IMG/VR virus record: IMGVR_UViG_3300035520_000607
Location: 1 to 64,000 of that record
DNA length: 64,000 bases
Source of the DNA: a virus
Lineage: Duplodnaviria > Caudoviricetes
Reading direction: 5' to 3' (one strand)
The notes beneath the pieces were generated by a model that saw only the letters and a program-made list of their open reading frames with translations, did not search any database and was not told the DNA's origin. Below, piece by piece: positions 1 through 64,000 of the stretch (within the stretch, counting starts at the first letter, position 1; each line of letters opens with the position of its first letter). The position numbers were made by a program, and so were the translations under genes.

Positions 1-131
1 CATGAAACTAAAGGCAAAAATTCTTTATATATGGTTGCCTAGTATAAAGTGTTTGACAACTACACAATAAATAAGTTGTAAAAAGAGTGTAAAGAAATTT
101 ACATTCTTTTTTTTTTTTTTATAAAAAAGTA

Positions 132-227
132 TTGACAAACCTATTTAAATGTGATATAATGAGCGGCCGGCGTTCGTGCGCTTCAGGCCGAATCCGCAAT
201 TATACCATAGTTTTGACTTTTTGTCAA
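132..227. promoter_or_regulatory. Two convergent consensus sigma70/sigmaA promoters
   Basis: + strand TTGACA(132-137)-17 bp-TATAAT(155-160); - strand TTGACA(227-222)-17 bp-TATAAT(204-199); 38-bp GC-rich spacer between the -10 boxes. Confidence 0.75.
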
Positions 228-331
228 GCAAAAATTAGAAAAAATTTTTTTAAATTTTTTTCCTAAAAATGTTGACTTTATTTTTAAAAATGCTATAATA
301 TAATTGTAATAAAGAAAGAGAGTTGATAGCA

Positions 332-757
332 ATGAAAGACTACAAAGAAAAAGATATGTTATACGAAATAACACTTGAAAATGATAAAGTTGTAAAGGTA
401 TCTAAAAAATGGGTAGAAAATACAATGGAACAACTTGACACAGACCTAGAAGATGTTCTTCTTATGTGGTTAGAAGATAATGACTATCTAGTAAATGAAG
501 ACCAACAAGAATTAGACCAAGTCGCAAAAGAAAATAAAGTAAAAGTTAATGCTAAAGAAAAGGTAGCAAGAAAATCTACACCAAGGGAAAGAAAACCTAA
601 TCCAACAAAAGAAAATATTATAAAAGTTGTTGCTGAAACATTAGAAACAATAGCAACTGATGTAAATATTGAAAATATTGGTAAAATTATCACTTTTAAA
701 GTAGATAATAAGGAATTTAAACTTGATTTAACTGAAAAAAGAGTAAAAAAACAATAA
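332..757 (+). CDS. Hypothetical phage protein, paralog of 4841..5281
   Basis: Promoter TTGACT-16 bp-TATAAT at 272-299 and purine-rich RBS; shares ITL-GKxVKV...WLED.YL.N..Q.EL and K.ITF....E.KLDL motifs with 4841..5281. Confidence 0.8.
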   Translation: MKDYKEKDMLYEITLENDKVVKVSKKWVENTMEQLDTDLEDVLLMWLEDNDYLVNEDQQELDQVAKENKVKVNAKEKVARKSTPRERKPNPTKENIIKVVAETLETIATDVNIENIGKIITFKVDNKEFKLDLTEKRVKKQ

Positions 758-1166
758 TTTTACTCTTTTTTTTATTATTTTACATGTAAACTAAGTGTCA
801 AGCGGGCTATAATCGGCCAAGCCGGCCCGATTTTTCCAAAAGTCAAGCCTTTTCATCAATTTTTTTTCAATTTTACATAAATTTTACACTTCGCTTATTT
901 TCCCATAATCTAGTCCATGCGGCAACCCGCTATATGCATCCTAATCGAGGGAAAAAGTCATATATGCAAAAATATGAAGGGAAAATCAACGTCTGCGGCG
1001 GCTTAGTCCGCTCCCTTGTAAGACCGAGCCCCTTGGGGATTTTTTGAGGAAAAAGCGGGAATGTCTCGCTCCGCTCATATTCCCAAAAACAAGAGTAAAA
1101 GATAAAATGCGGGATGTCGCTTAAAGATCTCCTAGCGAGGTCTCCGCATAAAAAAAAAAGAGGTCA

Positions 1167-1814
1167 TTACTGACCTAATTTCCACTCTCCAACTCTAACT
1201 GGAATAGTTTTATATTCTTTTTCAAATTTCTTTAAAGCTGCTTTATAAGCATTCTTTTCTTTTGTTATATCTTCACCTTGTTCTTGGCGATAGAAAGCAT
1301 TTGCCGCTTCTTTTTCTCCTATATGTTCCTCTTCTAATATATTATACCAATTATTAAGTTCTTCTTGAGTAAGTTTTTCATAAGTATCATATTTAACTCA
1401 AAAATAATGACTACTCTTCTCTCCAAATTCTTCCATAGCGGGACCTACGTATCGTCTAGCTACAGCCGCATCACTAGTATGGTTATATTTTTCCATAGCG
1501 AAATCCGCAATCGCATTTCTAGCCATATGAGCTTTACTTTCTACAGTAAATTCCTTTGATAAATGAGTTTTTACATATTCATTATAATCTTCTTGCTTTT
1601 GCTTAGAGATTTTTAAACTTCTTGGTAATGGTTTATATTCTCCATAAATTTCATTAATTTTTATACGAATAGGTTTTCCTTCTAATATTTCATAATCATA
1701 GAATTCTGCTAACCATTCCATTAATTCTTCTCTTCTTCTATCATATTGAGATGTTGAGATTTTTAATAAAGGAAATAATTCCTCTTTTAGTTTGTAGATT
1801 CCTGTATCTACCAT
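1167..1814 (-). CDS. Hypothetical (possibly DNA-binding/replication) protein, 215 aa with TGA=Trp at 1398-1400
   Basis: Frame stays open for 76 further codons after the TGA (HYF-W-VKYDTY...VGEWKLGQ, TAA at 1167); RBS GAAGG upstream. Confidence 0.75.
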
Positions 1815-1843
1815 ATTATTACCTTCTTTCTTTAAAATGCCTG

Positions 1844-2146
1844 ACCGAGACTTACGAGGATCTTACACAATTTTTGTCATACCACTATTATTATTATAGG
1901 ATATGACAACTTTCTGCAAAGATGCTGCTTGACCGACATCAGTCTTTCGGTCTTATTATCATATAAAAAATAACAAAGATAAATTCATCATTTTTGACCT
2001 AATAATATCAAAAAATATATATGATTTATAAATTCTTTACAATTTACTATAAAGAGTTTGATAAAAATACACATTTTTGCTAGAAGGATAGAGAACCGAG
2101 ACTTACGAGGATCTTGCACAAATTTTTGTCATACCACTATTATTAT
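1844..2146 (+). repeat. About 50-bp imperfect direct repeat (ACCGAGACTTACGAGGATCTT.CACAA.TTTTGTCATACCACTATTATTAT), two copies
   Basis: Copies start near 1844 and 2095; each includes or adjoins a TTGTCATA...TATGACAA inverted repeat. Confidence 0.85.
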
Positions 2147-2929
2147 GACAAAAAAATCAACCCGATTTTTCCTTTTCTCTACTGACCTAAAAAAATATGG
2201 TATTTATAGTATTTATCTAAAATACCATTTCCTTATATGTTTTAAGTTGCAACAAAAGTAGCAAAATATATTATATTATATAGAGTTTACCAAAAATATT
2301 GTAAGTATTTAACTTACTAACCTCGCAGCTTTCTATTATGCGGAGATGCCCCTAATGAAACATACCCCTAGATAAAAGATCTTTTAACAGGTTCCCGCAT
2401 TATACCCCAATTAAATAAAAAAATTTTACCACACTTTTTTATTTGAGTTTAATGTGTGGTAAAAAAATTTATCTAGAAATATTACAATATATTACATAAA
2501 TAATACAATTAGCGCTAACGCGCATCTCTGATAAGGAAACATAAGGGAGATACCTCTAATAAGATTATGTTTTAATTAGTGTGTATTCATTTTAAATACA
2601 CAATAGATACTTTACTATAAAAATTGACATTGACAAGTGAATATCAATATAATATAATATATATTATTGACTAAAAATATGACAAAGTCAAATAAAATAA
2701 AAGCTTCAGCTAACGCTGAACCTTTTTTGTCGGTCGTGTGCTAAGGCACACTCCCTCCATCAGTCAAGAGTAAAGATAGGAATGTGGTAATGGGTAACGA
2801 AGGGAATATAAAATAATAGATGGCGGTCGGTGCACACCCATCACATAGTTTTATTAAATATATACACTCATACCTCTATTTTTACTACTTCTATTTTACT
2901 ATTTTATTAATTCACTCCATTTTGCTATT

Positions 2930-3658
2930 TTATGTTCTTGCGTTATTAAAATCTTGTTGCTCTGCATCTTTAATTAATAATGTTCCCTTAGTTATTTGAC
3001 ATCCTAATTGATATTCTAAATCCGCCTTAAAAGACATAAAACCCGCCTGATTTAATCCTTTAAGTTCACAACTTAAATCATATGCCTCCTCTTTAGTTAT
3101 TTCTCCTGCTTCAACCATTTCTCTTATTAATAATTCTTTTTCTTCATCTGTAGAAAAATATTTTTTCATTAACTTCTTTTTTATCTCTTGTTCTTCTTGC
3201 GTAAATTCTTTTAAAATACAAGAGCCATCTTCATTATAATATACCTTACATCATAAATAAATACATTGTCCTAATTGTCCAGCTGATGTAAAAGGTTTTC
3301 CATAAAGCATATTGCGTGCATCAAGAGTATACCTATATGCGGTTGATTGTTCTACCATTAATTCATTCTTATGTTTTCTATATATCTTCTTAGAAACATT
3401 TTTACAGTTATCTAATCCTGATTCATCCCATTCTTCATCAAGAGCTCCCAATATAATTTTTTTAGCTTTACTACCCCCTTTAATATACTCTTCATTTTTT
3501 ATTGCGGTTATCTCTATACCCCCATAGACTTCTTCAAAATCAGCATAGTCTCTCAACTCTTCAAGCTTATCTTCTTTACTATTTCTAAAACCTCCATAAC
3601 TTAATCCAAATCATTGCGCTAATTCTTTAGTAGTCATTTTTCCTAATCTTAATTTCAT
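2930..3658 (-). CDS. Hypothetical HTH-like protein, 242 aa with two TGA=Trp (3611-3613, 3251-3253)
   Basis: Track ORFs 2930..3169 and 3251..3556 are in one frame; ATG 3658 follows AAGGAGG; N-term MKLRLGKMTTKELAQ-W-FGLSY is HTH-like; loosely resembles 1167..1814. Confidence 0.8.
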
Positions 3659-4070
3659 ATTTTTTCCTCCTTATTACAACTTAAAAAATTCTTGTAATAA
3701 ATTATCAAACTTTGTCCTATTTTGTAATAAAAAAGTTGTCATATTTTTGTTCACTCCCTATATTATACCCGTTTACTAAAAATATGACAACTTATTAATT
3801 TTAGCCGAATTTAGACAAAAATAATTATTTTTCCTACCAAATGTCAGTTGTAATAAAATTGACTAATATATATTATATTATTATAATAATAAGAGTCAAC
3901 AAAAATGTTACAACTTAATATGCGGGAATGCAGTACTTCGTACAGCACTCCCTTCAGGTCGAAATAAACCAACTTATCGCTTCGCTCAAGTAGGTTTATT
4001 TCTCTACAAGAGCATAAGAAAAAAGTAAGGTTAATCCTTACTTTCTACAATAGCAATAGATACATTGCTT

Positions 4071-4445
4071 TTAGATGCGGGAATCATTATCCCAAACATA
4101 ATTTTTAATGCGGTTACCGCTTCTATCATCATCTTTTTCATATTGATACCTATTGCCTACAACTTTAAGTGATGCGGCAATACTTTCATTTAATATTTTA
4201 TAATCTAAATTAGAAAACCCTAATACTGAATAAGCCATTTCCGCATCATTATAACTAACTTCATAATAGTTACCCATTTCATCTATTAAGAGGTCTTTTG
4301 TAAAGATATGGTGGTTATCCTTATCTTCAAATCCAGTATATATGCCTATTGAATTATATATGACTATTTGATTAGCAATAACATTATCACTCGTTCTTTC
4401 ACCATATATCCAATTCATACTATCTATTGATATTCCTCTATACAT
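4071..4445 (-). CDS. YopX-like protein
   Basis: YRG...WIYG, YTGFEDKD..IF..D and KVVGNRY motifs. Confidence 0.75.
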   Translation of the reverse strand: MYRGISIDSMNWIYGERTSDNVIANQIVIYNSIGIYTGFEDKDNHHIFTKDLLIDEMGNYYEVSYNDAEMAYSVLGFSNLDYKILNESIAASLKVVGNRYQYEKDDDRSGNRIKNYVWDNDSRI

Positions 4446-4446
4446 A

Positions 4447-4839
4447 TTATTCCTCCGTAAATTCCAGATAAGCTTCGTAAATTGTCGGATGCAATTCCTT
4501 TATTTTTTCGAGGGTTATATTATCACTTACTAATATTTTATTAATGCGGGAAACGATAGGAGATCCCCCAGCAAGGTAAGCAAGCCTAACCGCATTAATA
4601 CAAGTAGTAAAATCAGTATCTGCGGTAATTGCGGGAACCAGGTAATCAAAGGCATACCCAGCCCATTCCGCACTCATATTCTTATATTCTTTATCTTTTG
4701 ATACCATACTTTGTACTAATGCTGTAATTTGATTTATTAATTCAGGTTCTTTATTTACAAGAATAGCCCAACTTGTAATTAGAAGTAAATCATCTCCGCA
4801 ATAAGGCTCCATTCTATCAATAAATTCTTTTAACCTCAT
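4447..4839 (-). CDS. Hypothetical protein
   Basis: 130-aa ORF abutting both neighbours. Confidence 0.7.
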   Translation of the reverse strand: MRLKEFIDRMEPYCGDDLLLITSWAILVNKEPELINQITALVQSMVSKDKEYKNMSAEWAGYAFDYLVPAITADTDFTTCINAVRLAYLAGGSPIVSRINKILVSDNITLEKIKELHPTIYEAYLEFTEE

Positions 4840-4840
4840 C

Positions 4841-5281
4841 TTATTTATCTCCTTTTGGTTTTCTCTTGCAGATTAAATCTAGCTTATACTCGTTATCTCC
4901 AAGTCTAAAAGTAATTAGTTTACTTTTATTTTCGATAACGATATCGGAATAAATTTCGATATTATCAAGAGTATCAGCTAATAATTTGATAACAGCCTCT
5001 TTTTCAGGGTTTTCTTTAACTACTCTTTCTCTTTGAGTTTTTGCTTTTGGTTTAGATTCAGCTTTTACTTTTACTTTATTTGCTTTTGCTTCATTATTTA
5101 ATTCCTCTTGTTCATCATTAATTAAATAAGATTCATCTTCTAACCAAGTAAGTAAAGCTTCCTCTTTATCAATTTCAAGATTAACCATCATATTGTTAAT
5201 AAATTTAGTCATTACTTTAACAATTCTTCCGTCATCAAGAGTAATGTTAATTACATCACCATTTTCAATATAGTCTTTCAT
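4841..5281 (-). CDS. Hypothetical phage protein, paralog of 332..757
   Basis: RBS GGAAGGTGG; motif similarity to 332..757. Confidence 0.8.
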   Translation of the reverse strand: MKDYIENGDVINITLDDGRIVKVMTKFINNMMVNLEIDKEEALLTWLEDESYLINDEQEELNNEAKANKVKVKAESKPKAKTQRERVVKENPEKEAVIKLLADTLDNIEIYSDIVIENKSKLITFRLGDNEYKLDLICKRKPKGDK

Positions 5282-5825
5282 TTAATCCACCTTCCCTTTC
5301 ATTAGTAAATCTTATATAAGACTTTTTTATATTTATTATTTATTTTTACAATTATATTATATTATATTTTTTTAAAATTGTCAATAAAAAAATTTAAAAA
5401 TTTTTAAAATAAGGAATGCGGAAATGGGTTGCTCACTGGAATGTAAGACCTGCGCCGCCGCATAAAAAAAGAAGGCTTTAAGTTGCCCTCTTATATGGCT
5501 TTGGTTTAGTGTAACGCAAGGTCGCCATCACCGCCTATTAGATTTTTTCGTTACAAGGTTAGAATCTAACTAAACCTTTTTCTATCTGGTCAGAAAGTAA
5601 AGATACCACCTTCTCATTTGGTTAGAAGAATAGATACCGCCGTTTTCAAGATAAACTAGCAAACTTTTGAACACTCCTTGATTTTACTAACCAATTCATA
5701 TTCAGGTCGGCTTATTGCAAATCGCCGCAATGAAGCTTTACGTTCTCGCCTCATTTATAAGAGTTAAATAAGAAAGTGATTAAGCATTTAACTCTTATAA
5801 ACAAGGGAGAGCCGAAGCTCTACTC

Positions 5826-6191
5826 TTAGTCAGCATTTACTGAGAAGTAAACACTTTTCTTATCTTTTGTTCTTACAACTCTTTTAGCTGCTACTAACAT
5901 TCTTAGTAAAGCATTAACTTTTTGAGCTGATGTAATACCATCTATGTCTTTTGATGCTTCGAATAATTCAGTTACTGTAACTGGTCTTTCTAATTCAGCC
6001 AATACTTCATATACCTTTTCAGCTAATTCAACATTTTCCTTTTGAGCTTTAGTAACTCTTTTCTTTGATGCTAATTCAATTTGTTTGTCTAAGAATTCTA
6101 TTGTGCTAGCTTTAATTTCAGTATCTAAGTCTGAATTAGTAACTACTCCTTTTAACATTTCAAAATAATCTCTTTTTACCATTTTTTCCAT
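5826..6191 (-). CDS. Small winged-HTH-like DNA-binding protein, paralog of 22166..22546
   Basis: KR.Y...LK...F.DKQI.L and C-terminal VTVTEL...QKVNALLRMLV...VVR; own promoter and RBS. Confidence 0.75.
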   Translation of the reverse strand: MEKMVKRDYFEMLKGVVTNSDLDTEIKASTIEFLDKQIELASKKRVTKAQKENVELAEKVYEVLAELERPVTVTELFEASKDIDGITSAQKVNALLRMLVAAKRVVRTKDKKSVYFSVNAD

Positions 6192-6468
6192 TTTTCTTCA
6201 ATTCCTTTCCTTTTTCTATATTTTTTAATGGTTAGTTTTTAAAAGTTTTCTTTCTTTATTACACTTATATTATATAATAATTTTTAATTATTATCAATAA
6301 AAGTTATTTTGTGAAGACCCAAACTCATATCCACAGCCTTCCGCCCGACCACTGCTCGCCATAACGGGGTTTCCTAGGAGGTAGGTTATCATAAGAATTA
6401 TATCTTATTGCTTATTACATATATATTATAATATAATTTTTTAATAAAATCAATTATAATATTAATAA

Positions 6469-6626
6469 GGATGCTCGCCCAAGGACTTTCACCTTGGGAC
6501 GCCTAACAAAGGTTCAACTATTTCTCTTTTCCGTGTACTGACAAGTCAGACGGCAGAGGAGGCGATTACCCTTTCTATTGCTAGACCATTATTTTCTTTA
6601 GTGCGTCTATATTCCGCCACGAGCAT
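6469..6626 (-). ncRNA. tRNA-like RNA with about 95-nt structured insert in place of the anticodon arm
   Basis: Acceptor ATGCTCG/CGAGCAT, D-arm GGCGGAATATAGACGC, T-arm CCAAGGTGAAAGTCCTTGG; no anticodon loop can be reconstructed. Confidence 0.6.
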
Positions 6627-6640
6627 TATCTATATATAAT

Positions 6641-6751
6641 AACTACCTCCATTTTTAGCTACAGACTCTGGCACAGTTGCCGAATGACTACGGTATACTG
6701 GAGAGGTTCAGGCCTCCCGTGCGGATTTCCATATTGGTTGCCGCAGGTAGT
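6641..6751 (-). ncRNA. Candidate structured RNA closed by AACTACCT/AGGTAGTT terminal stem
   Basis: GC-rich non-coding island with an 8-bp terminal inverted repeat, just downstream of a promoter at about 6790-6823. Confidence 0.4.
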
Positions 6752-6834
6752 TATTTACAATAAATAAACAATTTATTTATTTATTACATTTATATTATAA
6801 ATTAATTTTTTATAAAAATCAATATTTTCAAAGA

Positions 6835-7130
6835 ACTAAGTTGCTGCCTAACCAGGTCGCAGCACGGCGTTTCCCATTGCGGCAATAGCCGCCCATTTAT
6901 ATAGCCCGAGTTCAGTCCTCCCAGTATTATACCCGTCGCATTGTCTATTAGGACAAGTCGCAGCTAATACTGTACGCATTCCCATTCTCGCCCGACTAGT
7001 TATTCGCTTACTAATTTCATTGTTTACTATGTTCAGCCCCGTAACCAACGGTTGAGTGAACTTTATAGTGATTTTTGATAACGGAGAATTCTTAACGCCT
7101 GTTCACTCAGTGGCTTATCAAACTCCAAGG
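6835..7130 (-). ncRNA. Candidate large structured ncRNA
   Basis: About 300-nt GC-enriched intergenic block with internal stems (e.g. TGAGTGAAC/GTTCACTCA); strand inferred from neighbours. Confidence 0.35.
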
Positions 7131-7132
7131 TT

Positions 7133-7351
7133 TTAATTATTTTCAAAGTACTCTTCAATAGCTCTTTCCATTGCCCCTTGTGAGATTGGGTATTCAGCTA
7201 TTTCTAATATTTTAATAAATGCGGCAACCACTTCAGCAATAGTTGCATCTTTTATTACATTTATTGAAGTTTCTATATCATAAGCTTGTTTTCCTACATT
7301 TCCATAGTTATAAGCCTCTTGTGTATAAACTATTTTTATCATTTTAATCAC
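7133..7351 (-). CDS. Hypothetical protein
   Basis: ORF with promoter and GAAAGGAAG RBS. Confidence 0.65.
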   Translation of the reverse strand: MIKMIKIVYTQEAYNYGNVGKQAYDIETSINVIKDATIAEVVAAFIKILEIAEYPISQGAMERAIEEYFENN

Positions 7352-7699
7352 TTACTTCCTTTCTTTATTACATTATTATTATATTATATTTTTTATAAAT
7401 AATCAATAAGTAGTTTTTACCATCAATAAATTTAATTATCAATGGTAAAAACAATTTGTAATAAGATAAGTAGAGTTAATTAATACTCTTTAAAGACTTT
7501 AATCATAAAACTAAAATCTTTAAAGAATATTGAGGCTCAGGACAATCTTTTTATCCTCATTCTACTATATAGTACCCTGATTACACAACTTATATACTTT
7601 ATTCGTAGTTGCCAAACGAATATGGTTTACAGGCTTAGCCATTGCCTCTTTTCTTTATTACATTATTATTATATAATATTTTTTATAAATAATCAATAA

Positions 7700-7969
7700 T
7701 TATTGCTTTTTTGAACTTAGAAAAGTTACTTTTTCAGCTATTACATACATCATATCTGAAGTTCTTAAAGCCCCTTTAACGCCAACTAAATCACCTATTG
7801 AACAATGAGCATTAATATTATCTCTAAGGTTATCGCTGTTCATTTCAATTCTGATATAATCAGTATCATACTCTCCATCTTCATTTTTATAACTTCTTGG
7901 GATAGCTATTATCATTGTATCTCCATCTAATTCTTTAATTCTTCCTACTAATACTACTTGATTTAACAT
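7700..7969 (-). CDS. ssb: Short single-stranded DNA-binding protein (OB fold only)
   Basis: MLNQVVLVGR...RSYKNEDGEYDTDYI...GDLVGVKG...AEKVTFLSS; no acidic tail. Confidence 0.85.
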   Translation of the reverse strand: MLNQVVLVGRIKELDGDTMIIAIPRSYKNEDGEYDTDYIRIEMNSDNLRDNINAHCSIGDLVGVKGALRTSDMMYVIAEKVTFLSSKKQ

Positions 7970-8014
7970 TTTACATTTCCCTTTCTTTATTACATTTATA
8001 TTATATTATATTTT

Positions 8015-8257
8015 TTATAAATTATCAATTTGTAATCTTTCTTGTGCATAACTAAATAATTGCTCGTCTAATAAACTATTGATAGTATCATTTTCTAAAT
8101 AATAGCTTAATACCTCATCTAATTTTTCATCTTGTTCAGGAGTAACTTCATCCATACCTAAAGAGTATGCGATTATAGCTCTATTAAGTGTATTAACTAT
8201 TGTTATATCTACTCCATTTAATTTTTTTAAGATTTCATTTGTTGTCATTTTTATCAC
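8015..8257 (-). CDS. Hypothetical protein
   Basis: ORF with promoter and RBS. Confidence 0.6.
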   Translation of the reverse strand: MIKMTTNEILKKLNGVDITIVNTLNRAIIAYSLGMDEVTPEQDEKLDEVLSYYLENDTINSLLDEQLFSYAQERLQIDNL

Positions 8258-8477
8258 TCACTTTCTTTTTTATTACATATATATTATATAAAATTTTATT
8301 AAAAATATCAATTAAATTGCTCTTATTGAGATTATCTTATAATTATTATAATATGTTAATTTATAAGGTATTTCTAAATTATTTCTTGTCTCAAGAATAC
8401 AATCTAAGTGATAACCCATTACTATTGGGCTATCATAGCGATAAGTTTTATTTTCCATAGCGTCTATTATTATATAT

Positions 8478-8690
8478 TTATTCATTTTCTATTTCCTCCA
8501 TAAGTATATTTAATTCTATATTTTTATCATCAAGATTCCATTTAGTGTAAATAGCCTCTTTATCATTATTATTAATAGCTAATTGAGCATAATAGCCTAT
8601 TTCGTCAATATCACCATCACCATCTGCGGCAAGAGTTTTTATTAATTGTAAATAAGCATCTTTTATTTTTATTTGTCTTTCTAAATCCAT
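8478..8690 (-). CDS. Hypothetical protein
   Basis: ORF with GGAG RBS. Confidence 0.6.
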   Translation of the reverse strand: MDLERQIKIKDAYLQLIKTLAADGDGDIDEIGYYAQLAINNNDKEAIYTKWNLDDKNIELNILMEEIENE

Positions 8691-8736
8691 AATCTAATCA
8701 CTCCATATTATATTTTTTATTAATTATCAATAAATT

Positions 8737-9189
8737 TTATTCACATAACCATAAGTATTTTTTAATTAAATCAGGATGATCTTCCGCAAACTCTATTGCC
8801 CATATAGTAGCATTAGATTCAAGAGGTATTCTAAAATACATATTACAACATTCTTCTAAATCTATCTCGCCCTCTTGATAGCCCATTTCTAATAAAGCAA
8901 ATTGAGTTTCTTTAAGGTCGGCGTTATCATCTGTCCAAGTCATTATATGACCTATTTCATGTAGAATTGAAAGTAAAAACATAGGAGTTTTACACTTAGG
9001 GGATAATTCTTTAACATAATCCATAAAGTAGCGGTCAGTATCTATATTATATGACTTGCCTATATAAACGATCTCATCATCTACATCACATTGCATATCA
9101 TATTTTTGAAATTTAACTTTAATATTTTTATCTATTTCTTTTACAAAGTTGCGGCAACCGATTTTCTTGATAATATTCATACTAATCAA
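8737..9189 (-). CDS. Zincin-like metallopeptidase-motif protein
   Basis: ILHEIGH (HExxH) and downstream PLESNA. Confidence 0.65.
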   Translation of the reverse strand: MISMNIIKKIGCRNFVKEIDKNIKVKFQKYDMQCDVDDEIVYIGKSYNIDTDRYFMDYVKELSPKCKTPMFLLSILHEIGHIMTWTDDNADLKETQFALLEMGYQEGEIDLEECCNMYFRIPLESNATIWAIEFAEDHPDLIKKYLWLCE

Positions 9190-9198
9190 CTCACTTTC

Positions 9199-9444
9199 TT
9201 ATTCATATTTATTTATTAATTCGTTTAATTTATATATTATTTCTTCATAAGTTTCTTTTTCAACAGTATCAAATGCTTCATCTTTCTTATGAACGAAGTT
9301 ATCTCTTAATTCTTCTAAATCATAGAACATACTTTTTATTACTTTAGATTGTTCGCTTTCTCTATGTAGACTTTGTGCAAAGCATTCTTCAAGTTGTTCT
9401 TTTGTTAAATTTTTTATACTTGGTGCTATTTTCATTTTTATCAT
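9199..9444 (-). CDS. Hypothetical protein
   Basis: ORF with promoter and RBS. Confidence 0.6.
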   Translation of the reverse strand: MIKMKIAPSIKNLTKEQLEECFAQSLHRESEQSKVIKSMFYDLEELRDNFVHKKDEAFDTVEKETYEEIIYKLNELINKYE

Positions 9445-9522
9445 TCCTTTCTTATTACATATATATTATATAATATTTTTTATTAAAAAACAAAAAAGAT
9501 GCGGGAAGCCGCTAGGGGATCC

Positions 9523-10902
9523 CTAATCGACGTCTCCGCATGCATCTGGATGATGTAATTTATATAATGGACAGCCATCACAATGATCGCCTACTGAAAC
9601 TACATTACTTGAATAACTGTCAAAACAGCCTTCATCTGCTGCATCTAAAGCACTTCCGCACCAATGACCATGATCTAAGCAACATACTGCATTATTTTCT
9701 CTCCAGATAGAACATTCTTCACAGTTTCTATCATCAGGATGACAATCACAATAGTCATCAATATATTCACAGTAATACTTTTCTTCAAAATTCTCTGCTA
9801 CCATACCATTACCATTATAAATATAGTCATCATCATCGTCATCAGTTCCAGGTAATTCATAGCCGCATCCGCAAGGGCAAGTAATGACTTCATTATATGG
9901 AGTTATATTAGTAGGCTCATCCCCTTTATGAGTCCATACATCTCCATAATGGAATTCATGATAACCATAGAAATGACCTCTTGTTAAAATAAAACTATAA
10001 TTATGTGGGTTTATCCAACTATTATCCATTTCTAATGCATCACTTAGCCACTTTTCAACTACTAAACGCATAGTTTTATGGAATTCTTCACTATAAGAAC
10101 TTTTACCAGGGTATATTTCATTAAAATGAATACTTTTCATATCTTCTGATAAAGCGATCCACATTCTCATTCTCTTGTATCTAATATCTTTAAATTCATA
10201 ATTATCATATAAATTAAATTTACCCTCATTATTCCATACATAAGTTATTATAGAAGCGGAATCAATTACTGCAGCTAAGCAACCATCAGCATGACTTCCA
10301 TCAAAATAATTTTCAAGTCTATAACAAGAAGTCCATTGATATGGATTCTCGCTTGCTAACATCATATCTACTGGGTCAATAGAAATAGTAAATGTTGCTT
10401 CTACTTTTCTATTTTCATATACTCTACCAACTTTAGTAACAAGGTCATTTGGAGCATCTAATTTACTTTTTAAGAAACGAGTTAATGACATTCCCTCAAT
10501 AGTTGCACCATCAAAGATTTTTTTCATTGTCTCCGTAGTTTCATAACTTAAATGAGAAAAACTTATTTTATTATCTTCAATTCTTTTTAATTTATCTAAC
10601 CAAAAATAGTATGCTGGATATTCTTTTCCAATTTCTAATATCTTATTTGCATAATCTCTATCTTCATCAATATATTCAAAAGGTATATCAATTCTAGTTT
10701 TACCCCCCATAATATCAAAGAATTTTTTCTTATTTCTACACCATTGAGTTAGATAGACTTCTATTACCTTATCAGGTAAATATTGCAAAGATATATTACT
10801 TAATTGAGCAATACATTTAGTAAAATCTGGAATTTGAATTTGTTTTAACATTGGAGCATATTCTTCTCCTAATTTTTCAATTAAATCTTGTGTGCGTACC
10901 AT
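9523..10902 (-). CDS. Hypothetical protein with Cys-rich C-terminus
   Basis: 459-aa ORF; ISIDPVDMMLASEN..WTSC core; many CxxC-like motifs in last ~120 aa. Confidence 0.8.
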   Translation of the reverse strand: MVRTQDLIEKLGEEYAPMLKQIQIPDFTKCIAQLSNISLQYLPDKVIEVYLTQWCRNKKKFFDIMGGKTRIDIPFEYIDEDRDYANKILEIGKEYPAYYFWLDKLKRIEDNKISFSHLSYETTETMKKIFDGATIEGMSLTRFLKSKLDAPNDLVTKVGRVYENRKVEATFTISIDPVDMMLASENPYQWTSCYRLENYFDGSHADGCLAAVIDSASIITYVWNNEGKFNLYDNYEFKDIRYKRMRMWIALSEDMKSIHFNEIYPGKSSYSEEFHKTMRLVVEKWLSDALEMDNSWINPHNYSFILTRGHFYGYHEFHYGDVWTHKGDEPTNITPYNEVITCPCGCGYELPGTDDDDDDYIYNGNGMVAENFEEKYYCEYIDDYCDCHPDDRNCEECSIWRENNAVCCLDHGHWCGSALDAADEGCFDSYSSNVVSVGDHCDGCPLYKLHHPDACGDVD

Positions 10903-11014
10903 AAATAATCATTCCCTTTCATTTCTTATTTATTACATTATTATTATAATATAATTTAATAAAAAAATCAATAGAGAATAAAAAGGCGCGGCAATGGCTT
11001 TAACGCCTGCACAC

Positions 11015-11470
11015 CTAATGTCTAATGACTGTATGGTCTGCATCTCCGCAATATATAGGACAGTGATTACAATAATCTTTACTTACCACTACTTCTCCAT
11101 TCATTATATGTTTACCACGAGGCTCTAGACAATCTTGTTTATCTATACTACATACTGGCACTATTTCATTATTTTCAAAAACTACTTTTAATATATCTTC
11201 ATATATCTTTTGATTATCTTCAAGTAAATCTTCAACTTCTTCAATAGTATCAAATTTATACTCTACTTCACAATTGCTCCATTTATCAAATGTTATTTTT
11301 GAATTAGCCCTTAATATATATTTATACCCATTTCCGCTATGTGGAGCTATTATACAATATATAAGATTCATTCTCTCAAAAAATAGATGTGTAATATCTC
11401 CGCTATCATCAGATAATGAATCAGTTAATTCATAACCATATTCTTTTAAATATCTTAATAATTCTTCCAT
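11015..11470 (-). CDS. Hypothetical protein
   Basis: 151-aa ORF; C-terminal C..CPIY resembles the end of 9523..10902. Confidence 0.7.
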   Translation of the reverse strand: MEELLRYLKEYGYELTDSLSDDSGDITHLFFERMNLIYCIIAPHSGNGYKYILRANSKITFDKWSNCEVEYKFDTIEEVEDLLEDNQKIYEDILKVVFENNEIVPVCSIDKQDCLEPRGKHIMNGEVVVSKDYCNHCPIYCGDADHTVIRH

Positions 11471-11472
11471 AT

Positions 11473-12168
11473 TTATTTCTCCATCTCTATAACTTCATCT
11501 AATAAGCAGCGGAAACCGTCGCTTAGGCTTCTATTAACATGATAATGAGCGAACCACCAATGGTCGAAAGTGATTCTGCTTTTCAATATATCTAAATATT
11601 CTTCACTTATATGACCTATTTTAGATTGATCTAGTCCAGGTATTTGAATTAAATAAACTGAATTATCTTTAAATACTGAATAAGGACAACAGTGAGTAAA
11701 TACATAGTCATAATGAGTTTCTGCGGGGATGCTCATTATAAAATCTTTATCTACTCTCTCATCAGCCCACCAACTTAGACCTTCAACTCTAAAAGCTCGA
11801 TCTATAGAATCAGCTCCGCCGCATACTAATACTTTTCTATTATTTAACATATATTCTCCATTAGGTAAATATATTATATGATTAGATAAATGTACCATTC
11901 CATTCTCATCTCTTGAAGTTGCTTTATATTCATTTAAAATATCATAGTTTTCATGATTACCTGCAATAAACATTAAAGAAGCTCCATTGCATTCATTTTC
12001 AAATAATTCAATATTTTTTTCTAAATCTTTTTTACCATTTCTCCAAGCAATTCCGCAATCGCCTAAGATAAGAATAGAGTCTCCTTCTCCTAAATCAAAT
12101 TTATGAATAAATTCAATTACTGGCATTATATCTCCATGTATATCTCCTCGAACAAATATTCTTCCCAT
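11473..12168 (-). CDS. Calcineurin-like metallophosphoesterase
   Basis: GDIHG, LGD, GNHE, THCCP, AHYH motifs. Confidence 0.9.
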   Translation of the reverse strand: MGRIFVRGDIHGDIMPVIEFIHKFDLGEGDSILILGDCGIAWRNGKKDLEKNIELFENECNGASLMFIAGNHENYDILNEYKATSRDENGMVHLSNHIIYLPNGEYMLNNRKVLVCGGADSIDRAFRVEGLSWWADERVDKDFIMSIPAETHYDYVFTHCCPYSVFKDNSVYLIQIPGLDQSKIGHISEEYLDILKSRITFDHWWFAHYHVNRSLSDGFRCLLDEVIEMEK

Positions 12169-12250
12169 ATTTAAGCCTCCTTGTAATTTTATATAAATAT
12201 TATATCATTTATTTTATAAAAAAACAAATAAAAAGATAAGCAGTTGCCGC

Positions 12251-13771
12251 TTATCTTATTTCTTTATATCTATCACTACCTAGGATACTCATCATCATAT
12301 CTAGACCTGTTTTTCCAGAAAGGATTGTTTTAAAAATAATAGGACTGCATCCGCTTACATAAGACACTTTTTTATTACTAGCATCTTGTAAGATAATATC
12401 ATTTTCAGCTGAAACATTCCAATAAATTAATTTTGGCATTTCTAAACCTTCAGCTCTCCATTCTTCTTCAATATTTTCCATTTCAGTTCTAGTTTGAGCT
12501 TCAGAATGCCAATTACTTTGACAATCTATTTCCATATCTGAAATTACTATTAAAGTATCTGGTCTATCTGATGCAGGAATATTATTATCTATAATAGTTC
12601 TTTTGATTAAGTCAAAAGCAGCCTTTAAATTGGTATTCTCACATTGATTTCGTTCATATATTCTACGAACTTTATCAACAAAATCTACGCCTTCTATTTC
12701 AATAAATTCAGGTCTTTCTGAGAATGTTATAAAACAATTATTAAATGGCTCTCCAATACGTTCGCCGCAATACATACCTAATGAAATTGCAACATCAATA
12801 GGAGCAGTAGATGTTCTATATGTACTTGTCATACTACCAGAAGTATCTACCATACATAAGGCTTTACATTTTTTACCTTCAAGATAATCGTCTTGATTTT
12901 CCCAGTATTTATTTAGAGTAGCTCTCTCAGTTTCAGTTATATTTATATCATCTTCATAACCATAAATATCTAGTTTAGAAGTTACTCCTTTAACTATTTC
13001 ATATGGATAAAGAGTTCCCGCATTTACTTTTGTTTCTTTGTTATTCATAAATGCTTCATATCTTGCGGCAATTACTTCTTTATGAGCAAAAGCATTTCTA
13101 TATATTAAACCTGCTTTTGATGGTAATTTATCAAATTCAATATCTTCCCATCTATTTTCAGACATTAATTTTTCTACAATATTAATTCTAGTTCTTAATG
13201 CTGATAAAGCTTTTCTATATTCTTTATGAGATAGACCTAAATATTTTCTAGTTTTAGTAGCTAATTCTTTTGATTCTTTAGATGAACAATTTTCGCTCTT
13301 CATCCATTTACCTAATAAAGATACCCCAGTATTTTCACTATTGTTTAAACTCATTAAATCTTTATTAAATTGGCATTTAATAACATCTAAAGCATCTTCT
13401 TCAATAGATGTTCCCATAACACAATATAAATCGTCCCATCTACCATATTCTGCTACATTATCTAAATTGCGGAAAGCTAACTCAGGATATTCTTTTGCTA
13501 GCCAATTAAAACATACTTTGAAGAATCTACGCTCGCCGGCCCCGCCCCTTATATCTCTAAGGTAGAACAAACATTTTAAAGCTAGTTCTTCATTTTCTTC
13601 TAACGCATTTTTAAACAATAGAATACAATCATCGTTGCTACGAGTGCGGTAAGAGCCTCCTAATGCGAACATATCATAAACTTTATCTAATGTTGATTTA
13701 TGAGCTATAGCTCCATTAGTTGTTGTTGTATAATTAGTATCTCTTTTTAAACTATCTACAAATATATTCAT
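12251..13771 (-). CDS. DUF2828-family (TROVE/Ro60-like repeat plus vWA) protein
   Basis: TNGA, FYLRDIRGGAGERRFF, YGRWDDL, LYPYEIV, VDTSGSM (MIDAS), ISDMEID, IYWNV, VSGCSP; start ATG 13771 behind TTGACA..TATAAT promoter. Confidence 0.85.
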   Translation of the reverse strand: MNIFVDSLKRDTNYTTTTNGAIAHKSTLDKVYDMFALGGSYRTRSNDDCILLFKNALEENEELALKCLFYLRDIRGGAGERRFFKVCFNWLAKEYPELAFRNLDNVAEYGRWDDLYCVMGTSIEEDALDVIKCQFNKDLMSLNNSENTGVSLLGKWMKSENCSSKESKELATKTRKYLGLSHKEYRKALSALRTRINIVEKLMSENRWEDIEFDKLPSKAGLIYRNAFAHKEVIAARYEAFMNNKETKVNAGTLYPYEIVKGVTSKLDIYGYEDDINITETERATLNKYWENQDDYLEGKKCKALCMVDTSGSMTSTYRTSTAPIDVAISLGMYCGERIGEPFNNCFITFSERPEFIEIEGVDFVDKVRRIYERNQCENTNLKAAFDLIKRTIIDNNIPASDRPDTLIVISDMEIDCQSNWHSEAQTRTEMENIEEEWRAEGLEMPKLIYWNVSAENDIILQDASNKKVSYVSGCSPIIFKTILSGKTGLDMMMSILGSDRYKEIR

Positions 13772-13967
13772 CTTTAATTCACCTGTTAATCTTATTTCAA
13801 GATTCCTTTCATTTTCTATAATTATTATATCATTATTTTTTATAAATGTCAATGATAAAATAAAAACTGCGGGAAGCCGATCTGCGCGCCTCATACCTTA
13901 ATTGAGATTACAAGCTGCATAACCGCCTTCCCGCATTTGAAAGGGAATTGATTTAAAAATGAAATCC

Positions 13968-14110
13968 TAGACAAGAAAGTGGGTGTCCCAACCGCATCAA
14001 TAAAATGTATATACACTCACTTAGAAAAGATACATTTCTTTTTCGCAGTAATAAAAATTTTTAAGAAAAATTTTAAGTATTGGATTTAAGTTTTGCAGAC
14101 TTCTTGTCTA
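13968..14110 (-). ncRNA. Stem-CWGCAA small RNA copy 1 (Y-RNA-like candidate)
   Basis: TAGACAAGAA/TTCTTGTCTA 10-bp terminal stem followed by GTCTGCAAAA; TTGACA(14156)-17-TATAAT(14133) promoter directly upstream. Confidence 0.55.
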
Positions 14111-14162
14111 TCTTCATTTCTAAATATATTATATCAAAATTTTTAAACTTTGTCAAATTAAC

Positions 14163-14224
14163 AAGACAGGAAAATTTTATTTCAGCCACCAACAGAAAAT
14201 CTTTATATTTGCTGTACCTGTCTT
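14163..14224 (-). ncRNA. Stem-CAGCAA small RNA copy 2 (Y-RNA-like candidate)
   Basis: AAGACAGG-TACAGCAAAT...CCTGTCTT; TATAAT just upstream. Confidence 0.55.
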
Positions 14225-14277
14225 TTTATATTATAAATGTTATTATCTATTAAAATATATTTTTAAACATTTTAATT

Positions 14278-14510
14278 AAATGTCTGCCCCTCATGGCACT
14301 TGTATATCGAGAGTCATTAGCTTCCTATATCTTGTAAAAATATATTTCATTAAATATCTAATAAATAATCACCATCGCTTAGGTTTCCCATCAGCCACAT
14401 CCCATCTAAGACTTTCACTTAGCTCTTTACTCTTATGTTCCATAGATATAAATACCCTTAGGCTTCCTCGTGTGCATATCCGCAATCACGCATAAGATAT
14501 AGACTATTTA
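14278..14510 (-). ncRNA. Candidate structured RNA at end of tRNA operon
   Basis: GC-enriched block with GTCT/AGAC closing ends and a CTAAG-TGAAAGT-CTTAG hairpin; no credible ORF. Confidence 0.3.
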
Positions 14511-14520
14511 TAGAATTTAA

Positions 14521-14594
14521 TAGGTGTGTATAAAGAGATTCAAACTCTTAATAGTGTGTATCAAGCACTAGTTTTACTATTAAACTATATACAC
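14521..14594 (-). tRNA. Degenerate tRNA-Ile(GAU)-like gene
   Basis: Cloverleaf GTGTATA/TATACAC, D GTTT/AAAC, loop TTGATAC, T AAGAG-TTTGAAT-CTCTT; lacks GG in D loop, C.A pair in anticodon stem, 3' ACCT. Confidence 0.5.
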
Positions 14595-14608
14595 ATAAAA
14601 TAGGGAAA

Positions 14609-14683
14609 TGGTGATCCTGCCGAGATTCGAACTCGGGATACCTCCGTGAAAGGGAGGTGTCTTAACCACTTGACCACAGGACC
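14609..14683 (-). tRNA. tRNA-Glu(UUC)
   Basis: Canonical cloverleaf, loop CTTTCAC, encoded CCA. Confidence 0.95.
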
Positions 14684-14686
14684 ATT

Positions 14687-14761
14687 TGGGGTGAGATAAG
14701 AGTTTCGATCTCCTGTCCTTAGAGCCACGATCTAATATGTTACCATTACACCAATCTCACC
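14687..14761 (-). tRNA. tRNA-His(GUG)
   Basis: G-1:C73, loop TCGTGGC (C33), atypical T loop, CCA. Confidence 0.85.
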
Positions 14762-14764
14762 ATA

Positions 14765-14859
14765 TGGCACGCCCCCAAGGGCTTGAACCTTGACCCGCGG
14801 GTTTGGAGCCCGCTACCCGAATTTTGAAGATTCGTGTGCTACCATTACACTAAGGGCGT
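14765..14859 (-). tRNA. tRNA-Trp(UCA) opal-decoding, with a second Trp(CCA) anticodon arm in the variable position
   Basis: ACGCCCT/GGGGCGT acceptor, G73, CCA; arm 1 CGAAT-CTTCAAA-ATTCG; arm 2 GCGGG-CTCCAAA-CCCGC; T arm CAAGG-TTCAAGC-CCTTG. Confidence 0.85.
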
Positions 14860-14928
14860 ATAATAATATAATCTTTATTTATTACATTATTATTATATAA
14901 TATTTTTATTTAAAAATCAATAATAAGA

Positions 14929-15642
14929 TTACTCATCTTCGCTCAATAAGATATTGTTTAAATCATCTTCAAAAGCTTTAAATTCTTTGTCAGTTAATGA
15001 GAAGAATGGATATTGCATTATTCTTAATGGCTCTCCAAATTTACAGTCATATTCTCTACCCATTGATTTAGAAATAACTTCCATATCTCTATCTTCTAAT
15101 ATTTTCATATAGATAGTTCTCTTTAAAGCTGGACAATCAAATTCTTTAGAATAATCAATAGCCATAGCCATTAGTTCAGGATATTCAACTCTCATGGGAA
15201 TATGCACTTCATAATTGCGGAAATCACCAAAATTATCTTCAAAATTTAAGAGATTTAGTCCATATGCGGAAGGTCTTAAACTACAAGTACCTTCATTTAT
15301 TACATAAGTTGTAAGAATACGAGTAGATACTGTTCCACAAAAATAATTAAAAATTTCATAAATTGGCTCAGTTAAGAAAAAATCATCATTAAATAGTAAA
15401 AATTCTTCTTTTGATATATTAGTAATATAATACATAACTAGAAAATTACTATCTAACCATTTGTTATATTTTTGCTCTTTAACTATAATATTTTTAACAA
15501 TATCATCATCATCAAAGCCACAATAGTCTCCAAGTATGTAGATATTATTATAGTCCATCTTTAAATTTTTCTTTATTAATTGAATACACATTTTTAATTC
15601 TTTATCTCCGCAAGTATTTCTAAATGGTATAACTACATTCAT
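14929..15642 (-). CDS. Glycosyltransferase/Stealth-like phosphotransferase protein
   Basis: NVVIPFR, ELKMCI, NIYILG, FLLFNDDFF, YEVHIP motifs. Confidence 0.6.
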   Translation of the reverse strand: MNVVIPFRNTCGDKELKMCIQLIKKNLKMDYNNIYILGDYCGFDDDDIVKNIIVKEQKYNKWLDSNFLVMYYITNISKEEFLLFNDDFFLTEPIYEIFNYFCGTVSTRILTTYVINEGTCSLRPSAYGLNLLNFEDNFGDFRNYEVHIPMRVEYPELMAMAIDYSKEFDCPALKRTIYMKILEDRDMEVISKSMGREYDCKFGEPLRIMQYPFFSLTDKEFKAFEDDLNNILLSEDE

Positions 15643-15645
15643 ATT

Positions 15646-15858
15646 CTATCTCCCTCTCTTTTTCTCCTCTTCAGGTTCTTCATCTTTAAATCCACAGATT
15701 GCTAAAACTTCTTCAAAAGTTCTACTCCCATTTGGGATATAGAATCTACAAGCTAGTTCATATGCTGCTCTATTCTTCATTGATGTATCAAACTCTTCAT
15801 TAGTTACTATATCTATTAAATTAATAGTTGTAGTGTCTTTAAAATTCATATTTAACAA
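15646..15858 (-). CDS. Hypothetical protein
   Basis: ORF with AAGGAG RBS. Confidence 0.6.
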   Translation of the reverse strand: MLNMNFKDTTTINLIDIVTNEEFDTSMKNRAAYELACRFYIPNGSRTFEEVLAICGFKDEEPEEEKKRGR

Positions 15859-15868
15859 CTCCTTAAAA

Positions 15869-15943
15869 TGGCAGGGGCGCTAGAACTCGAATCCAGATAC
15901 CTAGTTTTGGAGACTAGGGTCCTAACCATTAGACGACACCCCT
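15869..15943 (-). tRNA. tRNA-Trp(CCA)
   Basis: Canonical cloverleaf, loop CTCCAAA, G73, CCA. Confidence 0.95.
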
Positions 15944-15952
15944 ATAAAAAAT

Positions 15953-16151
15953 ACTAGTTTTTCTCTTTTTCTTGACACAGCCATCTAAGCTCGCAACTGC
16001 TTTCGACCTGGGCGTACAGTAGCTCCCCAAACTAGCAAATTATCCACTGATAGCCTATGTTTGCGCGGCGTTCGGTTATCCCTCTCTTATCGCGATTATA
16101 GATCGGAACCAGCAACCGCCTGATACTTTCAACAGTATATATATTGATAAT
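15953..16151 (-). ncRNA. Two adjacent candidate structured RNAs between tRNA-Gln and tRNA-Trp
   Basis: GC-rich, closed by CTAGTTT/AAACTAG (about 15954-16035) and ATTATC/GATAAT (about 16039-16151) stems. Confidence 0.35.
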
Positions 16152-16169
16152 CCATATCAATCATTTTAA

Positions 16170-16245
16170 TGGTTGTCCCGCTAGGGTTCGAACCTAGAAA
16201 ATGCATGAGTCAAAGTCATGTGTGTTGCCGTTTCACCACGGGACA
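16170..16245 (-). tRNA. tRNA-Gln(UUG)
   Basis: Cloverleaf, loop CTTTGAC, CCA. Confidence 0.92.
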
Positions 16246-16250
16246 AGATC

Positions 16251-16634
16251 TTAGGCAGGCATTGCCGCCTTTTTAACTATTTCTATTTTACCTATATAAT
16301 CAAATATTTTAAATGTTATATATTTTCCGCTATTGATAGTATATTCTATTCCTAATTTATTAAAACCATCTGCAATAGCAGCTATTACCGCATCTTTATC
16401 TTCATCTCTAAATGCTTTTTTACCATCACTAACTAACATTGCTTTTGTTTGTTTAAGATTTACATCATAAATCTTATTATTAAGTAAAATTAGATTAAAA
16501 ATTCCATCTCCAACTAATGAATATTTTCTTTGATATTTATCATTAAATATGCTCTTTAAAAAGTCTTCTCCAAAAGCATAATCATACTCCCAAAAATATT
16601 CTTTGTTTTCATAAAATTTTTTCATAATTATCAC
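16251..16634 (-). CDS. Hypothetical protein
   Basis: ORF with own promoter; C-terminal GKYITFK resembles the 332/4841 family. Confidence 0.7.
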   Translation of the reverse strand: MIIMKKFYENKEYFWEYDYAFGEDFLKSIFNDKYQRKYSLVGDGIFNLILLNNKIYDVNLKQTKAMLVSDGKKAFRDEDKDAVIAAIADGFNKLGIEYTINSGKYITFKIFDYIGKIEIVKKAAMPA

Positions 16635-16690
16635 TTCATTTCTATAAATATTATATAATAAATTTTATAAAAAATAAAGTAAACAATAAA

Positions 16691-16822
16691 AATGGCAATT
16701 TATTAAGAAATCTTATGTCTTAGGTCAGGTAGAATTTCTCCAAAGCTTACTTTTCGTTACCAAAAAGCACTTTCGTTTTAAAAGCCTGATATGCGGTCTC
16801 CCTACATACGACCTGATTGCCA
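16691..16822 (-). ncRNA. Candidate structured RNA
   Basis: TGGCAAT/ATTGCCA closing stem with nested AGGTC/GACCT stem. Confidence 0.35.
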
Positions 16823-16919
16823 CTTAGTACATACTTTATCCCAATAAATATCGCTCTAGAAGTTTTCCTTGACAATAATTTGTCTTAAAACTAGAATAAC
16901 GCGCCATCATAAAATAAAT

Positions 16920-16997
16920 TGGAGCGAGTAGTAGGGACTTAAACCCTCATCTTAAGCTTGGACAGCTTGTGTTCTTACCAAATTAAACTATACCCGC
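16920..16997 (-). tRNA. tRNA-Gly(UCC), atypical
   Basis: GCGGGTA/TACTCGC, U73, CCA; loop TGTCCAA (G33); imperfect T arm. Confidence 0.75.
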
Positions 16998-17089
16998 ATA
17001 TGAAAATATTTATAAGCAAATTTTTTTTAGTATATAGACTATTTGCGTTACCCAAGTACTACCACGTGGAGGTTGTCTATTTAGTACTC

Positions 17090-17162
17090 TGCCGAAAACA
17101 GGAATCGAACCCGTAACCTTTTCATTACAAGTGAATTGCGCTACCAATTGCGCCATTTCGGC
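17090..17162 (-). tRNA. tRNA-Thr(UGU), CCA not encoded
   Basis: Cloverleaf, loop CTTGTAA. Confidence 0.92.
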
Positions 17163-17167
17163 ATATG

Positions 17168-17622
17168 TTAGAGGGCCACGCTCCCTCCTCGGCTAAGTTT
17201 TTTTACTACCCTCTTATACCACTTAACTGGTGGGGCTCTTCGGAGTCACACTAGAAACCCTAATTTAATAGGTAAAAACTCCGCAGCGTTTGAGAACTAG
17301 AGCGATGTAGTTAAGTACATCCTCATACAAGAGTAAAAACTCTTTCTTAATTTTATAAACCCATACTGTGGCTTCTTGTCCTTTAGGTCAGTCTTTATCC
17401 TAGTCCTCACACTCCCCAAAGCTAGCTGGGCTGACTTGGATACTAGGTTAGGTTTATTAGTTTTTACTATTCCTTCAGTTATGGATTAAGCAATAGCTAA
17501 GCAACCATCTATCTCTTTCACCATAGCGGCGGTGAGGTTTCTAACGCCCAAGCCTCACAAAACGGTGTGGTCATTTATCAGAAAAACTATAACTTGATGA
17601 GGATGACACAGCCTCCTCTTAA
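17168..17622 (-). ncRNA. Candidate large (~450 nt) structured ncRNA in tRNA cluster
   Basis: Own promoter (about 17645-17681), no ORF, GC-enriched, 5' AGAGGAGGC can pair with 3' GCCCTCT, many internal hairpins; family unassigned. Confidence 0.45.
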
Positions 17623-17690
17623 TGTATATTAACTTTTTATTCTTACATATATATTATATAATAAATTTTATTTATTATCAAATTTTTAAG

Positions 17691-17783
17691 TGGCGTCTAT
17701 TAGAGGATTCGAACCTCTGCGCCGATTACTCGACCTATCGGTTTTCAAGACCGATCCCTTCAGCCAGACTTGGGTAAATAGAC
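17691..17783 (-). tRNA. tRNA-Ser(UGA)
   Basis: Loop CTTGAAA, long variable arm, G73, CCA. Confidence 0.92.
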
Positions 17784-17792
17784 ATAATTACA

Positions 17793-18232
17793 TGGTGGAG
17801 CTGCGGGGGCTTGAACCCCGGTCCTGAAACTACAATTATATTAGAAATCTCATTCTTACATTACAAGTTTTATCCTATTTATAGGAGTCAGAGTGACGAT
17901 TCGATCCCTACCTCATTATGTTCACTCACGTTCAGAGAGGGCTTCTATATTAAATTAATCACAATAGCAAATCATATAGAAGAAAAATTTACTATGGGTA
18001 ATCTTTGCGGTTAATACGACTGCATTTTCCCTGATTACTTACTGGTACTAATGTAGAAGTTACTTAGCTTTTAATTAAGCAAAAGCTACGCAATTAGATG
18101 CGAATAAAGATTTAACCTTATTAGTAATTTTTGTTAAAATGTTGTTATTTATTTTTTATTGCCTTTTAAGTATCTGCCTACTACTTGTATTCTAATACTT
18201 TATAATTTCAGTCGAAACCATATTTCAACCCC
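17793..18232 (-). ncRNA. ssrA: tmRNA
   Basis: 5' GGGGTTG...TTCGAC, 3' T arm and CAGCTCCACCA with G3.U70; internal tag frame ...NNNILTKITNKVKSLFASNCVAFA-TAA (stop 18075-18077). Confidence 0.93.
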
Positions 18233-18241
18233 AAATTAAGA

Positions 18242-18316
18242 TGGTGGAGCTACGCAGAATTGAACTGCGATTTACTGCTTGCAGGGCAGTCGTAATAGCC
18301 ATTATACCATAGCCCC
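18242..18316 (-). tRNA. tRNA-Ala(UGC)
   Basis: GGGGCTA/TAGCTCC with G3.U70; loop CCTGCAA (C33); CCA. Confidence 0.9.
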
Positions 18317-18317
18317 A

Positions 18318-18891
18318 TGGTTCCTGAGGTGAGATTTGAACTCACGATTTCCGACTTCTTGTTCTTATTCGGTCAACATTGGTAAAATATACTTTTCAAC
18401 TGTAAAATCTTTTATTAAATTACAATTACTCTTAGCTCCATATTGAGGAAGTTCTTTTCTAAATATTTTACTGTTAGTATTACTAATTAAATCAACTGGA
18501 ATAACTACAAGTTGATTATCAATAATACTAACTATAAAATCTATTTGTTTATTGTTATAATGCTTAATTATATTTTTATTAATCGTAGCAACGCTATTAG
18601 CAGTTTTAATTGTATAACTACCATTTTCTTCTAAATGAGCTGTTTTACACTGTATTCTAATATAATGACCATTTCCACCGTCTAATAATAAATCATATCT
18701 ACTATTATTTCCATATGGAATTGATACAATAAACCCATATTGTATAAATTTTTCTATACATTGTAATTCTGTTGTTAACCCTTTTATTTGAGTTTCATTA
18801 AATAAATTTGGAATAATTATCATCTCCTTAATTTACTAATGAACCGATTTTAAACATGAGGACGGCGAGATAACCACTTCTCTACTCAGGG
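18318..18891 (-). tRNA. tRNA-Met(CAU), fMet-like, split by a 498-nt insert (exons 18891-18856 and 18357-18318)
   Basis: Joined halves: CCCTGAG TA GAGA-AGTGGTTA-TCTC G CCGTC CTCAT|AA GTCGG AAATC GTGAG-TTCAAAT-CTCAC CTCAGGA A CCA; C1.A72 mismatch. Confidence 0.85.
18365..18823 (-). CDS. PD-(D/E)XK homing endonuclease (PDDEXK_5 / I-Ssp6803I-like) inside the tRNA insert
   Basis: KG..TE, YGF.VSIPYG...RYDLLLD, RIQCKT, Y...QIDF motifs. Confidence 0.85.
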   Translation of the reverse strand: MIIIPNLFNETQIKGLTTELQCIEKFIQYGFIVSIPYGNNSRYDLLLDGGNGHYIRIQCKTAHLEENGSYTIKTANSVATINKNIIKHYNNKQIDFIVSIIDNQLVVIPVDLISNTNSKIFRKELPQYGAKSNCNLIKDFTVEKYILPMLTE

Positions 18892-18919
18892 GTAAAGGAG
18901 ATATTACTCCTAATCTTTA

Positions 18920-19141
18920 TTATTTATTTTTATATTTCTTTCCACTTCTAGCTGGATGTTCCTTTGCATAAGCTGCAGCCGCTTCTTTTATTCTCTTTCC
19001 TTCTGGAGTTAAATACTTAGCTGCTTGTGGATTTCTTTTAAGTTTCTTATTAGTTTTTTGTTTTTTATCTAAGTTGCGTTGAGTGATCTCGTATTGAGCT
19101 TCTCCGCTACCTGATTTTTTCTTGCTTTTTGCCATATTCAA
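18920..19141 (-). CDS. Small highly basic protein
   Basis: Lys-rich ORF with promoter and AAAGGAG RBS. Confidence 0.7.
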   Translation of the reverse strand: MNMAKSKKKSGSGEAQYEITQRNLDKKQKTNKKLKRNPQAAKYLTPEGKRIKEAAAAYAKEHPARSGKKYKNK

Positions 19142-19412
19142 TTCTCCTTTTCTTAATTACATATATATTATATTATAAAATTAATTTAAAATCAAATTAA
19201 GTTTTCTTTACTCATTCTTTGCGGCAATAGAATAACTAATTCATCTTATTAAGGCGGTTACCCTTAATTTATTTTTATTTATATTTCTAAAAATCTCTAA
19301 ATAATATATTTAAATTGAGGAAATATATCTTTATATTAACGAATTTTATTAATATATTTAAAAATTTAGACCTTTCTACTTAAAATAAAATAATTATTAT
19401 AACCCATTTCCG

Positions 19413-19499
19413 CAAGACTCAAGATGTGTTGTCACAGAATCGTATAGATACTATATTTTGCTGTTTTCCATCTTTGCTATTGTAAAGAAAACTGTCTTA
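19413..19499 (-). ncRNA. Stem-CAGCAA small RNA copy 3
   Basis: AAGATG-GAAAACAGCAAAAT...CATCTT nested in an AAGAC/GTCTT stem. Confidence 0.45.
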
Positions 19500-19527
19500 G
19501 TTTCCATATAATATCTTTTTTCTTTCT

Positions 19528-19606
19528 AGGGGAGAGATATTATATTTCCGCCAAGACTACTACATCAAATATTTTCTTTTTTAAAATAAAATTGCTGGTA
19601 TCCCCT
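19528..19606 (-). ncRNA. Stem-CAGCAA small RNA copy 4
   Basis: AGGGGA-TACCAGCAATTT...TCCCCT. Confidence 0.45.
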
Positions 19607-19712
19607 GAGCGTAATGAAAGATTAGTAAAAGCATTGACGCCACGTGCAGGCTCTTTCATGTCAACATTAAAAGAGTATATTAGGTTAAAATAAATCATAT
19701 GTTTATTAATTA

Positions 19713-20099
19713 TTAAATAATATTAATGTTAGTAAATTTTAAATCTTTAGGTATATCTTTCTTTTGAATGGTGATATATAAAAGACCATTTTCCATTGCA
19801 GCTGCAATACTATCTAGTTTTAAAGTAGAAGGGTCAACAGCAAATTTAGAATTTATAGAGTATTCAGTTCCTGAAACTTTATCTTTTGTTTTTCCTTCTA
19901 TATGAATTTGATAACTATTACCTTCAGAGTTAATAGTTAATTTTAAATCTTTTTTATTTAAACCTAAAACATTGTGAACAATTATAACTTTATCTTCCTT
20001 ATTATAGATAGAATATGGATGCATATCCTTTTCATTTCTATTGAATTTATAGTTTTTCTTGTCCCAATCAAATAAATCAAATAAATCATTATCAAACAT
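19713..20099 (-). CDS. Small heat-shock protein (Hsp20/alpha-crystallin)
   Basis: GLNKKDLKL and I.AAMENGLLYITI.K motifs; GGAGG RBS. Confidence 0.85.
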   Translation of the reverse strand: MFDNDLFDLFDWDKKNYKFNRNEKDMHPYSIYNKEDKVIIVHNVLGLNKKDLKLTINSEGNSYQIHIEGKTKDKVSGTEYSINSKFAVDPSTLKLDSIAAAMENGLLYITIQKKDIPKDLKFTNINII

Positions 20100-20410
20100 A
20101 TTAAGACCTCCTTAAAATTAAAAGCCTAATTATACTCTTTACGAATTTATTATATCATAAATTTTTTCAATAGTCAAATAAATTTAACTTTCTATATAAT
20201 TGCATTGTTTAATTAAATAATTTTCTTTTAGATATTGTAAATAAGTTAAATCTTTTATAGTAGCCATATGAGTTTTTCCATCATAATCTATATATAGTAC
20301 TACATAATAAGGCGGTAATAGATAATATTCTTTTTCATCTTCCATAATTAACCTCTCCTTTTTCTTATTTATTATATCTATATTTTATTATTATTTTTAT
20401 TTAAAATCAA

Positions 20411-20944
20411 TTATTTTGCTTTTCCTCATCTTAAGACATCAACATCTACATTTTGAACCCATAAACTAGCAGCTTCTGAATTACTACTTGTTAATAAGTC
20501 TAATTTATTACCTTTAATAGCTCCGCCTCGATCTAAAACAATAGCAATAATACTACCAGTTTTATAATCATTTAATCTTAATATTGTATAAAAAGGATAT
20601 TTCTTACTTGCGGCAACTATTCTAACTTGCCCATATTCACTATCATTATAATAAATAGTATTTCTTACATCATATCCACTTGCGGTGATGCCGCTACATC
20701 CTTTACAATCTGGACCATAATGCGTAAGGTATCCTGTAAAATGGTTACTCTTAGCTGTTGTCGTTGTTATCTTTTTCTTAGTAGTAGTAGTAGTAGTTTG
20801 CGTGGTTGTCGGTTGTTCCTCCACATAGACTGTCTCTTCGGATGTTTGATCGGCCTCCACGCATTTTATAGTTTCTCAACTTGATGTTTTAAGAGGTATA
20901 AAACTTATTAATATTAACAGTATCCCTAATAAACATTTTTTCAT
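20411..20944 (-). CDS. Secreted 3D-domain (cell-wall lytic transglycosylase-like) protein, two TGA=Trp
   Basis: Reading TGA 20876-20878 as Trp adds signal peptide MKKCLLGILLILISF; T-rich linker; YGPDC.GC, TASG, DRGGAIKGNKLDL; ends VLR-W-GKAK. Confidence 0.85.
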
Positions 20945-21261
20945 TATAAATCTAATGCACTTAATATCTTTTTGATATTATCCTTTTCTTCTTGTGTAAT
21001 TTTAACTGCGGTTTGTTCAGTAACTTTTTCATTGGTTTGCCCAAAGTTAATTTCGTTATTTAAAGCTCCTGGGATTGCTATATCTCCATCAGGTTCAACA
21101 TTAATTTTAGCACAAGTTAAAGTTACTTTTATTTGAATAGGTTCACCATCTTCAGTTCCACATATTCTAATTTCTTTTCCACCATCATATTTAAATGAGC
21201 CTGGAAAAGCTTCTAAAATCTTTTTAGATATTTCTTCCTTAAAAATTTGCCCTCTAGCCAT
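20944..21261 (-). CDS. Hypothetical phage protein
   Basis: ORF with GGAGG RBS. Confidence 0.75.
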   Translation of the reverse strand: MARGQIFKEEISKKILEAFPGSFKYDGGKEIRICGTEDGEPIQIKVTLTCAKINVEPDGDIAIPGALNNEINFGQTNEKVTEQTAVKITQEEKDNIKKILSALDL

Positions 21262-21303
21262 TCTGAATTCCTCCTTTGTATTATAATTATATAATATTTA
21301 TTT

Positions 21304-22104
21304 TTAATTGTCCATTTTAACTTCTATTCCAGCTTTTTCAAGAATATTAGATAACTGTTTCACAGTTTCGCACATGTGGCAATTACCGCCTTTTTGACAT
21401 TTTTTTCCACATCTAATGCGGGTTTCCGCAAATCTAGGCACTATAAATCTGCTATTGAAGTCTTCTTTAAACCCAATTATAATCTCTTTAAGCTCTCCAT
21501 ACCATTTTTTATCAATAGCATAAATCTCATAAAGCAGATCTTCTTTATCTTCGTTATCATAAAATTCTATTACATCAATATAATTTTCATATTGAGTTAT
21601 GTCTTCTGGTCTAATAAAGAACTTCTTTAATGCGGCGGTATCTTGCCATGAAGATTGAGCTACATTTGGAAAGCATCTCACTTTAACATCTATTGAGTGA
21701 AGCATTACCGCAACCTTATCTAACTCAAAACCTAAATCTTCAACGATATAAATATCCGAAACACCCATTGCCGCAAGACCTTGTAAAATATCCCAATTAT
21801 TGACTTTCATATCAAAGAAAAATTTTATATTATTATCTTTTAATATATTAATAATATGTTTATCTATAAAACCTAATTTAATATAAATATTAGTTTTATA
21901 TTCAGGATACTTTTTAAATATCTCTAACATTATACTTAAGCTATCTGGCTCAATATTTTCTCCAAAATAAATATTAATTCTTTTAGTTTTATATTCTTCT
22001 AAAAATTTTAACAATGTAGTATCTTTTTTATTATAAACAATAGTAAGTTCATCTACCTTATCTAAATATTTAGAATGTTTATTATAATTTAAACAATATT
22101 TCAT
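21304..22104 (-). CDS. Hypothetical protein (weak U32-peptidase-like features)
   Basis: FIRPEDI..YE and C-terminal RCGKKC...CHMC cluster. Confidence 0.65.
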   Translation of the reverse strand: MKYCLNYNKHSKYLDKVDELTIVYNKKDTTLLKFLEEYKTKRINIYFGENIEPDSLSIMLEIFKKYPEYKTNIYIKLGFIDKHIINILKDNNIKFFFDMKVNNWDILQGLAAMGVSDIYIVEDLGFELDKVAVMLHSIDVKVRCFPNVAQSSWQDTAALKKFFIRPEDITQYENYIDVIEFYDNEDKEDLLYEIYAIDKKWYGELKEIIIGFKEDFNSRFIVPRFAETRIRCGKKCQKGGNCHMCETVKQLSNILEKAGIEVKMDN

Positions 22105-22165
22105 ATATTCCTCCTATTAGAATAAGAAAAGTGGCGGAAATGCTACTCCCGCCTTTTATTATTAA

Positions 22166-22546
22166 TTAATCTGCTAATTTATATGCTTTAACTGTTTTCT
22201 TATCTTCAGTCTTAACATCAGTTTTAGTAGCTATTCCTGCATTTACTAATTGAGTTAATCTTGATGTAACTTTAGCTTTTGAAACACCTTCACCTTGAAT
22301 TTGTGAAACTATTTCTGCTGCTGTTTGATATTCATCAGTTAATACAGATTGAACAACATCTCTTAGCTCATCCCCAGCGGCTTTCTTTTCAGCAGCTTTA
22401 AGTTTTGCTTTTTCAGCTTTATTATCTATTAATGCTATTTGTTTATCAATAAATTCTAATAATAAATCTTTATCTTCTACATCTCCATTAATAACAGTTT
22501 CCTTTAATAATACATAATATTCTCTTTTAGTAGTTTTTTCTTTCAT
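22166..22546 (-). CDS. Small winged-HTH-like protein, paralog of 5826..6191
   Basis: TKREYY..LK...FIDKQIAL; TAAEI...SKAKVTSRLTQLV; RBS AAAGGAG. Confidence 0.78.
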   Translation of the reverse strand: MKEKTTKREYYVLLKETVINGDVEDKDLLLEFIDKQIALIDNKAEKAKLKAAEKKAAGDELRDVVQSVLTDEYQTAAEIVSQIQGEGVSKAKVTSRLTQLVNAGIATKTDVKTEDKKTVKAYKLAD

Positions 22547-22621
22547 GTCTATCTCTCCTTTTCTTTTTTCTATATACATTATAAAATATTTTTTTATGAA
22601 AATCAATAGCTAAAGTTTAGT

Positions 22622-22882
22622 CTAGCATTGTCTCATTGAAATCTCGTCTAGTAATTCATGCTCATCTGCAATAATTAATTCATTTAATTTATATCCATAT
22701 ATATTTAATAAATATTCTAAAATTTGCATAGGTGACATATCATTATCAAAATCATATCGATCAAGAGCTAATATAATTTGTTCTTTTATACTTTCACTAT
22801 TTCTTATATTATAAGAAATTCCATCATTAATAACATTACCTCCATCTTTATTAACATCTAATGGGTTATAAAAATATACCAT
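22622..22882 (-). CDS. Hypothetical protein
   Basis: ORF with promoter and RBS. Confidence 0.6.
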   Translation of the reverse strand: MVYFYNPLDVNKDGGNVINDGISYNIRNSESIKEQIILALDRYDFDNDMSPMQILEYLLNIYGYKLNELIIADEHELLDEISMRQC

Positions 22883-22904
22883 ATTTAATCAATTCCTTTC
22901 TTTT

Positions 22905-23040
22905 AAAAATTACATTTATATTATATTATATTTTTTATAAAAAACAAAAATATAAGTATTACCGCAACTTTTCAAACTTACATTGATTTTTTAAAAAATT
23001 TTTCTTATAATATAAGTATAAAAAGTAATATAGAAAGGAT
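22905..23040. promoter_or_regulatory. Divergent promoter region separating left and right transcription arms
   Basis: Gene orientation flips; TTGATT-17-TATAAT on + (22983-23011) and TATAAT boxes on -. Confidence 0.65.
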
Positions 23041-23043
23041 TAT

Positions 23044-24075
23044 GTGAGAATGAATAAAATTACAGATGAAGAAATTTATAATTATATGAATGAACAACTT
23101 GAAAAAGTAAAAGAAATATATAATAAAGATAGAATCTTTGGTCTTTTTACTTATGGAAAAGTCAATTATGGATTTGCGGAAACAATAGATGATGTTCAAT
23201 TACTATTATATTACTTGCCAACTTTTGAGGAGCTATGTATTCCAGGTACTGAAAAAACTATTTATGCGGAAATACCTGGTACTAGAGTTCTAAGAACTGA
23301 CCTTAGAGCTGTTTATAACTTAGTAACTACTCAAGATATGTCTACTGTAGAAACATTCTTTGTTAGTTATAAACTAATAAATCCTAAATATGAATATTTA
23401 TATGATAAATATTTTTATAAACATAAAACATTGTTTGATTATTATAATTGTAAATTAAGATGTCAAAACATCTTCAATAGAAGCATTTTAAAGCTAGATG
23501 AGATCGACTTGAAGGGATACTCTCCAGAAGCCGCATTCGAGGCTTATCATTTAAAAATGAGTCTTGAAATATTTTTAGCAAGCGGAAATGTAGATGAAAG
23601 CTTTAGAATAGCGAATGAATCTTATGCTTATTTTTTATGGCAAATATTAGAGAATAAAGTTACGCCTAATATGAAGCAATTAAGAAATGAATTAAATGTT
23701 CTAAATAACAAGATAAGAGAACTTCCTAATAATCAAAATAAAGAGGCTGGAGATAAAATCTTAAAAGACTGTCTTTTAGAGGTTATGTCAGTAGCTTTAT
23801 CTTATGAATCTAATGATTTAGAAAAATTCTTTGAATCTTTAACCGCAACAGAGTATAAAGCATTACAATTATTAATTGCAGATTTTGACGATAATGAAAA
23901 AGATGTATCTATATCTCAATTAATAGATAAAACTAATATATCAAGACCAGTTTATACTGCATTATTTTACAAACTAAGAGAAAGTAAGATTGCGGAGATC
24001 GATAACCGCGGTGTTAAAGGTACTCATATTAGTTTTAATAATATAAATGAAGTTAAAAGATTATTTGAAAATTAA
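23044..24075 (+). CDS. Degenerate nucleotidyltransferase-like domain fused to CodY-type C-terminal winged HTH
   Basis: N-term GLFTYGKVNYG...DDV; C-term LTATE..AL...SISQL.DKTNISRPV......KL....IAEIDNRGVKGTHI parallels the CodY HTH. Confidence 0.7.
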   Translation: MRMNKITDEEIYNYMNEQLEKVKEIYNKDRIFGLFTYGKVNYGFAETIDDVQLLLYYLPTFEELCIPGTEKTIYAEIPGTRVLRTDLRAVYNLVTTQDMSTVETFFVSYKLINPKYEYLYDKYFYKHKTLFDYYNCKLRCQNIFNRSILKLDEIDLKGYSPEAAFEAYHLKMSLEIFLASGNVDESFRIANESYAYFLWQILENKVTPNMKQLRNELNVLNNKIRELPNNQNKEAGDKILKDCLLEVMSVALSYESNDLEKFFESLTATEYKALQLLIADFDDNEKDVSISQLIDKTNISRPVYTALFYKLRESKIAEIDNRGVKGTHISFNNINEVKRLFEN

Positions 24076-24146
24076 AAGTATTTACTTTTGATTTTTTTTA
24101 TTTTTTATATTATGATATTTATATAAAAAGAAAGAAGGTATGTAGA

Positions 24147-25403
24147 ATGATTAATCCAAGCACAAAGCAACGTGAACTAGCTTATGTAGTCCGCATAGAT
24201 AGAATAGAACCTATTGAAGGCTCAGATAACTGCGAAGCTGCCGTAGTAGGTGGCTGGAAAGTTATGGTTCGTAAAGAAACATTTAAGGCAGGAGAATTAG
24301 CAGTTTATTTTGAGATAGATTCAAAAGTACCAGAAACTGAAACCTATGCATTTTTAGCTCCAAAACATTATAAAGTTAAAACTCAAAAATATACATTCGG
24401 CGGAAAAGGTAACTTTGTAAGTCAAGGTTTATTAATGACTTTTAAAGATTTCTATGTCAATGGCGGATGCCCTGCATGGCAAGCAGAACTAATAAGTAGA
24501 ATTCAATGCGGGGATACTGATATATCAAATGAATTTTTAACAGAAATATTAGGAGTTACTTATGCTATTGCTGAAGACAACAAAAGAAAAGCATCAATAG
24601 ATAAATATAAGAGAATGGTTCAAAGACATTCTAATCTATTTAAAAAGAATAAATTAGTTAAATGGTTATATAAAAGAGACTGGGGTAAAAAATTATTGTT
24701 TATATTCTTAGGTAAAAAATCAGATAAAAAAGGTTCATTTTGGCCTGAATGGGTAGTAAAAACAAATGAAGAAAGAGTTCAAAATTTACCAAACCTATTC
24801 CCTCCTGATAATACGGAATGGTTTGTAACTGAAAAAGTTGATGGTTCTAGTACAACATTTACTATGAAAAGAAAAAGAAGAAAAGAATATGAATTTTATG
24901 TATGCAGTCGCAACGTATGCTTTGATAAACCTGAGAAGGAAGATAAATTGTTTTATGAAACAAATATATATGCTGAAATGGCTGAAAAGTACCATATAGA
25001 AAAAGTATTGAAAGATATATTAGATAAAAATAAAGATTTCACTTTTGTTACACTTCAGGGTGAAACTTATGGTGAAGGAGTTCAAAAGAAAACATACAAT
25101 ATAAAAGGACATGATTTTAAAGCATTTAACTTAATATATGGCGACAAAAATGGCGTAACTAAAAGATTAAATCCAAGAGAAATGACTGATGTATTAGTAA
25201 ATATTTATAATATACCTTGCGTTCCAATATTAGATGAGCATTTTATATTACCTAATACAATAGAAGAAATGATAGCTTATGCAGATGGTATGTCAGTAAT
25301 AGATCCCGCTTCAATAAGAGAAGGCGTAGTATTAAGAACTGCAGATGGAGTTAATTCATTTAAAAGTGTTAGCAATAACTATTTAATAGAAAAGGGAGAA
25401 TAA
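24147..25403 (+). CDS. ATP-dependent RNA ligase (DRB0094/Rnl5-like)
   Basis: N-term OB domain (IEPIEGSD, GGW.V.V, YFEIDS), KTNEERVQN, TEKVDGSS, QGE, REGVV, FKSVSN.YL. Confidence 0.9.
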   Translation: MINPSTKQRELAYVVRIDRIEPIEGSDNCEAAVVGGWKVMVRKETFKAGELAVYFEIDSKVPETETYAFLAPKHYKVKTQKYTFGGKGNFVSQGLLMTFKDFYVNGGCPAWQAELISRIQCGDTDISNEFLTEILGVTYAIAEDNKRKASIDKYKRMVQRHSNLFKKNKLVKWLYKRDWGKKLLFIFLGKKSDKKGSFWPEWVVKTNEERVQNLPNLFPPDNTEWFVTEKVDGSSTTFTMKRKRRKEYEFYVCSRNVCFDKPEKEDKLFYETNIYAEMAEKYHIEKVLKDILDKNKDFTFVTLQGETYGEGVQKKTYNIKGHDFKAFNLIYGDKNGVTKRLNPREMTDVLVNIYNIPCVPILDEHFILPNTIEEMIAYADGMSVIDPASIREGVVLRTADGVNSFKSVSNNYLIEKGE

Positions 25404-25480
25404 TCATTTTTATTGATTATTCTTTTATTTTTTGTTATAATAAAAGTGTAAAATTATTTGAAAGAAAGGAATTGATAAAG

Positions 25481-25825
25481 ATGGCAAATTTTAAGATGAC
25501 TCAAAGTAGATTCTTCTGCACTCAATGCGGAAAAGAAGGAATTCCTATCTTGAGGAAAGTTGCCCATCAGAGAGAAAATAGACATTTAAAGAAATTATAT
25601 TGTACCTATTGTAAAGAAGAAATTAATCATGCGGAAGTTCGTGAGGGAAGTAGTTACACTTATGAAGATTTTGTAGAAGAATTTAATTTAGGTAGATTTA
25701 AGAACGATGGAACAAGAGATACTGTTGATGAATTAGTATTTTGTTCTAAAATAGATTGTCCTTTCAATAGAGATGGGAAATGTTGGAATTCAAGCAATTC
25801 TGCAAATTGCAAACATAAAATATAG
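25481..25825 (+). CDS. Zn-ribbon protein with ribosomal L33-like pattern
   Basis: CTQCG...HLKKLYCTYCKEEINHAE; extra C-terminal Cys cluster. Confidence 0.6.
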   Translation: MANFKMTQSRFFCTQCGKEGIPILRKVAHQRENRHLKKLYCTYCKEEINHAEVREGSSYTYEDFVEEFNLGRFKNDGTRDTVDELVFCSKIDCPFNRDGKCWNSSNSANCKHKI

Positions 25826-25827
25826 AG

Positions 25828-26349
25828 GTGATTAATATGACATATCTAATGATGATGGCGGGAATCCCTGGTTCAGGGAAAAGCACCCTAGCTAAAAGAT
25901 GGATACCAAAAGGCGATACTAGATATATATCAAGAGATGATATAAGATTCAAAATGATTAAAGATAATGAAGAATATTTCTCAAAAGAAAAAGAAGTATT
26001 TCAAGAGTATTTAAGACAAATAGATGCGGCAATAGCTAAAGGCACTAGATATATATTTGCAGATGCTACACACCTTAACTACAGTAGTCGCAGAAAAGTA
26101 CTATCTCAACTAAAAAATAAACCAGATGTGGTATGTGTATTTTATTTTGATGTTCCTATTGATGTTGCTCTTGAAAGAAATGCACAAAGGACAGGTAAAG
26201 CATTTGTACCAGAAACCGCAATAAGAAATATGTGGAATTCTATGCAATTTCCGCAAGCAGACGAAGGTATAGATATGGTTATTCCAGTAGATGAGAAAGG
26301 TATGCTTCTTTTAGATAAAATAGTTTCATATACCAAGGAGGAGATCTAA
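25828..26349 (+). CDS. Polynucleotide kinase-like P-loop protein (AAA_33)
   Basis: GIPGSGKST, ISRDDIR, DATHL, ERNAQR. Confidence 0.88.
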   Translation: MINMTYLMMMAGIPGSGKSTLAKRWIPKGDTRYISRDDIRFKMIKDNEEYFSKEKEVFQEYLRQIDAAIAKGTRYIFADATHLNYSSRRKVLSQLKNKPDVVCVFYFDVPIDVALERNAQRTGKAFVPETAIRNMWNSMQFPQADEGIDMVIPVDEKGMLLLDKIVSYTKEEI

Positions 26350-26904
26350 ATGATATATTTTACAGCGGATACGCATCTCGGTCATCAAAAAGAATTCTTA
26401 TGGAGACCCCGCGGATTCAGCTCTAGCAAAGAACACGATGAACAAATTATTACAAACTGGAATTCTATTGTTAATCCAAATGATGATGTTTATCATTTAG
26501 GAGATTTAATGTTAGGTGATAATGAATATGGGTTAGAGTGCATTAAACAATTAAATGGCAAAATCCATATCATACTTGGTAATCATGATACAGAAAGCAG
26601 AATAAAATTATATAAAACACTTCCTAATGTGATTGAAATAGTTGATGCTAAGCGATTAAAGTATGGTAAAGCATATTTCTTCTTATGTCATTATCCAGTT
26701 ATTACCGCAAATTATGATGACCAAAAAGCTTGGACGAAACATTTAATTGGAGTTCACGGCCACACGCATCAAAAGGAAAAATTTTATAATAATAATCCAT
26801 ACATGTACTGTGTATGTTTAGATGCTCATGATAATAAGCCTGTATCAATAGAGCAAGTTATTGAAGATATTAAGGAGGAATCATATGATCAAGCTAATAG
26901 ATAG
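26350..26904 (+). CDS. Metallophosphoesterase
   Basis: ADTHLGH, HLGD, GNHD, HYP, HGHTH. Confidence 0.9.
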   Translation: MIYFTADTHLGHQKEFLWRPRGFSSSKEHDEQIITNWNSIVNPNDDVYHLGDLMLGDNEYGLECIKQLNGKIHIILGNHDTESRIKLYKTLPNVIEIVDAKRLKYGKAYFFLCHYPVITANYDDQKAWTKHLIGVHGHTHQKEKFYNNNPYMYCVCLDAHDNKPVSIEQVIEDIKEESYDQANR

Positions 26905-27310
26905 TAATTATGATAAAGAAACAGGAGTTTCTTGGTCTAAAATAAGAACTGAAATTGGGGATTTTGAAGGAGCCGCTTTCTTACACCCAGAAGATAGAGA
27001 TTCTGCATCAAGCTTTTTAGGATGCGAGATTGCAGAATATAGAGCTACTATTCACTATTTTGAAAAAAAATTAATGATTTTAAATATTAAAAATGAAGCA
27101 TTAGAAAAATTAAAAATAGATTTTGATAGAGCTGACTTAATGGATGCGGAAACAAGTTTTTATAGAAAGACTTTAAGAAAAAGACTAGAACAAAATTATA
27201 TTCAAAAGAAAGAATATAAAGCAAATATCATGTCATTAAGAAAAGTTATTGACGATATGATAGATACTAGAATAGAAATCTTAAAAAAATTAAAAAAGGA
27301 AGATAAATAA
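26885..27310 (+). CDS. Hypothetical phage protein
   Basis: ATG 26885 after AAGGAGG; HPED...S.FLGCEIAE.RA. Confidence 0.75.
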   Translation: MIKLIDSNYDKETGVSWSKIRTEIGDFEGAAFLHPEDRDSASSFLGCEIAEYRATIHYFEKKLMILNIKNEALEKLKIDFDRADLMDAETSFYRKTLRKRLEQNYIQKKEYKANIMSLRKVIDDMIDTRIEILKKLKKEDK

Positions 27311-27368
27311 TCTTCCTTTGATTTTTTTATAAATATATAATATAATTATTAAAAGGAGATGTATAATA

Positions 27369-27878
27369 ATGATAGAAATCTATGTTGATGGAAGCTGTAG
27401 CGGAAATGGTAAAGAAAATAATTGCGGCGGCGCTGGTGTATGCGTGTTAGTTCCCGATCAACGATTTTTAAGCGGTTTCCGCCTAAACTATATATGGAGC
27501 ACTAGAGAAAAAAATACTACTAATAACCGCATGGAACTTACTGCATTGCTTTATGCTCTTGAACAAACTCAAACTATATATAAAGAGGAACAATGTATTA
27601 TAAAGTCAGACTCTGCATACTGCGTAAATATATTTAATGAGTGGATTTATTCTTGGGCTAACAATGGATGGGTTCGTGCGGGGAATAAAGAAATAGAAAA
27701 TTTAGATTTGATAAAGCAGTTATATAAATATGCTACTATTGATTTTTCTAATTGTAATTTTTCTGTTGAAAGAGTATCTGGACATAAAGGTTTATTGGGA
27801 AATGAAATTGCAGATGCATTAGCTACAGCGAATCAAGCAAAATTAGATAAGATTTTAAAAGAAAACGATCTCACTTAG
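27369..27878 (+). CDS. rnhA: Ribonuclease HI
   Basis: YVDGSC.GNG, TTNNRMEL.A, SDSAY, N.DL, V.GH...GNEIADALA. Confidence 0.92.
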   Translation: MIEIYVDGSCSGNGKENNCGGAGVCVLVPDQRFLSGFRLNYIWSTREKNTTNNRMELTALLYALEQTQTIYKEEQCIIKSDSAYCVNIFNEWIYSWANNGWVRAGNKEIENLDLIKQLYKYATIDFSNCNFSVERVSGHKGLLGNEIADALATANQAKLDKILKENDLT

Positions 27879-27959
27879 GTTTTTGAGATTATTTTTGACA
27901 TACAATAAAAATTATGATATAATTATCTTAGATAAAAATGTGAAAGGAGAAAAGAAATA

Positions 27960-29858
27960 ATGAATAATAGTTATGAAGCTAATAGTATAAAAACATTAGA
28001 TTACTTTGAGCATATTCGTCAATACCCTGGAATGTATATTGGCTCTAAAGATTTACAAGGTCTTCATCATTGTGCAAAAGAAATTATTTCAAATAGTATT
28101 GATGAATATCTTAATGGAGCTGGAGATACAATTATTATTAAGATTCAACAAGATGGTGGATTATATATAAAAGATAATGGTAGAGGTATTCCTCATGGAA
28201 AACACGAAAGTGGATGTAGTACTCTCCAAGCTTGTTATGGAATAGCAAATACTGGAGGGAAGTTTGATAACGCAACTGGTCAAACTGGGTATAACACTTC
28301 TGGAGGAGAACATGGAACAGGTGGAAAAGCTGTTAATGCTTTGTCTAAAAAAATGATTGTTTCTACTTCAAGAGATGGAGTTAAAGAAGTGGTTGAGTTC
28401 TCAAAAGGAAAATTTATTAGCTATAGAACAGAAGGTACTACTGAAACAGGAGTAGAAGTTCTATTTTATCCTGATGAAACTATTTTTGAAACTGTAAAAT
28501 TTGATAGTGATAAATTAAAAAATATGATACAAGAGTTTAGTTTCTTATGTACTGGTTTAACTTTTCATTTTATAGATGAGAATAAAAGTATAAATGAAGT
28601 ATTCTATTCTAGTCAAGGATTATATGACTATCTTAATTATTTAAGTAAAGGAGAAGATCTTCTTACAAACCCTATTTATTTTTCTGAAAAAGAAGGTAGT
28701 TTTCAAGTAGAAGTAGCTTTAGCTTACACAAAGTCTTATAGTAATTTAGTAAAATTATATACTAATAACATACCTCAAGAAAAAGGTACTCATTTAACTG
28801 GCTTCAAAACTGCTTTTACTCAAGTTTTTAATCAATTTGCAAAAGACAAAAAATGGTTAAAAGATTCTGAATCAAATCTAACAGGTGGGGATTTAGAAGA
28901 AGGACAAATTCTTATTATTAACTTTAAGATGATAGATCCAGTTTTTAAAGGTCAAAATAAAGAAGAATTAAGTTCATCTGAAGGAAGGACTTATGTTCAA
29001 AGATTATCTGCAAATGCTTTAAAAGAATATTTTATAGCACATGAAAAAGAAATCAAAATAATATTTGATAAAGCGATCGCCGCACGTAAAGCAAGAGAAG
29101 CTGCAAAAAAAGCTAGAGATATTGTAAGAAATAGCGGTAAAAAAGAAAAAGGCTTAAAAGCAAAAATGCAATTAAGTGATAAATTTATAGATTGTAAAAG
29201 TAAAAATCCAGAAGAGAGAAATCTGTTATTAGTCGAAGGGTTGTCAGCAGGGTCTAGTGCAATAGAAGCAAGAAACGTAAATACTGATTGCATCTATATG
29301 CTAAGAGGTAAAACTATTTCACCTTTAAAAACTGCAATAGATAAAATATTGGCTAATCAAGAGATGTCAGATATAATTAAAGTTATAGGTGCGGGATTCA
29401 ATCAAGATTTTGATGTTAATAAAATGAATTTTGATAAAATAGTTATTACATCAGACCAAGATTCAGATGGATTAGATATAGAACTTTTATTAATAACATT
29501 CTTTTATACTTATATGCGTCCATTAGTTGAAGCAGGAAAACTTTATAGGGCGGTAACTCCTTTATATATAGTAAAGCAAAAAAATGAAGATATTTATTTT
29601 TATACAGATAATGAATATGCGGAATGGGCTAAAACTGCAAGCGGAAAAGAGGAGGTCCTAAGAGCGAAAGGTCTAGGAGAATTGAGCGCAGAGCAACTTC
29701 ATAAAGTTTGTTTTGAAAATCAAAGATTTAAAAGAATAACAATATCTGACGCAGAAAAGACTAGTGAATTGTTAGAAATATTAATGGGAAAGAAAATTGA
29801 ACCAAGAAAACAATATATTTATGATAATGCAACAGAATTAGGATTTAATTTTATGTAG
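27960..29858 (+). CDS. gyrB: DNA gyrase subunit B (type IIA topoisomerase)
   Basis: PGMYIG, EIISNSIDE, DNGRGIP, VEGLSA, LRGK, DQDSDG, KGLGE. Confidence 0.93.
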   Translation: MNNSYEANSIKTLDYFEHIRQYPGMYIGSKDLQGLHHCAKEIISNSIDEYLNGAGDTIIIKIQQDGGLYIKDNGRGIPHGKHESGCSTLQACYGIANTGGKFDNATGQTGYNTSGGEHGTGGKAVNALSKKMIVSTSRDGVKEVVEFSKGKFISYRTEGTTETGVEVLFYPDETIFETVKFDSDKLKNMIQEFSFLCTGLTFHFIDENKSINEVFYSSQGLYDYLNYLSKGEDLLTNPIYFSEKEGSFQVEVALAYTKSYSNLVKLYTNNIPQEKGTHLTGFKTAFTQVFNQFAKDKKWLKDSESNLTGGDLEEGQILIINFKMIDPVFKGQNKEELSSSEGRTYVQRLSANALKEYFIAHEKEIKIIFDKAIAARKAREAAKKARDIVRNSGKKEKGLKAKMQLSDKFIDCKSKNPEERNLLLVEGLSAGSSAIEARNVNTDCIYMLRGKTISPLKTAIDKILANQEMSDIIKVIGAGFNQDFDVNKMNFDKIVITSDQDSDGLDIELLLITFFYTYMRPLVEAGKLYRAVTPLYIVKQKNEDIYFYTDNEYAEWAKTASGKEEVLRAKGLGELSAEQLHKVCFENQRFKRITISDAEKTSELLEILMGKKIEPRKQYIYDNATELGFNFM

Positions 29859-29876
29859 TAGGAAAGGAGAGTTGAA

Positions 29877-32261
29877 ATGGAAAATTTAATAACAGAAGTA
29901 GATATATTAGATGAAAGTAAAGATTGCTTTCTTACTTACGCAGAGGAAGTTCTGACGGACAGAGCGATTCCCTCAGCCGAAGATGGACTATTAAGTGTTC
30001 ATAGAAAAATACTTTGGACTCTTGAAGATTTATTAAAAATGAATAACAAATCTAAGACTAAGAAAAGTGCAAGTATCGTAGGGTCTACACTAGCTTCATC
30101 TTACTTCCATGGAGATGCTAGTTGTTATGGAGCCTTATGTAAAATGGCACAACCATATTTGATGAGATATCCTCTAATTGAAGGACAAGGTTCTCTTGGA
30201 ACTCAAGAGGCAAATGGAATGCAAGCTTCAAGCAGATATACCGAGGCCAAGCCATCACAATATGCAGATTTAATGATGAATGATTTTAAGAAAAATGTAG
30301 TACCAACAGTAGAAACATATAATGGAGAATATATGGAACCTGTAGTTCTTCCATCTATTTTTCCTAATGCTATTGTAAATGGTAGGGAGGCAATAGGCAT
30401 CTCTATGTCTCACAATAGTTTACCTGCAAATTTAACTGAAGTATGCGATGGTATTGTAGCTTTTATCAAGAGTAGTGAAAATATTACTTTAGATGAGCTT
30501 ATGTCTCATATAAAAGGACCTGACTTCCCTCTTGGGGGAACAGTTATTAACAGTAGAGATATTAAAGAAGCTTATAGAACAGGTCATTCTAAAGTATCCT
30601 TAAAAGTTCGCGGAGACTATGAGATAAAAGGACAAGATATTATATTTACATCTATTCCATATAGAACATATAGAAATAAGATAAAAGAGCAAATAACTAA
30701 GAATATTGATGAATTAGATGGCGTTATTGAAGATTTTAATGATGAATCTAGTTTAGGTAATAATAGATTAATATTCACTGTTAAAAAAGGTGTTAATCCT
30801 GAGAATGCGGTAAATAAATTATTTGCTTATACTGATTTACAAACTACATTATCTTATAATATGAATTTTATAGTTAATGGAACTCCTAAATTGTGTTCAT
30901 TAATAGATTTAATAAAAGCATATGTTAATCATCAAAATAATGTTATGATTAAAGCTGCGGAATTTGATAAAGAGAAGGCAGAAGCTAGAGCTCACATATT
31001 AGAAGGTCTATTACTTGCAGTAGATAAAATTGATGAAGTTATAAAAATAATTAAGAGTTCTGAAAATAAGGCAACTGCCGCGCAATCATTAATGTCATTC
31101 TTATCTATTGATGAAATCCAAGCTAATGCAATCTTAGATATGAAGTTAGCAAGATTAACTAAAATAAATAAACAAGAATTAGTTGATGAACTAAAAGAGA
31201 AAAAAGAAGAAATAATTGAATGTAACAAAATAATCAATGAAAAAGAGTATAGAGATATTAAATTAATATCAAAAATTGAAGAAATGAAGAAAAAATATGG
31301 AGATGCAAGAAGAACTAAATTATTAGATATTGAAATACCAAAAGAAGATAAAGAAATAGTTGCGGTAACGCCTGAAGATGTTGTAGTTGTATTATCTCAA
31401 ACTGGCGATATTAAAAGAATAGCTAAGTCTAGCTTCAGAGTTCAAAGAAAAGGCGGCAAGGGCGTTAAATCTGAAGATGAGGCTGTACTAGCGACTATAA
31501 AGACTAATACTATTGATAATTTGTTAGTGTTTACTAACAAAGGAAAAATGTATAAATTATTAGTAGATAATATTCCAGTTGGGACTAATGCATCAAAAGG
31601 TTCTAATATTAGTAGTTTGATTAATATAGAATCAGATGAAAAAGTAATTGCAATAACTAATTTAGCAAGAGAAAATAATGCAAAATATGTTGTATTTATT
31701 ACTAAGAAGGGTTTATGTAAAAAGACTTTATTAGAAGAATATACTCAAACTAAAAGAAGTACAGGTATTGCGGCAATTAAATTAAAAGATGGGGATAGTA
31801 TTGCAAATATTGAATTAATGGATGAAGAAGATATACTTATTATAACTAAGAAAGGTCAATCTATTCATTTTGAAACAAAAGATATTGCGGCAATAGGCAG
31901 AGCTACTAGTGGCGTTAAGGCTATTAAACTAGCTGATGACGACGAAGTATTAGTTGGATTACCTATTAAGAGTGATAATGATGTAGTTTCAGTATTCACC
32001 ACTTATGGGTATGGAAAGAAAACTAAAGTTGAAGAATTACCAGTACAAGGTAAAAATGGAAAAGGGTTAGCTATCTATAAGATTACTCCAAGTACAGGAG
32101 ATATAATAGGTGCGGAAATAATTACTGATGAAGATGATTTATTGTTAGTTGGTAAAAAATCTATATGTATTGCCGCAACTGATATTCCCTTAGTAGGAAG
32201 AACTGCTGTTGGAAATATTATGATAAAAGATGGACAAATTAGTTCAATAGTTAAAATATAG
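29877..32261 (+). CDS. gyrA: DNA gyrase subunit A
   Basis: DGL..VHR, FHGD, SRYTEA active-site Tyr, GPDFP, GyrA-box-like QRKGGKG, C-terminal pinwheel repeats. Confidence 0.93.
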   Translation: MENLITEVDILDESKDCFLTYAEEVLTDRAIPSAEDGLLSVHRKILWTLEDLLKMNNKSKTKKSASIVGSTLASSYFHGDASCYGALCKMAQPYLMRYPLIEGQGSLGTQEANGMQASSRYTEAKPSQYADLMMNDFKKNVVPTVETYNGEYMEPVVLPSIFPNAIVNGREAIGISMSHNSLPANLTEVCDGIVAFIKSSENITLDELMSHIKGPDFPLGGTVINSRDIKEAYRTGHSKVSLKVRGDYEIKGQDIIFTSIPYRTYRNKIKEQITKNIDELDGVIEDFNDESSLGNNRLIFTVKKGVNPENAVNKLFAYTDLQTTLSYNMNFIVNGTPKLCSLIDLIKAYVNHQNNVMIKAAEFDKEKAEARAHILEGLLLAVDKIDEVIKIIKSSENKATAAQSLMSFLSIDEIQANAILDMKLARLTKINKQELVDELKEKKEEIIECNKIINEKEYRDIKLISKIEEMKKKYGDARRTKLLDIEIPKEDKEIVAVTPEDVVVVLSQTGDIKRIAKSSFRVQRKGGKGVKSEDEAVLATIKTNTIDNLLVFTNKGKMYKLLVDNIPVGTNASKGSNISSLINIESDEKVIAITNLARENNAKYVVFITKKGLCKKTLLEEYTQTKRSTGIAAIKLKDGDSIANIELMDEEDILIITKKGQSIHFETKDIAAIGRATSGVKAIKLADDDEVLVGLPIKSDNDVVSVFTTYGYGKKTKVEELPVQGKNGKGLAIYKITPSTGDIIGAEIITDEDDLLLVGKKSICIAATDIPLVGRTAVGNIMIKDGQISSIVKI

Positions 32262-32270
32262 GAGAATAAT

Positions 32271-32555
32271 ATGAATTCAGAAAATCAAGATTATTATATT
32301 TTAGGAGATGATATATTTATAAAAAGAGATAAATTATCTGATGTAAGAAATATAACTATTCCTTTTGACGAATATAAAGAATTATTAGAGATAAAAGGTA
32401 GATATGAAGAATTAAAATCCATTAAACAAGTTCCTTATGAGGATATTAATTCATTTAAACCACCTTATAAAATAACTTGTTGTACTGATTTAGATACTTT
32501 TAATTGCTGCCATAATAGTATAAATACAGAAAATGTTTATAAAGAATACAAGTAA
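32271..32555 (+). CDS. Hypothetical protein
   Basis: ORF with AGGAG RBS. Confidence 0.6.
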   Translation: MNSENQDYYILGDDIFIKRDKLSDVRNITIPFDEYKELLEIKGRYEELKSIKQVPYEDINSFKPPYKITCCTDLDTFNCCHNSINTENVYKEYK

Positions 32556-32675
32556 TGCGGGAACCCGTTAACCGATCTTATGTCAAGGACTAAGATCGGA
32601 AGGCGACAGCCGCACTTTTTTATTTGACTTTTAAAAATTTTTGTGATATACTAAAGACAGAAAGAAGGTATTAGA

Positions 32676-32972
32676 ATGATGAATTATGTTTATTTAATAA
32701 TTGGAATTATCCTATTATTAGCCGCAATCTATTGTTTATTACAAATTAAATCAATAAGAGACAAAGCACAAGCACTATTCTTAGAAGCTGAAAAGAATAT
32801 AACTGAAGATAAACTACAATATGTATCAGAAAATCTTTATGACAGTTTACCTGCTATAGTTAGATTATTCTTAAATTACGAAGGCTTTGATGAAATAGTT
32901 CAAAAAATATATGATAAAACAAGAAGATTAGCTGAAGATATTTTATCTGATGGCAAATTCAACGGAAAGTAG
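32676..32972 (+). CDS. Putative holin
   Basis: N-terminal TM helix, LFLEAEK motif, directly upstream of endolysin. Confidence 0.6.
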   Translation: MMNYVYLIIGIILLLAAIYCLLQIKSIRDKAQALFLEAEKNITEDKLQYVSENLYDSLPAIVRLFLNYEGFDEIVQKIYDKTRRLAEDILSDGKFNGK

Positions 32973-32981
32973 GAAAATAAA

Positions 32982-33716
32982 GTGAAAGTAAAATTTATTG
33001 AAAGAACAAAAGCACCAACTAGTGATATTAACTGGTATGGAAAAGACAATGTAGCATTTAAAACTGCTTATAATATGTTTGAAAAACATGATGGCAAGTA
33101 TGGCAACTGTACTCATTATGCTATTGGTCGTTATCAAGAATTGCAAAATGCTGTTTCTAAATTTAAAGAAGAAAATGCTGATAAATTTTTAGATACTGCA
33201 AAAAAAGTTGGTTATCCAACTGGAAGTGAACCTAAATTAGGAGCGGTAATAGTTTGGAAACATACTACTAAAACTAATGGTCATGTTGGAGTTATTGAAA
33301 AAATATATGATAATGGAGACATTTTAGTAAGTATGAGTGGTTGGAAATCATTCTTATGGAAAACTAGAAAAGTTACAAAAAAGAGTGGATATGTTTACTC
33401 AGACTATAAGCTATTAGGTTTCATTTATTATAATGATATAGAATTCTATGAGGCTCTTACATACACTGGAGAATTCCCAGCATTACCAGGAACTTTAACA
33501 AAAAATTATATATCTAATGAAAAAAGTACTAAATCTGAAATTAAGAAATTACAACAATTCTTAAATTGGGCTAATGATGCTAGTTTAACTGTTGATGGTA
33601 TTATAGGAAATAAAACAACTCAACAAGTTAAAGATTTCCAAAACAAGGTTAATATAACTGCTGATGGTAAATTTGGGAAGAAATCCCTTGCAAAAGCAAA
33701 AGAATATGAAAAATAG
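32982..33716 (+). CDS. Endolysin: CHAP domain plus C-terminal peptidoglycan-binding domain
   Basis: NCTHYA.GR, PKLGAVIVW, GHVGVIE; LQQFLNW...VDGIIG.KT...VKDFQ...ADGKFG. Confidence 0.88.
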   Translation: MKVKFIERTKAPTSDINWYGKDNVAFKTAYNMFEKHDGKYGNCTHYAIGRYQELQNAVSKFKEENADKFLDTAKKVGYPTGSEPKLGAVIVWKHTTKTNGHVGVIEKIYDNGDILVSMSGWKSFLWKTRKVTKKSGYVYSDYKLLGFIYYNDIEFYEALTYTGEFPALPGTLTKNYISNEKSTKSEIKKLQQFLNWANDASLTVDGIIGNKTTQQVKDFQNKVNITADGKFGKKSLAKAKEYEK

Positions 33717-33803
33717 ACATATAAATGTCTATTTTTATTTTGATTATTGAGTTGACTTTTTGTTTTATTTATGTTATAATTATATTAATAAAGAGGTGTA
33801 AAA

Positions 33804-34955
33804 ATGATAGGAAATAAAAAATATTTTATTGACCAAATAAATTCATCTAAAGCATATAAAATGACTTGTTTATATCATTATTCAGGAGTCGGGTTTAAAA
33901 AAGCAATTTTAAATTTAGGAATTTTTAGAAGGTCAGATAATTTAATGGTAGGAGTTCTTCAATGGGGATGCTCCGCACAATCAAAAATAAAGTTAGATAG
34001 ATATGTAAAAGAGCCAATTAAGACAGAAGAATACTTAGAATTAAATCGTTTTTGTATGGCAGATTCAGAAGGCGCAAATGCGGAAAGTCAAGCTATATCA
34101 TTAGGAATAAAATGGATAAAGAAATACCGCCCTGATATTAGATTATTAGTATCATATGCAGGTCGTAAAGAAGGTAACTATGGTTATATTTATCAAGCAA
34201 CAAACTGGGAATATTTAGGTTATTTTATATCGCCAGGATTTTGGTCTGTTGATGGACATGAAAAACATTTAATTACTTTATGGTGTAATTATGATAGACA
34301 TAAAGAAGGAGAAGAAGGTTTTAATGAACATTTAATGAGAGTTTATCAAGATGTTAGACAAACTTGGACAAAACAATTTATTTATATTCAACGATTAGAT
34401 AATACTTTAACGCCAGCATCTGATATTCTTCCATACCCGAAACCCGCAAATGAGTATCCTATAAAAATAAAAGAAAAAATATTAAAACAAAATGATGAAA
34501 TATACAGCAATCCTTTACCTATTGAAAGAAAATATGTAGAATATTATTATGAAAAAGATAAATATTTATTTTCAAAAGCAACATTAAAAAGAAGAGGAGA
34601 AATAAAAACTCCATTAAAAATAGTTATGTATAATTGCTTTGGAGAATTAGAAAAAGAATATAATAATATTAAGGAAATAGATAGTAATGAATATAAAAAA
34701 GAGGGAATTAATAAAGCATTAAAAAATAATATAATATACAAAAATAAATATTTTAAATACTATTATGAGAATGAAGAGATAGATCAAGAGATTGAAGTCC
34801 CTTTTGTATGTCTAGTTGATGATATGCCATTTCCTACTTATGTACAGGCGGCAGCTTATCTTGGTGTAAGTAAACAAGCAGTACATCAAGCAGGTCAAAG
34901 AAAAGCAAAAAAAGTTGCAGGAAAAGAAGTTACTTGACCTGAAGAAGATAACTAA
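33804..34955 (+). CDS. Mom-family (GNAT-fold) DNA adenine modification protein with C-terminal HTH-like extension
   Basis: YHYS, LGIF, LELNRFCM, NAESQAIS, LLVSYA, GYIYQATNW.Y.G; ends 34937 if TGA is stop, 34955 if Trp. Confidence 0.8.
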
Positions 34956-35015
34956 TTTGATTTATTATATAAAATATTATATAATATTTATATAAAAGAG
35001 AAAGAAGAATGAAAA

Positions 35016-35411
35016 GTGAAAGTAATAACAGTATATAAATTATTAGGCTTAATAAAAGATAATAATGCTCCTAAAATAGTAAAAACACCTACATATATTT
35101 GGACATACGAGCCTACTATGCAAGACTATCTTTGTGAAACAAAAGGAGAATATCTAGTTGCTTATTTTAGAGACAATTATTATAACTGGTTGACTTGTCC
35201 TGTAGAGATAATAGACGATGCACCTGAAACTGAATTTGAAGATATTGAAGAAATAACCATAAATGAAAGTAATACAATCGGTTTTCCAAATGGAAAGTGG
35301 ACTGCGAGAAATATGGATAAAGCAATTTCATTACAAATAAATCAACTAATAAGAAATCAAAAGAAGATAATAGAAAAAATAAAGGAGTTAGAGAATGGCA
35401 CAAATTGTTAA
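35016..35411 (+). CDS. Hypothetical protein
   Basis: ORF with promoter. Confidence 0.65.
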   Translation: MKVITVYKLLGLIKDNNAPKIVKTPTYIWTYEPTMQDYLCETKGEYLVAYFRDNYYNWLTCPVEIIDDAPETEFEDIEEITINESNTIGFPNGKWTARNMDKAISLQINQLIRNQKKIIEKIKELENGTNC

Positions 35412-35778
35412 AGAAATAACCAATGATTATGATAGACAAAACAATAGAAGACAATTTCTATTTATGAGTCGTGGTCAAGGTAAAACAAATGCAATTATAG
35501 AAAAATTAATTAAAGAAAATAGAGAACTAAAATCTAAATTAGAAATGTATGAAAATGGAGCAATTTATTCTAGTAATGTAGATGAACTACAAGAAGAAAC
35601 ATCTAAATTAACCAAGCAATGGTTAAAATCTAAAGAAGAAAAAAGGGAATTACAAGATAGAATTGATAAGGTTATCAACTATATAGAAGATGGTTTTTTA
35701 GAAAATTGTACTGTTCCAATATATGATGTAAAACATGGTTTAGAAAATATATTACAAATATTGAAAGAAAATAAATAA
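35395..35778 (+). CDS. Hypothetical coiled-coil protein
   Basis: Overlapping ORF with AGGAG RBS. Confidence 0.6.
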   Translation: MAQIVKEITNDYDRQNNRRQFLFMSRGQGKTNAIIEKLIKENRELKSKLEMYENGAIYSSNVDELQEETSKLTKQWLKSKEEKRELQDRIDKVINYIEDGFLENCTVPIYDVKHGLENILQILKENK

Positions 35779-35807
35779 ATATGGATTTATGGAATAGGAG
35801 GGATAAA

Positions 35808-36023
35808 ATGCAAGCAATTAATGATAGTGAGCTAAGAGATCTAATTGAGAAAACAAACTACTATACTAGAGCCTATGATGAAGGTAACCCTGAGATTTCA
35901 GACCAAGAGTGGGATGATTTATACTTTAAATTAGTTCAATTAGAAAAAGATACTAATACATATTATGAAGATAGTCCTACTCAAAGAATTAATAAATTAA
36001 ATGGAGGAATATGACAAAGGTAA
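35808..36023 (+). pseudogene. Orphan N-terminal (domain Ia) fragment of NAD-dependent DNA ligase
   Basis: YY.RAYDEGNPEISDQEWDDLY..L..LEK...DSPTQRI, truncated by the endonuclease gene; GGAGG RBS. Confidence 0.75.
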
Positions 36024-36908
36024 TCGATTTAACAGGACAAAAATTTGGAAAATGAACTGTTATAAAAAAAGACTTAGATAGAACAAGTAGCAAAACTTAT
36101 TGGCTATGCAATTGTGATTGCGGAACTAAAAATGCTAGTGTTGAAAGTTGAAAATTAAGAAGCGGTAACTCTAAATCCTGTGGATGTTTAATGAGGACTC
36201 CAGATTTAAGAACTGGAGAAAAATTTGGATTATTGACAGTTATAAAAAAAAATTGATACTAAAAATTATTTATGCAAGTGTGAGTGCGGCAAAATAAAAA
36301 CTGTTACTAAAAGCCATTTGAAAAATGGACATACAAAGTCTTGTGGATGTTTGACTCGTAAAAAAAGTGAAGAAAAGATGCTTAACAAAAGATTTGGTAA
36401 ATTGACTGTTGTAAAAGATAGTGGAGAAAGGGATTATAAACAAAATATTTTATGAGAATGTCAATGCGATTGTGGAAATAAAGTTTTAGCAAATACTGAT
36501 ATTTTAAATAAAGGAGAAAAAATTTCTTGTGGATGCTTAAAGCAGTCTAAAGGAGAATATTTCATTGAAAGGATCTTAAAAGAAAATAATATAAAATATG
36601 AAAAAGAAAAATCTTTAATAAAAAACTACCCTTTATTAAGGTTTGATTTTTATATTAATAAGCAATACATTATTGAATTCGACGGGAAACAACACTTTCT
36701 TTGTAGTAATAATGGATGAAACAATAAAGAGCATTTTGAAAAAACTAGAAAAAATGATATTATAAAAAATAAATGATGCAAAGATAATAACATTCCACTT
36801 ATCAGGATACCATATACTCATTTAGAAGAGGTGTGTATAGAAGACTTATTATTAGAAACAAGTAAATTTATTTATAAAGGAGAAGAGTACTATGAAAGAA
36901 TTAATTAG
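36011..36908 (+). mobile_element. Free-standing endonuclease gene (CxCxCG/SCGC repeats plus Vsr/DUF559-like nuclease), 5 TGA=Trp and one frameshift at A9 run 36244-36252
   Basis: MTKVIDLTGQKFGK-W-TV...WLCNCDCG...SCGC x3; SKGE..I..IL, LRFDFYI, IEFDGKQH, DIIKNK-W-CKDNNIPLIRIPY; absent from ORF track. Confidence 0.8.
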
Positions 36909-38832
36909 TAAATTAAATCATTATAGGGATTTGTATTATAATAAAGGTATATCTGAAATTTCAGATAAAGAATATGATACTTTATATAATGAACTTGAAA
37001 AGATGGAAAAAGAAACTGGAATTATTATGTCTAATTCTCCGACTCAAACAGTTGGTTATACAATATCAAAGGGGCTTAAAAAAGTTGTTCATTCGCATAA
37101 GATGCTATCACTAGAAAAAACAAAAAGTATTTCTGATTTAAAAAATTTTATTAATAAAGAAGATTGTATAGGAGATTGTATTATGTCTTTAAAGATGGAT
37201 GGACTAACAATCTTATTAACTTATGAAAATGGAAAATTAGTCAGAGGTGAAACAAGAGGAGACTCTATAGAGGGACAACTTGTTACAGAAGCAATAAAAC
37301 ATTTTGATAATGTTCCATTATCCATTCCTTTTAATGATTATTTTGAAATTGAAGGAGAAGCCATTATTACTTATGAAGATTTTAATCAAATTAATACAAA
37401 TGGGAATTATCAGAATCCAAGAAACTTAGCTAGTGGTACTTTAGCTCTTTTAGATACTAAAGAAATAGCAAAAAGACATTTGAAATTTATAGCCTGGAAA
37501 GTGCCTACAAATATTGCTTCTACTTACACAGAAAGATTTAAAATAGCAAAAAATTTTGGCTTTACTGTAGTTCCATATCTTATTGTAAACAATAATATTG
37601 AAGAAATAATAAGAACATTAAAAAAAGATGCAGAAAAATTATTTTATCCAATAGATGGTCTTGTTATTTCATATAATAATATCGAATATGGTTTATCTTT
37701 AGGAGAAACGACTCATGCTCCTCGACATTCTTTAGCCTATAAATTCTACGACGAGGAATATGGGACTACTTTATTAGACATTGATTATGATATAAGTAGG
37801 AATGGCATTTTAACTCCTGTTGCTGTATTTGAACCTGTTGAGATAGATGGTACAGAGGTTTCAAGAGCTTCATTATATAATATTTCAGTCATGAAAGATA
37901 CTTTTCACGGCCAAGGTTGGAAAGGTCAAAAAATAAAGGTTGTTAAAAGAAATCAAATAATACCTAAAATTGAATGGGCAGAAGTAGATGTTGAAACTGA
38001 AAAAGAATATCTTAATATCCCATCTACCTGTCCTATATGTGGCGGAGATACAATAATAAATGATAATGATGGTGTATTAGTACTTAAATGCGGGAATCCG
38101 CAATGTAGTGGTCTATTGGTAAACAGAATTGAACATATGTTTGGAAGGGGAGGTTTAGATGCAAAAGGAATATCAAAAGCAACTATTGGAAAACTTATTG
38201 ACTGGGGATGGGTCTCATCAATCAGCGATATGTTCACCTTATCAAGGTACAAGAGAGCGTGGGCAAACAAGGAAGGTTTTGGTGAGAAGTCTGTTGACAA
38301 TATTATCAGGTCAATCGAATCAAGTTCTAATTGCAACCTCGAATCCATCATCAGTGGAGCAGGTATACCACTTATTGGTAGAACAGTTGCAAGAGATATT
38401 GCCGCAAGATATGATACTTATGCTTCGTTTAAGAAAGACATCACAGGGGATTTTGATTTTTCGAGCATAAATGGATTTGGCTATGAAATGAATAAGGCTC
38501 TAAAAAACTTTGATTATACTGAATTAGATTATATTGTTGAAAATTATTTAACAATTAAAGAAAAAGAAAAAATAGTAGACAATAGTAATAAATTAGAAAA
38601 TTTAACATTTGTAATTACTGGAAAATTAAATAAAGAAGGTCAATTTAAAAATAGAGATACTTTAAAAGCCTTTATTGAAAAAAATGGCGGAAAGGTCGCT
38701 AGCGCAGTAAGTAAAAACACTAATTATTTGATTGCCAATCAAGAAGAAAATACAACTAAATATAATAATGCAAAAGCTCTAGGGATTAGCCTTATAACTG
38801 AAGAAGAATTCAAAAATATTTTTGACTTATAA
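36892..38832 (+). CDS. ligA: NAD-dependent DNA ligase
   Basis: ISDKEYD, MLSLEK, KMDG, TRGD, NPRN, DGLV, AYKF, Zn finger, BRCT. Confidence 0.95.
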   Translation: MKELISKLNHYRDLYYNKGISEISDKEYDTLYNELEKMEKETGIIMSNSPTQTVGYTISKGLKKVVHSHKMLSLEKTKSISDLKNFINKEDCIGDCIMSLKMDGLTILLTYENGKLVRGETRGDSIEGQLVTEAIKHFDNVPLSIPFNDYFEIEGEAIITYEDFNQINTNGNYQNPRNLASGTLALLDTKEIAKRHLKFIAWKVPTNIASTYTERFKIAKNFGFTVVPYLIVNNNIEEIIRTLKKDAEKLFYPIDGLVISYNNIEYGLSLGETTHAPRHSLAYKFYDEEYGTTLLDIDYDISRNGILTPVAVFEPVEIDGTEVSRASLYNISVMKDTFHGQGWKGQKIKVVKRNQIIPKIEWAEVDVETEKEYLNIPSTCPICGGDTIINDNDGVLVLKCGNPQCSGLLVNRIEHMFGRGGLDAKGISKATIGKLIDWGWVSSISDMFTLSRYKRAWANKEGFGEKSVDNIIRSIESSSNCNLESIISGAGIPLIGRTVARDIAARYDTYASFKKDITGDFDFSSINGFGYEMNKALKNFDYTELDYIVENYLTIKEKEKIVDNSNKLENLTFVITGKLNKEGQFKNRDTLKAFIEKNGGKVASAVSKNTNYLIANQEENTTKYNNAKALGISLITEEEFKNIFDL

Positions 38833-39044
38833 AAAAATTTTTGATATAATATATATGAAAGATGAAAGAAAAAGAAAGAATTAAAAAGTTGGCAACTAAT
38901 AGCCCATTTATTTAAGTCAACTTAATATAACTTTTCTTAAATCATCTAAAAGAAAAGCATATATAATTGACAAAATAAAAAATTTTTGATAAAATATATA
39001 TGTAATAAAATATTATAAGAAATTAAAAGGAGAGAAAGAAAATT

Positions 39045-39347
39045 ATGATGAAACCAAATAGTATTTTAGTTTATAACTATGTAAAAGAAAACGGAAGTAA
39101 AAACATTACAGCTGCTGATATAGCTGAAGGAACTGGATTAAATGTAAGAACAGTTAACGGTATCGTTACTGCTGCATTCCAAAGACATACTATCGTTGTA
39201 GATGGAGAAAAAGTTGCTCAACCATTAATGGTTAGAGAACCAGCTGAAATTGAATTAGCAGATAATACCCACCAAATGGTAAAATTTATTAAGTTAACAG
39301 AGGCTGGGGAGTCATTCAACCCTGAAGCATCTGATGACGCTGAATAA
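39045..39347 (+). CDS. Winged-HTH DNA-binding protein
   Basis: ITAADIAEGTGLNVRTVNGIVT...IKLTEAG. Confidence 0.75.
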   Translation: MMKPNSILVYNYVKENGSKNITAADIAEGTGLNVRTVNGIVTAAFQRHTIVVDGEKVAQPLMVREPAEIELADNTHQMVKFIKLTEAGESFNPEASDDAE

Positions 39348-39420
39348 TAAAATAATTAAAAAATAAATAGAGTGATTAATATTCACTCTATTTATTTTAG
39401 AAAGGATAAATTTAACAGAT

Positions 39421-41612
39421 ATGTGAATATTTTTTATAATTATTTTGTTCATTTTAAGCTTAGTTATTTTTTATAAAACTTATAAATTATCACAAAGTAT
39501 AAAAATTATTGAAAATAATAACAATGCAATTAAAATTGAAAGAAAAAAATTAGAGTCAGAGAACAAAAATATACAAAAAGAAATAGATGTAAAAAAATCT
39601 TCATTAGATGCTATTCAAGCCTCATTAGAAAAATTAAAAGAAACATCATGCAAATCATTTGAAGAATATACAAATTTACTTCAATATCAATATCAACAAG
39701 AAGAAAAAGAGTATGACAATGCAATAGACGCTTTAAGACATAGCTATCAACAGTTACAAGATAAATTAAGTGCGGAAATGGGTGAAGCGCGCGAAGATCT
39801 AGAAAAAGTTCGTTCAACGAGAGCCGCCGCAATTCAAGCACAATTAAAAGAACAAGAAATAAAAGATCAACAATCTTTCTATTGCCCTCAAGTGCCTGAA
39901 GACGAGCTTAATGATGCTAGGGCTCTCCGCGCAATAGAATATAAACTTAATAACCCAAGAGTATTAAGAATGCTGATATGGCAAACTTACTATCAAAAGC
40001 CAATTAATCAAGTATGCGCAAATATTTTAGGAGGCGCAACCGCAGTTAAATGTGGAATTTATAAAATAACAAATCAAATTGATGGAATGGTGTATATAGG
40101 TCAAACGGTCAATTAATCGGCCGATGAAAAACTTTACTTACTAGCTGGTAGGGGTTATCTTTTAAGATAGCTAACGAGGAAGGAAAATTTAAAAAATTTT
40201 ATAATCTCGTGGGAAAATTTGGTTAATCCATCCTTTATAAAAATAACATACAATGAAGGGATAAAAATATTTTATAAAGGAGTTAGATATTATGAAAAAA
40301 ATTAATATTAATGATACTACAGTAATAACAGGTATATATTTAATTAAATATCCAAATAGCAAAGTCTATATTGGGCAAGCACAAAATATTCATTTACGAA
40401 TATTAGAACACAATAGTAGAGCTAAAAATAATAGACGCGGAGATGGCAAAAAACCTCAACTATGTGATAGTAAAATACGAAAATATTTTCCTGATGGAGT
40501 AAAAGAATATTATATTTTAGAAGAATGTTTAATAGATAAACTTGATGAGAGAGAAAAGTATTGAATTAATTTATATGATGCACTAAATAAAGAGAAAGGG
40601 TATAATTTTTTAGACAAAGGAGATGTATCTGGACGCAGGGGCGTTGATAATGCCAATGCTTCTTTGACAAAAGAGCAATTAGGGAAAATTATAGATTTAT
40701 TATTAAATCATTATGAGCTTTCTTATAGAGATATTGCTCAACAAGTTGGGACGTCTTTAAGAGTAGTACAAAATATTTCTTGGGGAAAAAGTTATATTAA
40801 TGATAATTTATCTTATCCATTAAGGAACAATATACATAATTTTGCAAAGAAAGATAAAGTAACAGATTATTTTAATTCTGAAGTGTTTTTAATTAATTTA
40901 AAAGAAGATTTAAAATATAGCTGGTGGCTTGCTATAGAAACAGATTTAGTCAATAAATATAAGATACCTCTAAATATTTTAAGAGAAATAAACCATGGAG
41001 AAAAATTCAGTGAAATAGGAGATTATACTTATCCCATAAGAAATAAAAATATAAGAAACAGATATAATTTATCCAAAGAGGATATTATAAATCTATTAAA
41101 TGATTTAAAGAATACTGACATTTCTATGACTGAATTAGGAAAAAAATATGGCTTTGGAAGAGCTGCAATTTCAAACATTAACAAAGGTTTAGCTTATCCA
41201 ATAAAAGGATATAACTATCCTGCTAGATTAACCAAATAACCTGTATCGACTATTCCCTAAGCCTTCTGGGCAGGGAAGTAGGGCTACTATTAGCACGTAG
41301 CAGCATTTTAGGAAACGAAGTGCTTTAAATGCCGAAATGGTTTCCTTTAATTATATAATTAAAGTAAGAAATAGTCAAAGCGATATCGCAACCCGCTGAA
41401 AAAATCATGCTAAGTGCGGATTGGGGATAGATACTCCCGCAGGAAATAAGCTTTATAAAGCTATGCAAGAAGTTGGTCTAGAGAACTTCTCTTTTGAATT
41501 ATTAGAAGAATGTTCAAAAGATGAATTAAATGAGAAAGAAAAATATTATATTGAATTATATCAATCTTATGAATTCGGATATAACTCAAACGCTGGAATA
41601 AAAAAGAATTAG
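39421..41612 (+). CDS. Membrane-anchored coiled-coil protein with C-terminal GIY-YIG domain; spliced exons 39421-40109 and 41381-41612, TGA=Trp at 39424 and 41397
   Basis: Splicing restores CGIYKITN...YIGQTV|DIATR-W-KNHAKCG...LYKAM...NFSFELLEEC...E..YI..Y...GYN. Confidence 0.8.
40110..41380 (+). mobile_element. Group I intron
   Basis: 5' exon ends in U with P1 CGGT/GCCG (U.G); P7 GACTAT (about 41249)/ATAGTC (41371); terminal G; in-frame exon joining. Confidence 0.85.
40292..41239 (+). CDS. Intron-encoded GIY-YIG homing endonuclease with HTH repeats (TGA=Trp at 40562)
   Basis: GIY...VYIGQA..I..R..EH; EREKY-W-INLYD....GYN joins two track ORFs in frame. Confidence 0.85.
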
Positions 41613-41662
41613 TTGATTATAAATGAAAAAAATAATATAATATAATTATAGAAAGGAACTTT

Positions 41663-42274
41663 ATGAAAAATTTTAATAAGAATAAAAGAAATTGTTATGA
41701 ATACTTTATAAAAAATCCTGATTATAAGATTTCTAATCTATTATTAGATAATAGTTTTAATAATAGAGAAATTTCTATTAATAGTATTACTGCGGAAACA
41801 GCTGAACAAATTGATAATTTAATCCGATTATGGAACTCTATTGATGAAGAATCTATTCAAGAAGAAAGAACTCCAATTAAAATTTATATTAATTCATTAG
41901 GCGGATCTTTAAGCGCCGCATTATCAATAGTAGATTCAATAAAATTATCAAGAACGCCAGTTTGTACCATTAATCGCGGAAATGTTTGTAAAGAGAGCTT
42001 TTATATCTTTTTAGCGGGAATGCGTAGATATTCTTACCCTCGTTCAAGTTTCTATTTTGAAAAGGGTTTAAAGCCATTTAATATAAATGACTCTATTGAT
42101 GATAACTATAATGCTTATTGTGATACTATTGCCGCAGAATTAAAATCTATGATCCTAGAGAATACTAAGATTTCAGAATCTGAATATGAAAAGCGTAATG
42201 GTTGGTGGATTACCGCAGAAAAATCTTATGAACTAAAGATAAGTCATGAAGTATTAAGATCAAAATTTTTATAG
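41663..42274 (+). CDS. ClpP-like protein lacking catalytic Ser/His
   Basis: PIKIYINSLGGS...IVDSIK...PV.T...G; AASMG position reads VCKES, IHQP position reads FEKG. Confidence 0.75.
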   Translation: MKNFNKNKRNCYEYFIKNPDYKISNLLLDNSFNNREISINSITAETAEQIDNLIRLWNSIDEESIQEERTPIKIYINSLGGSLSAALSIVDSIKLSRTPVCTINRGNVCKESFYIFLAGMRRYSYPRSSFYFEKGLKPFNINDSIDDNYNAYCDTIAAELKSMILENTKISESEYEKRNGWWITAEKSYELKISHEVLRSKFL

Positions 42275-42372
42275 TTTTGGTCAATTAAGATTAAAGTTGA
42301 CACTGTAAAAAAATTTTGATATAATAATTATATGAAAAAAAGAAATAATAAATAAAGAAAAGGAGAAATTAT

Positions 42373-43308
42373 ATGAGAAAAGCAATTAATACTGAAAAAA
42401 TAGAAGGATATGTATATCAACATAATTTATCAATTAAGACAGTTCAAAATCAAGCTTCTTCAAATTATGGTAAGAATTTTATTTCTGGTAATTTAGAAGT
42501 TGCAGTAGATGAAGCAGGACTAAACGTTATCCCAGTTCATTTTACTTATGTAACTGAAGAAAATGCATCAGGAAATAAAAACATTACTTATGAAAATTTA
42601 AAGAGAATTATCGAAGATAATAAAACTTGGATTTCTGTTGGAAAGGACGCTGCACAAAAGGTAAGAATCAATACAGCTATAGCCTTAAATGATTTCTATA
42701 ATAGAAATGATGAATTAGTTTCTACTAAGACTAATGAAGGCGGATTTGTTACTTTAGTTACTGAATTAGGTAAAGAAGATGAAAGAAATCTATTTACAGC
42801 TGATATGGTTGTTACAAGTGTAAGAACAGTAGAAGCAGATCCAGAAAAAAATATAGATAAAGATTATGATATTATAAAAGGAGCTATCTTCAATTTTAGA
42901 AATGATTTATTACCTGTAGAATTTACAGTTAAAGATAGCGATGGTATGTCATATTTTGAAGGTTTAGGAGCATCAAATTCAGAGCCTGTTTATACAAAAG
43001 TATGGGGTAGAATTGAATGTAGAACAATAGTTAATACAATAACTGAAGAATCTGCATTTGGTGAAGGTTCAGTTAGAACATTTGAAAGAAAAACTAAAGA
43101 ATGGACTATTACTGGAACAGCAAAAGTACCATATGACTTTGGAGATGAAAGCGTATTAACTCCTGCGGAATTAGCTAAAGCAGCTCAAGATAGAGAGATA
43201 ATGTTAGCAGATACTAAAAAACGTAGTGAAGAATATCGTGCAGATCATACAGCTTCAGCACCTGCAACTGCTAGTGTTGTTGCAGCACCAGGGGGATTTA
43301 ACTTTTAG
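42373..43308 (+). CDS. Putative phage ssDNA-binding protein
   Basis: Position before Sak4-like ATPase; beta-rich; flexible C-terminus ending in F. Confidence 0.55.
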   Translation: MRKAINTEKIEGYVYQHNLSIKTVQNQASSNYGKNFISGNLEVAVDEAGLNVIPVHFTYVTEENASGNKNITYENLKRIIEDNKTWISVGKDAAQKVRINTAIALNDFYNRNDELVSTKTNEGGFVTLVTELGKEDERNLFTADMVVTSVRTVEADPEKNIDKDYDIIKGAIFNFRNDLLPVEFTVKDSDGMSYFEGLGASNSEPVYTKVWGRIECRTIVNTITEESAFGEGSVRTFERKTKEWTITGTAKVPYDFGDESVLTPAELAKAAQDREIMLADTKKRSEEYRADHTASAPATASVVAAPGGFNF

Positions 43309-43339
43309 TTAAACCCCTTTCAATTAAAGGAGAATAAAA

Positions 43340-44338
43340 ATGGCAATAGACTTATTAAAAATCACTCCTTACCAAGTTAGTAGGGATCTTAGTGGATATA
43401 TTACATATATATATGGGCCCGCAAAAGTAGGAAAAACAACTCTTGCTTCGCAAATGCCAAAACCACTTTTATTAGCTTTTGAAGTTGGTTATCATGCCTT
43501 GCCAGGGGTTATGGCGCAAGATATTACTTCATGGTCTGAAATAAAACAAGTATTAAGAGAATTAAAAAAACCAGAGGTTAAAGAAATGTTCTCTACAATT
43601 TGTATAGACACTGTAGATATTGCGGCAAACCTTTGTGAAAAATATGTTTGTAGTCAAAATGGTGTAGATACTATTAGTCAAATACCTTATGGTCAAGGAT
43701 GGACATTATTAAAAAAAGAGTTTGAAAGCACTTTCAGAGCAATAACTCAACTCGGATATGCCGTATTTTTCATATCCCATTGTAAAGAAAGTACATTTAA
43801 AAGACCAGATGGAACAGAATATTCTTTAATTAGACCTTCTGTAACTAGTACTTATAATAGTATTATAGAAAATATGACTGATATATATGGATACATGCAT
43901 CCAGTTGTTCAAGACGGTGTTACAAAAGTAAAAATTACTTTACGTTCTGTAGATGGAACTATTTCCGCAGGTGGTCGTTTCAAATACATGGCTGAAGAAA
44001 TTGATTCAGATTATGATTCTTTAGTTAAAGCCCTTAATGATGCTATTGATAAAGAAGCTCAATTAACTGATAATAAGTTTGTAACAGATGAAAAACATAT
44101 TACAGTAAAAGAAGAATTAGATTTTGATAAAATATTAGAAGAATTTAATTCAATGGTTAATAAATTAATTGCAGATTCTTCTGAAGAAGACTTTGTAAAT
44201 ATTTGGCAACCTCGTATTATTGAGATTACTGAAAAATACTTAGGTAAAGGTAAAAAGGTAAATCAATGTACTAGAGATCAAGTTGAAATGTTAAGTTTAA
44301 TTGTATTTGACTTAAAAGATTTGATCGAAAATAATTAA
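43340..44338 (+). CDS. AAA_24 / Sak4-like ATPase (recombinase)
   Basis: YGPAKVGKTT, LLAFE.G, IDTVD, GQGW, FISH. Confidence 0.8.
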   Translation: MAIDLLKITPYQVSRDLSGYITYIYGPAKVGKTTLASQMPKPLLLAFEVGYHALPGVMAQDITSWSEIKQVLRELKKPEVKEMFSTICIDTVDIAANLCEKYVCSQNGVDTISQIPYGQGWTLLKKEFESTFRAITQLGYAVFFISHCKESTFKRPDGTEYSLIRPSVTSTYNSIIENMTDIYGYMHPVVQDGVTKVKITLRSVDGTISAGGRFKYMAEEIDSDYDSLVKALNDAIDKEAQLTDNKFVTDEKHITVKEELDFDKILEEFNSMVNKLIADSSEEDFVNIWQPRIIEITEKYLGKGKKVNQCTRDQVEMLSLIVFDLKDLIENN

Positions 44339-44445
44339 GAGATAAAAGGAGAAAGGAGAGAAGATTATTAATATTTAAAATAATCTTCTCTTTTTGATTT
44401 TAATTTAAAAAAATGATATAATATTTATATAGAGGTGATAAATAA

Positions 44446-44961
44446 ATGGCTAAAAAAATTGTAAAATGTAAATTTTGTCAAATGTCTTTTGATAGAAATA
44501 GTGAGCCATATGTTTATATAGAAAAATCTCGAAGATATGCTCATCAGAAATGTTATGAAGAGAATCAAGAAACTTATAGTCAAGAGGAATTAGATTATAA
44601 AGAGTTAGAAGATTATATAAAAAAACTCTTTAATAAAAATGTAGTTCCCGCAAGAGTAAAGAAACAGATAAAAGACTATAAAGAAGAATATGGATATACT
44701 TCTAGTGGAATTTTAAAAACTTTATATTGGTGGTATGAATTAAAAAACAATTCAACAGAGAAAGCTAATGAAGGAATTGGTATAGTTCCCTTCATTTATG
44801 ATGATGCAAAAGATTATTATTATAGATTATATTTAGCGCAAATAGCTAACAATTTAATTAATGAAAATATACCTAAACCAGTAGTACAAGAAATAGAAAT
44901 TGGATCACCGCGCGTCCGCACTGACCCTATTAAATTATTTGATTTTGAAGATGAAGATTAG
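44446..44961 (+). CDS. Zn-finger protein, possible helicase loader
   Basis: CKFC...HQKC; GIGIVPFIY; upstream of helicase. Confidence 0.6.
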   Translation: MAKKIVKCKFCQMSFDRNSEPYVYIEKSRRYAHQKCYEENQETYSQEELDYKELEDYIKKLFNKNVVPARVKKQIKDYKEEYGYTSSGILKTLYWWYELKNNSTEKANEGIGIVPFIYDDAKDYYYRLYLAQIANNLINENIPKPVVQEIEIGSPRVRTDPIKLFDFEDED

Positions 44962-44972
44962 GAAGGTGAATT

Positions 44973-46514
44973 ATGAGCAATAAGTATGTAGATGTTACTT
45001 CTATTGTGCAAGTAATAGGTTGCATTTATCAAGATCCAGATCTATTAGATAATGAAGGTTATTTTTTTAATCAAGATGATTTTATTGAAGAATTTCATAA
45101 GATAATATTTGGTTCAATATATAATTTACATGCGCTAGGCGCAAAAGCAATAACTATTAATGCAATAGAAGATTATTTAAAAGACAGACCGAAAAGTTTA
45201 GCAGTGTATAAAAATAATAAAGGAAATGAATACTTAGAAAAAATATCTAGCAATATTCAACTTTCTACTTTTGATTATTATTATCAAAGAATGAAAAAAA
45301 TGACATTATTAAGAATGTATAATAATATAGGAATGGATTTATCTTGGCTATATGACCCTGACAATATCTTAGATGTGAAAAAGAAACAAGCTCAAGAAGA
45401 TTGGCTAGATAATACTTCTCTTGAAAGAATTGCGGAAATCATTGATGATAAGATAGCAAATGTCAAAATGAAATATATTGATGATGCAAACTCAGATTTA
45501 ATTCAAGCAGGGGAACATTCATTAGAGTTAATTGAAAGTTTAAAAGAGCGCCCAGAAATTGGATATCCAATGTTCGGTCCATTAATTAATACAGTAACAA
45601 GAGGAGCGAGATTAAAAAAGTTTTACTTGAGGTCAGCAGCAACAGGCGTAGGTAAAACAAGAGCAATGATAGCTGATGCATGCAACTTCGCTTGTGATGA
45701 GTTATATAATTCTGAAACTAAAAAATGGGAATTAAATGGGACAAAAGAACCAACCATATATATAACAACAGAACAAGAAGTAGATGAAATTCAAACAATG
45801 ATGTTAGCCTTCTTATCTGATGTTAATGAGAATCATATTGTATATAATACATATACGAGTGATGATGAATATGATAGAGTTATTTATGCGGCAAACCTTT
45901 TAAAGAAATGTCCAATATATATTAAAAAGTTGCCAGACTTCTCTATGAAAGATATAGAAAATATAATTAAATTCAGTATTAGAGAATGGGGCGTCCGCTA
46001 TGTTTGCTTTGATTACTTGCATACAAGTATGAAAATATTAAGTGAAGTTACTTCTAGAACTGGAATTAAGGGTTTAAGAGAAGACAATGTATTATTTATG
46101 ATTTCTATTAAATTAAAAGAAATATGTAATGAATATGGTGTATTTATTATAACATCAACTCAATTAAATGCAGATTATATTACCGCACAGCAATATGACC
46201 AAAATTTATTAAGAGGAGCTAAATCAATAGCAGATAAAATAGATTTAGGTATGATTATGTTACAGACGAGCCAAGAAGATAAAGAGGCGCTTAGAGAGAT
46301 AGTTATGAAGGGCGGATTTGAAGAACCAATAATAAAAATTTCTATATATAAAAATCGTAGAGGTCAATATAAAGATATATTATTATGGTGCAAAGCAAAT
46401 AGAGCAACTTGTAGAATTATTCCTATGTTTGCTACTGACTATCAGTATAAATTAGTTGATATACCTGATTTAAAAATTAATGTAAATCCAAAAATACAAG
46501 CGTCCGCTTTTTAA
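44973..46514 (+). CDS. dnaB: Replicative DnaB-like helicase
   Basis: SAATGVGKTR, ITTE, FDYLH, STQLN, LRGAKSIADK.D, KNRRG. Confidence 0.88.
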   Translation: MSNKYVDVTSIVQVIGCIYQDPDLLDNEGYFFNQDDFIEEFHKIIFGSIYNLHALGAKAITINAIEDYLKDRPKSLAVYKNNKGNEYLEKISSNIQLSTFDYYYQRMKKMTLLRMYNNIGMDLSWLYDPDNILDVKKKQAQEDWLDNTSLERIAEIIDDKIANVKMKYIDDANSDLIQAGEHSLELIESLKERPEIGYPMFGPLINTVTRGARLKKFYLRSAATGVGKTRAMIADACNFACDELYNSETKKWELNGTKEPTIYITTEQEVDEIQTMMLAFLSDVNENHIVYNTYTSDDEYDRVIYAANLLKKCPIYIKKLPDFSMKDIENIIKFSIREWGVRYVCFDYLHTSMKILSEVTSRTGIKGLREDNVLFMISIKLKEICNEYGVFIITSTQLNADYITAQQYDQNLLRGAKSIADKIDLGMIMLQTSQEDKEALREIVMKGGFEEPIIKISIYKNRRGQYKDILLWCKANRATCRIIPMFATDYQYKLVDIPDLKINVNPKIQASAF

Positions 46515-46536
46515 TCTGGAATGGAGGGAACAATAG

Positions 46537-47628
46537 ATGAAATTAAAAGAGTTATCTGAAAAAATTAAAAATGATTTAGATATTAATCAAGTGTTTGATC
46601 TATTGTTCTCTTTTGGCGGCGATCCAGTTATTCAAAATAATATGATAATATCAAGAACAATATGTCACGGTGGAGACTCTCATAAATTATATTATTATGA
46701 TAACAGCAAACTTTTCAAATGCTATACTGCTTGTTCATCTAGCTACGATATTTTTGAATTAATCATTAAAATTAAGAAAGTAAATGGTGTAGAAATTTCA
46801 TTGCCGCAAGCTGTTAATTTTATAATTAATTATTATGGTTTAACAATAGAAAATGAAAATTTTCAACAAGAACGAGAAGAACTTCAAGACTGGAAAATTT
46901 TAAATAAATATGAGAAAAATAACTTAGATAAAAAAGAAGAAAAAATTGTAGAGTTCAAATTTTATGATAAAAAAATTCTAGAGCATCTTCCGCATCCGCA
47001 TATAATTCCGTGGGAGCGAGAAGGAATTAATAGAACTGTTATGGAGTATGATGGGATATGCTATGACCCTTCTAACCAAGGTATAGTGATTCCGCATTAT
47101 AATATAGATGGAAAATTAATTGGGATAAGAGAAAGAACATTAATAAAAGAAAATGAAGATAGCGGAAAATATAAACCCGCAATATTAAATTATAAAATGT
47201 ATAATCATAGTTTAGGTTTTAATTTATATAATCTTAACAATAGCAAAAATATAATAAAAAAGATAAAGAAAGTTATTGTATTTGAGGGCGAGAAGAGTGC
47301 GCTCCTATACCAGAGTTATTTTGGAATAGATAATGACATATCAGTCGCGGTATGCGGTAGCAATTTAACTAATTATCAAGTTGATCTACTATTGTCATTA
47401 GGGGTAAGTGAGATAATTATAGCGTTTGACAAACAATTTAAAGAGATTGGAGACGGCGAGTGGAAAACTTGGACAAAGAAATTAACTGATATAAATAAGA
47501 AATATAGTAGTAAAGTTTTAATAAGTTTTATATTTGATAAAGAAAATATGCTAGGATATAAAGATTCACCAATCGACAAAGGTAAGGAAATTTTTTTGGA
47601 ATTGTTTAAAAAAAGAGTTATAATATAA
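46537..47628 (+). CDS. dnaG: DNA primase
   Basis: Zn motif TICHGG..CYT.C; IPH, TOPRIM FEGEKS and IIIAFDK. Confidence 0.85.
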   Translation: MKLKELSEKIKNDLDINQVFDLLFSFGGDPVIQNNMIISRTICHGGDSHKLYYYDNSKLFKCYTACSSSYDIFELIIKIKKVNGVEISLPQAVNFIINYYGLTIENENFQQEREELQDWKILNKYEKNNLDKKEEKIVEFKFYDKKILEHLPHPHIIPWEREGINRTVMEYDGICYDPSNQGIVIPHYNIDGKLIGIRERTLIKENEDSGKYKPAILNYKMYNHSLGFNLYNLNNSKNIIKKIKKVIVFEGEKSALLYQSYFGIDNDISVAVCGSNLTNYQVDLLLSLGVSEIIIAFDKQFKEIGDGEWKTWTKKLTDINKKYSSKVLISFIFDKENMLGYKDSPIDKGKEIFLELFKKRVII

Positions 47629-47645
47629 AAAAAGGAGAATGATTA

Positions 47646-49469
47646 ATGAAATATAAATTAAGGAAAGAAATAAATTCTAAGTATTCTACAATAGAAACAA
47701 TACTTACTAACCGCGGGATTCCTTTAAATGAAGTATCTCACTATCTTAATACTACTGATGCAGATATTAATGAACCTGAAGATCTAGGTGAAGACAACCT
47801 TAAGGCGGCTGCCGCATGTCTTGTAAATCATATATCTAAAGCAGATTCAATTTTATGCATCGTAGACTGCGATTGCGATGGTTTTACCTCTTCCGCGCTA
47901 TTAATTAACTATTTACATGATTTATTCCCTTCATATATCGAGTCTGGAGGTTTAAAATGGTATGTTCACGATGATAAAACTCATGGTTTATCTGATTGTA
48001 TGGGATATATTAATTTACATGATTTTAAATTAGTTATATGCCCAGACGCAGGAAGCAACGATATAGAATATCATAGGGAATTAAAAGAAAAAGGTATAGA
48101 TGTTATAATTTTAGACCACCATTTGGCAGACAAGGTTAGTGAAGATGCTATTATAATCAATAACCAATTATGTGATTATTCTAATAAAGAATTGTCAGGT
48201 GTTGGAGTTACATGGCAATTTTGTAGATATTTAGATAAAAAATTAGATTATAATTGTGCAAATTGTTATCTAGATCTTGTTGCTCTTGGGCTAACGGCCG
48301 ATATGATGAGTTTAACATCAATAGAAACTAAACATTTAATTCATAAAGGTTTTGAACCTGATAATATACATAATCCATATATTTATGAAATGTGGCAAAA
48401 GAATAAATTTAAGTTAGGTGACCATATTACTTCGATAGATGCAGCTTTCTATATAGTTCCTATGATTAATGCAGTTCAAAGAAGCGGAACAATAGAAGAA
48501 AAAGAATTATTATTTAAATCAATGCTTAAATATGAAGCTTTTGAAATGATAGATTCTACTAAGAGAGGGCATTCCGCAGGAGAACAAGAGAGATTAGTAG
48601 ACCAAGCCGTTAGAATGTCTAATAATGTAAAAAACAGACAAACAAGAGTTCAAGATTCAAGTATGGAGACTTTAGAAGCAATAATTGAAGATCAAAATTT
48701 ATTAGACCATAAAGTTATCTTACTATTGTTAGAACCAGGTGACGTAGATAAAAATGTAGCTGGGTTAATTGCTAATAAATTAGCTAATAAGTATCAAAGA
48801 CCTTGTTGTATTTTAACTAAAACTGTAGAAATAGATCCTAATAAAATGACTATGGAACAGGATGAAGATAAAATTATAGTATCTTCAAAAGCAAGATATC
48901 TATATCAAGGTAGTGCAAGAGGTTATGAATTAACTGGTGTAACTAATTTTAAAGATATATGTGATGAATGCGGTGCGGAATGGACCGCGGGCCATCAAAA
49001 TGCATTCGGGTTATGCATCGCAGAGGACAAGGTTGATGAATTTCTATCCAAGGCTGATAATTGTTTATCAAGCATTTCCGCAGAACCTATATATTATGTA
49101 GATTATATATATAATGGGGTTAATGTAAATCCGCAAGATATATTTACAATAGCAGAATTAACTAATCTATGGGGTAAAGATATGGATGAAGCGGAAATAG
49201 CTATTAAAGATTTAAAAGTTAGTAAAGATATGGTTCAGATATATAGAAAAACAAATAATACATTAAAAATAAGTTTACCTAATAAGATTAGCATAATGAA
49301 ATTTAATGCAACAGATGAAGAATGTGAAAGATTAGAAAATCAATCTGGAGCTTATATTCAATTAGATGTAGTTGGCACTTGTAAAATAAATGAATTTAAT
49401 GGATGTAGATTACCGCAAGTGTTTATAACAGATTATGAGATTACTGGAGAAGGTAAATATCTATTTTAG
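47646..49469 (+). CDS. recJ: RecJ-like ssDNA exonuclease (DHH)
   Basis: DCDCDG..S, HG, PDAG, LDHH, LSGVGV, GSARG, GHQNAFG. Confidence 0.9.
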   Translation: MKYKLRKEINSKYSTIETILTNRGIPLNEVSHYLNTTDADINEPEDLGEDNLKAAAACLVNHISKADSILCIVDCDCDGFTSSALLINYLHDLFPSYIESGGLKWYVHDDKTHGLSDCMGYINLHDFKLVICPDAGSNDIEYHRELKEKGIDVIILDHHLADKVSEDAIIINNQLCDYSNKELSGVGVTWQFCRYLDKKLDYNCANCYLDLVALGLTADMMSLTSIETKHLIHKGFEPDNIHNPYIYEMWQKNKFKLGDHITSIDAAFYIVPMINAVQRSGTIEEKELLFKSMLKYEAFEMIDSTKRGHSAGEQERLVDQAVRMSNNVKNRQTRVQDSSMETLEAIIEDQNLLDHKVILLLLEPGDVDKNVAGLIANKLANKYQRPCCILTKTVEIDPNKMTMEQDEDKIIVSSKARYLYQGSARGYELTGVTNFKDICDECGAEWTAGHQNAFGLCIAEDKVDEFLSKADNCLSSISAEPIYYVDYIYNGVNVNPQDIFTIAELTNLWGKDMDEAEIAIKDLKVSKDMVQIYRKTNNTLKISLPNKISIMKFNATDEECERLENQSGAYIQLDVVGTCKINEFNGCRLPQVFITDYEITGEGKYLF

Positions 49470-49600
49470 ATTGGGGTGAATTTGGTCGAAGTTTCAAAAT
49501 AAAAAGTGACTTTGGAAATTTTTATCCCAATTTTTTTATTTAATTGATTTTCAATTAAATAAATGATATAATTATTATAGAAATAAAAGGAGAATTAAAT

Positions 49601-50788
49601 ATGGAATTAAATAAAAAACAAAAGGAGGGATTAAACATAGCCGTTGAGAGATATAAAAGTGGTAAAAAATATACTATTATCAGCGGCTATGCCTAGGTAG
49701 GTACTGGTAAATCAACCCTAGTTAAATTTATCATTGCCGCATTACCTAATATAGACCCAGAAGAAGATGTTGTTTATACTAGTTTTACAGGAAAAGCCAC
49801 CCAAGTTTTATCTAAAAAAGGCAATAAAAATACTAGTACATTACATAAATTATTATTTGAAAGTCGCCCTCAAAAAGATGGTACTTATTTCCATGTTCCA
49901 GTAGATAAGATTGATTATAAAATAGTTATAGTAGATGAAATATCTATGGTTCCTAAAACTTTAATTGATAGACTGCTAAGTCACGATATACACATGATAG
50001 GTCTCGGGGATCCTTTCCAGTTACCACCAGTTAATAAAAATGAAGATAATCATTTATTAGACGATCCGCATATATTCTTAGATGAGATTATGCGTCAAGC
50101 CGCTGAAAGTGAAATTATTCAATTAACTATGAAAATAAGAAGTGGAGAAAAAATTGAAAACTTTAAAGGTAAAGAAGTTCAAGTTATTAATAAATCTGAA
50201 TTAACAACAGGTATGTTATTTTGGGCAAATCAAGTTCTTGTAGCAACTAATGCAACTAGAAAATCTATTAATAATCAAATGCGCGAATTACTAGGACATG
50301 GAGATTTGCCTGAAACAGGAGATAAGATAATTTGTTGCCGCAACTATTGGAATTGTATTGCAGATGATGGTTCTGCTCTTGTAAATGGAACAATAGGAAC
50401 ATTAGATTATACATATCCTTCTTTCCTTAATATGCCTAAATTTATAAATCCTAAAATAGTAGATACTATTAATGGAGTTTTTATTGGCGAATGCGGGGAA
50501 GACTATGGAGAGCAAATAATTGATAAAAAGATGCTTATGGAGGGTGAAAAAAGCTTAGACTGGGCAAATGAATATAAATTATTAACAAATAAAAAATATA
50601 CTGATTTAATACCTGCGGAGTTCGCTTATGGATACGCAATCACGACCCACCGTGCACAAGGTAGTGAGTGGGATAAAGTCCTTGTTATTGAAGAAGATTT
50701 TCCTTTTGATAAAGAAGAGCATGCGCGCTGGCTATATACAGCCCTAACGCGTGGAAGCAAAAAAGTAGTCTTAGTAAAAAATGATTAA
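49601..50788 (+). CDS. RecD/Dda-like SF1 helicase with in-frame TAG at 49694-49696
   Basis: ATG 49601 after AAAGGAG, in frame with track ORF 49946; GYA*VGTGKST, FTGKA, TLHKL, VDEISM, GDPFQLPPV, YAITTHRAQGSEW, LYTALTR. Confidence 0.8.
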
Positions 50789-50805
50789 GTAAAGGAGTAA
50801 TTAAT

Positions 50806-51645
50806 ATGAGTTTCTCAATTTGGAATCCTGTACACGGATGCATGGGTAAAAGTGAAGGTTGTGAGCATTGCTATGCAAAAACCATCGATGATAGATGGGG
50901 AAGAAATTTTTTTGAATGTAAAAAGTTAACAAGCAGTTTCAAATATCCAATTCAAAAAGATAGAAATGGTAATTATAAAGTTCCATCTGGTATGGTACTT
51001 AGAGTTTGTATGAATTCAGACTTTTTCTTCGAGGGATTAGACCCATTTAGAGAAGAATGCTGGAAGATAATGGCGCAAAGACCTGATGTTATATTCTATC
51101 TTTTGACTAAGCGACCAGAAAGAGTATCAGAATGCTTACCTACATGGTGGGATCAAGAAAAGTATCCTAATATAATGATAAATGTAACTTGTGAAAATCA
51201 GAAACGCGCAGATGAGCGTTTACCAATTTTAAAAACTTTACCTTTCAAGAGAAAAGGAATTATGTGCGCCCCTCTATTAGAAGATATTAATTTAGAGCCT
51301 TATATTTCAGAAGGTTGGATAGAGAATGTAAACTGCGGTGGGGAGAACTATAGCGGCGCCCGCGCATGTCATTATGAATGGGCTAAACATATTAGTGATC
51401 AATGTGCTGCCGCAAATGTAAAATTTACTTTTATAGAAACTGGAACTAATTTTTGGAAAGATGGTATTAAACAACCTAATGATATATCTAAAGTCCGCCA
51501 AGCTGAAAAGGCAAGAGCACTAAATATTAACGTTAAGGAAGAACAAATGCTTGGTATTTATCAACCTAAATGGAGTTCCGCATGTTATAAATGCGGCAAC
51601 CAACCTATTTGTCAAGGATTAGACTCAAGCGGTAATTGCAGTTAG
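50806..51645 (+). CDS. DUF5131 (Gp37/Gp68-like) protein
   Basis: WNPVHGC...SEGCEHCYA, SDFF, LLTKRPER, GGE. Confidence 0.85.
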   Translation: MSFSIWNPVHGCMGKSEGCEHCYAKTIDDRWGRNFFECKKLTSSFKYPIQKDRNGNYKVPSGMVLRVCMNSDFFFEGLDPFREECWKIMAQRPDVIFYLLTKRPERVSECLPTWWDQEKYPNIMINVTCENQKRADERLPILKTLPFKRKGIMCAPLLEDINLEPYISEGWIENVNCGGENYSGARACHYEWAKHISDQCAAANVKFTFIETGTNFWKDGIKQPNDISKVRQAEKARALNINVKEEQMLGIYQPKWSSACYKCGNQPICQGLDSSGNCS

Positions 51646-51701
51646 TTGATTTTAAATAAAAATAATGATATAATAATATTATAGAAAAAGGAGAAATATA
51701 A

Positions 51702-51947
51702 ATGAATAAAAAATATGTATTTAAAGAAGTAATCAATGGAAGATGGGCTATATGGTCTAAAGACATTAAAGACAAAGGAAAAGTTAAAGTTTTTAGAATC
51801 ATAGATCTATATTCTACAAATAGAGAAACAAGATTTGTCTTTGCTTATAAAAATATGGATGAAGCAAAAATTCAAACATCTTTATCTAATAAAATTCGTA
51901 ATTTTTATAGAAATAATAAAAACACATTCTTTGTAAAACAAAATTAA
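51702..51947 (+). CDS. Hypothetical protein
   Basis: ORF with promoter and RBS. Confidence 0.6.
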   Translation: MNKKYVFKEVINGRWAIWSKDIKDKGKVKVFRIIDLYSTNRETRFVFAYKNMDEAKIQTSLSNKIRNFYRNNKNTFFVKQN

Positions 51948-51973
51948 TATAATAAAAAATTAGGAGGGATAAA

Positions 51974-54900
51974 ATGACTGGAAGAGTTGACTTACATAAT
52001 CATACAAGGTATTCTAATTTAAGACTTAGAGATGCTTTAGCAACGCCAGAGCAGTTAATTGATAGAGCTATTGAATTAGGGCTATCTGGAATTGCTATCA
52101 CAGACCACGAGACTGTTGCAGGACATATTAAAGCAAATCAATATGCTCAAAAGATTGCAGAGACATCTCCTGATTTTAAAGTTATATTAGGAAATGAAAT
52201 TTATTTAGTAGATGAACGACCTTCAGAGAAACATTGGCATTTTATATTAATAGCAAAAGATGCTGAAGGGCATCATCAGCTAAGAGAGCTATCTTCTTTA
52301 GCATGGTTGAACAGTTATTCTTCAAAAGGAATGACAAGAGTAGATACTTTAAAAGAAGAGCTAAAAGAAATAGTAGAGAAGAATCCTGGACATTTGATCG
52401 CGAGTAGTGCGTGCATAGGCTCAGAGGTTGGACAGAATATTCTAGACCTAGTAGCCGCTGAAGCAACAGGGGATAAGATATTAGAACAGAATGCTCATAA
52501 TAATATAGTTAATTATATTTTATGGTGTAAAGATGTTTTTAAAGATGACTTTTATATTGAAGTTCAGCCAGGAACTAGTAGAGAGCAAATCATAGTGAAT
52601 AAAAGGCTAGCCTCAGTAGCAAAATGTTTTGGAGTTAAGATGATCCCGACTTCTGATACTCACTATTTGAAAAAAGAAGATAGATATGTTCATAAAGCAT
52701 TTTTAAATAGTGAAAATAAAGAAAGAGAAGTAGATGCCTTTTATCAAGATACTTACCTACATTCAAATGAAGAGATGATAGAGAAGTTTAAAGAATCAGA
52801 TTATTCAGAAGATTTTGTCAATGAAATGTTTGAAAATACTTTAGAAATATATAATAAAGTAGAAAATTATTCTTTAGCTCATGCTCAACAAGTTCCAAAA
52901 GTAGATGTTGATTATTATCCTAAGAAGAATCCTCCAGAAGGTTTAGAAAAATATAATACTCTTTCTGAGATGTACCAATCAGAAGATGAAATTAATAGAT
53001 ATTGGATTAATAAATGTATAGATCGATTAAAAGAAATAAATAAATTTAATGAAGTGTATCTAGACGAATTAGAGGAAGAAGCAGAAGTTAAAAAAATTAT
53101 CGGAGAAAAATTAGATACAAATATGTATGCTTATCCAGTATGCTTAGCTCATTATATTAATTTAATGTGGAATTGCGGAAGCTCGATTGGAGTAGGAAGA
53201 GGGTCTGCTTGTTCAGCTTTAAATCATTATCTTTTAGGCATTACTCAATTAGATAGCATTGAGTGGAATTTTCCTTTCTTTCGATATATGAATAGGGACA
53301 CAGATGGACTAGGAGATATAGATATAGATGTTTGCCCTAGTAAAGTTCAAAAAATTATTTCCGCAATAAGAGAAGAAAGAGGACAAAAATTTAAAAAAGA
53401 AATAGAGAATCCTATTTTTAGAGAAAATCTTGGAGCTGTCTATGTTTGTACTTTTGGAACAGAGTCTACAAAGAGCGCAATTCTTACTGCGGCAAGGGGA
53501 TATCGATCAGAAGAATATCCAGAAGGGATAGATATTGATACTGCTCAATATCTTAGCTCTTTGGTCCCAAGCGAAAGAGGATTTGTCTGGAGTATTCATG
53601 ATGTAGTTTATGGAAATGAAGAAAAAGATAGAAAACCTGTAAAAATATTTGTAAATGAAATAAAACAGTACCCTGGATTGTTAGAAATAATAGAGGGTAT
53701 CGAAGGATGCATATCTCGAAGAGGAAGACACGCCTCAGGAGTATTATTTATGGGAGAAGACCCTTTTGAATTTAATGCTTTTATGAAAACTCCTAGTGGA
53801 GAAATCGTAACTCAATATGATTTACATGATGCAGAATGGGCTGGTAGTGTAAAGATGGATATTCTTGTAACAGAAGTTCAAGATAAAATAGTTCAAACTT
53901 TAAAATTTCTTCAAAGAGATGGCTTACTAGATCAAAATCTAAATTTAAGAGAGCTATATAATAAATATCTTCATCCAGATGTTTTACCTCTTGATAAAAA
54001 AGAGATCTGGAAAGTTATTCAAGAAGCTTCTACATTAGACTTATTTCAATTAGATTCTGATATTGGAAGACAAGGAGCAAAAAAAGTAAAACCTTCAAAT
54101 ATAAATGAATTATCTTCAGTAAATGGTCTTATTAGATTAATGACAACAGAAAAAGGTGCAGAATCTTGGCTAGATAAATATACGAGATTTAAAAATGATA
54201 GAAAAGAAATAGTTAAAGAAATGGATAGATATGGACTTACTTTAAAAGAAAAGATAGCTTTAAATAGATATTTAGAAATTACTTATGGAATTGGTATTTC
54301 ACAAGAACAATTAATGAAAGTTTTAATGGATGAAGATATTTGTAATTTCTCTCTTAAAGAAGCTAATAAAGCTAGAAAAGTAGTTTCAAAGAAGAAGATG
54401 AGCGAAATTCCTAATTTAAAACAAAAGGTAAAGGAAACCGCAAAGAGTGAAAATTTATTTAATTATGTATGGGATTATGTTGTAGGCCCTGGACTAGGAT
54501 ACTCTTTTTCAGATATTCATAGTTTATCTTATTCTTTTATAGGTTTCCAAACTGCTTATTTAGCAACTAATTGGAATCCTATTTATTGGAACACCTCTTG
54601 TTTAATTGTAAATAGTGGAAGTCTTGAAGAAGAATCTGATTTTGAAGAAGATGAAGATGGAGAGATTATAAAGAAAAAAGAAAAAAGTAGTGATTATGGA
54701 AAAATTGCTAAAGCTATTGGAGATACTCGATCAAGAGGAATTAGAGTTTCATTAATAGATATAAATAAATCTAGTTATAGTTTTGAGCCAGATATAGAAA
54801 ATAATGAAATCTTATTTGGAATGAAAGCCTTAAGTAATGTTGGAGGTCCAGTTATAGAACAAATAATTAGCGGCCGCCCTTACTATGGAATTGCAGATTT

Positions 54901-55924
54901 TATGAATAGATGTCCATTAAATAAAAGTGCAATGTTCTCTTTAATTAAAGGTGGAGCTTTTGATAAATTAGAAATTGAATGGGCAAAAGAACTTAACATA
55001 GAACCAAGAAAATTAATCATGATTTATTATATATCAAAAGTATGTGAAGCTAAAAAGAGAATTACATTACAAAATTTTAATGGCTTAATTCAACATAATT
55101 TAATACCTGCGGAATTAGATTTACAAAAGAAAGTTTATAACTTTACAAAGTATTTAAAAGCAAATAAAAAAGTAGGAAAATATTATGTATTTGATAATAT
55201 TTGTGAAGATTTTTACAACAAATATTTTGATGAAGATCAACTTGAAATTATAAATGGTTTAACTTGTATTCAACAAATTAAATGGGATAAAATTTATCAA
55301 GATACAATGGATAAAGTTAGAGATTGGATAAGAGATAATCAAGAACAAATCTTAAATGACTATAACAATATTTTATTTAAAGAGTGCTGGGATAAATATG
55401 CAATAGGTAATATAAGTTCGTGTGAAATGGAAGCATTATGTTTTTATTATCATAAACATGAATTAGCAGATGTAAAAGTAGACAAATATGGAATTGTAGA
55501 TTTTAATACTTTATCTCCTGAATCTGAAGTTGATTATTTGTTTAAGCGCGGCGGTCATGACATTCCTATTTATAAGATAAATAAAATTATTGGAACAGTA
55601 ATAGGGAAAAATGATACTCGTTCATCAATTACGCTATTAACAACAACAGGTGTAGTAACAGTAAAATTTACAAAAGAATATTTTGCAATGTATAACCGTC
55701 AAATGTCTGAGAAACAAGAAGATGGAACTAAAAAAATTGTTGAAAAAGGTTGGTTTACAAGAGGAACTAAGCTATTGGTTGCTGGGTATAGAAGAGATGA
55801 CTCATTCGTAGCAAAAACATATAAAAGCAATGGTTTCCACCAATTATATAAAATAGTAAAAATATTAGATAACGGAGAAATAGAATTAGTTCATGATAGA
55901 GCTGGTTCAAGTGAAGAAGAGTAG
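51974..55924 (+). CDS. dnaE: DNA polymerase III alpha subunit
   Basis: PHP HNHT.YS, ITDHE, GNEIY; GRGSA, DIDID, HASG, KMDIL, YSFS..HS..Y. Confidence 0.95.
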   Translation: MTGRVDLHNHTRYSNLRLRDALATPEQLIDRAIELGLSGIAITDHETVAGHIKANQYAQKIAETSPDFKVILGNEIYLVDERPSEKHWHFILIAKDAEGHHQLRELSSLAWLNSYSSKGMTRVDTLKEELKEIVEKNPGHLIASSACIGSEVGQNILDLVAAEATGDKILEQNAHNNIVNYILWCKDVFKDDFYIEVQPGTSREQIIVNKRLASVAKCFGVKMIPTSDTHYLKKEDRYVHKAFLNSENKEREVDAFYQDTYLHSNEEMIEKFKESDYSEDFVNEMFENTLEIYNKVENYSLAHAQQVPKVDVDYYPKKNPPEGLEKYNTLSEMYQSEDEINRYWINKCIDRLKEINKFNEVYLDELEEEAEVKKIIGEKLDTNMYAYPVCLAHYINLMWNCGSSIGVGRGSACSALNHYLLGITQLDSIEWNFPFFRYMNRDTDGLGDIDIDVCPSKVQKIISAIREERGQKFKKEIENPIFRENLGAVYVCTFGTESTKSAILTAARGYRSEEYPEGIDIDTAQYLSSLVPSERGFVWSIHDVVYGNEEKDRKPVKIFVNEIKQYPGLLEIIEGIEGCISRRGRHASGVLFMGEDPFEFNAFMKTPSGEIVTQYDLHDAEWAGSVKMDILVTEVQDKIVQTLKFLQRDGLLDQNLNLRELYNKYLHPDVLPLDKKEIWKVIQEASTLDLFQLDSDIGRQGAKKVKPSNINELSSVNGLIRLMTTEKGAESWLDKYTRFKNDRKEIVKEMDRYGLTLKEKIALNRYLEITYGIGISQEQLMKVLMDEDICNFSLKEANKARKVVSKKKMSEIPNLKQKVKETAKSENLFNYVWDYVVGPGLGYSFSDIHSLSYSFIGFQTAYLATNWNPIYWNTSCLIVNSGSLEEESDFEEDEDGEIIKKKEKSSDYGKIAKAIGDTRSRGIRVSLIDINKSSYSFEPDIENNEILFGMKALSNVGGPVIEQIISGRPYYGIADFMNRCPLNKSAMFSLIKGGAFDKLEIEWAKELNIEPRKLIMIYYISKVCEAKKRITLQNFNGLIQHNLIPAELDLQKKVYNFTKYLKANKKVGKYYVFDNICEDFYNKYFDEDQLEIINGLTCIQQIKWDKIYQDTMDKVRDWIRDNQEQILNDYNNILFKECWDKYAIGNISSCEMEALCFYYHKHELADVKVDKYGIVDFNTLSPESEVDYLFKRGGHDIPIYKINKIIGTVIGKNDTRSSITLLTTTGVVTVKFTKEYFAMYNRQMSEKQEDGTKKIVEKGWFTRGTKLLVAGYRRDDSFVAKTYKSNGFHQLYKIVKILDNGEIELVHDRAGSSEEE

Positions 55925-56046
55925 GAATAGCCTTCTCTTTCTTCTTCTCTGGTCAATATTGGACAATCTATTTAAAAGTTTTTTGATACATAATATCGGG
56001 TAAATATTTATAAACCCCTTAAAAATAATTAAATAATTGAGGAGGA

Positions 56047-58275
56047 ATGAAAATGTTACAAGTTCAAAAACGCGATGGTAGAATCGTAGAGTTTAATGAA
56101 CAAAAAATTATGAATGCGATACTTGCCGCATTTAAAGAAGTGGATGGAGAGATTAATGAATATGCTCAAACAAAAGCTGAAAACATTGCAAGTTATATTA
56201 GAGGTTACTATGAAGATGTAGAAGAAATTCCTAATATAGAAGAAATTCAAGACCTCGTTGAAAAAGGTTTAATGTCAACGAAGAGGAAGGATGTAGCGAA
56301 AGCTTATATTCTTTATAGAGAAAACAGAACGAAAGCAAGAGGGAATATAATAGACAAAGAAGTTCTAGAATTTTTAGATGGCGCAAGTGAATATTGGAAT
56401 ACTGAGAACTCTAATAAAAATGCCCAAATTGTTACAACCCAAAGAGATTATTTAGCTGGAATTTTATCTACTGATATTGCAAGAAGAGTTATTTTACCAA
56501 AAGAAGTTGTAGAAGCTCATGACGCAGGAATTATACATGAACATGATATGGATTATTTATCTCAAAATGCATTAACTAACTGTTGTTTAATTAATTTAAA
56601 TGATATGTTACAAAATGGAACTGTAATTAATGGTATTATGATAGAAAAACCTCATAAATTACTTACTGCTACAACTATTGCTACTCAAATAATTTTAGGA
56701 GTATCTTCAAGTCAATATGGTGGATGTAGTGTTTCTTTAGCACATTTAGCACCTTTTGTTAGAGATAGTTACAATTATTATTATAATAAATATATGAGAA
56801 GAACTAATAATGAACCACTATCTGAGACATTTGCAATGGAAGATTTAAAGAAAGAAATTGAAGCAGGAGTTCAAACTTTTAATTATCAAGTCAATTCAAT
56901 GACGAATACCAACGGTCAGTCCCCTTTTCTCACGGTATTCATGTACCTAGGCGAGACAGAAGAATTCAAAGATGAATTAGCTATGTTGATAGAAGAATTT
57001 TTAAAACAAAGAATTGAAGGAATGAAAAATGAAGTTGGCGCTTATATTACCGTTGCTTTCCCTAAATTAATTTATGTCCTTGAAGAAGATAATATTAATG
57101 AAGATAGTAAATATTGGGAATTAACTAAATTGGCAGCTAAATGCACTGCAAAAAGACTTGTTCCTGATTATATTTCTGAGAAAATGATGAAAAAAATTAA
57201 AATTAATAAATATGGAAAAGGAGATTGCTTTGCTGTAATGGGTTGTCGTTCCGCATTATCTCCATGGAGTGTTGAAGGAAATCCTTCAAAAGCAAAAGAC
57301 TATGTTGAAGGAGAAGGAAAATATTATGGAAGATTTAATTGCGGAGTTACTACAATAAATCTACCAGATGTGGCATTTTCATCAAAAGGAAATTATGATA
57401 AGTTTTGGGAATTAATGGAAGAAAGAACAGAATTATGTCATAAAGGCCTTCAAGCAAGAATAAAAAGGCTATTAAATGTAACAAGTGATATAGCGCCTAT
57501 CTTATGGCAACATGGAGCTTATGCTAGACTAGAAAAAGGAGAAAAACTAACAAATTTAATTTATGGAGGTTATTCCACTGCTAGTTTAGGATATGCAGGA
57601 TTATATGAATGCACAAAATATATGACTGGAAAATCACATACGGATGGAGCAGAAGGAGAAAAATTCGCGCTAGAAGTAATGCAATTTTTAAATAAAAAAT
57701 GTAACCAATGGAAAGAAGCTGAAAATATAGGTTATTCTATTTATGGTTCACCTATTGAATCAACAACTTATAAATTTGCTAAATGTTTGAAAAAAAGATT
57801 TGGAGAAGATATTTTTATAAAATTAGATGGAAAAGATAGAAATTACATAACAAATAGTTTCCACGTTCCAGTATTCGAAGCTATTGATCCTTTTACTAAA
57901 TTATCTATTGAGGCTAAATTCCAAGAACTAAGCTCTGGAGGTATGATTTCTTATGTAGAGAGTGCCGATATGAGCAGAAATACAGAAGCACTTCTTGAAG
58001 TAATGAAGTTTATTTATAATAATATCATGTATGCGGAAATCAATACTAAATCAGATTATTGTCAAGTCTGCGGTTATGATGGTGAAGTCAAAATCGTAGA
58101 CATAGATGGTAAACTTGATTGGGAATGCCCTCAATGTGGTAATATGGATCATAACAAAATGAATGTAGCTAGAAGGGTATGTGGATATATATCAACAAAC
58201 TTCTTTAATCAAGGAAGAACAGATGAAATAAACAATAGATATGTTCATTTAGATAATCATCAATTAGGAGAGTAA
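56047..58275 (+). CDS. nrdD: Anaerobic ribonucleoside-triphosphate reductase
   Basis: ATP cone (KRDG), NCCL, MGCRS, YITNS.H, CQVC/CPQC, RVCGY. Confidence 0.95.
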   Translation: MKMLQVQKRDGRIVEFNEQKIMNAILAAFKEVDGEINEYAQTKAENIASYIRGYYEDVEEIPNIEEIQDLVEKGLMSTKRKDVAKAYILYRENRTKARGNIIDKEVLEFLDGASEYWNTENSNKNAQIVTTQRDYLAGILSTDIARRVILPKEVVEAHDAGIIHEHDMDYLSQNALTNCCLINLNDMLQNGTVINGIMIEKPHKLLTATTIATQIILGVSSSQYGGCSVSLAHLAPFVRDSYNYYYNKYMRRTNNEPLSETFAMEDLKKEIEAGVQTFNYQVNSMTNTNGQSPFLTVFMYLGETEEFKDELAMLIEEFLKQRIEGMKNEVGAYITVAFPKLIYVLEEDNINEDSKYWELTKLAAKCTAKRLVPDYISEKMMKKIKINKYGKGDCFAVMGCRSALSPWSVEGNPSKAKDYVEGEGKYYGRFNCGVTTINLPDVAFSSKGNYDKFWELMEERTELCHKGLQARIKRLLNVTSDIAPILWQHGAYARLEKGEKLTNLIYGGYSTASLGYAGLYECTKYMTGKSHTDGAEGEKFALEVMQFLNKKCNQWKEAENIGYSIYGSPIESTTYKFAKCLKKRFGEDIFIKLDGKDRNYITNSFHVPVFEAIDPFTKLSIEAKFQELSSGGMISYVESADMSRNTEALLEVMKFIYNNIMYAEINTKSDYCQVCGYDGEVKIVDIDGKLDWECPQCGNMDHNKMNVARRVCGYISTNFFNQGRTDEINNRYVHLDNHQLGE

Positions 58276-58276
58276 T

Positions 58277-58762
58277 ATGAGATATGCTCAAATAAGAAAA
58301 ATGGATATAAGTAACGGATGCGGAATTGGGGTATCATTGTTTACTCAAGGTTGCCGCATCCATTGTAAAAATTGTTTTAATAAAGAAATATGGAATTATG
58401 ATGGCGGAAATAAATGAACTGATGAAGTATGCAATAACTTTATAAAACTAATTGAACCTGATTACATTACAAGAGTAAGCATACTTGGAGGAGAACCTCT
58501 AAGTGAAGAAAATTTAAAAGATTTAAAAAATTTATTTTCATTAATTAAAGAGAAATACCCAAATAAAAAGATATGGTTATATACTGGCTATATTTATGAG
58601 AATTTAAAGCAAGAGCAAAAAGAGATTGCGGAAATGGCTGACTATTTAGTAGATGGTCCTTATAGAGATGAGGAGCGCGATTTAACATTGCATTATCGCG
58701 GTTCCCGCAATCAAAGAATTATAGACATGAGGAAGGCACTAGAAGAAAAAGGAATTAATTAA
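58277..58762 (+). CDS. nrdG: NrdD activase (radical SAM), TGA=Trp at 58415
   Basis: MRYAQIRKMDISNG.GIGVSLFTQGC.IHC.NCFN..IWNYDGGNK-W-T, LGGEP, WLYTGY, VDGPY, RGSRNQRII; missing from ORF track. Confidence 0.92.
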
Positions 58763-58796
58763 TCTTAATTCCTTTTATTCTCTTGAAAAAGCAACG

Positions 58797-59219
58797 ATGA
58801 GAGAAATTACGCGAGAGATGATAAAAGAATATCGTATTAATAAAATTAAATATGATTTTATGGGCTACACTTTTAATAGATATGAAGAATTGAGTTTTCA
58901 TCATTTGATTGTACCTAGGAGAGAATGTAAAGCTCAAGGCCTTGGTGATGGATACTATTTTTGAAATGGAGCTATTTTAAATCAAGAAACTTCACATGAT
59001 TATCTTCATATTATAGAAAGAATTGATAGACAAGCTTTCTTACAAATAACAGATATAATGATATGGGAAAATCAACAAAAAGAAATAGATTTAAAAAGCT
59101 TAAAAGATATTAGACAAATATTACTATTATTTGAAGATACCTATAAAAATGAAAAAAATAAATCTGGACAAAAGATTCTAAAAAGACAATTTATAAACAA
59201 TAGGATAGATTTATCATAA
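58797..59219 (+). CDS. HNH-like protein, TGA=Trp at 58962
   Basis: Open 140 codons with TGA read through; SFHHLIVPRR...GYYF-W-NGAIL...SHDYLH; no clear RBS. Confidence 0.65.
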
Positions 59220-59317
59220 AAAGAATAAAAAGAGGAGAAAATAAAATCTTCTTTTTTTTTGACTTTAAAACAAAAAAATGTTATAATAAATATATAAGAA
59301 AATGAAAGGTGTTTTAT

Positions 59318-59767
59318 ATGATAAAAAAAATACTAACCTATCCTAAAGATAGAGATACTCTATCTCAAATTAGTGAGGAAGTCAAATCAATAGAAGATTA
59401 TAAAGATCTTATTCAAGATTTAAAAGATACGCTAAAAGATAATGGAGATACTGGAGTAGCTATTTCCGCAATTCAAATAGGAGAGCCAAAAAGAATTTGT
59501 TATATTAATTATGATAACAGAGAAATAGTTATGATTAATCCTATTATCACGTGGAAAAGATCTGGGGCTTCTGGAATGAAAGAATTTCTTGAAGGTTGTC
59601 TAAGCGCCCCTGGTAAATATAAGAAAGTATCTAGACCTCAAAAGGTAATTTGTCAATACACTGATGAGAATGGCGAATTAAAAGAAATTGCAGAAGGCGG
59701 ATGGATGAGCGCAATAATTCAACATGAACTAGATCATTTTGAAGGAATATGCAAAGTATCAGAATAG
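59318..59767 (+). CDS. def: Peptide deformylase
   Basis: GVAISAIQIG, INP, EGCLS, QHELDH. Confidence 0.92.
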   Translation: MIKKILTYPKDRDTLSQISEEVKSIEDYKDLIQDLKDTLKDNGDTGVAISAIQIGEPKRICYINYDNREIVMINPIITWKRSGASGMKEFLEGCLSAPGKYKKVSRPQKVICQYTDENGELKEIAEGGWMSAIIQHELDHFEGICKVSE

Positions 59768-59777
59768 GAGTATCTAA

Positions 59778-60077
59778 ATGGCAGAATTTAAAGTTCATAG
59801 TTTAAAAATAAAAACTGATGAAAATAATTTAAAAATAGAAGATTCTTATGTTATAAAAACAAAAGAAAAAATGACTTTAATATTAAATGATGCATTTAAA
59901 AAATTAGATTTATGGGACTTTAAAACGAAAAGAGATATGAATTCTTTAATAAGGCAATGGAGAACTTACAATAAGTTATATAAAATGCATTTATTTAGAA
60001 AGAAAACAAGAAGTTGTAATTTCAAAATAAAAAATAATAAAATTATAGAAATTATTTATATGATATTAGGATTTTAA
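59778..60077 (+). CDS. Hypothetical protein
   Basis: ORF with AGGAG RBS. Confidence 0.65.
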   Translation: MAEFKVHSLKIKTDENNLKIEDSYVIKTKEKMTLILNDAFKKLDLWDFKTKRDMNSLIRQWRTYNKLYKMHLFRKKTRSCNFKIKNNKIIEIIYMILGF

Positions 60078-60091
60078 AAGGAGGCACCTAA

Positions 60092-60469
60092 ATGAGCGAA
60101 GTAACAATGGGAACGCTATATGATTTAAATAAACAAGTTGTTCAAGCAGAGATATCTCTAACAGGAGAATATTTAGAAAAGAAAAAAGATATAATTAAAG
60201 ATTTTTTAAAAAATACTGATGGTATGTATTATATGCTATTATGTAATGAGAGAAAAGATTATACAGTATTTAGAAATGAATATAGACATGCGGGAGATCT
60301 AGATGCATTTGCTAATGTTTTAGTAGATGAATGTCTTCTTAACCGCGGATTAGTCAAAGGAATAGACAAAACAAAAGGTGAAACTGCTATCGAGATATGG
60401 CTATCAATAGATGGAGAAGCTTATGTATACTATTTCTTTAAATATGATGATGCAATTATAGAAATATAA
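60092..60469 (+). CDS. Hypothetical phage protein
   Basis: YYMLLCNE.KDYTVF, AIEIW; GGAGG RBS. Confidence 0.75.
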   Translation: MSEVTMGTLYDLNKQVVQAEISLTGEYLEKKKDIIKDFLKNTDGMYYMLLCNERKDYTVFRNEYRHAGDLDAFANVLVDECLLNRGLVKGIDKTKGETAIEIWLSIDGEAYVYYFFKYDDAIIEI

Positions 60470-60481
60470 GGAGGAAATACT

Positions 60482-60751
60482 ATGGGAAAAAGTATATTAG
60501 TAGATTGTAAAATGTTTACTAAACAACAAAAAGTTTTTGCCTTAGATGAAGAACATGGAATAACTGGAATTATAGATACTGAGATAGATAAAATCCCTGA
60601 AACTGTTATGTCTTTATCAAGAGATATTGAATGTAATGTAGTTAATATAAAAGGTTTAAAAGCTTATACAAAAGGGATAGAGAAAAATATAAAAGAATAT
60701 GAATTAAGTAAATATAACGAAAATAAACTAGTTATTAACTTAATTAAATAA
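60482..60751 (+). CDS. Hypothetical protein
   Basis: ORF with AGGAGG RBS. Confidence 0.7.
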   Translation: MGKSILVDCKMFTKQQKVFALDEEHGITGIIDTEIDKIPETVMSLSRDIECNVVNIKGLKAYTKGIEKNIKEYELSKYNENKLVINLIK

Positions 60752-60758
60752 AAGGAGA

Positions 60759-61022
60759 ATGAATATGAAATATTTAATTAGTACAACAGAAATATATAGA
60801 GCGGATTCAGAAGCTGAGGCTATAAAAATAATTGAAGATGCTAAAGCAGATACTCACTATGTTCTTTCAAAATATTCAAGTCAATATAAAGAAAGAAAAC
60901 AAAAAGGTGAAGTAGTAGATTCTTGGTATAAAGTTTCTTTAACTAAGTCATTTACTGATGAGAAAGAGCCTCAATTTGAAACAAGAGTAGAATATACAAA
61001 TAGTATGGAAAGTGCTTTTTAG
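60759..61022 (+). CDS. Hypothetical phage protein
   Basis: ORF with AAGGAG RBS. Confidence 0.7.
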   Translation: MNMKYLISTTEIYRADSEAEAIKIIEDAKADTHYVLSKYSSQYKERKQKGEVVDSWYKVSLTKSFTDEKEPQFETRVEYTNSMESAF

Positions 61023-61034
61023 AAAGAGGTTTAA

Positions 61035-61520
61035 ATGGAAAATACAGATATTATTATAAATGATGATGATAATTATATTAATACTATGATTAAATATAAA
61101 AAATTAAATGAATTAGCAAAAGAACCTAAACATGGAAGTGCGGATGCTGCCGGTTACGATCTTTATGCGGCAACCGCAGAAGATATATCTATTCCCGCAC
61201 ATACAACTGTTAAAATAGATACTGGTTTAGCTTTTGCTTTACCTAAATATACATTTGGAGCTATCTTTGCTAGAAGTGGTTTAGCTACTAAGCAAGGCCT
61301 TAGACCAAGTAACTGTGTCGGTGTCGTAGACGCGGATTACCGAGGTCCAGTCATTGTGGCACTTCATAATGATACAGATCAAGAGCAAATAGTTTCCGCA
61401 GGTGACAGAATTGCACAACTAGTATTATTGCCATATTTACCAATGTCTTTTATTGAATCTGATAATTTAGATGAAACTGAACGTGGAGATGGTGGTTTCG
61501 GTTCTACAGGGCTTAATTAA
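61035..61520 (+). CDS. dut: Trimeric dUTPase
   Basis: AAGYDL, ARSGLA, GVVDADYRG, GDRIAQL, RGDGGFGSTG. Confidence 0.95.
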   Translation: MENTDIIINDDDNYINTMIKYKKLNELAKEPKHGSADAAGYDLYAATAEDISIPAHTTVKIDTGLAFALPKYTFGAIFARSGLATKQGLRPSNCVGVVDADYRGPVIVALHNDTDQEQIVSAGDRIAQLVLLPYLPMSFIESDNLDETERGDGGFGSTGLN

Positions 61521-61627
61521 TAATTAGATGAAGTATTTATCTTCATCTTTTTTTATGTAAAAATTTCTTGACAAGGCTAGATAAAATATGATATAATAAA
61601 CTTGGAAATAAATAAGGAGGTGTCCAT

Positions 61628-62134
61628 ATGAGTATATTGAGTCTCGATTTATCCACAAAGAGTTCGGGGTGAGCAATCTTTGAAGGTGATGAATTAAAAA
61701 ATCATGGATGCATAACATCTTCATCAACAGATTTAATTAAGCGTATTCATATAATGATAGATGCTATTGATGAGATATTAAAAAATAATGATATAAAAGA
61801 AATCATAGTAGAGGAAGTCCGCCCTGAAGGAGGATATGGAGTTGGGAATATAAAAACAATGAAAGCCCTTATGTATCTTCAAGCGGGATTAGAATTTCTC
61901 ATTCATGATAATTATAAAAATAAAGTAGAAATTAATTATATATATCCTAGTTCTTGGAGAGCTTCTTGCGGTATTAAAAACGGAAGAGGAATAAAAAGAA
62001 CCTCATTAAAAGAGGCAGACATTGCTTTTGTTCAAGAGAAATATGGTATTACTGTAAATGATGATGAGGCGGATGCTATTTGCATTGGCTATGCTCAAAA
62101 TCATATTGAAAGTAACGAAATAAATTGGGGATAA
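61628..62134 (+). CDS. RuvC-like Holliday junction resolvase, TGA=Trp at 61670
   Basis: ATG 61628 after AAGGAGGT: MSILSLDLSTKSSG-W-AIF; IIVEE, PSSWR, DDEADAICIG. Confidence 0.85.
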
Positions 62135-62191
62135 AAAAAAGAAACTACCATCTAAGGTAGTTTTAATTTATGCATCTGTGCGTAAGATTAT

Positions 62192-62389
62192 TTAATCTTC
62201 ATCTTGTTTTTTCATTTCGTTATGTTCTATTATATCAGATTTATGATGATAATAAATAGCTTCTTCAAGATCTTTTATCATATCAATAACTTCTCCTAAT
62301 TCTGCAGTATTTATTTTTTGTAGTCCATTTGACATATATTCTTCAACAGAACAAATAAGAGTGTGTTCTATTTTATTTAATTTTTCCAT
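62192..62389 (-). CDS. Hypothetical protein (cassette gene 4)
   Basis: TAELGEVIDMIKDLEEAIYY; coupled to upstream ORF. Confidence 0.7.
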   Translation of the reverse strand: MEKLNKIEHTLICSVEEYMSNGLQKINTAELGEVIDMIKDLEEAIYYHHKSDIIEHNEMKKQDED

Positions 62390-62829
62390 TAAGCAGTCCT
62401 TTCTACAATTAAAACTACATTTTGAGTATTAATTGTTTGAGTAGTTGTATTTCTTATACTTATTTGGGCGCAACATCCGCATGGAATATCTATAAAGATT
62501 GTCTTATCAACAGCATTATAAGGGCCTGCAGTTGCGGAAGTAGTTATTACTGTTGAACTAAGAATAGGTTCTCCATTTAGAGTAATTGCTAAAGATATTG
62601 GGCCTGCGGTTCCAGTCGTAGGAAGTGCGACGTTTCCACCAAAAGTTATCTTAAATCTAACGCGGCTTTGATTAGTAGCGCCTTTTAAAGTTATTATACC
62701 ACTGCCATCGTCGTGGAATATGGAACTGCTCTTGTTGTGAGAAGAAGTTGTAAATAGAACATTTTGATTTGAGTCTATTGATTGAATAGCATTAGCTGTA
62801 AATTCCATGTTTGTTACCTCCATTAGCAT
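62389..62829 (-). CDS. BclA-C/TNF-like beta-sandwich protein (cassette gene 3)
   Basis: Q....NQNVLF, H..GSGIITL.G, F.GNVA, PCGCC..ISI.N. Confidence 0.65.
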   Translation of the reverse strand: MLMEVTNMEFTANAIQSIDSNQNVLFTTSSHNKSSSIFHDDGSGIITLKGATNQSRVRFKITFGGNVALPTTGTAGPISLAITLNGEPILSSTVITTSATAGPYNAVDKTIFIDIPCGCCAQISIRNTTTQTINTQNVVLIVERTA

Positions 62830-63671
62830 CCGCAGCTATTTCCATAAGGATATAAAGAAGAGGCTGGGAATGCAGGAACTGGTGTTGGTTTTAATGCGGA
62901 AATAAGATAATTATTTTGTCTCTCTTGAGAAGCTGATAATCTTAATTGAGCATTTTCAGTTTCTAATGATGAAATCTTATCATTTACTAAGAAATCTAAA
63001 ATACTTCTTGTGTTACAATTTTGGTTATCAATGATGTCTCTAGTAGTATTTTGAATAGTGTTTACAATGCCGCAAGTGTCTGTTGACATATTATATTTAA
63101 GGTCAGCAATTGCCGCCTTATTATCGCAACAACAGCTTGCTATTTGAGATTGTAAAGCATTTGTATTTTGTAAGTTACCAACAGCTATACCATCAATACT
63201 TCTTTGAATTGCATTAGCATTTTGCATATTTTCAACATTCATTCCATTAATAGATTGTTGTAATGCAAATGTATTTTGCATATTATTAGTATTTACACTA
63301 TTAATTCCTTCTTGAGTATTATAACCTAGAGTACAGACTGCATTGTCGATTCCGCGGAATTCGCTAGTTAAATTATTTTGAAGTCCTGAGAAACCATTTA
63401 GCATTCCAGTATTCATAGCATAGAATCCATCACATAATCCAGATTGAATTCCTCTTGTACTATTCTCTAATGATTGGAAATTCATATCTTGTGCTAATTC
63501 TCCACGAGTTAATGCACCATTATTGCCTCCCCAACCATTTCCTCCCCATCCCATAAACATGAATAGGAATAATATGATGATCCACCAAGCGCCATTTCCG
63601 CTTCCGAATCCATCTTGACCTGTTGCCGCAGCTACATCGGCTAAGCTGTAACCATTACCTGAGCTAAACAT
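62823..63671 (-). CDS. Gly/Asn/Gln-rich membrane-anchored coiled-coil protein (cassette gene 2)
   Basis: SLADVAAA, WWIIILFLF..GWGG, GLCDGFYA, CCCD, TRSILD motifs. Confidence 0.75.
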   Translation of the reverse strand: MFSSGNGYSLADVAAATGQDGFGSGNGAWWIIILFLFMFMGWGGNGWGGNNGALTRGELAQDMNFQSLENSTRGIQSGLCDGFYAMNTGMLNGFSGLQNNLTSEFRGIDNAVCTLGYNTQEGINSVNTNNMQNTFALQQSINGMNVENMQNANAIQRSIDGIAVGNLQNTNALQSQIASCCCDNKAAIADLKYNMSTDTCGIVNTIQNTTRDIIDNQNCNTRSILDFLVNDKISSLETENAQLRLSASQERQNNYLISALKPTPVPAFPASSLYPYGNSCGC

Positions 63672-63705
63672 ATATTTGCTCCTTTCTATTTATTTTTTTT
63701 GAATT

Positions 63706-63948
63706 TTACTTAATTCCAAACATTTGTTTAAAACTAGCAAATTCTTTATCAAAATCAATTCCTTTTTCTTTAGCTACATTACGAACAAATGTTTCTACCC
63801 CTTGGGTGTCCCCTTTTTGAACCATAGATAACAAGTTTTGTGCAGCGGGATTCTGACCAGCTTGTTGACTAAGCATATTCATAACAAAAGCCTGAGGATT
63901 GGAATTGCTTTTAACCATATTAATAAATTGCATCATATTAGAAGGCAT
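63706..63948 (-). CDS. Small Gln/Met-rich protein (cassette gene 1)
   Basis: NPQ..VM...NP..QNL..M...GD..G.E...RN...KG.DFD. Confidence 0.7.
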   Translation of the reverse strand: MPSNMMQFINMVKSNSNPQAFVMNMLSQQAGQNPAAQNLLSMVQKGDTQGVETFVRNVAKEKGIDFDKEFASFKQMFGIK

Positions 63949-64000
63949 TATTTATTTTCGCTCCTTCCTTTGCGGCGGGAGTGCTTTTTTTAGTATCTAC

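Follow-up and report, generated by a model that had tools for sequence, protein, structure and literature searches.

In-frame TGA codons read as tryptophan are distributed non-randomly among the genes of a 123-kb phage

Why does a phage carry in-frame TGA codons in some of its genes and avoid them in others? This question is raised by a 64,000-nt window that covers the early, replication-related half of a siphovirus-like phage genome, complete at ~123.4 kb (29.6% GC), from a gut or rumen setting. An initial annotation had listed 17 in-frame TGAs here and proposed a sparse, uneven recoding to Trp. All 17 coordinates are confirmed, each in an open reading frame (ORF) that is open only with TGA readthrough; in five minus-strand genes the TGA appears as TCA on the plus strand. 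The other credible genes do end in TAA or TAG, as had been stated, in that no gene of at least 100 aa needs a TGA stop (TAA 71, TAG 26). Re-calling genes with code 4 lifts coding density, measured over tiles, from 0.81 to 0.89, and that across 65–100 kb from 0.70–0.82 to 0.92–1.0; it also yields ORFs of 2349 and 2718 aa, the latter matching tape-measure families. The sparseness, however, is an effect of the window: recoding is not sparse genome-wide, because the late block outside the window is the main recoded set.

Codon-by-codon alignment of the query to roughly 85 loci from related phages, and to the whole genomes of five relatives, shows which residue TGA encodes. Query TGA columns align with TGG (181), TGA (109), Tyr (88) and Phe (31) in the related loci and hold almost no Cys and no Gly, and query TGG columns in the loci hold TGG 1278 times and TGA 416 times. 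The columns are mostly TGG, TGA, Tyr or Phe, and hence the Trp meaning is upheld, with direct comparative support at 12 of the 17 sites; two are weak (36053, 36149), two lie in genes without relatives (1398, 20876) and one resembles a former stop (20426). This pattern shows TGA to be a Trp codon in this phage, with the phage's own tRNA(UCA) as its obvious candidate decoder. It is hardly credible that TGA instead stands for selenocysteine, for glycine (as in code 25) or for a programmed stop or read-through signal, even though ARAGORN calls the tRNA 'SeC' and site 20426 falls where homologous families end. The columns are TGG or aromatic, their leading residues including a single Cys and no Gly; the 7-bp acceptor stem, A1:U72 and G73 of the tRNA resemble tRNA-Trp; and Pfam domains extend across TGA sites.

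Several recoded genes lie at the right end of the window (plus strand here and below, unless noted). The RuvC-like resolvase (61628–62134) has TGA at codon 15 (61670), a site covered by its Pfam RuvC match, and among 26 relatives the column holds TGA 11, TGG 7, Tyr 4, Val 3 and Phe 1; TAG-recoded relatives carry three to six TAGs within the same gene. The anaerobic ribonucleotide reductase activase NrdG (58277–58762), which starts 2 nt past the NrdD stop, has TGA at codon 47 (58415) inside a Fer4_12 match (3.6e-42, residues 13–149). Its column reads Phe 7, TGA 6, Tyr 4 and TGG 2, and NrdG holds TGA in 11 of 21 relatives. Codon 56 (58962) of a 140-aa protein (58797–59219), which matches no PHROG profile and, above the curated cut-off, no Pfam family, is TGA in relative G001 and TGG in G003. 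Farther left, a 1.2-kb insert carrying a GIY-YIG homing endonuclease (40292–41239; TGA codon 91 at 40562, within the Pfam match to residues 14–100; column TGG 67, Phe 3, TGA 1) interrupts a transmembrane plus GIY-YIG nuclease gene, the two parts of which are adjacent in relatives, with matches 1–3 nt apart. Part 1 (39421–40116) has TGA at codon 2 (39424), and a G004 paralogue likewise begins ATG TGA, with an AGGAG ribosome-binding site upstream. Part 2 (41337–41612) has TGA at codon 21 (41397), where the R-W-K-N-H motif that had been cited for Trp is backed by the columns (TGG 14, Phe 6, Tyr 3; in five genomes Phe, TGG, TGG, TGA and TGG).

Other motif assignments fared less well. Two adjacent endonuclease-like ORFs (36011–36908, comprising 36011–36262 and 36318–36908, with six in-frame TGAs) are flanked by a duplicated ligA 5' fragment and full-length ligA. 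At 36053, the proposed FGK-W-TV motif is unbacked, and the columns homologous to 36053 and 36149 are Leu and Gln/Asp. In the second ORF, with TGA:TGG of 7:1 across six genomes, site 36453 gives TGA/TGA in one comparison and TGG/TGA in another, 36717 holds Phe 16, TGG 1 and Tyr 1 as well as TGA in one genome, and 36774 holds Tyr 18 as well as TGA and TGG in the whole-genome comparison. A Mom-family protein (33804–34955; Pfam Mom, 3.4e-38) has TGA at codon 378 of 383 (34935), six codons before the end, which is TGG in both of two relatives that extend three codons further. The 3D-domain, cell-wall hydrolase-like protein (20411–20944, minus strand; Pfam 3D domain, hydrophobic, signal-peptide-like N-terminus) has TGAs at codons 23 (20876) and 173 of 177 (20426). 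The five PHROG profiles that match it best, with E-values of 1.2e-18 to 2.8e-11, reach within one or two positions of their own ends and stop at residues 169–171, just before codon 173; a Trp at 20426, for which a VLR-W-G motif had been invoked, is thus unsupported, and the site has the appearance of an old stop codon beyond which the gene was extended by four codons. For the genes holding 20876 and 1398, neither 27 related genomes nor IMG/VR yielded relatives; the gene with 1398 encodes a 215-aa orphan (1167–1814, minus strand; TGA codon 139), in which 76 further codons follow 1398 before the frame closes, none of them an ATG and the first being GTT, not a start. A 242-aa protein of unassigned function (2930–3658, minus strand) has TGAs at codons 16 (3611) and 136 (3251), which are TGA and TGG, respectively, in its single relative, G003.

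The presumed decoder, a 95-nt tRNA(UCA), is encoded at 14765–14859 (minus strand), near an ordinary predicted phage tRNA-Trp(CCA) (15869–15943, minus strand). A second hairpin with the loop CUCCAAA occupies the position expected for the variable arm. This architecture is common to 15 of 15 related contigs found with a D-arm plus UCA-loop pattern, the exact CUCCAAA loop occurring in 11 of them and in the query genome; compensatory changes are seen in both arms, with 98.7% of cells paired. We reject the 'SeC' identity, a label that merely mirrors the anticodon. Neither an RF-1-domain (release factor) gene nor a class-Ib synthetase (TrpRS family) gene was found in the phage, and because it has no TrpRS-family synthetase, host TrpRS must charge tRNA(UCA). 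A sigma-70-like site lies 33 nt upstream of the tRNA, so that the suppressor could be expressed early; such sites are not above chance in AT-rich phage DNA.

The distribution of TGA among genes is non-random, and the same pattern recurs in relatives. Of the Trp codons, 33% are TGA in the late block (64–115 kb), about 7–10% in the replication block (23044–58275) and 17% in the left arm (late vs replication block, 33% vs 10%, Fisher 1e-6), and in the window, where 71 credible genes hold 18 TGA and 174 TGG, the unevenness exceeds chance. As the initial annotation had noted, DnaE (51974–55924), GyrB (27960–29858), GyrA (29877–32261), LigA (36892–38832), NrdD (56047–58275), RecJ (47646–49469) and DnaB (44973–46514), all identified by Pfam, use only TGG; 14 long core genes, a set picked post hoc, hold 84 Trp codons and no TGA (hypergeometric 1.6e-5). 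It was likewise correct that the lysis genes lie outside the recoded set in the query, the pair within the replication block (32676–33716) of a holin-like ORF with one transmembrane segment (32676–32972) and a CHAP plus PG_binding_1 endolysin (32982–33716) being TGA-free. By contrast with the replication block, late genes hold up to 12 TGAs (tape measure 12, 2349-aa protein 6, tail proteins 3–7, TerL 4).

Late exceeds early TGA share in all five whole relatives (late/replication 10/0, 42/3, 48/24, 67/16 and 71/30%), giving a gradient from G001 (10%/0%) through the query (33%/7–10%) to G004 (71%/30%). Across six genomes, TGA:TGG is 0:49 in LigA, 0:27 in GyrB, 0:19 in GyrA and 9:100 in DnaE, vs 63:58 in the tape measure, 13:9 in the resolvase, 12:11 in NrdG and 7:1 in the endonuclease. 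Avoiders across relatives are LigA, GyrA/B, DnaE and the HK97-fold capsid protein, and carriers are tail genes, tape measure, TerL, homing endonucleases, NrdG and the RuvC-like resolvase. Avoidance by the replisome is not absolute, since replication genes of G004 and G005 carry 24–30% TGA and RecJ stands at 11:18 in relatives. The major capsid gene (105374–106399; HK97 fold from 354 PDB matches at E ≤ 0.001) has a TGA share of 3/168 in up to 44 relatives, vs 141/406 for TerL.

We consider it very probable that TGA serves as a Trp codon only conditionally, and probably with low efficiency, and that selection has partitioned it among genes in the manner of Agate-type phages. Its translation would have to await the suppressor tRNA and would even then compete with host RF2; for that reason, selection would strip TGA from genes whose translation cannot wait for the suppressor or must not depend on it (replisome, ligase, gyrase, NrdD). 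TGA would also be stripped from the most heavily translated virion genes, the HK97-fold major capsid protein and its neighbour. TGA may be tolerated or favoured in late proteins present in few copies (tape measure, tail proteins, TerL) and in enzymes possibly harmful if early or excessive: the homing/GIY-YIG endonucleases, RuvC-like resolvase, Mom-like modifier, secreted 3D-domain wall hydrolase and NrdG activase. We infer, rather than show directly, the host's genetic code and the timing and efficiency of suppression.

Neutral, recent or partial drift, in which TGG-to-TGA changes accumulate faster in fast-evolving genes without functional partition, is unlikely. The gradient among relatives fits it, as it fits the partial move to code 4 that had been suggested, and fast-evolving tail genes and mobile endonucleases are among the genes rich in TGA. 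However, synonymous A/G sites are saturated between the query and its relatives, so recency alone cannot account for the TGG excess: other A/G codon pairs are 80–98% A-ending, and TGA reaches only 7–33%. TGG and TGA also replace each other freely at conserved Trp columns of TerL and its neighbours but hardly ever at those of the capsid gene, and diverged relatives share the same odd tRNA(UCA). The scarcity of TGA reflects selection, not mere youth. It is possible, if doubtful, that a strict temporal switch operates, as the initial annotation proposed in its second reading: a dedicated regulon made up of NrdG, the resolvase, the endonucleases and the two left-arm proteins would await tRNA(UCA), and gating it would be the purpose of the sparse TGAs. 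These genes do carry TGA, in an otherwise TGA-free block; the same resolvase gene holds TAG in TAG-recoded relatives; and the Agate preprint suggests such gating for an intron endonuclease (bioRxiv 10.1101/2021.08.26.457843). Because the related genomes in pooled counts are not independent, p-values are indicative only, both for the enrichment of resolvase, NrdG and endonuclease over the replication block in six genomes (BH 1.6e-4 to 7e-4) and for the flank comparisons in relatives that speak against the switch, where the resolvase equals its late-gene flanks (42:54 vs 159:173, p 0.49) and NrdG shows an enrichment of only about twofold (p 0.03). A purely temporal rule, moreover, does not predict avoidance by the late-made capsid protein, gating NrdG alone would leave NrdD inactive, and one TGA per gene gives only leaky control.

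Indirect evidence favours a walled, standard-code Bacillota host. That the host itself uses code 4 (TGA as Trp, no RF2), the phage sharing its code, is quite improbable. The genome is AT-rich, and some related contigs are binned with Bacilli or Anaeroplasmatales MAGs, a class (Bacilli) that also includes code-4 Mycoplasmatales. Against this, TGG is dominant, with TGA at 7–33% where 80–98% is expected at equilibrium; core and capsid genes avoid TGA; the phage brings its own tRNA(UCA); the peptidoglycan-binding domain of the endolysin hints at a walled host; and the nearest cultured TerL relatives are phages of Enterococcus, Geobacillus and Alicyclobacillus, standard-code Bacillota. Moreover, of five MAGs that contain contigs of related phages, four have prfB above the curated cut-off, although phage-MAG links rest on binning and eight MAGs have discordant taxon labels.

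The feature is real, and its kind is already known. 'Agate' phages (~127 kb, TGA-recoded) infect standard-code Bacillota and read TGA as Trp via a phage tRNA(UCA), and three of their families prefer TGA: an intron endonuclease, a tail protein and a TM-domain lysis-cassette protein (Borges et al., bioRxiv 10.1101/2021.08.26.457843). We provisionally place the query with them by features shared with that description: size (123 kb), relatives from cattle-rumen assemblies, TGA as Trp with a suppressor tRNA(UCA), standard-code replication genes with recoded structural genes, a TGA-preferring endonuclease within an early gene, GC skew with two turning points, and close relatives with code 11, code 4 or TAG recoding. 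Because TGA partitioning, including TGA-rich intron endonucleases, is a published habit of these phages, it is ordinary for the group. The query's TGA-free lysis pair in the replication block, however, runs against the lysis-centred model of the preprint, which stresses recoded lysis-cassette genes; the portion of it drawn on here does not name NrdG, the resolvase, a Mom-like gene, capsid-gene avoidance or the two-armed tRNA.

Trp in Mollicutes is encoded mainly by TGA. Phages of Mycoplasma and Spiroplasma, which share code 4 with their hosts (PMC11210395), also read TGA as Trp, whereas the query uses it as a minority, gene-partitioned codon and has its own tRNA as well as an endolysin with a peptidoglycan-binding domain. 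'Jade' phages, described in the Agate preprint, are TGA-recoded through a module of tRNA(UCA), TrpRS and RF1 (bioRxiv 10.1101/2021.08.26.457843), and AP1/HF2 TrpRS:tRNA(UCA) pairs are demonstrated to put Trp at UGA (bioRxiv 10.1101/2025.10.30.685624); the query resembles them in UGA-to-Trp decoding by a phage tRNA(UCA) competing with RF2 but encodes neither synthetase nor release factor. The crAss-like, Lak and phAss-1 phages read TAG as Gln (PMC9523058, PMC10607447), a different codon, with Bacteroidota hosts for crAss-like and Lak. They share with the query a suppressor tRNA and recoding concentrated in late genes, and the phAss-1 TerL is 43% identical to that of the query.

TGA is read as tryptophan in this phage. 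All 17 in-frame TGA positions listed by the initial annotation are confirmed, and its reading of TGA as Trp is borne out by a comparison in which each aligned codon of the relatives was traced back to DNA, across 80 TerL loci, seven NrdG loci, 82 Mom-like or GIY-YIG loci and five whole related genomes. Where this phage has TGA, the relatives have TGG 181 times, TGA 109 times, Tyr 88 times and Phe 31 times; where it has TGG, they have TGG 1278 times and TGA 416 times. Members of this phage family thus use TGG and TGA interchangeably for Trp. Direct comparative support exists at 12 of the 17 sites, and Pfam domains span the TGA codons of NrdG (58277-58762), a GIY-YIG endonuclease and the RuvC-like resolvase (61628-62134), three proteins for which PDB sequence searches returned no usable homologue alignments. 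The homologue columns at 36053 and 36149, both in an endonuclease-like ORF near ligA, hold Leu and Gln/Asp, and sites 1398 and 20876 belong to orphan genes (1167-1814 and 20411-20944), for which neither IMG/VR nor 27 related genomes yielded relatives. No difference between TGA and TGG was seen in the base that follows the codon (p 0.74).

As had been noted, TGA has also been given up as a stop: genes of at least 100 aa end in TAA (71) or TAG (26), and none needs TGA. The idea that many near-terminal TGA codons are fossil stops was rejected. The one in the Mom-like gene (33804-34955) is a true Trp codon, since relatives have TGG there, and the tail-fibre TGA at codon 915 lies within a PHROG domain that reaches the protein end. 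The exception is 20426, which falls directly past the end of the five best-matching PHROG families and looks like a former stop codon. Selenocysteine was likewise discarded as a meaning of TGA. The aligned columns are Trp or aromatic, not Cys or Sec, and the tRNA(UCA) of the phage combines a 7-bp acceptor with a 5-bp T stem; in selenocysteine tRNAs, these stems are 8+5 (or 9+4) bp.

The source contig is 123,603 bp long, and the genome comprises about 123.4 kb at 29.6% GC; the window covers its first 64 kb. Contig bases 1-233 recur at 123372-123603, one indel apart, a repeat from which we conclude that the genome is probably complete, being either terminally redundant or circularly assembled, though in the source record it is listed as linear with 83% completeness. 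The left arm (1-22.9 kb) lies on the minus strand and includes the tRNA array. The replication block (23-62 kb) is on the plus strand, the long late block (64.6-114.6 kb) is on the minus strand, and a short right arm completes the genome. The late block encodes a sigma-factor-like protein, TerL, portal, an HK97-fold capsid protein and tail proteins, and includes two giants, a 2718-aa tape measure and a 2349-aa protein. Turning points of the GC skew lie near 23 kb and 62 kb. When gyrB-gyrA was compared with GenBank phages by blastn, all matches were trivial.

Set against this layout, the uneven distribution of TGA is real. Tiled coding density is 0.81 under code 11, 0.89 under code 4 and 0.84 with TAG recoded, and nearly all of the gain under code 4 falls at 65-100 kb, where density rises from 0.70-0.82 to 0.92-1.0. 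Of the Trp codons, 33% are TGA in the late block, compared with 17% in the left arm and 10% (genes of at least 80 aa) or 7% (genes of at least 100 aa) in the replication block. The description of the recoding as sparse does not, therefore, extend to the whole genome; it arose because the early half alone had been available. The window shows what the early half of a recoded phage of this known kind would be expected to show.

Within the window, 71 credible genes contain 18 TGA versus 174 TGG. The TGA carriers are two endonuclease-like ORFs adjoining ligA, a transmembrane and GIY-YIG nuclease gene that a 1.2-kb insert splits, the GIY-YIG endonuclease within that insert, the resolvase, NrdG, the Mom-family gene, a secreted 3D-domain protein (20411-20944) and three genes of unknown function. 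The observation that core genes are free of TGA holds: 14 long core genes, among which Pfam identifies DnaE, GyrB, GyrA, LigA, NrdD, RecJ and DnaB, have no TGA among their 84 Trp codons. The lysis pair, which had been placed outside the recoded set, also lacks TGA.

The relatives form a gradient with the same late-over-early order. Code 4 raises coding density in all five whole related genomes, and their TGA share is always higher in late than in replication genes (10/0, 42/3, 48/24, 67/16 and 71/30%). Pooled over six genomes, which are phylogenetically non-independent, TGA:TGG counts are 0:49 in LigA, 0:27 in GyrB, 0:19 in GyrA and 9:100 in DnaE, and 63:58 in the tape measure, 13:9 in the resolvase, 12:11 in NrdG and 7:1 in the endonuclease. 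Late genes also differ sharply from one another, with TGA shares, in up to 80 relatives, of 0.02 in the capsid protein, 0.00 in its neighbour, 0.17 in portal, 0.35 in TerL and 0.48 in the gene at 112305-113513. In relatives, the TGA share of NrdG is about twice that of its flanks; for the resolvase, a crude comparison with flanking genes in 26 relatives detected no TGA enrichment. TAG-recoded members exist in the same phage family (G017, G008, G007 and G027; loci L270, L271, L272 and L276, respectively), and their resolvase gene carries 3-6 in-frame TAG codons. In G008 the resolvase has 4 TAG versus 2 CAA/CAG, compared with 6:25 in the flanks. Another relative, G002, counts as TGA-recoded because its coding density rises from 0.73 to 0.89, yet a tRNA at G002:32477-32552 (L126:12477-12552) bears the TAG-suppressor anticodon CUA. 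No UCA tRNA was detected in G002, although ARAGORN with relaxed settings is too noisy to reveal suppressors in G002 or in the related genome G005.

The low TGA share could reflect a recent move to code 4, a code shared with the host, or continuing selection. Other two-fold A/G codon pairs in this genome are 80-98% A-ending, and the TGA share is 7-33%. Where Lys, Glu or Gln is conserved, the third codon position of a relative is almost independent of that of this phage, so synonymous sites are saturated; neutral TGA would consequently be expected as the major Trp codon by now, which is not what is observed. We conclude that selection against TGA persists and that it is strongest in genes for the replisome and the capsid, with low-copy late genes less strongly affected. 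A phage matched to a code-4 host of the Mollicutes type would be expected to have TGA prevailing throughout and to have no need of a cell-wall lysis apparatus. This explanation was rejected on the TGA share and on the endolysin, which has CHAP and PG_binding_1 domains. Indirect evidence points tentatively to a walled, standard-code host among the Bacillota: the endolysin, a TGA usage far from equilibrium, the nearest cultured TerL relatives, which infect Enterococcus, Geobacillus and Alicyclobacillus, and prfB, which scores above the curated cut-off in four of five MAGs with binned related phage contigs.

The sole UCA tRNA of the phage lies at 14765-14859 on the minus strand and has A1:U72 and G73, as in tRNA-Trp. 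It has two anticodon-like arms, the UCA arm and then a 5-bp stem with the loop CUCCAAA, a copy of the anticodon loop of tRNA-Trp. All 15 related contigs retrieved with a D-arm and UCA-loop pattern (L214-L228) have this second arm, and the exact CUCCAAA loop occurs in 11 of them and in this genome. Compensatory changes are seen in both arms among these contigs, so that the structure is kept with covariation. The genome encodes no release factor or class-Ib (TrpRS-family) synthetase. Because the phage is without its own TrpRS, we propose that the second arm may serve as a handle for host TrpRS; a literature search found no paper describing such an arm in tRNA(UCA). In the related genome G004, the two-armed tRNA(UCA) (G004:22986-23288; L112:2986-3288) has an insert of ~207 nt in the anticodon loop, between T and CA, and is consequently missed by standard tRNA finders.

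Other RNAs surround this tRNA in the left arm. Rfam tRNA matches at 14690-14760 and 16923-16997 (both minus; 50.6 and 45.9 bits) were not called by ARAGORN, and a full-length tmRNA match (51.8 bits, E 1.6e-17) lies within the tRNA array at 17793-18232 (minus). Also inside the array, 16697-16935 (minus) matches positions 283-595 of the 616-position Rfam model for OLE RNA, with 105.6 bits against a gathering threshold of 50. OLE, the ornate large extremophilic RNA, is otherwise known from anaerobic or extremophilic Bacillota; it is unexpected in a phage and offers a hint bearing on the host.

The phage is a further case of a known recoded kind. In the published Agate phages, replication genes keep the standard code, whereas structural and lysis genes are recoded. 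An early gene of theirs contains an intron endonuclease that prefers TGA, their GC skew is interpreted as bidirectional replication, and close relatives have other codes (Borges et al., bioRxiv 10.1101/2021.08.26.457843). The present phage resembles them in every feature compared, namely size, source, code pattern and endonuclease behaviour; here, too, TGA columns correspond to Trp, code 4 raises coding density, a tRNA(UCA) is present, TGA is not a stop and late genes are recoded. It departs from this description in that its lysis pair is TGA-free, its capsid gene clearly avoids TGA, and its NrdG, resolvase and Mom-like gene carry TGA. For annotation, this genome and many IMG/VR relatives need code 4, without which about 30 genes are fragmented, including those for the tape measure, tail proteins, TerL, NrdG and the resolvase. 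The gene-level details added to the published picture are that TGA avoidance reaches beyond early genes to the major capsid protein, that the TGA deficit is upheld by selection despite saturated synonymous sites, and that the lysis pair of this member lacks TGA. These three details bear on whether recoding serves as a timer or as dose control; the basic understanding is unchanged.

A tentative and rather doubtful reading is that TGA acts more as a dose limiter than as a late-gene timer, with a decoy arm that allows charging by host TrpRS. TGA would then be a weakly read Trp codon, shut out of high-throughput genes such as the capsid gene and retained in enzymes that might harm the phage or the cell if overproduced: nucleases, the resolvase, the Mom-like modifier, the wall hydrolase and the radical-SAM activase. 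Independent TGA and TAG recodings of sister lineages would have converged on one resolvase gene, and the CCA-looped second anticodon arm would let host TrpRS charge the suppressor, such that no phage TrpRS would be needed.

Several observations concern individual loci. Upstream of the endonuclease pair, an 80-aa ORF at 35781-36023 (plus) duplicates the 5' end of ligA. LigA itself is complete (646 aa; 36892-38832, plus), and alignments with relatives cover both ORFs at the same position. A ligA gene split by an intron was ruled out, because the downstream ORF is full-length and the upstream one copies its 5' end; the duplication looks like a footprint of endonuclease insertion. At 40117-41336 (plus), the 1.2-kb insert with its GIY-YIG endonuclease interrupts the transmembrane and GIY-YIG nuclease gene, the two parts of which are adjacent in five relatives. 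An Rfam search (E <= 0.1) found no group I intron model in 35.7-41.7 kb, which leaves the type of this insert unproven. In the left arm, the 1.1-kb stretch between two TGA genes (1815-2929) holds short ORFs only, with 4 TGA each, and probably does not encode protein; the initial annotation took it for a putative origin. A protein of 547 aa at 12251-13894 (minus), which has DUF2828 and DUF7788 domains, contains no TGA in this phage and hardly any in relatives (1:48).

Follow-up and report, generated by a model that had tools for sequence, protein, structure and literature searches.

The DNA analysed here (the window) is the first 64 kb, positions 1 to 64,000, of a 123.6-kb IMG/VR virus record that is estimated to be 83% complete. 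It encodes a tRNA with two anticodon-type hairpins: one next to the D stem with the anticodon UCA, and a second, between the first and the T arm, whose loop presents the CCA anticodon of tRNA-Trp. The same layout recurs in about 100 distinct sequences. Comparing them, we favor, on balance, the view that this is a functional phage tRNA that reads UGA as Trp and whose spare arm presents the native CCA loop to the tryptophanyl-tRNA synthetase (TrpRS) of the host.

The gene, a Trp-type opal suppressor by its features, lies on the (-) strand at 14765-14859 and is 95 nt long including its encoded CCA; sequence, ARAGORN, Rfam, the predicted fold, and an alignment of family members (A1, described below) all contribute to this assignment. 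All of its parts are on the (-) strand. The acceptor stem has 7 bp, ACGCCCU x GGGGCGU, with one U-G pair among them; its 5' strand at 14853-14859 pairs with 14769-14775, and all seven pairs covary in the family. The 3' end of the tRNA (14765-14775) consists of the 3' strand of this stem (14769-14775), the discriminator G73 at 14768, and the encoded CCA at 14765-14767. The D arm (14836-14850) is class I and Trp-like, with a 4-bp stem GUGU/GCAC and a 7-nt loop AAUGGUA, and the T arm is CAAGG-UUCAAGC-CCUUG (14776-14792). Between the D and T arms lie hairpin 1, the decoding anticodon arm CGAAU-CUUCAAA-AUUCG (14818-14834), and hairpin 2, an extra arm resembling the anticodon arm of tRNA-Trp, GCGGG-CUCCAAA-CCCGC (14797-14813). 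A 5' linker, GGUA (14814-14817; 3-7 nt among relatives), joins the two hairpins. A 3' linker, GGGU (14793-14796; 3-4 nt in relatives), follows hairpin 2; it reads NGGU in 82 of 93 relatives and is like the short variable loop of a normal tRNA-Trp. The triplet CCA is absent from the decoding arm, which has UCA there, and is found only in the extra hairpin (14806-14804). The first pair of the acceptor stem is A1-U72, an A-U pair in 30 of the 33 A1 family members, and all 33 have G73.

The Rfam tRNA model (RF00005) scores the gene at 48.2 bits, compared with a gathering score of 29, and both hairpins are present in its minimum-energy fold. ARAGORN reports it as a 95-nt 'tRNA-SeC(tca)' at 14765-14859, a label that the program gives to any tca anticodon. 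An earlier note on this DNA had described the same layout from the letters of the window, and on re-reading the sequence its description is correct to the base. The two anticodon modules that it reported, each a perfect 5-bp stem with a 7-nt loop (UCA at 14827-14825, CCA at 14806-14804), are borne out by sequence and fold together. As it had claimed, either module can be deleted with a canonical tRNA left: removing module 1 in silico yields a 74-nt tRNA-Trp(cca), and removing module 2 yields a 73-74-nt tRNA(tca). Its statement that this is the sole UGA-reading tRNA of the window extends to the whole 123.6-kb record, where no other tca tRNA is found, and the separate, ordinary tRNA-Trp(CCA) that it noted is found by ARAGORN and Rfam at 15869-15943 on the (-) strand; this tRNA is 75 nt long and its D arm is unlike that of the two-arm gene. 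The further claim that the gene heads its operon fares less well. It is the first of four adjacent tRNAs, followed directly and in the same orientation by tRNAs for His (GUG, 14690-14760), Glu (14609-14683), and Ile (14523-14594), which together span 14523-14760 (-). A promoter-like site, TTGATT-17 nt-TATAAT (14892-14920, (-)), lies about 33 nt upstream, but it is weak, and this AT-rich region contains about as many such sites as chance predicts (25 found compared with 21.8 expected).

The phage that carries this tRNA uses TGA as a sense codon in a subset of its genes. There are 69 in-frame TGA codons in the called frames of the record; packaging, tail, and lysis-type genes hold about 60. They are abundant in a block on the (-) strand at 64-114 kb, which encodes the large terminase, the portal, virion proteins, Gp10_C baseplate-like proteins, and proteins of 2349 and 2718 aa; the large terminase has four and the tail and baseplate proteins have 3-12 each. 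Among the replication genes at 23-62 kb (+), those for topoisomerase II, NAD ligase, the DnaB-like helicase, the RecJ-like nuclease, DNA polymerase, and NrdD have no in-frame TGA. The exceptions within this block are two homing endonuclease genes on the (+) strand. One encodes an HNH enzyme (36318-36905), with TGA at 36453, 36717, and 36774 inside the domain match; the other encodes a GIY-YIG enzyme (40292-41236), where a PHROG match over residues 16-299 spans the TGA at codon 91 (40562). Another putative user of the suppressor is an L-Ala-D-Glu peptidase-like gene, perhaps a lysin, at 20414-20944 (-); its TGA codons at 20878 and 20428 both fall outside the PHROG match (residues 35-171). The phage also encodes an RNA ligase and a phosphoesterase of the tRNA-repair kind.

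Alignments of the recoded genes point to Trp as the amino acid inserted at TGA. In a codon alignment of the terminase genes of this phage and 10 relatives (50-82% identical), its four TGA sites correspond to TGG or TGA in the relatives, at three sites almost without exception and at the fourth together with aromatic residues; a single Arg appears among the 10 relatives at another of the TGA sites than the one with aromatic residues. Sites with TGG in this phage are in turn TGA in relatives. In an 866-aa tail protein, W is the commonest residue of the homologues at its two alignable TGA sites. The TGA-aligned columns of the terminase and 866-aa tail protein alignments show no Ser, Cys, or Gly pattern. 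From this comparative evidence, it is very probable that the two-arm gene is the Trp opal suppressor of a TGA-recoded phage.

We searched for the two-arm layout in relatives. A first scan of IMG/VR used a pattern of both loops and the T loop, so that the second loop was demanded; of its 42 loci, about 25 are true tRNAs with the same layout. A repeat viral scan specified only the D-arm and the CUUCAAA loop and left loop 2 free. It returned 50 tRNAs, 34 with a long arm and 16 ordinary short ones, and even with loop 2 unspecified all 34 long-arm tRNAs carry the extra loop [C/G]UCCA[A/U]A. In metagenomes, a scan with only the UCA loop and the T arm held constant yielded 68 distinct real tRNAs with a long insert, together with 17 further matches that are not tRNAs. 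The extra loop UCCA[A/U]A is present in 65 of the 68; the other three are ordinary selC tRNA-Sec genes, with an 8-bp acceptor stem and a 6-bp D stem. Nine more two-arm tRNAs came from a scan of one genome per prokaryote species. Their tRNA bodies differ in D arm and acceptor stem from the one described here, and they lie in bins of Coriobacteriia, Clostridiales, and Bacteroides. One member sits on an isolate scaffold, that of Bacteroides neonati MS4, beside a terminase fragment. BLAST searches of the GenBank phages in INPHARED gave at most 52% coverage of a two-arm tRNA by any record, so that none holds a full-length member; no cultured phage in that collection therefore carries a two-arm tRNA.

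That this layout recurs in about 100 distinct sequences, and that every helix among them shows compensatory changes, is more than chance would produce. In A1, which comprises 33 distinct viral members, 98.6% of cells hold standard pairs and all five helices contain changes on both sides of a pair. None of 500 shuffles reaches the observed covariation values, and no slid register comes near them. Four of the five pairs of hairpin 1 covary and the fifth, U31-A39, is invariant; in the stem of hairpin 2, four of five pairs covary as well. When all loci are pooled, the unique cores number 93 and carry 59 distinct hairpin-2 stems. Across these 59 stems the loop is held as N-U-C-C-A-A/U-A: CUCCAAA occurs in 51 cores, GUCCAAA in 34, UUCCAAA in five, and GUCCAUA in three, and U-C-C-A and the final A are invariant in about 100 sequences. 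The stem of hairpin 2 drifts and its loop does not, a pattern that indicates purifying selection on the sequence of loop 2.

The extra arm is tied to the UCA suppressor anticodon. The same D-arm with a CCA anticodon is found in 120 phage tRNA-Trp genes, of which ARAGORN recognizes 117, all of them 71-75 nt long. None of these 117 tRNA-Trp(CCA) genes has the long arm, compared with 31 of the 47 recognized UCA tRNAs with the same D-arm (93-97 nt). Among phage tRNA genes that share this D-arm, then, a CCA decoding arm is never combined with a long extra arm.

Amber suppressors show a parallel design. Our IMG/VR scans also revealed Gln-type CUA tRNAs, with G73 and either U1-A72 or a mismatch at 1-72, that carry an extra hairpin. 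The 7-nt loops of these hairpins (CUCUGAA, UUCUGAA, CUUUGAA, UUUUGAU) contain CUG or UUG, the Gln anticodons. Their stems are short, 3-5 bp, and covary (TCC/GGA, TGC/GCA, CAC/GTG, GCC/GGC, ACC/GGT). In a sample for which only the CUA arm and the T loop were fixed and already-fetched sequences were excluded, 71 tRNAs were short and 24 were long. Judged by eye, about 16-18 of these 24 have a Gln-anticodon loop, and the others have what look like Ser-, Leu-, or Tyr-type arms. A control with the same stem context and a CUG anticodon gave only three matches, all short. Like the tRNA studied here, the amber Gln suppressors thus combine a decoding arm that bears a suppressor anticodon with an extra arm that bears the cognate sense loop; they differ in their Gln-type body and in the shorter extra stem of 3-5 bp. 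As far as we have searched, this amber design has no description in the literature. In two independent systems, then, the extra loop corresponds to the amino acid that the stop codon encodes, and this is the strongest argument that a synthetase reads it. The match is evidence, too, against a decoy for nucleases or a simple relic.

Which synthetase could charge the two-arm tRNA? We found no gene of the TrpRS/TyrRS family (class Ib, PF00579) in the 50 viral records with one- or two-arm UCA tRNAs, including the present one; 14 of these 50 records are at least 90% complete, and the same PF00579 search was positive in 14 of 14 control genomes. Given that this phage has no TrpRS of its own, the host TrpRS would have to charge the tRNA, and a phage enzyme cannot explain why the arm is present in some of the 50 records and absent from others. 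In the structure of E. coli TrpRS with its tRNA, C35 and A36 are read base-specifically and C34 is subject only to size selection; the authors conclude that bacterial TrpRS need not tell C34 from U34 (PMC12135181). Of 31 phage tRNA(UCA) tested in another study, 13 were analyzed by mass spectrometry, and in E. coli extract all 13 of them inserted Trp (10.1101/2025.10.30.685624); B. subtilis tRNA-Trp(UCA) works with its own TrpRS, as cited in PMC2965240. Tolerance of U34 by TrpRS fits the charging of UCA tRNAs with Trp, yet it also means that the extra arm is not strictly required. Likewise, 16 of the 50 related UCA tRNAs lack the arm, so it is not strictly needed for Trp charging.

The earlier note had proposed that the UCA arm reads UGA and that the CCA arm secures charging by the host TrpRS. 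Decoding as Trp holds up; the charging role, as the best comparative fit, is a conditional reading. In this model the extra arm would offer the host TrpRS the native C34-C35-A36 loop and so raise the affinity or specificity of the enzyme for a tRNA whose real anticodon is altered and whose U34 may be modified. Hairpin 1 would decode on the ribosome. Two geometries are conceivable: the extra arm may act as a long variable arm that docks on the dimeric TrpRS, or it may stack in the place of hairpin 1 during charging. The division of labor between the hairpins is suggested by their features. Hairpin 1 occupies the canonical position next to the D stem and keeps C32 and the invariant U31-A39 pair. 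In hairpin 2, on the other hand, position 32 is G in about 40% of members and the closing pair is mismatched in some, features that are unusual for a loop needed on the ribosome; these differences argue that hairpin 1 is the decoding arm and hairpin 2 a recognition element. Two points weigh against a handle for TrpRS. A variable arm would leave the tRNA core far from the anticodon position, a difficulty for contact with the anticodon-binding domain, and U33, A37, and A38 are fixed too, which contacts with TrpRS alone would not explain. Taking these together, we give a handle for the host TrpRS roughly an even chance of being right; it is the best-supported mechanism. With slightly less confidence than that, we suggest that copying the original anticodon loop into an extra arm that is read by a host synthetase (TrpRS for UGA, a Gln-charging enzyme for UAG) may be a general answer of phages to the problem of suppressor-tRNA identity.

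The extra arm could instead be selected for a reader other than TrpRS, such as a loop-modification enzyme like MiaA, EF-Tu or the ribosome through a tuning effect, or a nuclease or tRNA-sensing defense against which the arm acts as a decoy or shield. MiaA needs A36-A37-A38 in a 7-nt loop, and U33, A37 (nearly), and A38 are fixed in the extra loop besides CCA, so that the whole canonical loop shape is kept. The tolerance of TrpRS for U34 (PMC12135181) and the tRNA-repair enzymes of the phage are also compatible with such a reader. We nevertheless regard this explanation as unlikely. The extra loop corresponds to the assigned amino acid in two suppressor families (CCA for Trp, CUG/UUG for Gln), which points to a synthetase, whereas a decoy or general tuning element needs no amino-acid match and would not be expected in suppressors only, as the absence of the arm from all 117 CCA tRNAs suggests it to be. 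The same match in two independent families disfavors the decoy for anticodon nucleases that the earlier note had put forward.

Another reading, to which we give somewhat less credence still, is that the tRNA is bistable: around a five-way junction, either hairpin could stack under the D stem, so that a CCA conformer would be charged, and might read UGG, and a UCA conformer would read UGA. This overlaps with the handle for TrpRS, of which it forms one of the two geometries. The earlier note had also raised refolding or processing of the arms as a possible gate on UGA readthrough. Taken together, hairpin 2, the NGGU after it, and the T arm have exactly the appearance of a normal tRNA-Trp 3' half, a canonical tRNA is left after deletion of either module, and the 5' linker, at 3-7 nt, is flexible. 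BLAST of one family member (L018) matches ordinary tRNA-Trp as 3' halves at positions 50-96 and as 5' halves at 6-40, which means that either hairpin can count as the insert. This architecture would, however, amount to a hairpin inserted between positions 26 and 27, and we know of no tRNA with one there. Hairpin 2 also often has G32 or a mismatched closing pair, and in the amber suppressors the extra stem of only 3-5 bp does not make a full-length anticodon arm.

A functionless leftover is improbable. In this scenario, a tandem duplication of the anticodon arm freed one copy to become UCA and the other simply persisted. Both modules do share the layout A, stem, loop, stem, GGU, and the 5' linker GGUA resembles the 3' linker GGGU in the subfamily of the window, which fits an origin by duplication. 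But a relic does not account for 59 compensated hairpin-2 stems set against an unchanging U-C-C-A and final A in about 100 sequences, nor for the presence of the layout, by origin or by spread, on different tRNA bodies and also in amber suppressors of the Gln type.

We consider it very improbable that the gene is a tRNA-Sec, a serine-accepting class II or allo-tRNA (with UGA read as Sec or Ser), or an assembly chimera of two tRNAs, despite the ARAGORN label tRNA-SeC and despite G73 and the long extra arm, two features that SerRS uses (Mukai et al., PMC5389517): its 7/5 branch and 4-bp D stem with a 7-nt loop differ from those of bacterial tRNA-Sec, which has an 8/5 branch and a 6-bp D stem with a 4-nt loop, and from the 8/4 or 9/3 branch that allo-tRNAs require according to the same paper, true selC genes from the metagenome scan look quite different, the class I D arm and the 4-nt linkers flanking the extra arm (3-7 and 3-4 nt in relatives) are unlike the phage's own tRNA-Ser, and the layout is common to about 100 independent contigs from many samples. 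The concern about SerRS in particular is answered by the TGA sites, which correspond to Trp, TGG, or aromatic residues in the alignments but in no case to Ser or Cys.

Compared with known opal suppressors, the decoding half of this system is conventional. Classical tRNA-Trp opal suppressors and the tRNA-Trp(UCA) of Mollicutes are class I tRNAs of 74-76 nt with a variable loop of 4-5 nt, and they are charged by bacterial-type TrpRS. Like the tRNA described here, they have a Trp body, G73, and UCA and read UGA as Trp; to our knowledge, none of them has a second hairpin. Class II tRNAs (Ser, Leu, bacterial Tyr, Sec) use a long variable arm as an identity element (Giege and Eriani 2023, PMC9976931). 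They share with the two-arm tRNA an extra helix between the anticodon and T arms that is a possible handle for a synthetase. In class II tRNAs, however, the size and orientation of the arm matter and its loop does not, whereas in the two-arm family the stem is unconstrained and the loop stays a fixed copy of the cognate anticodon loop. The two-arm tRNA also differs from class II in its class I body and in the long linkers on either side of the arm. There are precedents for mimicry of an anticodon loop outside tRNA. The operator in the thrS mRNA of E. coli contains an anticodon-loop-like hairpin to which the matching synthetase binds through its anticodon-binding domain. The tRNA-like element of HIV-1 contains an anticodon-loop mimic that is bound by LysRS (PMC5113203). 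These mimics reside in an mRNA or a viral genome and serve to regulate or recruit, whereas the mimic described here lies inside a tRNA and would aid its own charging.

The phage itself resembles the TGA-to-Trp recoded gut and rumen phages of Borges et al. (10.1101/2021.08.26.457843), an example of which are the ~127-kb 'Agate' phages. Like the present phage, those phages are large and low in GC and have TGA aligned with Trp in the terminase; they also encode their own suppressor tRNA, usually without a TrpRS, and charging by the host is presumed. The present phage follows the same pattern, with recoding in structural and lysis genes and the standard code in replication genes. In Borges et al., the structure of the suppressor tRNA is left undescribed, and the terms 'anticodon' and 'variable arm' do not occur in that sense. 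The relevant parts of Borges 2021, Kienbeck 2024, and Seki 2025 make no mention of a second anticodon-type arm. Nor did our searches find the two-arm architecture in the literature on two-anticodon, extra-arm, and suppressor tRNAs, including the relevant parts of Mukai 2017 and of a 2026 study of bacterial tRNAs whose anticodon stem has 4 bp. The TGA recoding system is known, and the two-arm tRNA appears to be undescribed.

How a host synthetase charges a tRNA with an altered anticodon is an open point, one stated explicitly by Borges et al. (10.1101/2021.08.26.457843). A conserved second hairpin that is linked to suppressors and matched to the amino acid, Trp or Gln, suggests a concrete and testable mechanism of charging. 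For annotation, the ARAGORN label 'tRNA-SeC' means that two-arm genes can be missed or misnamed in phages. If the mechanism is true, it could also provide a natural template, or design rule, for engineered suppressor tRNAs that are efficiently charged. It would also represent a new kind of tRNA identity element, in which the signals for decoding and for charging are physically separate within one tRNA.

The replication block of the phage uses the standard code except for two mobile genes lodged inside it: an HNH homing endonuclease gene with three in-frame TGA codons (36318-36905, + strand) and a GIY-YIG homing endonuclease gene with one (40292-41236, + strand). Because these mobile genes carry in-frame TGA, they depend on the suppressor tRNA, the two-arm tRNA(UCA) that reads UGA.

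The two-arm tRNA is also found in phages whose terminase genes are not recoded. Two close relatives (terminase 77-82% identical), loci L432 (record G010) and L437 (record G008), both carry the two-arm tRNA; TGA is absent from the terminase genes of both. In this they resemble the standard-code relative with a newly gained suppressor that Borges et al. (10.1101/2021.08.26.457843) describe. The two-arm design is shared with Gln-type amber suppressor tRNAs (CUA) recovered in the IMG/VR scans, in which the loop of the extra hairpin carries one of the two Gln anticodons, CUG or UUG (L586:1546-1593; also L572, L624, L627, L538, and other IMG/VR loci).

The tRNA region of the phage also contains an OLE-like RNA (Rfam RF01071; 16697-16935, - strand; 105.6 bits, E 7.5e-28); the match is strong but partial, spanning model positions 283-595 of 616. 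To our knowledge, OLE RNAs have been described from anaerobic or extremophilic Firmicutes and none from phages. Adjoining it is a tRNA at 16923-16997 (- strand; Rfam 45.9 bits) that is absent from the ARAGORN calls, as is a tRNA-His (GUG) at 14690-14760 (- strand; 50.6 bits), in which G-1 is encoded and position 33 is, unusually, a C. A tmRNA gene flanked by tRNA-Ser and tRNA-Ala (17793-18232, - strand) is likewise not among the ARAGORN calls; it spans the whole Rfam model and scores 51.8 bits, where the gathering score is 47. A weak match to an HDV-like ribozyme (RF02682; 17033-17089, - strand; 24.7 bits, E 0.15) begins where tRNA-Thr (17089-17163) has its 3' end, the same placement reported for the 'theta' ribozymes of gut phages (PMC10879173).

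Near the tRNA array lie genes for an RNA ligase (PF09414; 24147-25400, + strand), a metallophosphoesterase (11476-12168, - strand), and a 547-aa DUF2828/DUF7788 protein with the PHROG label 'RNA-binding protein' (12254-13894, - strand); together, these may constitute an RNA repair set.

Finally, the cultured isolate Bacteroides neonati MS4 has a two-arm tRNA(UCA) in its genome (L227:2950-3043, - strand, on scaffold NZ_HG726020.1). This tRNA adjoins a terminase fragment with an in-frame TGA, followed by a transposase gene; the locus is probably a prophage remnant and may offer a culturable handle for experiments.

Follow-up and report, generated by a model that had tools for sequence, protein, structure and literature searches.

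A split tRNA-Met gene and the phage elements related to it

We analyzed a 64,000-nt stretch of DNA (the window; positions 1 to 64,000 of the IMG/VR record IMGVR_UViG_3300035520_000607, Duplodnaviria; Caudoviricetes), which belongs to a 123.6-kb phage contig that is 83% complete; genes of this contig other than the one under study were translated with genetic code 4, TGA being read as Trp. Using ARAGORN with introns allowed, we found on the minus strand a tRNA-Met(CAU) gene that is split at position 36/37 by a 498-nt insert, whereas ARAGORN in its default mode missed the gene. The split gene heads a tRNA array, in which tRNA-Ala starts 1 nt downstream and is followed by a tmRNA and more tRNAs, and it is the only CAU tRNA on the contig. 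The features are as follows.

18856..18891 (-), tRNA-Met(CAU) exon 1, 36 nt (positions 1-36), ending with the anticodon CAU; C1 is opposite A72, an initiator-like mismatch
18358..18855 (-), 498-nt intron-like insert at tRNA position 36/37
18318..18357 (-), tRNA-Met exon 2, 40 nt (positions 37-76), CCA encoded
18365..18823 (-), homing endonuclease ORF (459 nt, 152 aa), PD-(D/E)XK of the I-Ssp6803I family, with the Shine-Dalgarno (SD) sequence AAGGAG at 18829-18824
18852..18856 (-), rod helix H2, 5' strand: U36 plus insert nt 1-4 (UGUUU)
18360..18364 (-), rod helix H2, 3' strand (GAACA)
18358..18360 (-), last three insert nt, AAG, facing the anticodon
18842..18847 (-), rod helix H3, 5' strand (UCGGUU), just upstream of the SD
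18369..18374 (-), rod helix H3, 3' strand (GACCGA), the last codons of the ORF just upstream of its stop codon
24147..25403 (+), RNA ligase (PF09414 plus PHA02142 OB fold), candidate sealing enzyme
25828..26904 (+), P-loop kinase (AAA_33; 25828-26349) and calcineurin-like phosphoesterase (26350-26904), candidate RNA end-healing enzymes

The ORF leaves 32 nt of non-coding sequence on its 5' side and 7 nt on its 3' side. It matched PF11645 (PDDEXK_5) with an E value of 2e-19 and I-Ssp6803I (PDB 2OST) with an E value of 1e-6, the YD...D and IQCK/VQVK (QxK) motifs being aligned, and residues D44, D48, Q58, and K60 were invariant in 26 homologs. The predicted structure (pLDDT 87) matched 2OST with TM scores of 0.71-0.80, followed by EcoRV and Hjc, and an EndA-like fold was not among the Foldseek hits. 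Cleavage of DNA by the enzyme was not assayed. These data indicated that the observation behind the original prediction, a tRNA-Met gene with two intact halves that is split just 3' of its CAU anticodon by an insert almost filled with a PD-(D/E)XK ORF, is real, and the coordinates and the lengths of the flanks were exactly as had been given. The 1-nt ambiguity of the junction is best resolved as 36/37, which gives the loop CUCAUAA and agrees with all relatives. Nevertheless, the spliced window tRNA has a U30xU40 mismatch in the anticodon stem besides the initiator-like C1xA72. The group I intron near 40110, whose core had served as the comparison in the original prediction, was not detected by Rfam in window 39000-42000, in either a 3-kb or a 0.9-kb slice.

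Since ARAGORN does produce spurious intron calls (13 of 14 such calls on other loci looked spurious), we tested if the split gene belongs to a family. A search of viral contigs with the single protein found nothing, whereas alignment-based scans found relatives; 193 protein clusters resembled the ORF, and 41 loci (designated L) were fetched. The split gene of the window is not such a chance call: about 20 distinct lineages showed a tRNA-Met(CAU) split at 36/37 by a 467-516-nt insert almost filled by this ORF. They come from gut and rumen phage contigs of 50-165 kb, endonuclease identity falls to 47%, some read TAG as a sense codon within the ORF, and the ORF is intact in nearly all of them, while the host tRNAs differ widely and include both initiator-like and elongator-like bodies. 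A 14-mer scan for the 5' junction gave mostly chance hits (3 of 116 were real). Comparison with intron-less alleles, which had been suggested in advance as a check, revealed uninterrupted phage tRNA-Met genes with exactly the junction predicted for the commonest type (that of locus L001) in 25 viral contigs, but none in IMG/VR for the window allele. ORF-less mini-introns with the same ends and an interior of 8-38 nt were not found in IMG/VR either. Short contigs holding homologs (519-574 nt) were considered as possible excised-intron RNAs, but they are labelled metagenomic DNA and include exon sequence.

Other arrangements were found among the relatives and their neighbors. Relatives of the enzyme are free-standing next to intact tRNA-Met genes in L012 and L038, and in L018 (520-1089) a distant PF11645 gene lies between the 5' half of one tRNA-Met and a complete, different tRNA-Met, which looks like a cassette that split a tRNA and brought a replacement. 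In L106 (5226-5770), ARAGORN called a 470-nt insert at 35/36 of a tRNA-Asp(GUC) in the phage whose contig also starts with a Met-type insert; its ends have a perfect 12-bp closing helix but do not obviously follow the anticodon rule described below. A weak HDV-like ribozyme match (RF02682, 26 bits, E 0.013) at L001:1993-2052, and also in L003, starts exactly at the 3' end of the split tRNA-Met, which lacks an encoded CCA there, and it may be a tRNA 3'-end-processing ribozyme of the kind described for gut phages. In the window itself, the tmRNA (RF00023, 51.8 bits; 17793-18232, -) lies between tRNA-Ala and tRNA-Ser and was not called by ARAGORN, and an OLE RNA (RF01071) match of 105.6 bits (E 1e-26) over model positions 283-595 lies at 16697-16935 (-), inside the tRNA cluster and abutting a tRNA at 16923-16997, although OLE RNA is known from extremophilic and anaerobic Firmicutes, not from phages.

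Ribozyme search and the terminal RNA rod

To test if a group I core is present, a search that had been named beforehand as the way to check the claim, we scanned the inserts with Rfam at permissive settings. No Intron_gpI (RF00028) or other ribozyme family was found at E<=10 in window 18200-19000, and none was found in the L001 insert or in the 678-nt insert of L035. In contrast, the same settings and slice size yielded 61.1 bits (E 7e-15) for RF00028 on the tRNA-Leu(UAA) intron of the related locus L003, about 300 nt downstream of its split tRNA-Met, so the negative result is meaningful. A 16-kb scan had missed this 61-bit core, and we therefore relied only on slices of 1 kb or less. This tRNA-Leu(UAA) carries an 886-891-nt intron with a bona fide group I core and a 207-aa ORF in L003 (2270-3247) and L005, while the sister contigs L001, L002, and L006 have the same tRNA uninterrupted, a presence/absence polymorphism next to the tRNA-Met insert. 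The extra 200 nt or so in the L035/L036 insert is a secondary insertion with a 63-aa reverse-strand ORF that truncates the endonuclease gene, not a ribozyme.

Only 39 nt of the window insert are non-coding, against about 200 nt in the 655-nt group I intron of the Synechocystis PCC 6803 tRNA-fMet gene, which has a 150-aa ORF (PMC1995217, Table 1). A core hidden in the ORF is unlikely, as synonymous-codon identity along the ORF among 16 diverged copies was 0.47-0.81 (mean, 0.62) with no long constrained block, and RNAalifold on 16 whole genes returned only the cloverleaf and the terminal rod, with no covarying helices in the ORF. As to the group I hallmarks of a 5' exon ending in U wobble-paired to a G of an internal guide (P1) and an intron ending in G, U at -1 and a terminal G were present in 16/16 Met-type inserts; however, U36 pairs with an A of the insert's 3' end, no conserved guide sequence exists, and a related insert in tRNA-Lys ends in A, so that the observations on this feature point both ways. 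GTP-dependent self-splicing was not assayed.

The insert ends were found to pair with each other, as had been proposed, UGUUU/GAACA being 18856-18852 with 18364-18360 and UCGGUU/GACCGA being 18847-18842 with 18374-18369, and all families fold in the same way. After the anticodon stem, U33 pairs with A37 and C34 with the last insert G, while A35 faces an A; U36 and insert nt 1-4 then pair with insert nt -3 to -7 (H2), a 4x4 loop follows (AAUG/AGAA; AAAA/AUAA in the window), and a variable helix, H3, closes the ORF. Covariation in this terminal helix, another test set out in advance, was strong: on the 16-sequence alignment 98% of cells were paired, 9 of 13 pairs showed double changes, and the covariation score was 0.456 against 0.184 for shuffles (0/500) and at most 0.13 when partners were slid. 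H2 covaries among relatives (UAUUC/GAAUA, UAUCG/CGAUA, UAUCA/UGAUA), and all 6 pairs of H3 show double compensatory changes. The termini are nearly invariant down to 47% endonuclease identity, with CAU followed across the 5' junction by AUUCAAUGU and the insert ending in AAGAAGAAUAAG before the AA of exon 2; the A and G of the last three insert nt were invariant in 16/16 aligned families. These results indicated that the rod is under selection.

Next, we examined phage G002, a 165.7-kb record that holds L014 and carries three PF11645-only inserts, in tRNA-Met (512 nt), tRNA-Lys(UUU) (495 nt), and tRNA-Pro(UGG) (472 nt). ARAGORN also called 852-nt and 735-nt inserts in a UCA suppressor-like tRNA and in tRNA-Trp of this phage, which were not examined; besides the Met insert of L014, the calls in this phage lie at L197:14281-14851, at L198:4032-4581, and at about 157940-158874 and 160023-160847 of the record. 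In all three PF11645-only cases the insert can be placed at 36/37, nt 37 pairs with nt 33, the first insert nt continue the helix, and the last three insert nt are the near-complement of the anticodon (AAG, AAA, and CUG, respectively). The two splice sites therefore lie three layers apart on opposite strands of one helix, so cutting both would leave the anticodon as a 3-nt 3' overhang. The Lys insert ends in A, which argues against group I chemistry. We see no DNA-level insertion event that would produce a 3' end that changes with the anticodon, and this points to an RNA-level role at the anticodon.

State of the exons and candidate processing enzymes

The evidence on whether the tRNA is kept working is mixed. 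Of 23 distinct tRNAs spliced in silico, 13 had no internal stem mismatch, against 64% of unsplit phage tRNAs, and exons look functional in most lineages. The syntenic pair L013/L017 (ORF 93.8% identical) differs in its exons by two compensatory pairs, one of which (29:41) straddles the insert, plus one G-U-compatible change, and the neighboring tRNA-Pro has changed at the same rate. In the complete 120-kb genome G001, with 22 tRNAs, the split gene is the only tRNA-Met. No sequencing runs were listed for window 18200-19000, and no spliced RNA has been seen. On the other hand, decay of the exons in homologs, which had been named at the outset as an outcome that would count against splicing, was partly observed: L009-L011 keep the ORF, but the anticodon-stem 5' strand is deleted, the T arm is gone, and the last insert G has become A, and decay is probable in L032, which is unrecognizable as a tRNA, and in L035, which has two T-stem mismatches and a broken endonuclease gene. 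Elements with 85-87% identical endonucleases sit in quite different tRNA-Met genes with different anticodon stems (L014, L023, L025), so the element, or its interior, moves without exon co-conversion.

The RNA ligase, kinase, and phosphoesterase invoked in the original prediction do lie at 24147-26904. PF09414 matches occurred in 6 of 8 insert-bearing virus records, against 2 of 10 control phages with an unsplit tRNA-Met, and cassette homologs occurred in genomes G001-G004. This is weak support, since the records are related to each other and RNA repair cassettes are common in large phages as a counter to host anticodon nucleases. Searches of the contig revealed no EndA (PF01974, for which the archaeal controls were found), RNase III, or RtcB; thus no cutting enzyme is identified, and the host is not known.

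Possible routes of processing and relation to known systems

The element is a mobile one, made only of an I-Ssp6803I-type homing endonuclease gene and about 40 nt of structured RNA, and we regard it as a ribozyme-less relative of the tRNA-fMet group I intron. The interpretation that it is a protein-spliced mobile tRNA intron was only partly supported: no group I core was detected and the insert ends extend the anticodon stem into a helix that loops out the ORF, but neither splicing of the RNA nor an involvement of the phage ligase, kinase, and phosphoesterase was shown. What our analysis established at the RNA level is the structure, while its processing and any link of the repair enzymes to the insert are inferred, and the events at the DNA level are inferred from the endonuclease family, namely, that the enzyme cuts uninterrupted tRNA-Met genes of co-infecting phages in the anticodon region and the element is copied in during repair. 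Our leading reading, held tentatively, is that the rod is a processing signal read by enzymes in trans. In this view the element does not splice itself; one or more endonucleases (host, RNase P-like, or the element's own enzyme) would cut both sites, and an RNA ligase would reseal the anticodon loop, either the phage's own at 24147-25403, helped by the neighboring kinase and phosphoesterase if the ends need healing, or a host RtcB. The lack of a detectable ribozyme, the selected rod, the 3' end that tracks the anticodon, the exons of most lineages, and the repair cassette favor this reading, whereas the endonuclease model resembles DNA enzymes only and some lineages keep the ORF in a dead tRNA. 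A more far-reaching possibility, which we consider unlikely, is that the homing endonuclease itself also cuts the pre-tRNA rod at both splice sites, the center and left half of the rod being an RNA copy of its DNA target with the same 3-nt 3' stagger (I-Ssp6803I leaves a 3-nt 3' overhang on DNA); this would leave 3'-OH and 5'-phosphate ends that the phage ligase seals directly, and it would be a protein-only tRNA splicing system in bacterial viruses, parallel to archaeal EndA plus ligase.

Selfish disruption without splicing is nearly as likely as the leading reading. The endonuclease gene would have homed into a dispensable phage tRNA gene, and the rod would serve the element itself, by letting the split precursor fold like a tRNA so that the operon is processed and the endonuclease mRNA released and stabilized, or as an RNA copy of the enzyme's DNA target for autoregulation. 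The decayed exons, the U30xU40 mismatch, the free-standing or replacement-bearing relatives, and the fact that no splicing machinery was found in the contig are consistent with this, and intact exons could simply reflect recent invasion, given that similar elements sit in different tRNA-Met genes. However, it does not readily explain invariant termini abutting both splice sites, and it does not explain the terminal triplet that changes with the anticodon in the Met, Lys, and Pro inserts or the compensatory exon changes in L013/L017; it also requires many precise invasions with no co-conversion even 2-5 nt from the site, and the split gene is the only tRNA-Met of a complete genome. Cryptic RNA catalysis in cis, in which the rod, with or without the tRNA body, is a small unrecognized self-cleaving or self-splicing motif, appears unlikely. 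Conserved nucleotides do sit in internal loops (AAUG/AGAA, A35 opposite A) between covarying helices, as is typical of small ribozymes, the 5' exon ends in U and the insert in G in all 16 Met-type families, and a kinase and a phosphoesterase beside the ligase fit cyclic-phosphate ends, since mere cleavage would leave 2',3'-cyclic phosphate and 5'-OH ends to be healed and sealed by these enzymes or by RtcB. Nevertheless, no Rfam ribozyme family matched inside the insert, the conserved loop is not shared by the Lys and Pro inserts, and about 40 nt forming a nearly continuous helix leaves little room for an active site. An ordinary group I intron whose core overlaps the ORF is very unlikely: it shares the enzyme family and tRNA site of the Synechocystis intron and the U and G of Met-type inserts, but the Rfam search with its positive control, the synonymous sites, the lack of covarying helices in the ORF, and the lack of a conserved guide sequence argue against it.

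Other motifs were considered and rejected. A P1 formed with the SD region is not conserved, an 11-nt tetraloop-receptor reading of the 3' end is incompatible with the covariation, and hairpin-ribozyme loop A shares AGAA but lacks the essential G+1, the loop not being at a splice site. RNase III would leave a 2-nt stagger and give an 8-nt or 6-nt loop. A bulge-helix-bulge (BHB) motif does not fit, because the consensus fold is a near-continuous helix with one A/A mismatch and a 4x4 loop and has no 3-nt bulges around a 4-bp helix.

Compared with the Synechocystis intron encoding I-Ssp6803I, the element has the same endonuclease family, the same kind of host gene (a CAU-anticodon tRNA), a position in the anticodon loop next to the anticodon, and, in Met-type inserts, an exon-terminal U and an insert-terminal G, but about 200 nt of ribozyme is missing, no conserved P1 guide sequence exists, the two insert ends pair instead with each other and with the anticodon, and it is found in phages, not cyanobacteria. 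Archaeal BHB introns, some of which carry homing endonuclease genes and which are cut by EndA and sealed by RtcB, likewise have an insert that pairs with the anticodon, an ORF looped out of a helix that brings the two splice sites together on opposite strands, and no ribozyme, so that removal would need proteins; here there is no BHB motif, no EndA was found in the phage contig, and bacteria and their phages are not known to have this pathway. Phage T4 Pnkp/Rnl1, a phage-encoded kinase/phosphatase plus RNA ligase which repairs anticodon-loop breaks made by PrrC, provides the chemistry needed for the last step, and a comparable cassette lies at 24147-26904, but that system repairs damage done by host defense and is not known to remove an insert, and the ligase here belongs to a different family (PF09414 with an N-terminal OB fold). 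Free-standing homing endonuclease genes in phage tRNA clusters (T4 SegB type) and cassettes that bring a replacement tRNA have counterparts among the relatives of this enzyme (L012, L038, L018), whereas the window element lies inside the tRNA, carries no replacement, and has conserved structured ends. We found no paper describing this class of insert; Williams 2020 catalogues only tRNA introns that have a group I core.

Bacteria and their viruses are thought to remove tRNA introns only by self-splicing group I ribozymes, and protein-dependent tRNA splicing is regarded as an archaeal and eukaryotic trait. The element described here keeps the endonuclease family and the tRNA site of the textbook cyanobacterial tRNA-fMet group I intron but has a 40-nt rod in place of the ribozyme, and the same design recurs in Met, Lys, and Pro tRNAs of related phages, with an end that tracks the anticodon. 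In either case, standard tRNA annotation misses these genes. If the tRNA is restored, phages have a protein-dependent splicing pathway, which bears on the old proposal that BHB introns descend from group I introns and would give phage RNA ligases a housekeeping job beyond repair. If the tRNA is not restored, this is a clear case of a homing endonuclease spreading by sacrificing tRNA genes while keeping an elaborate RNA structure for its own ends.
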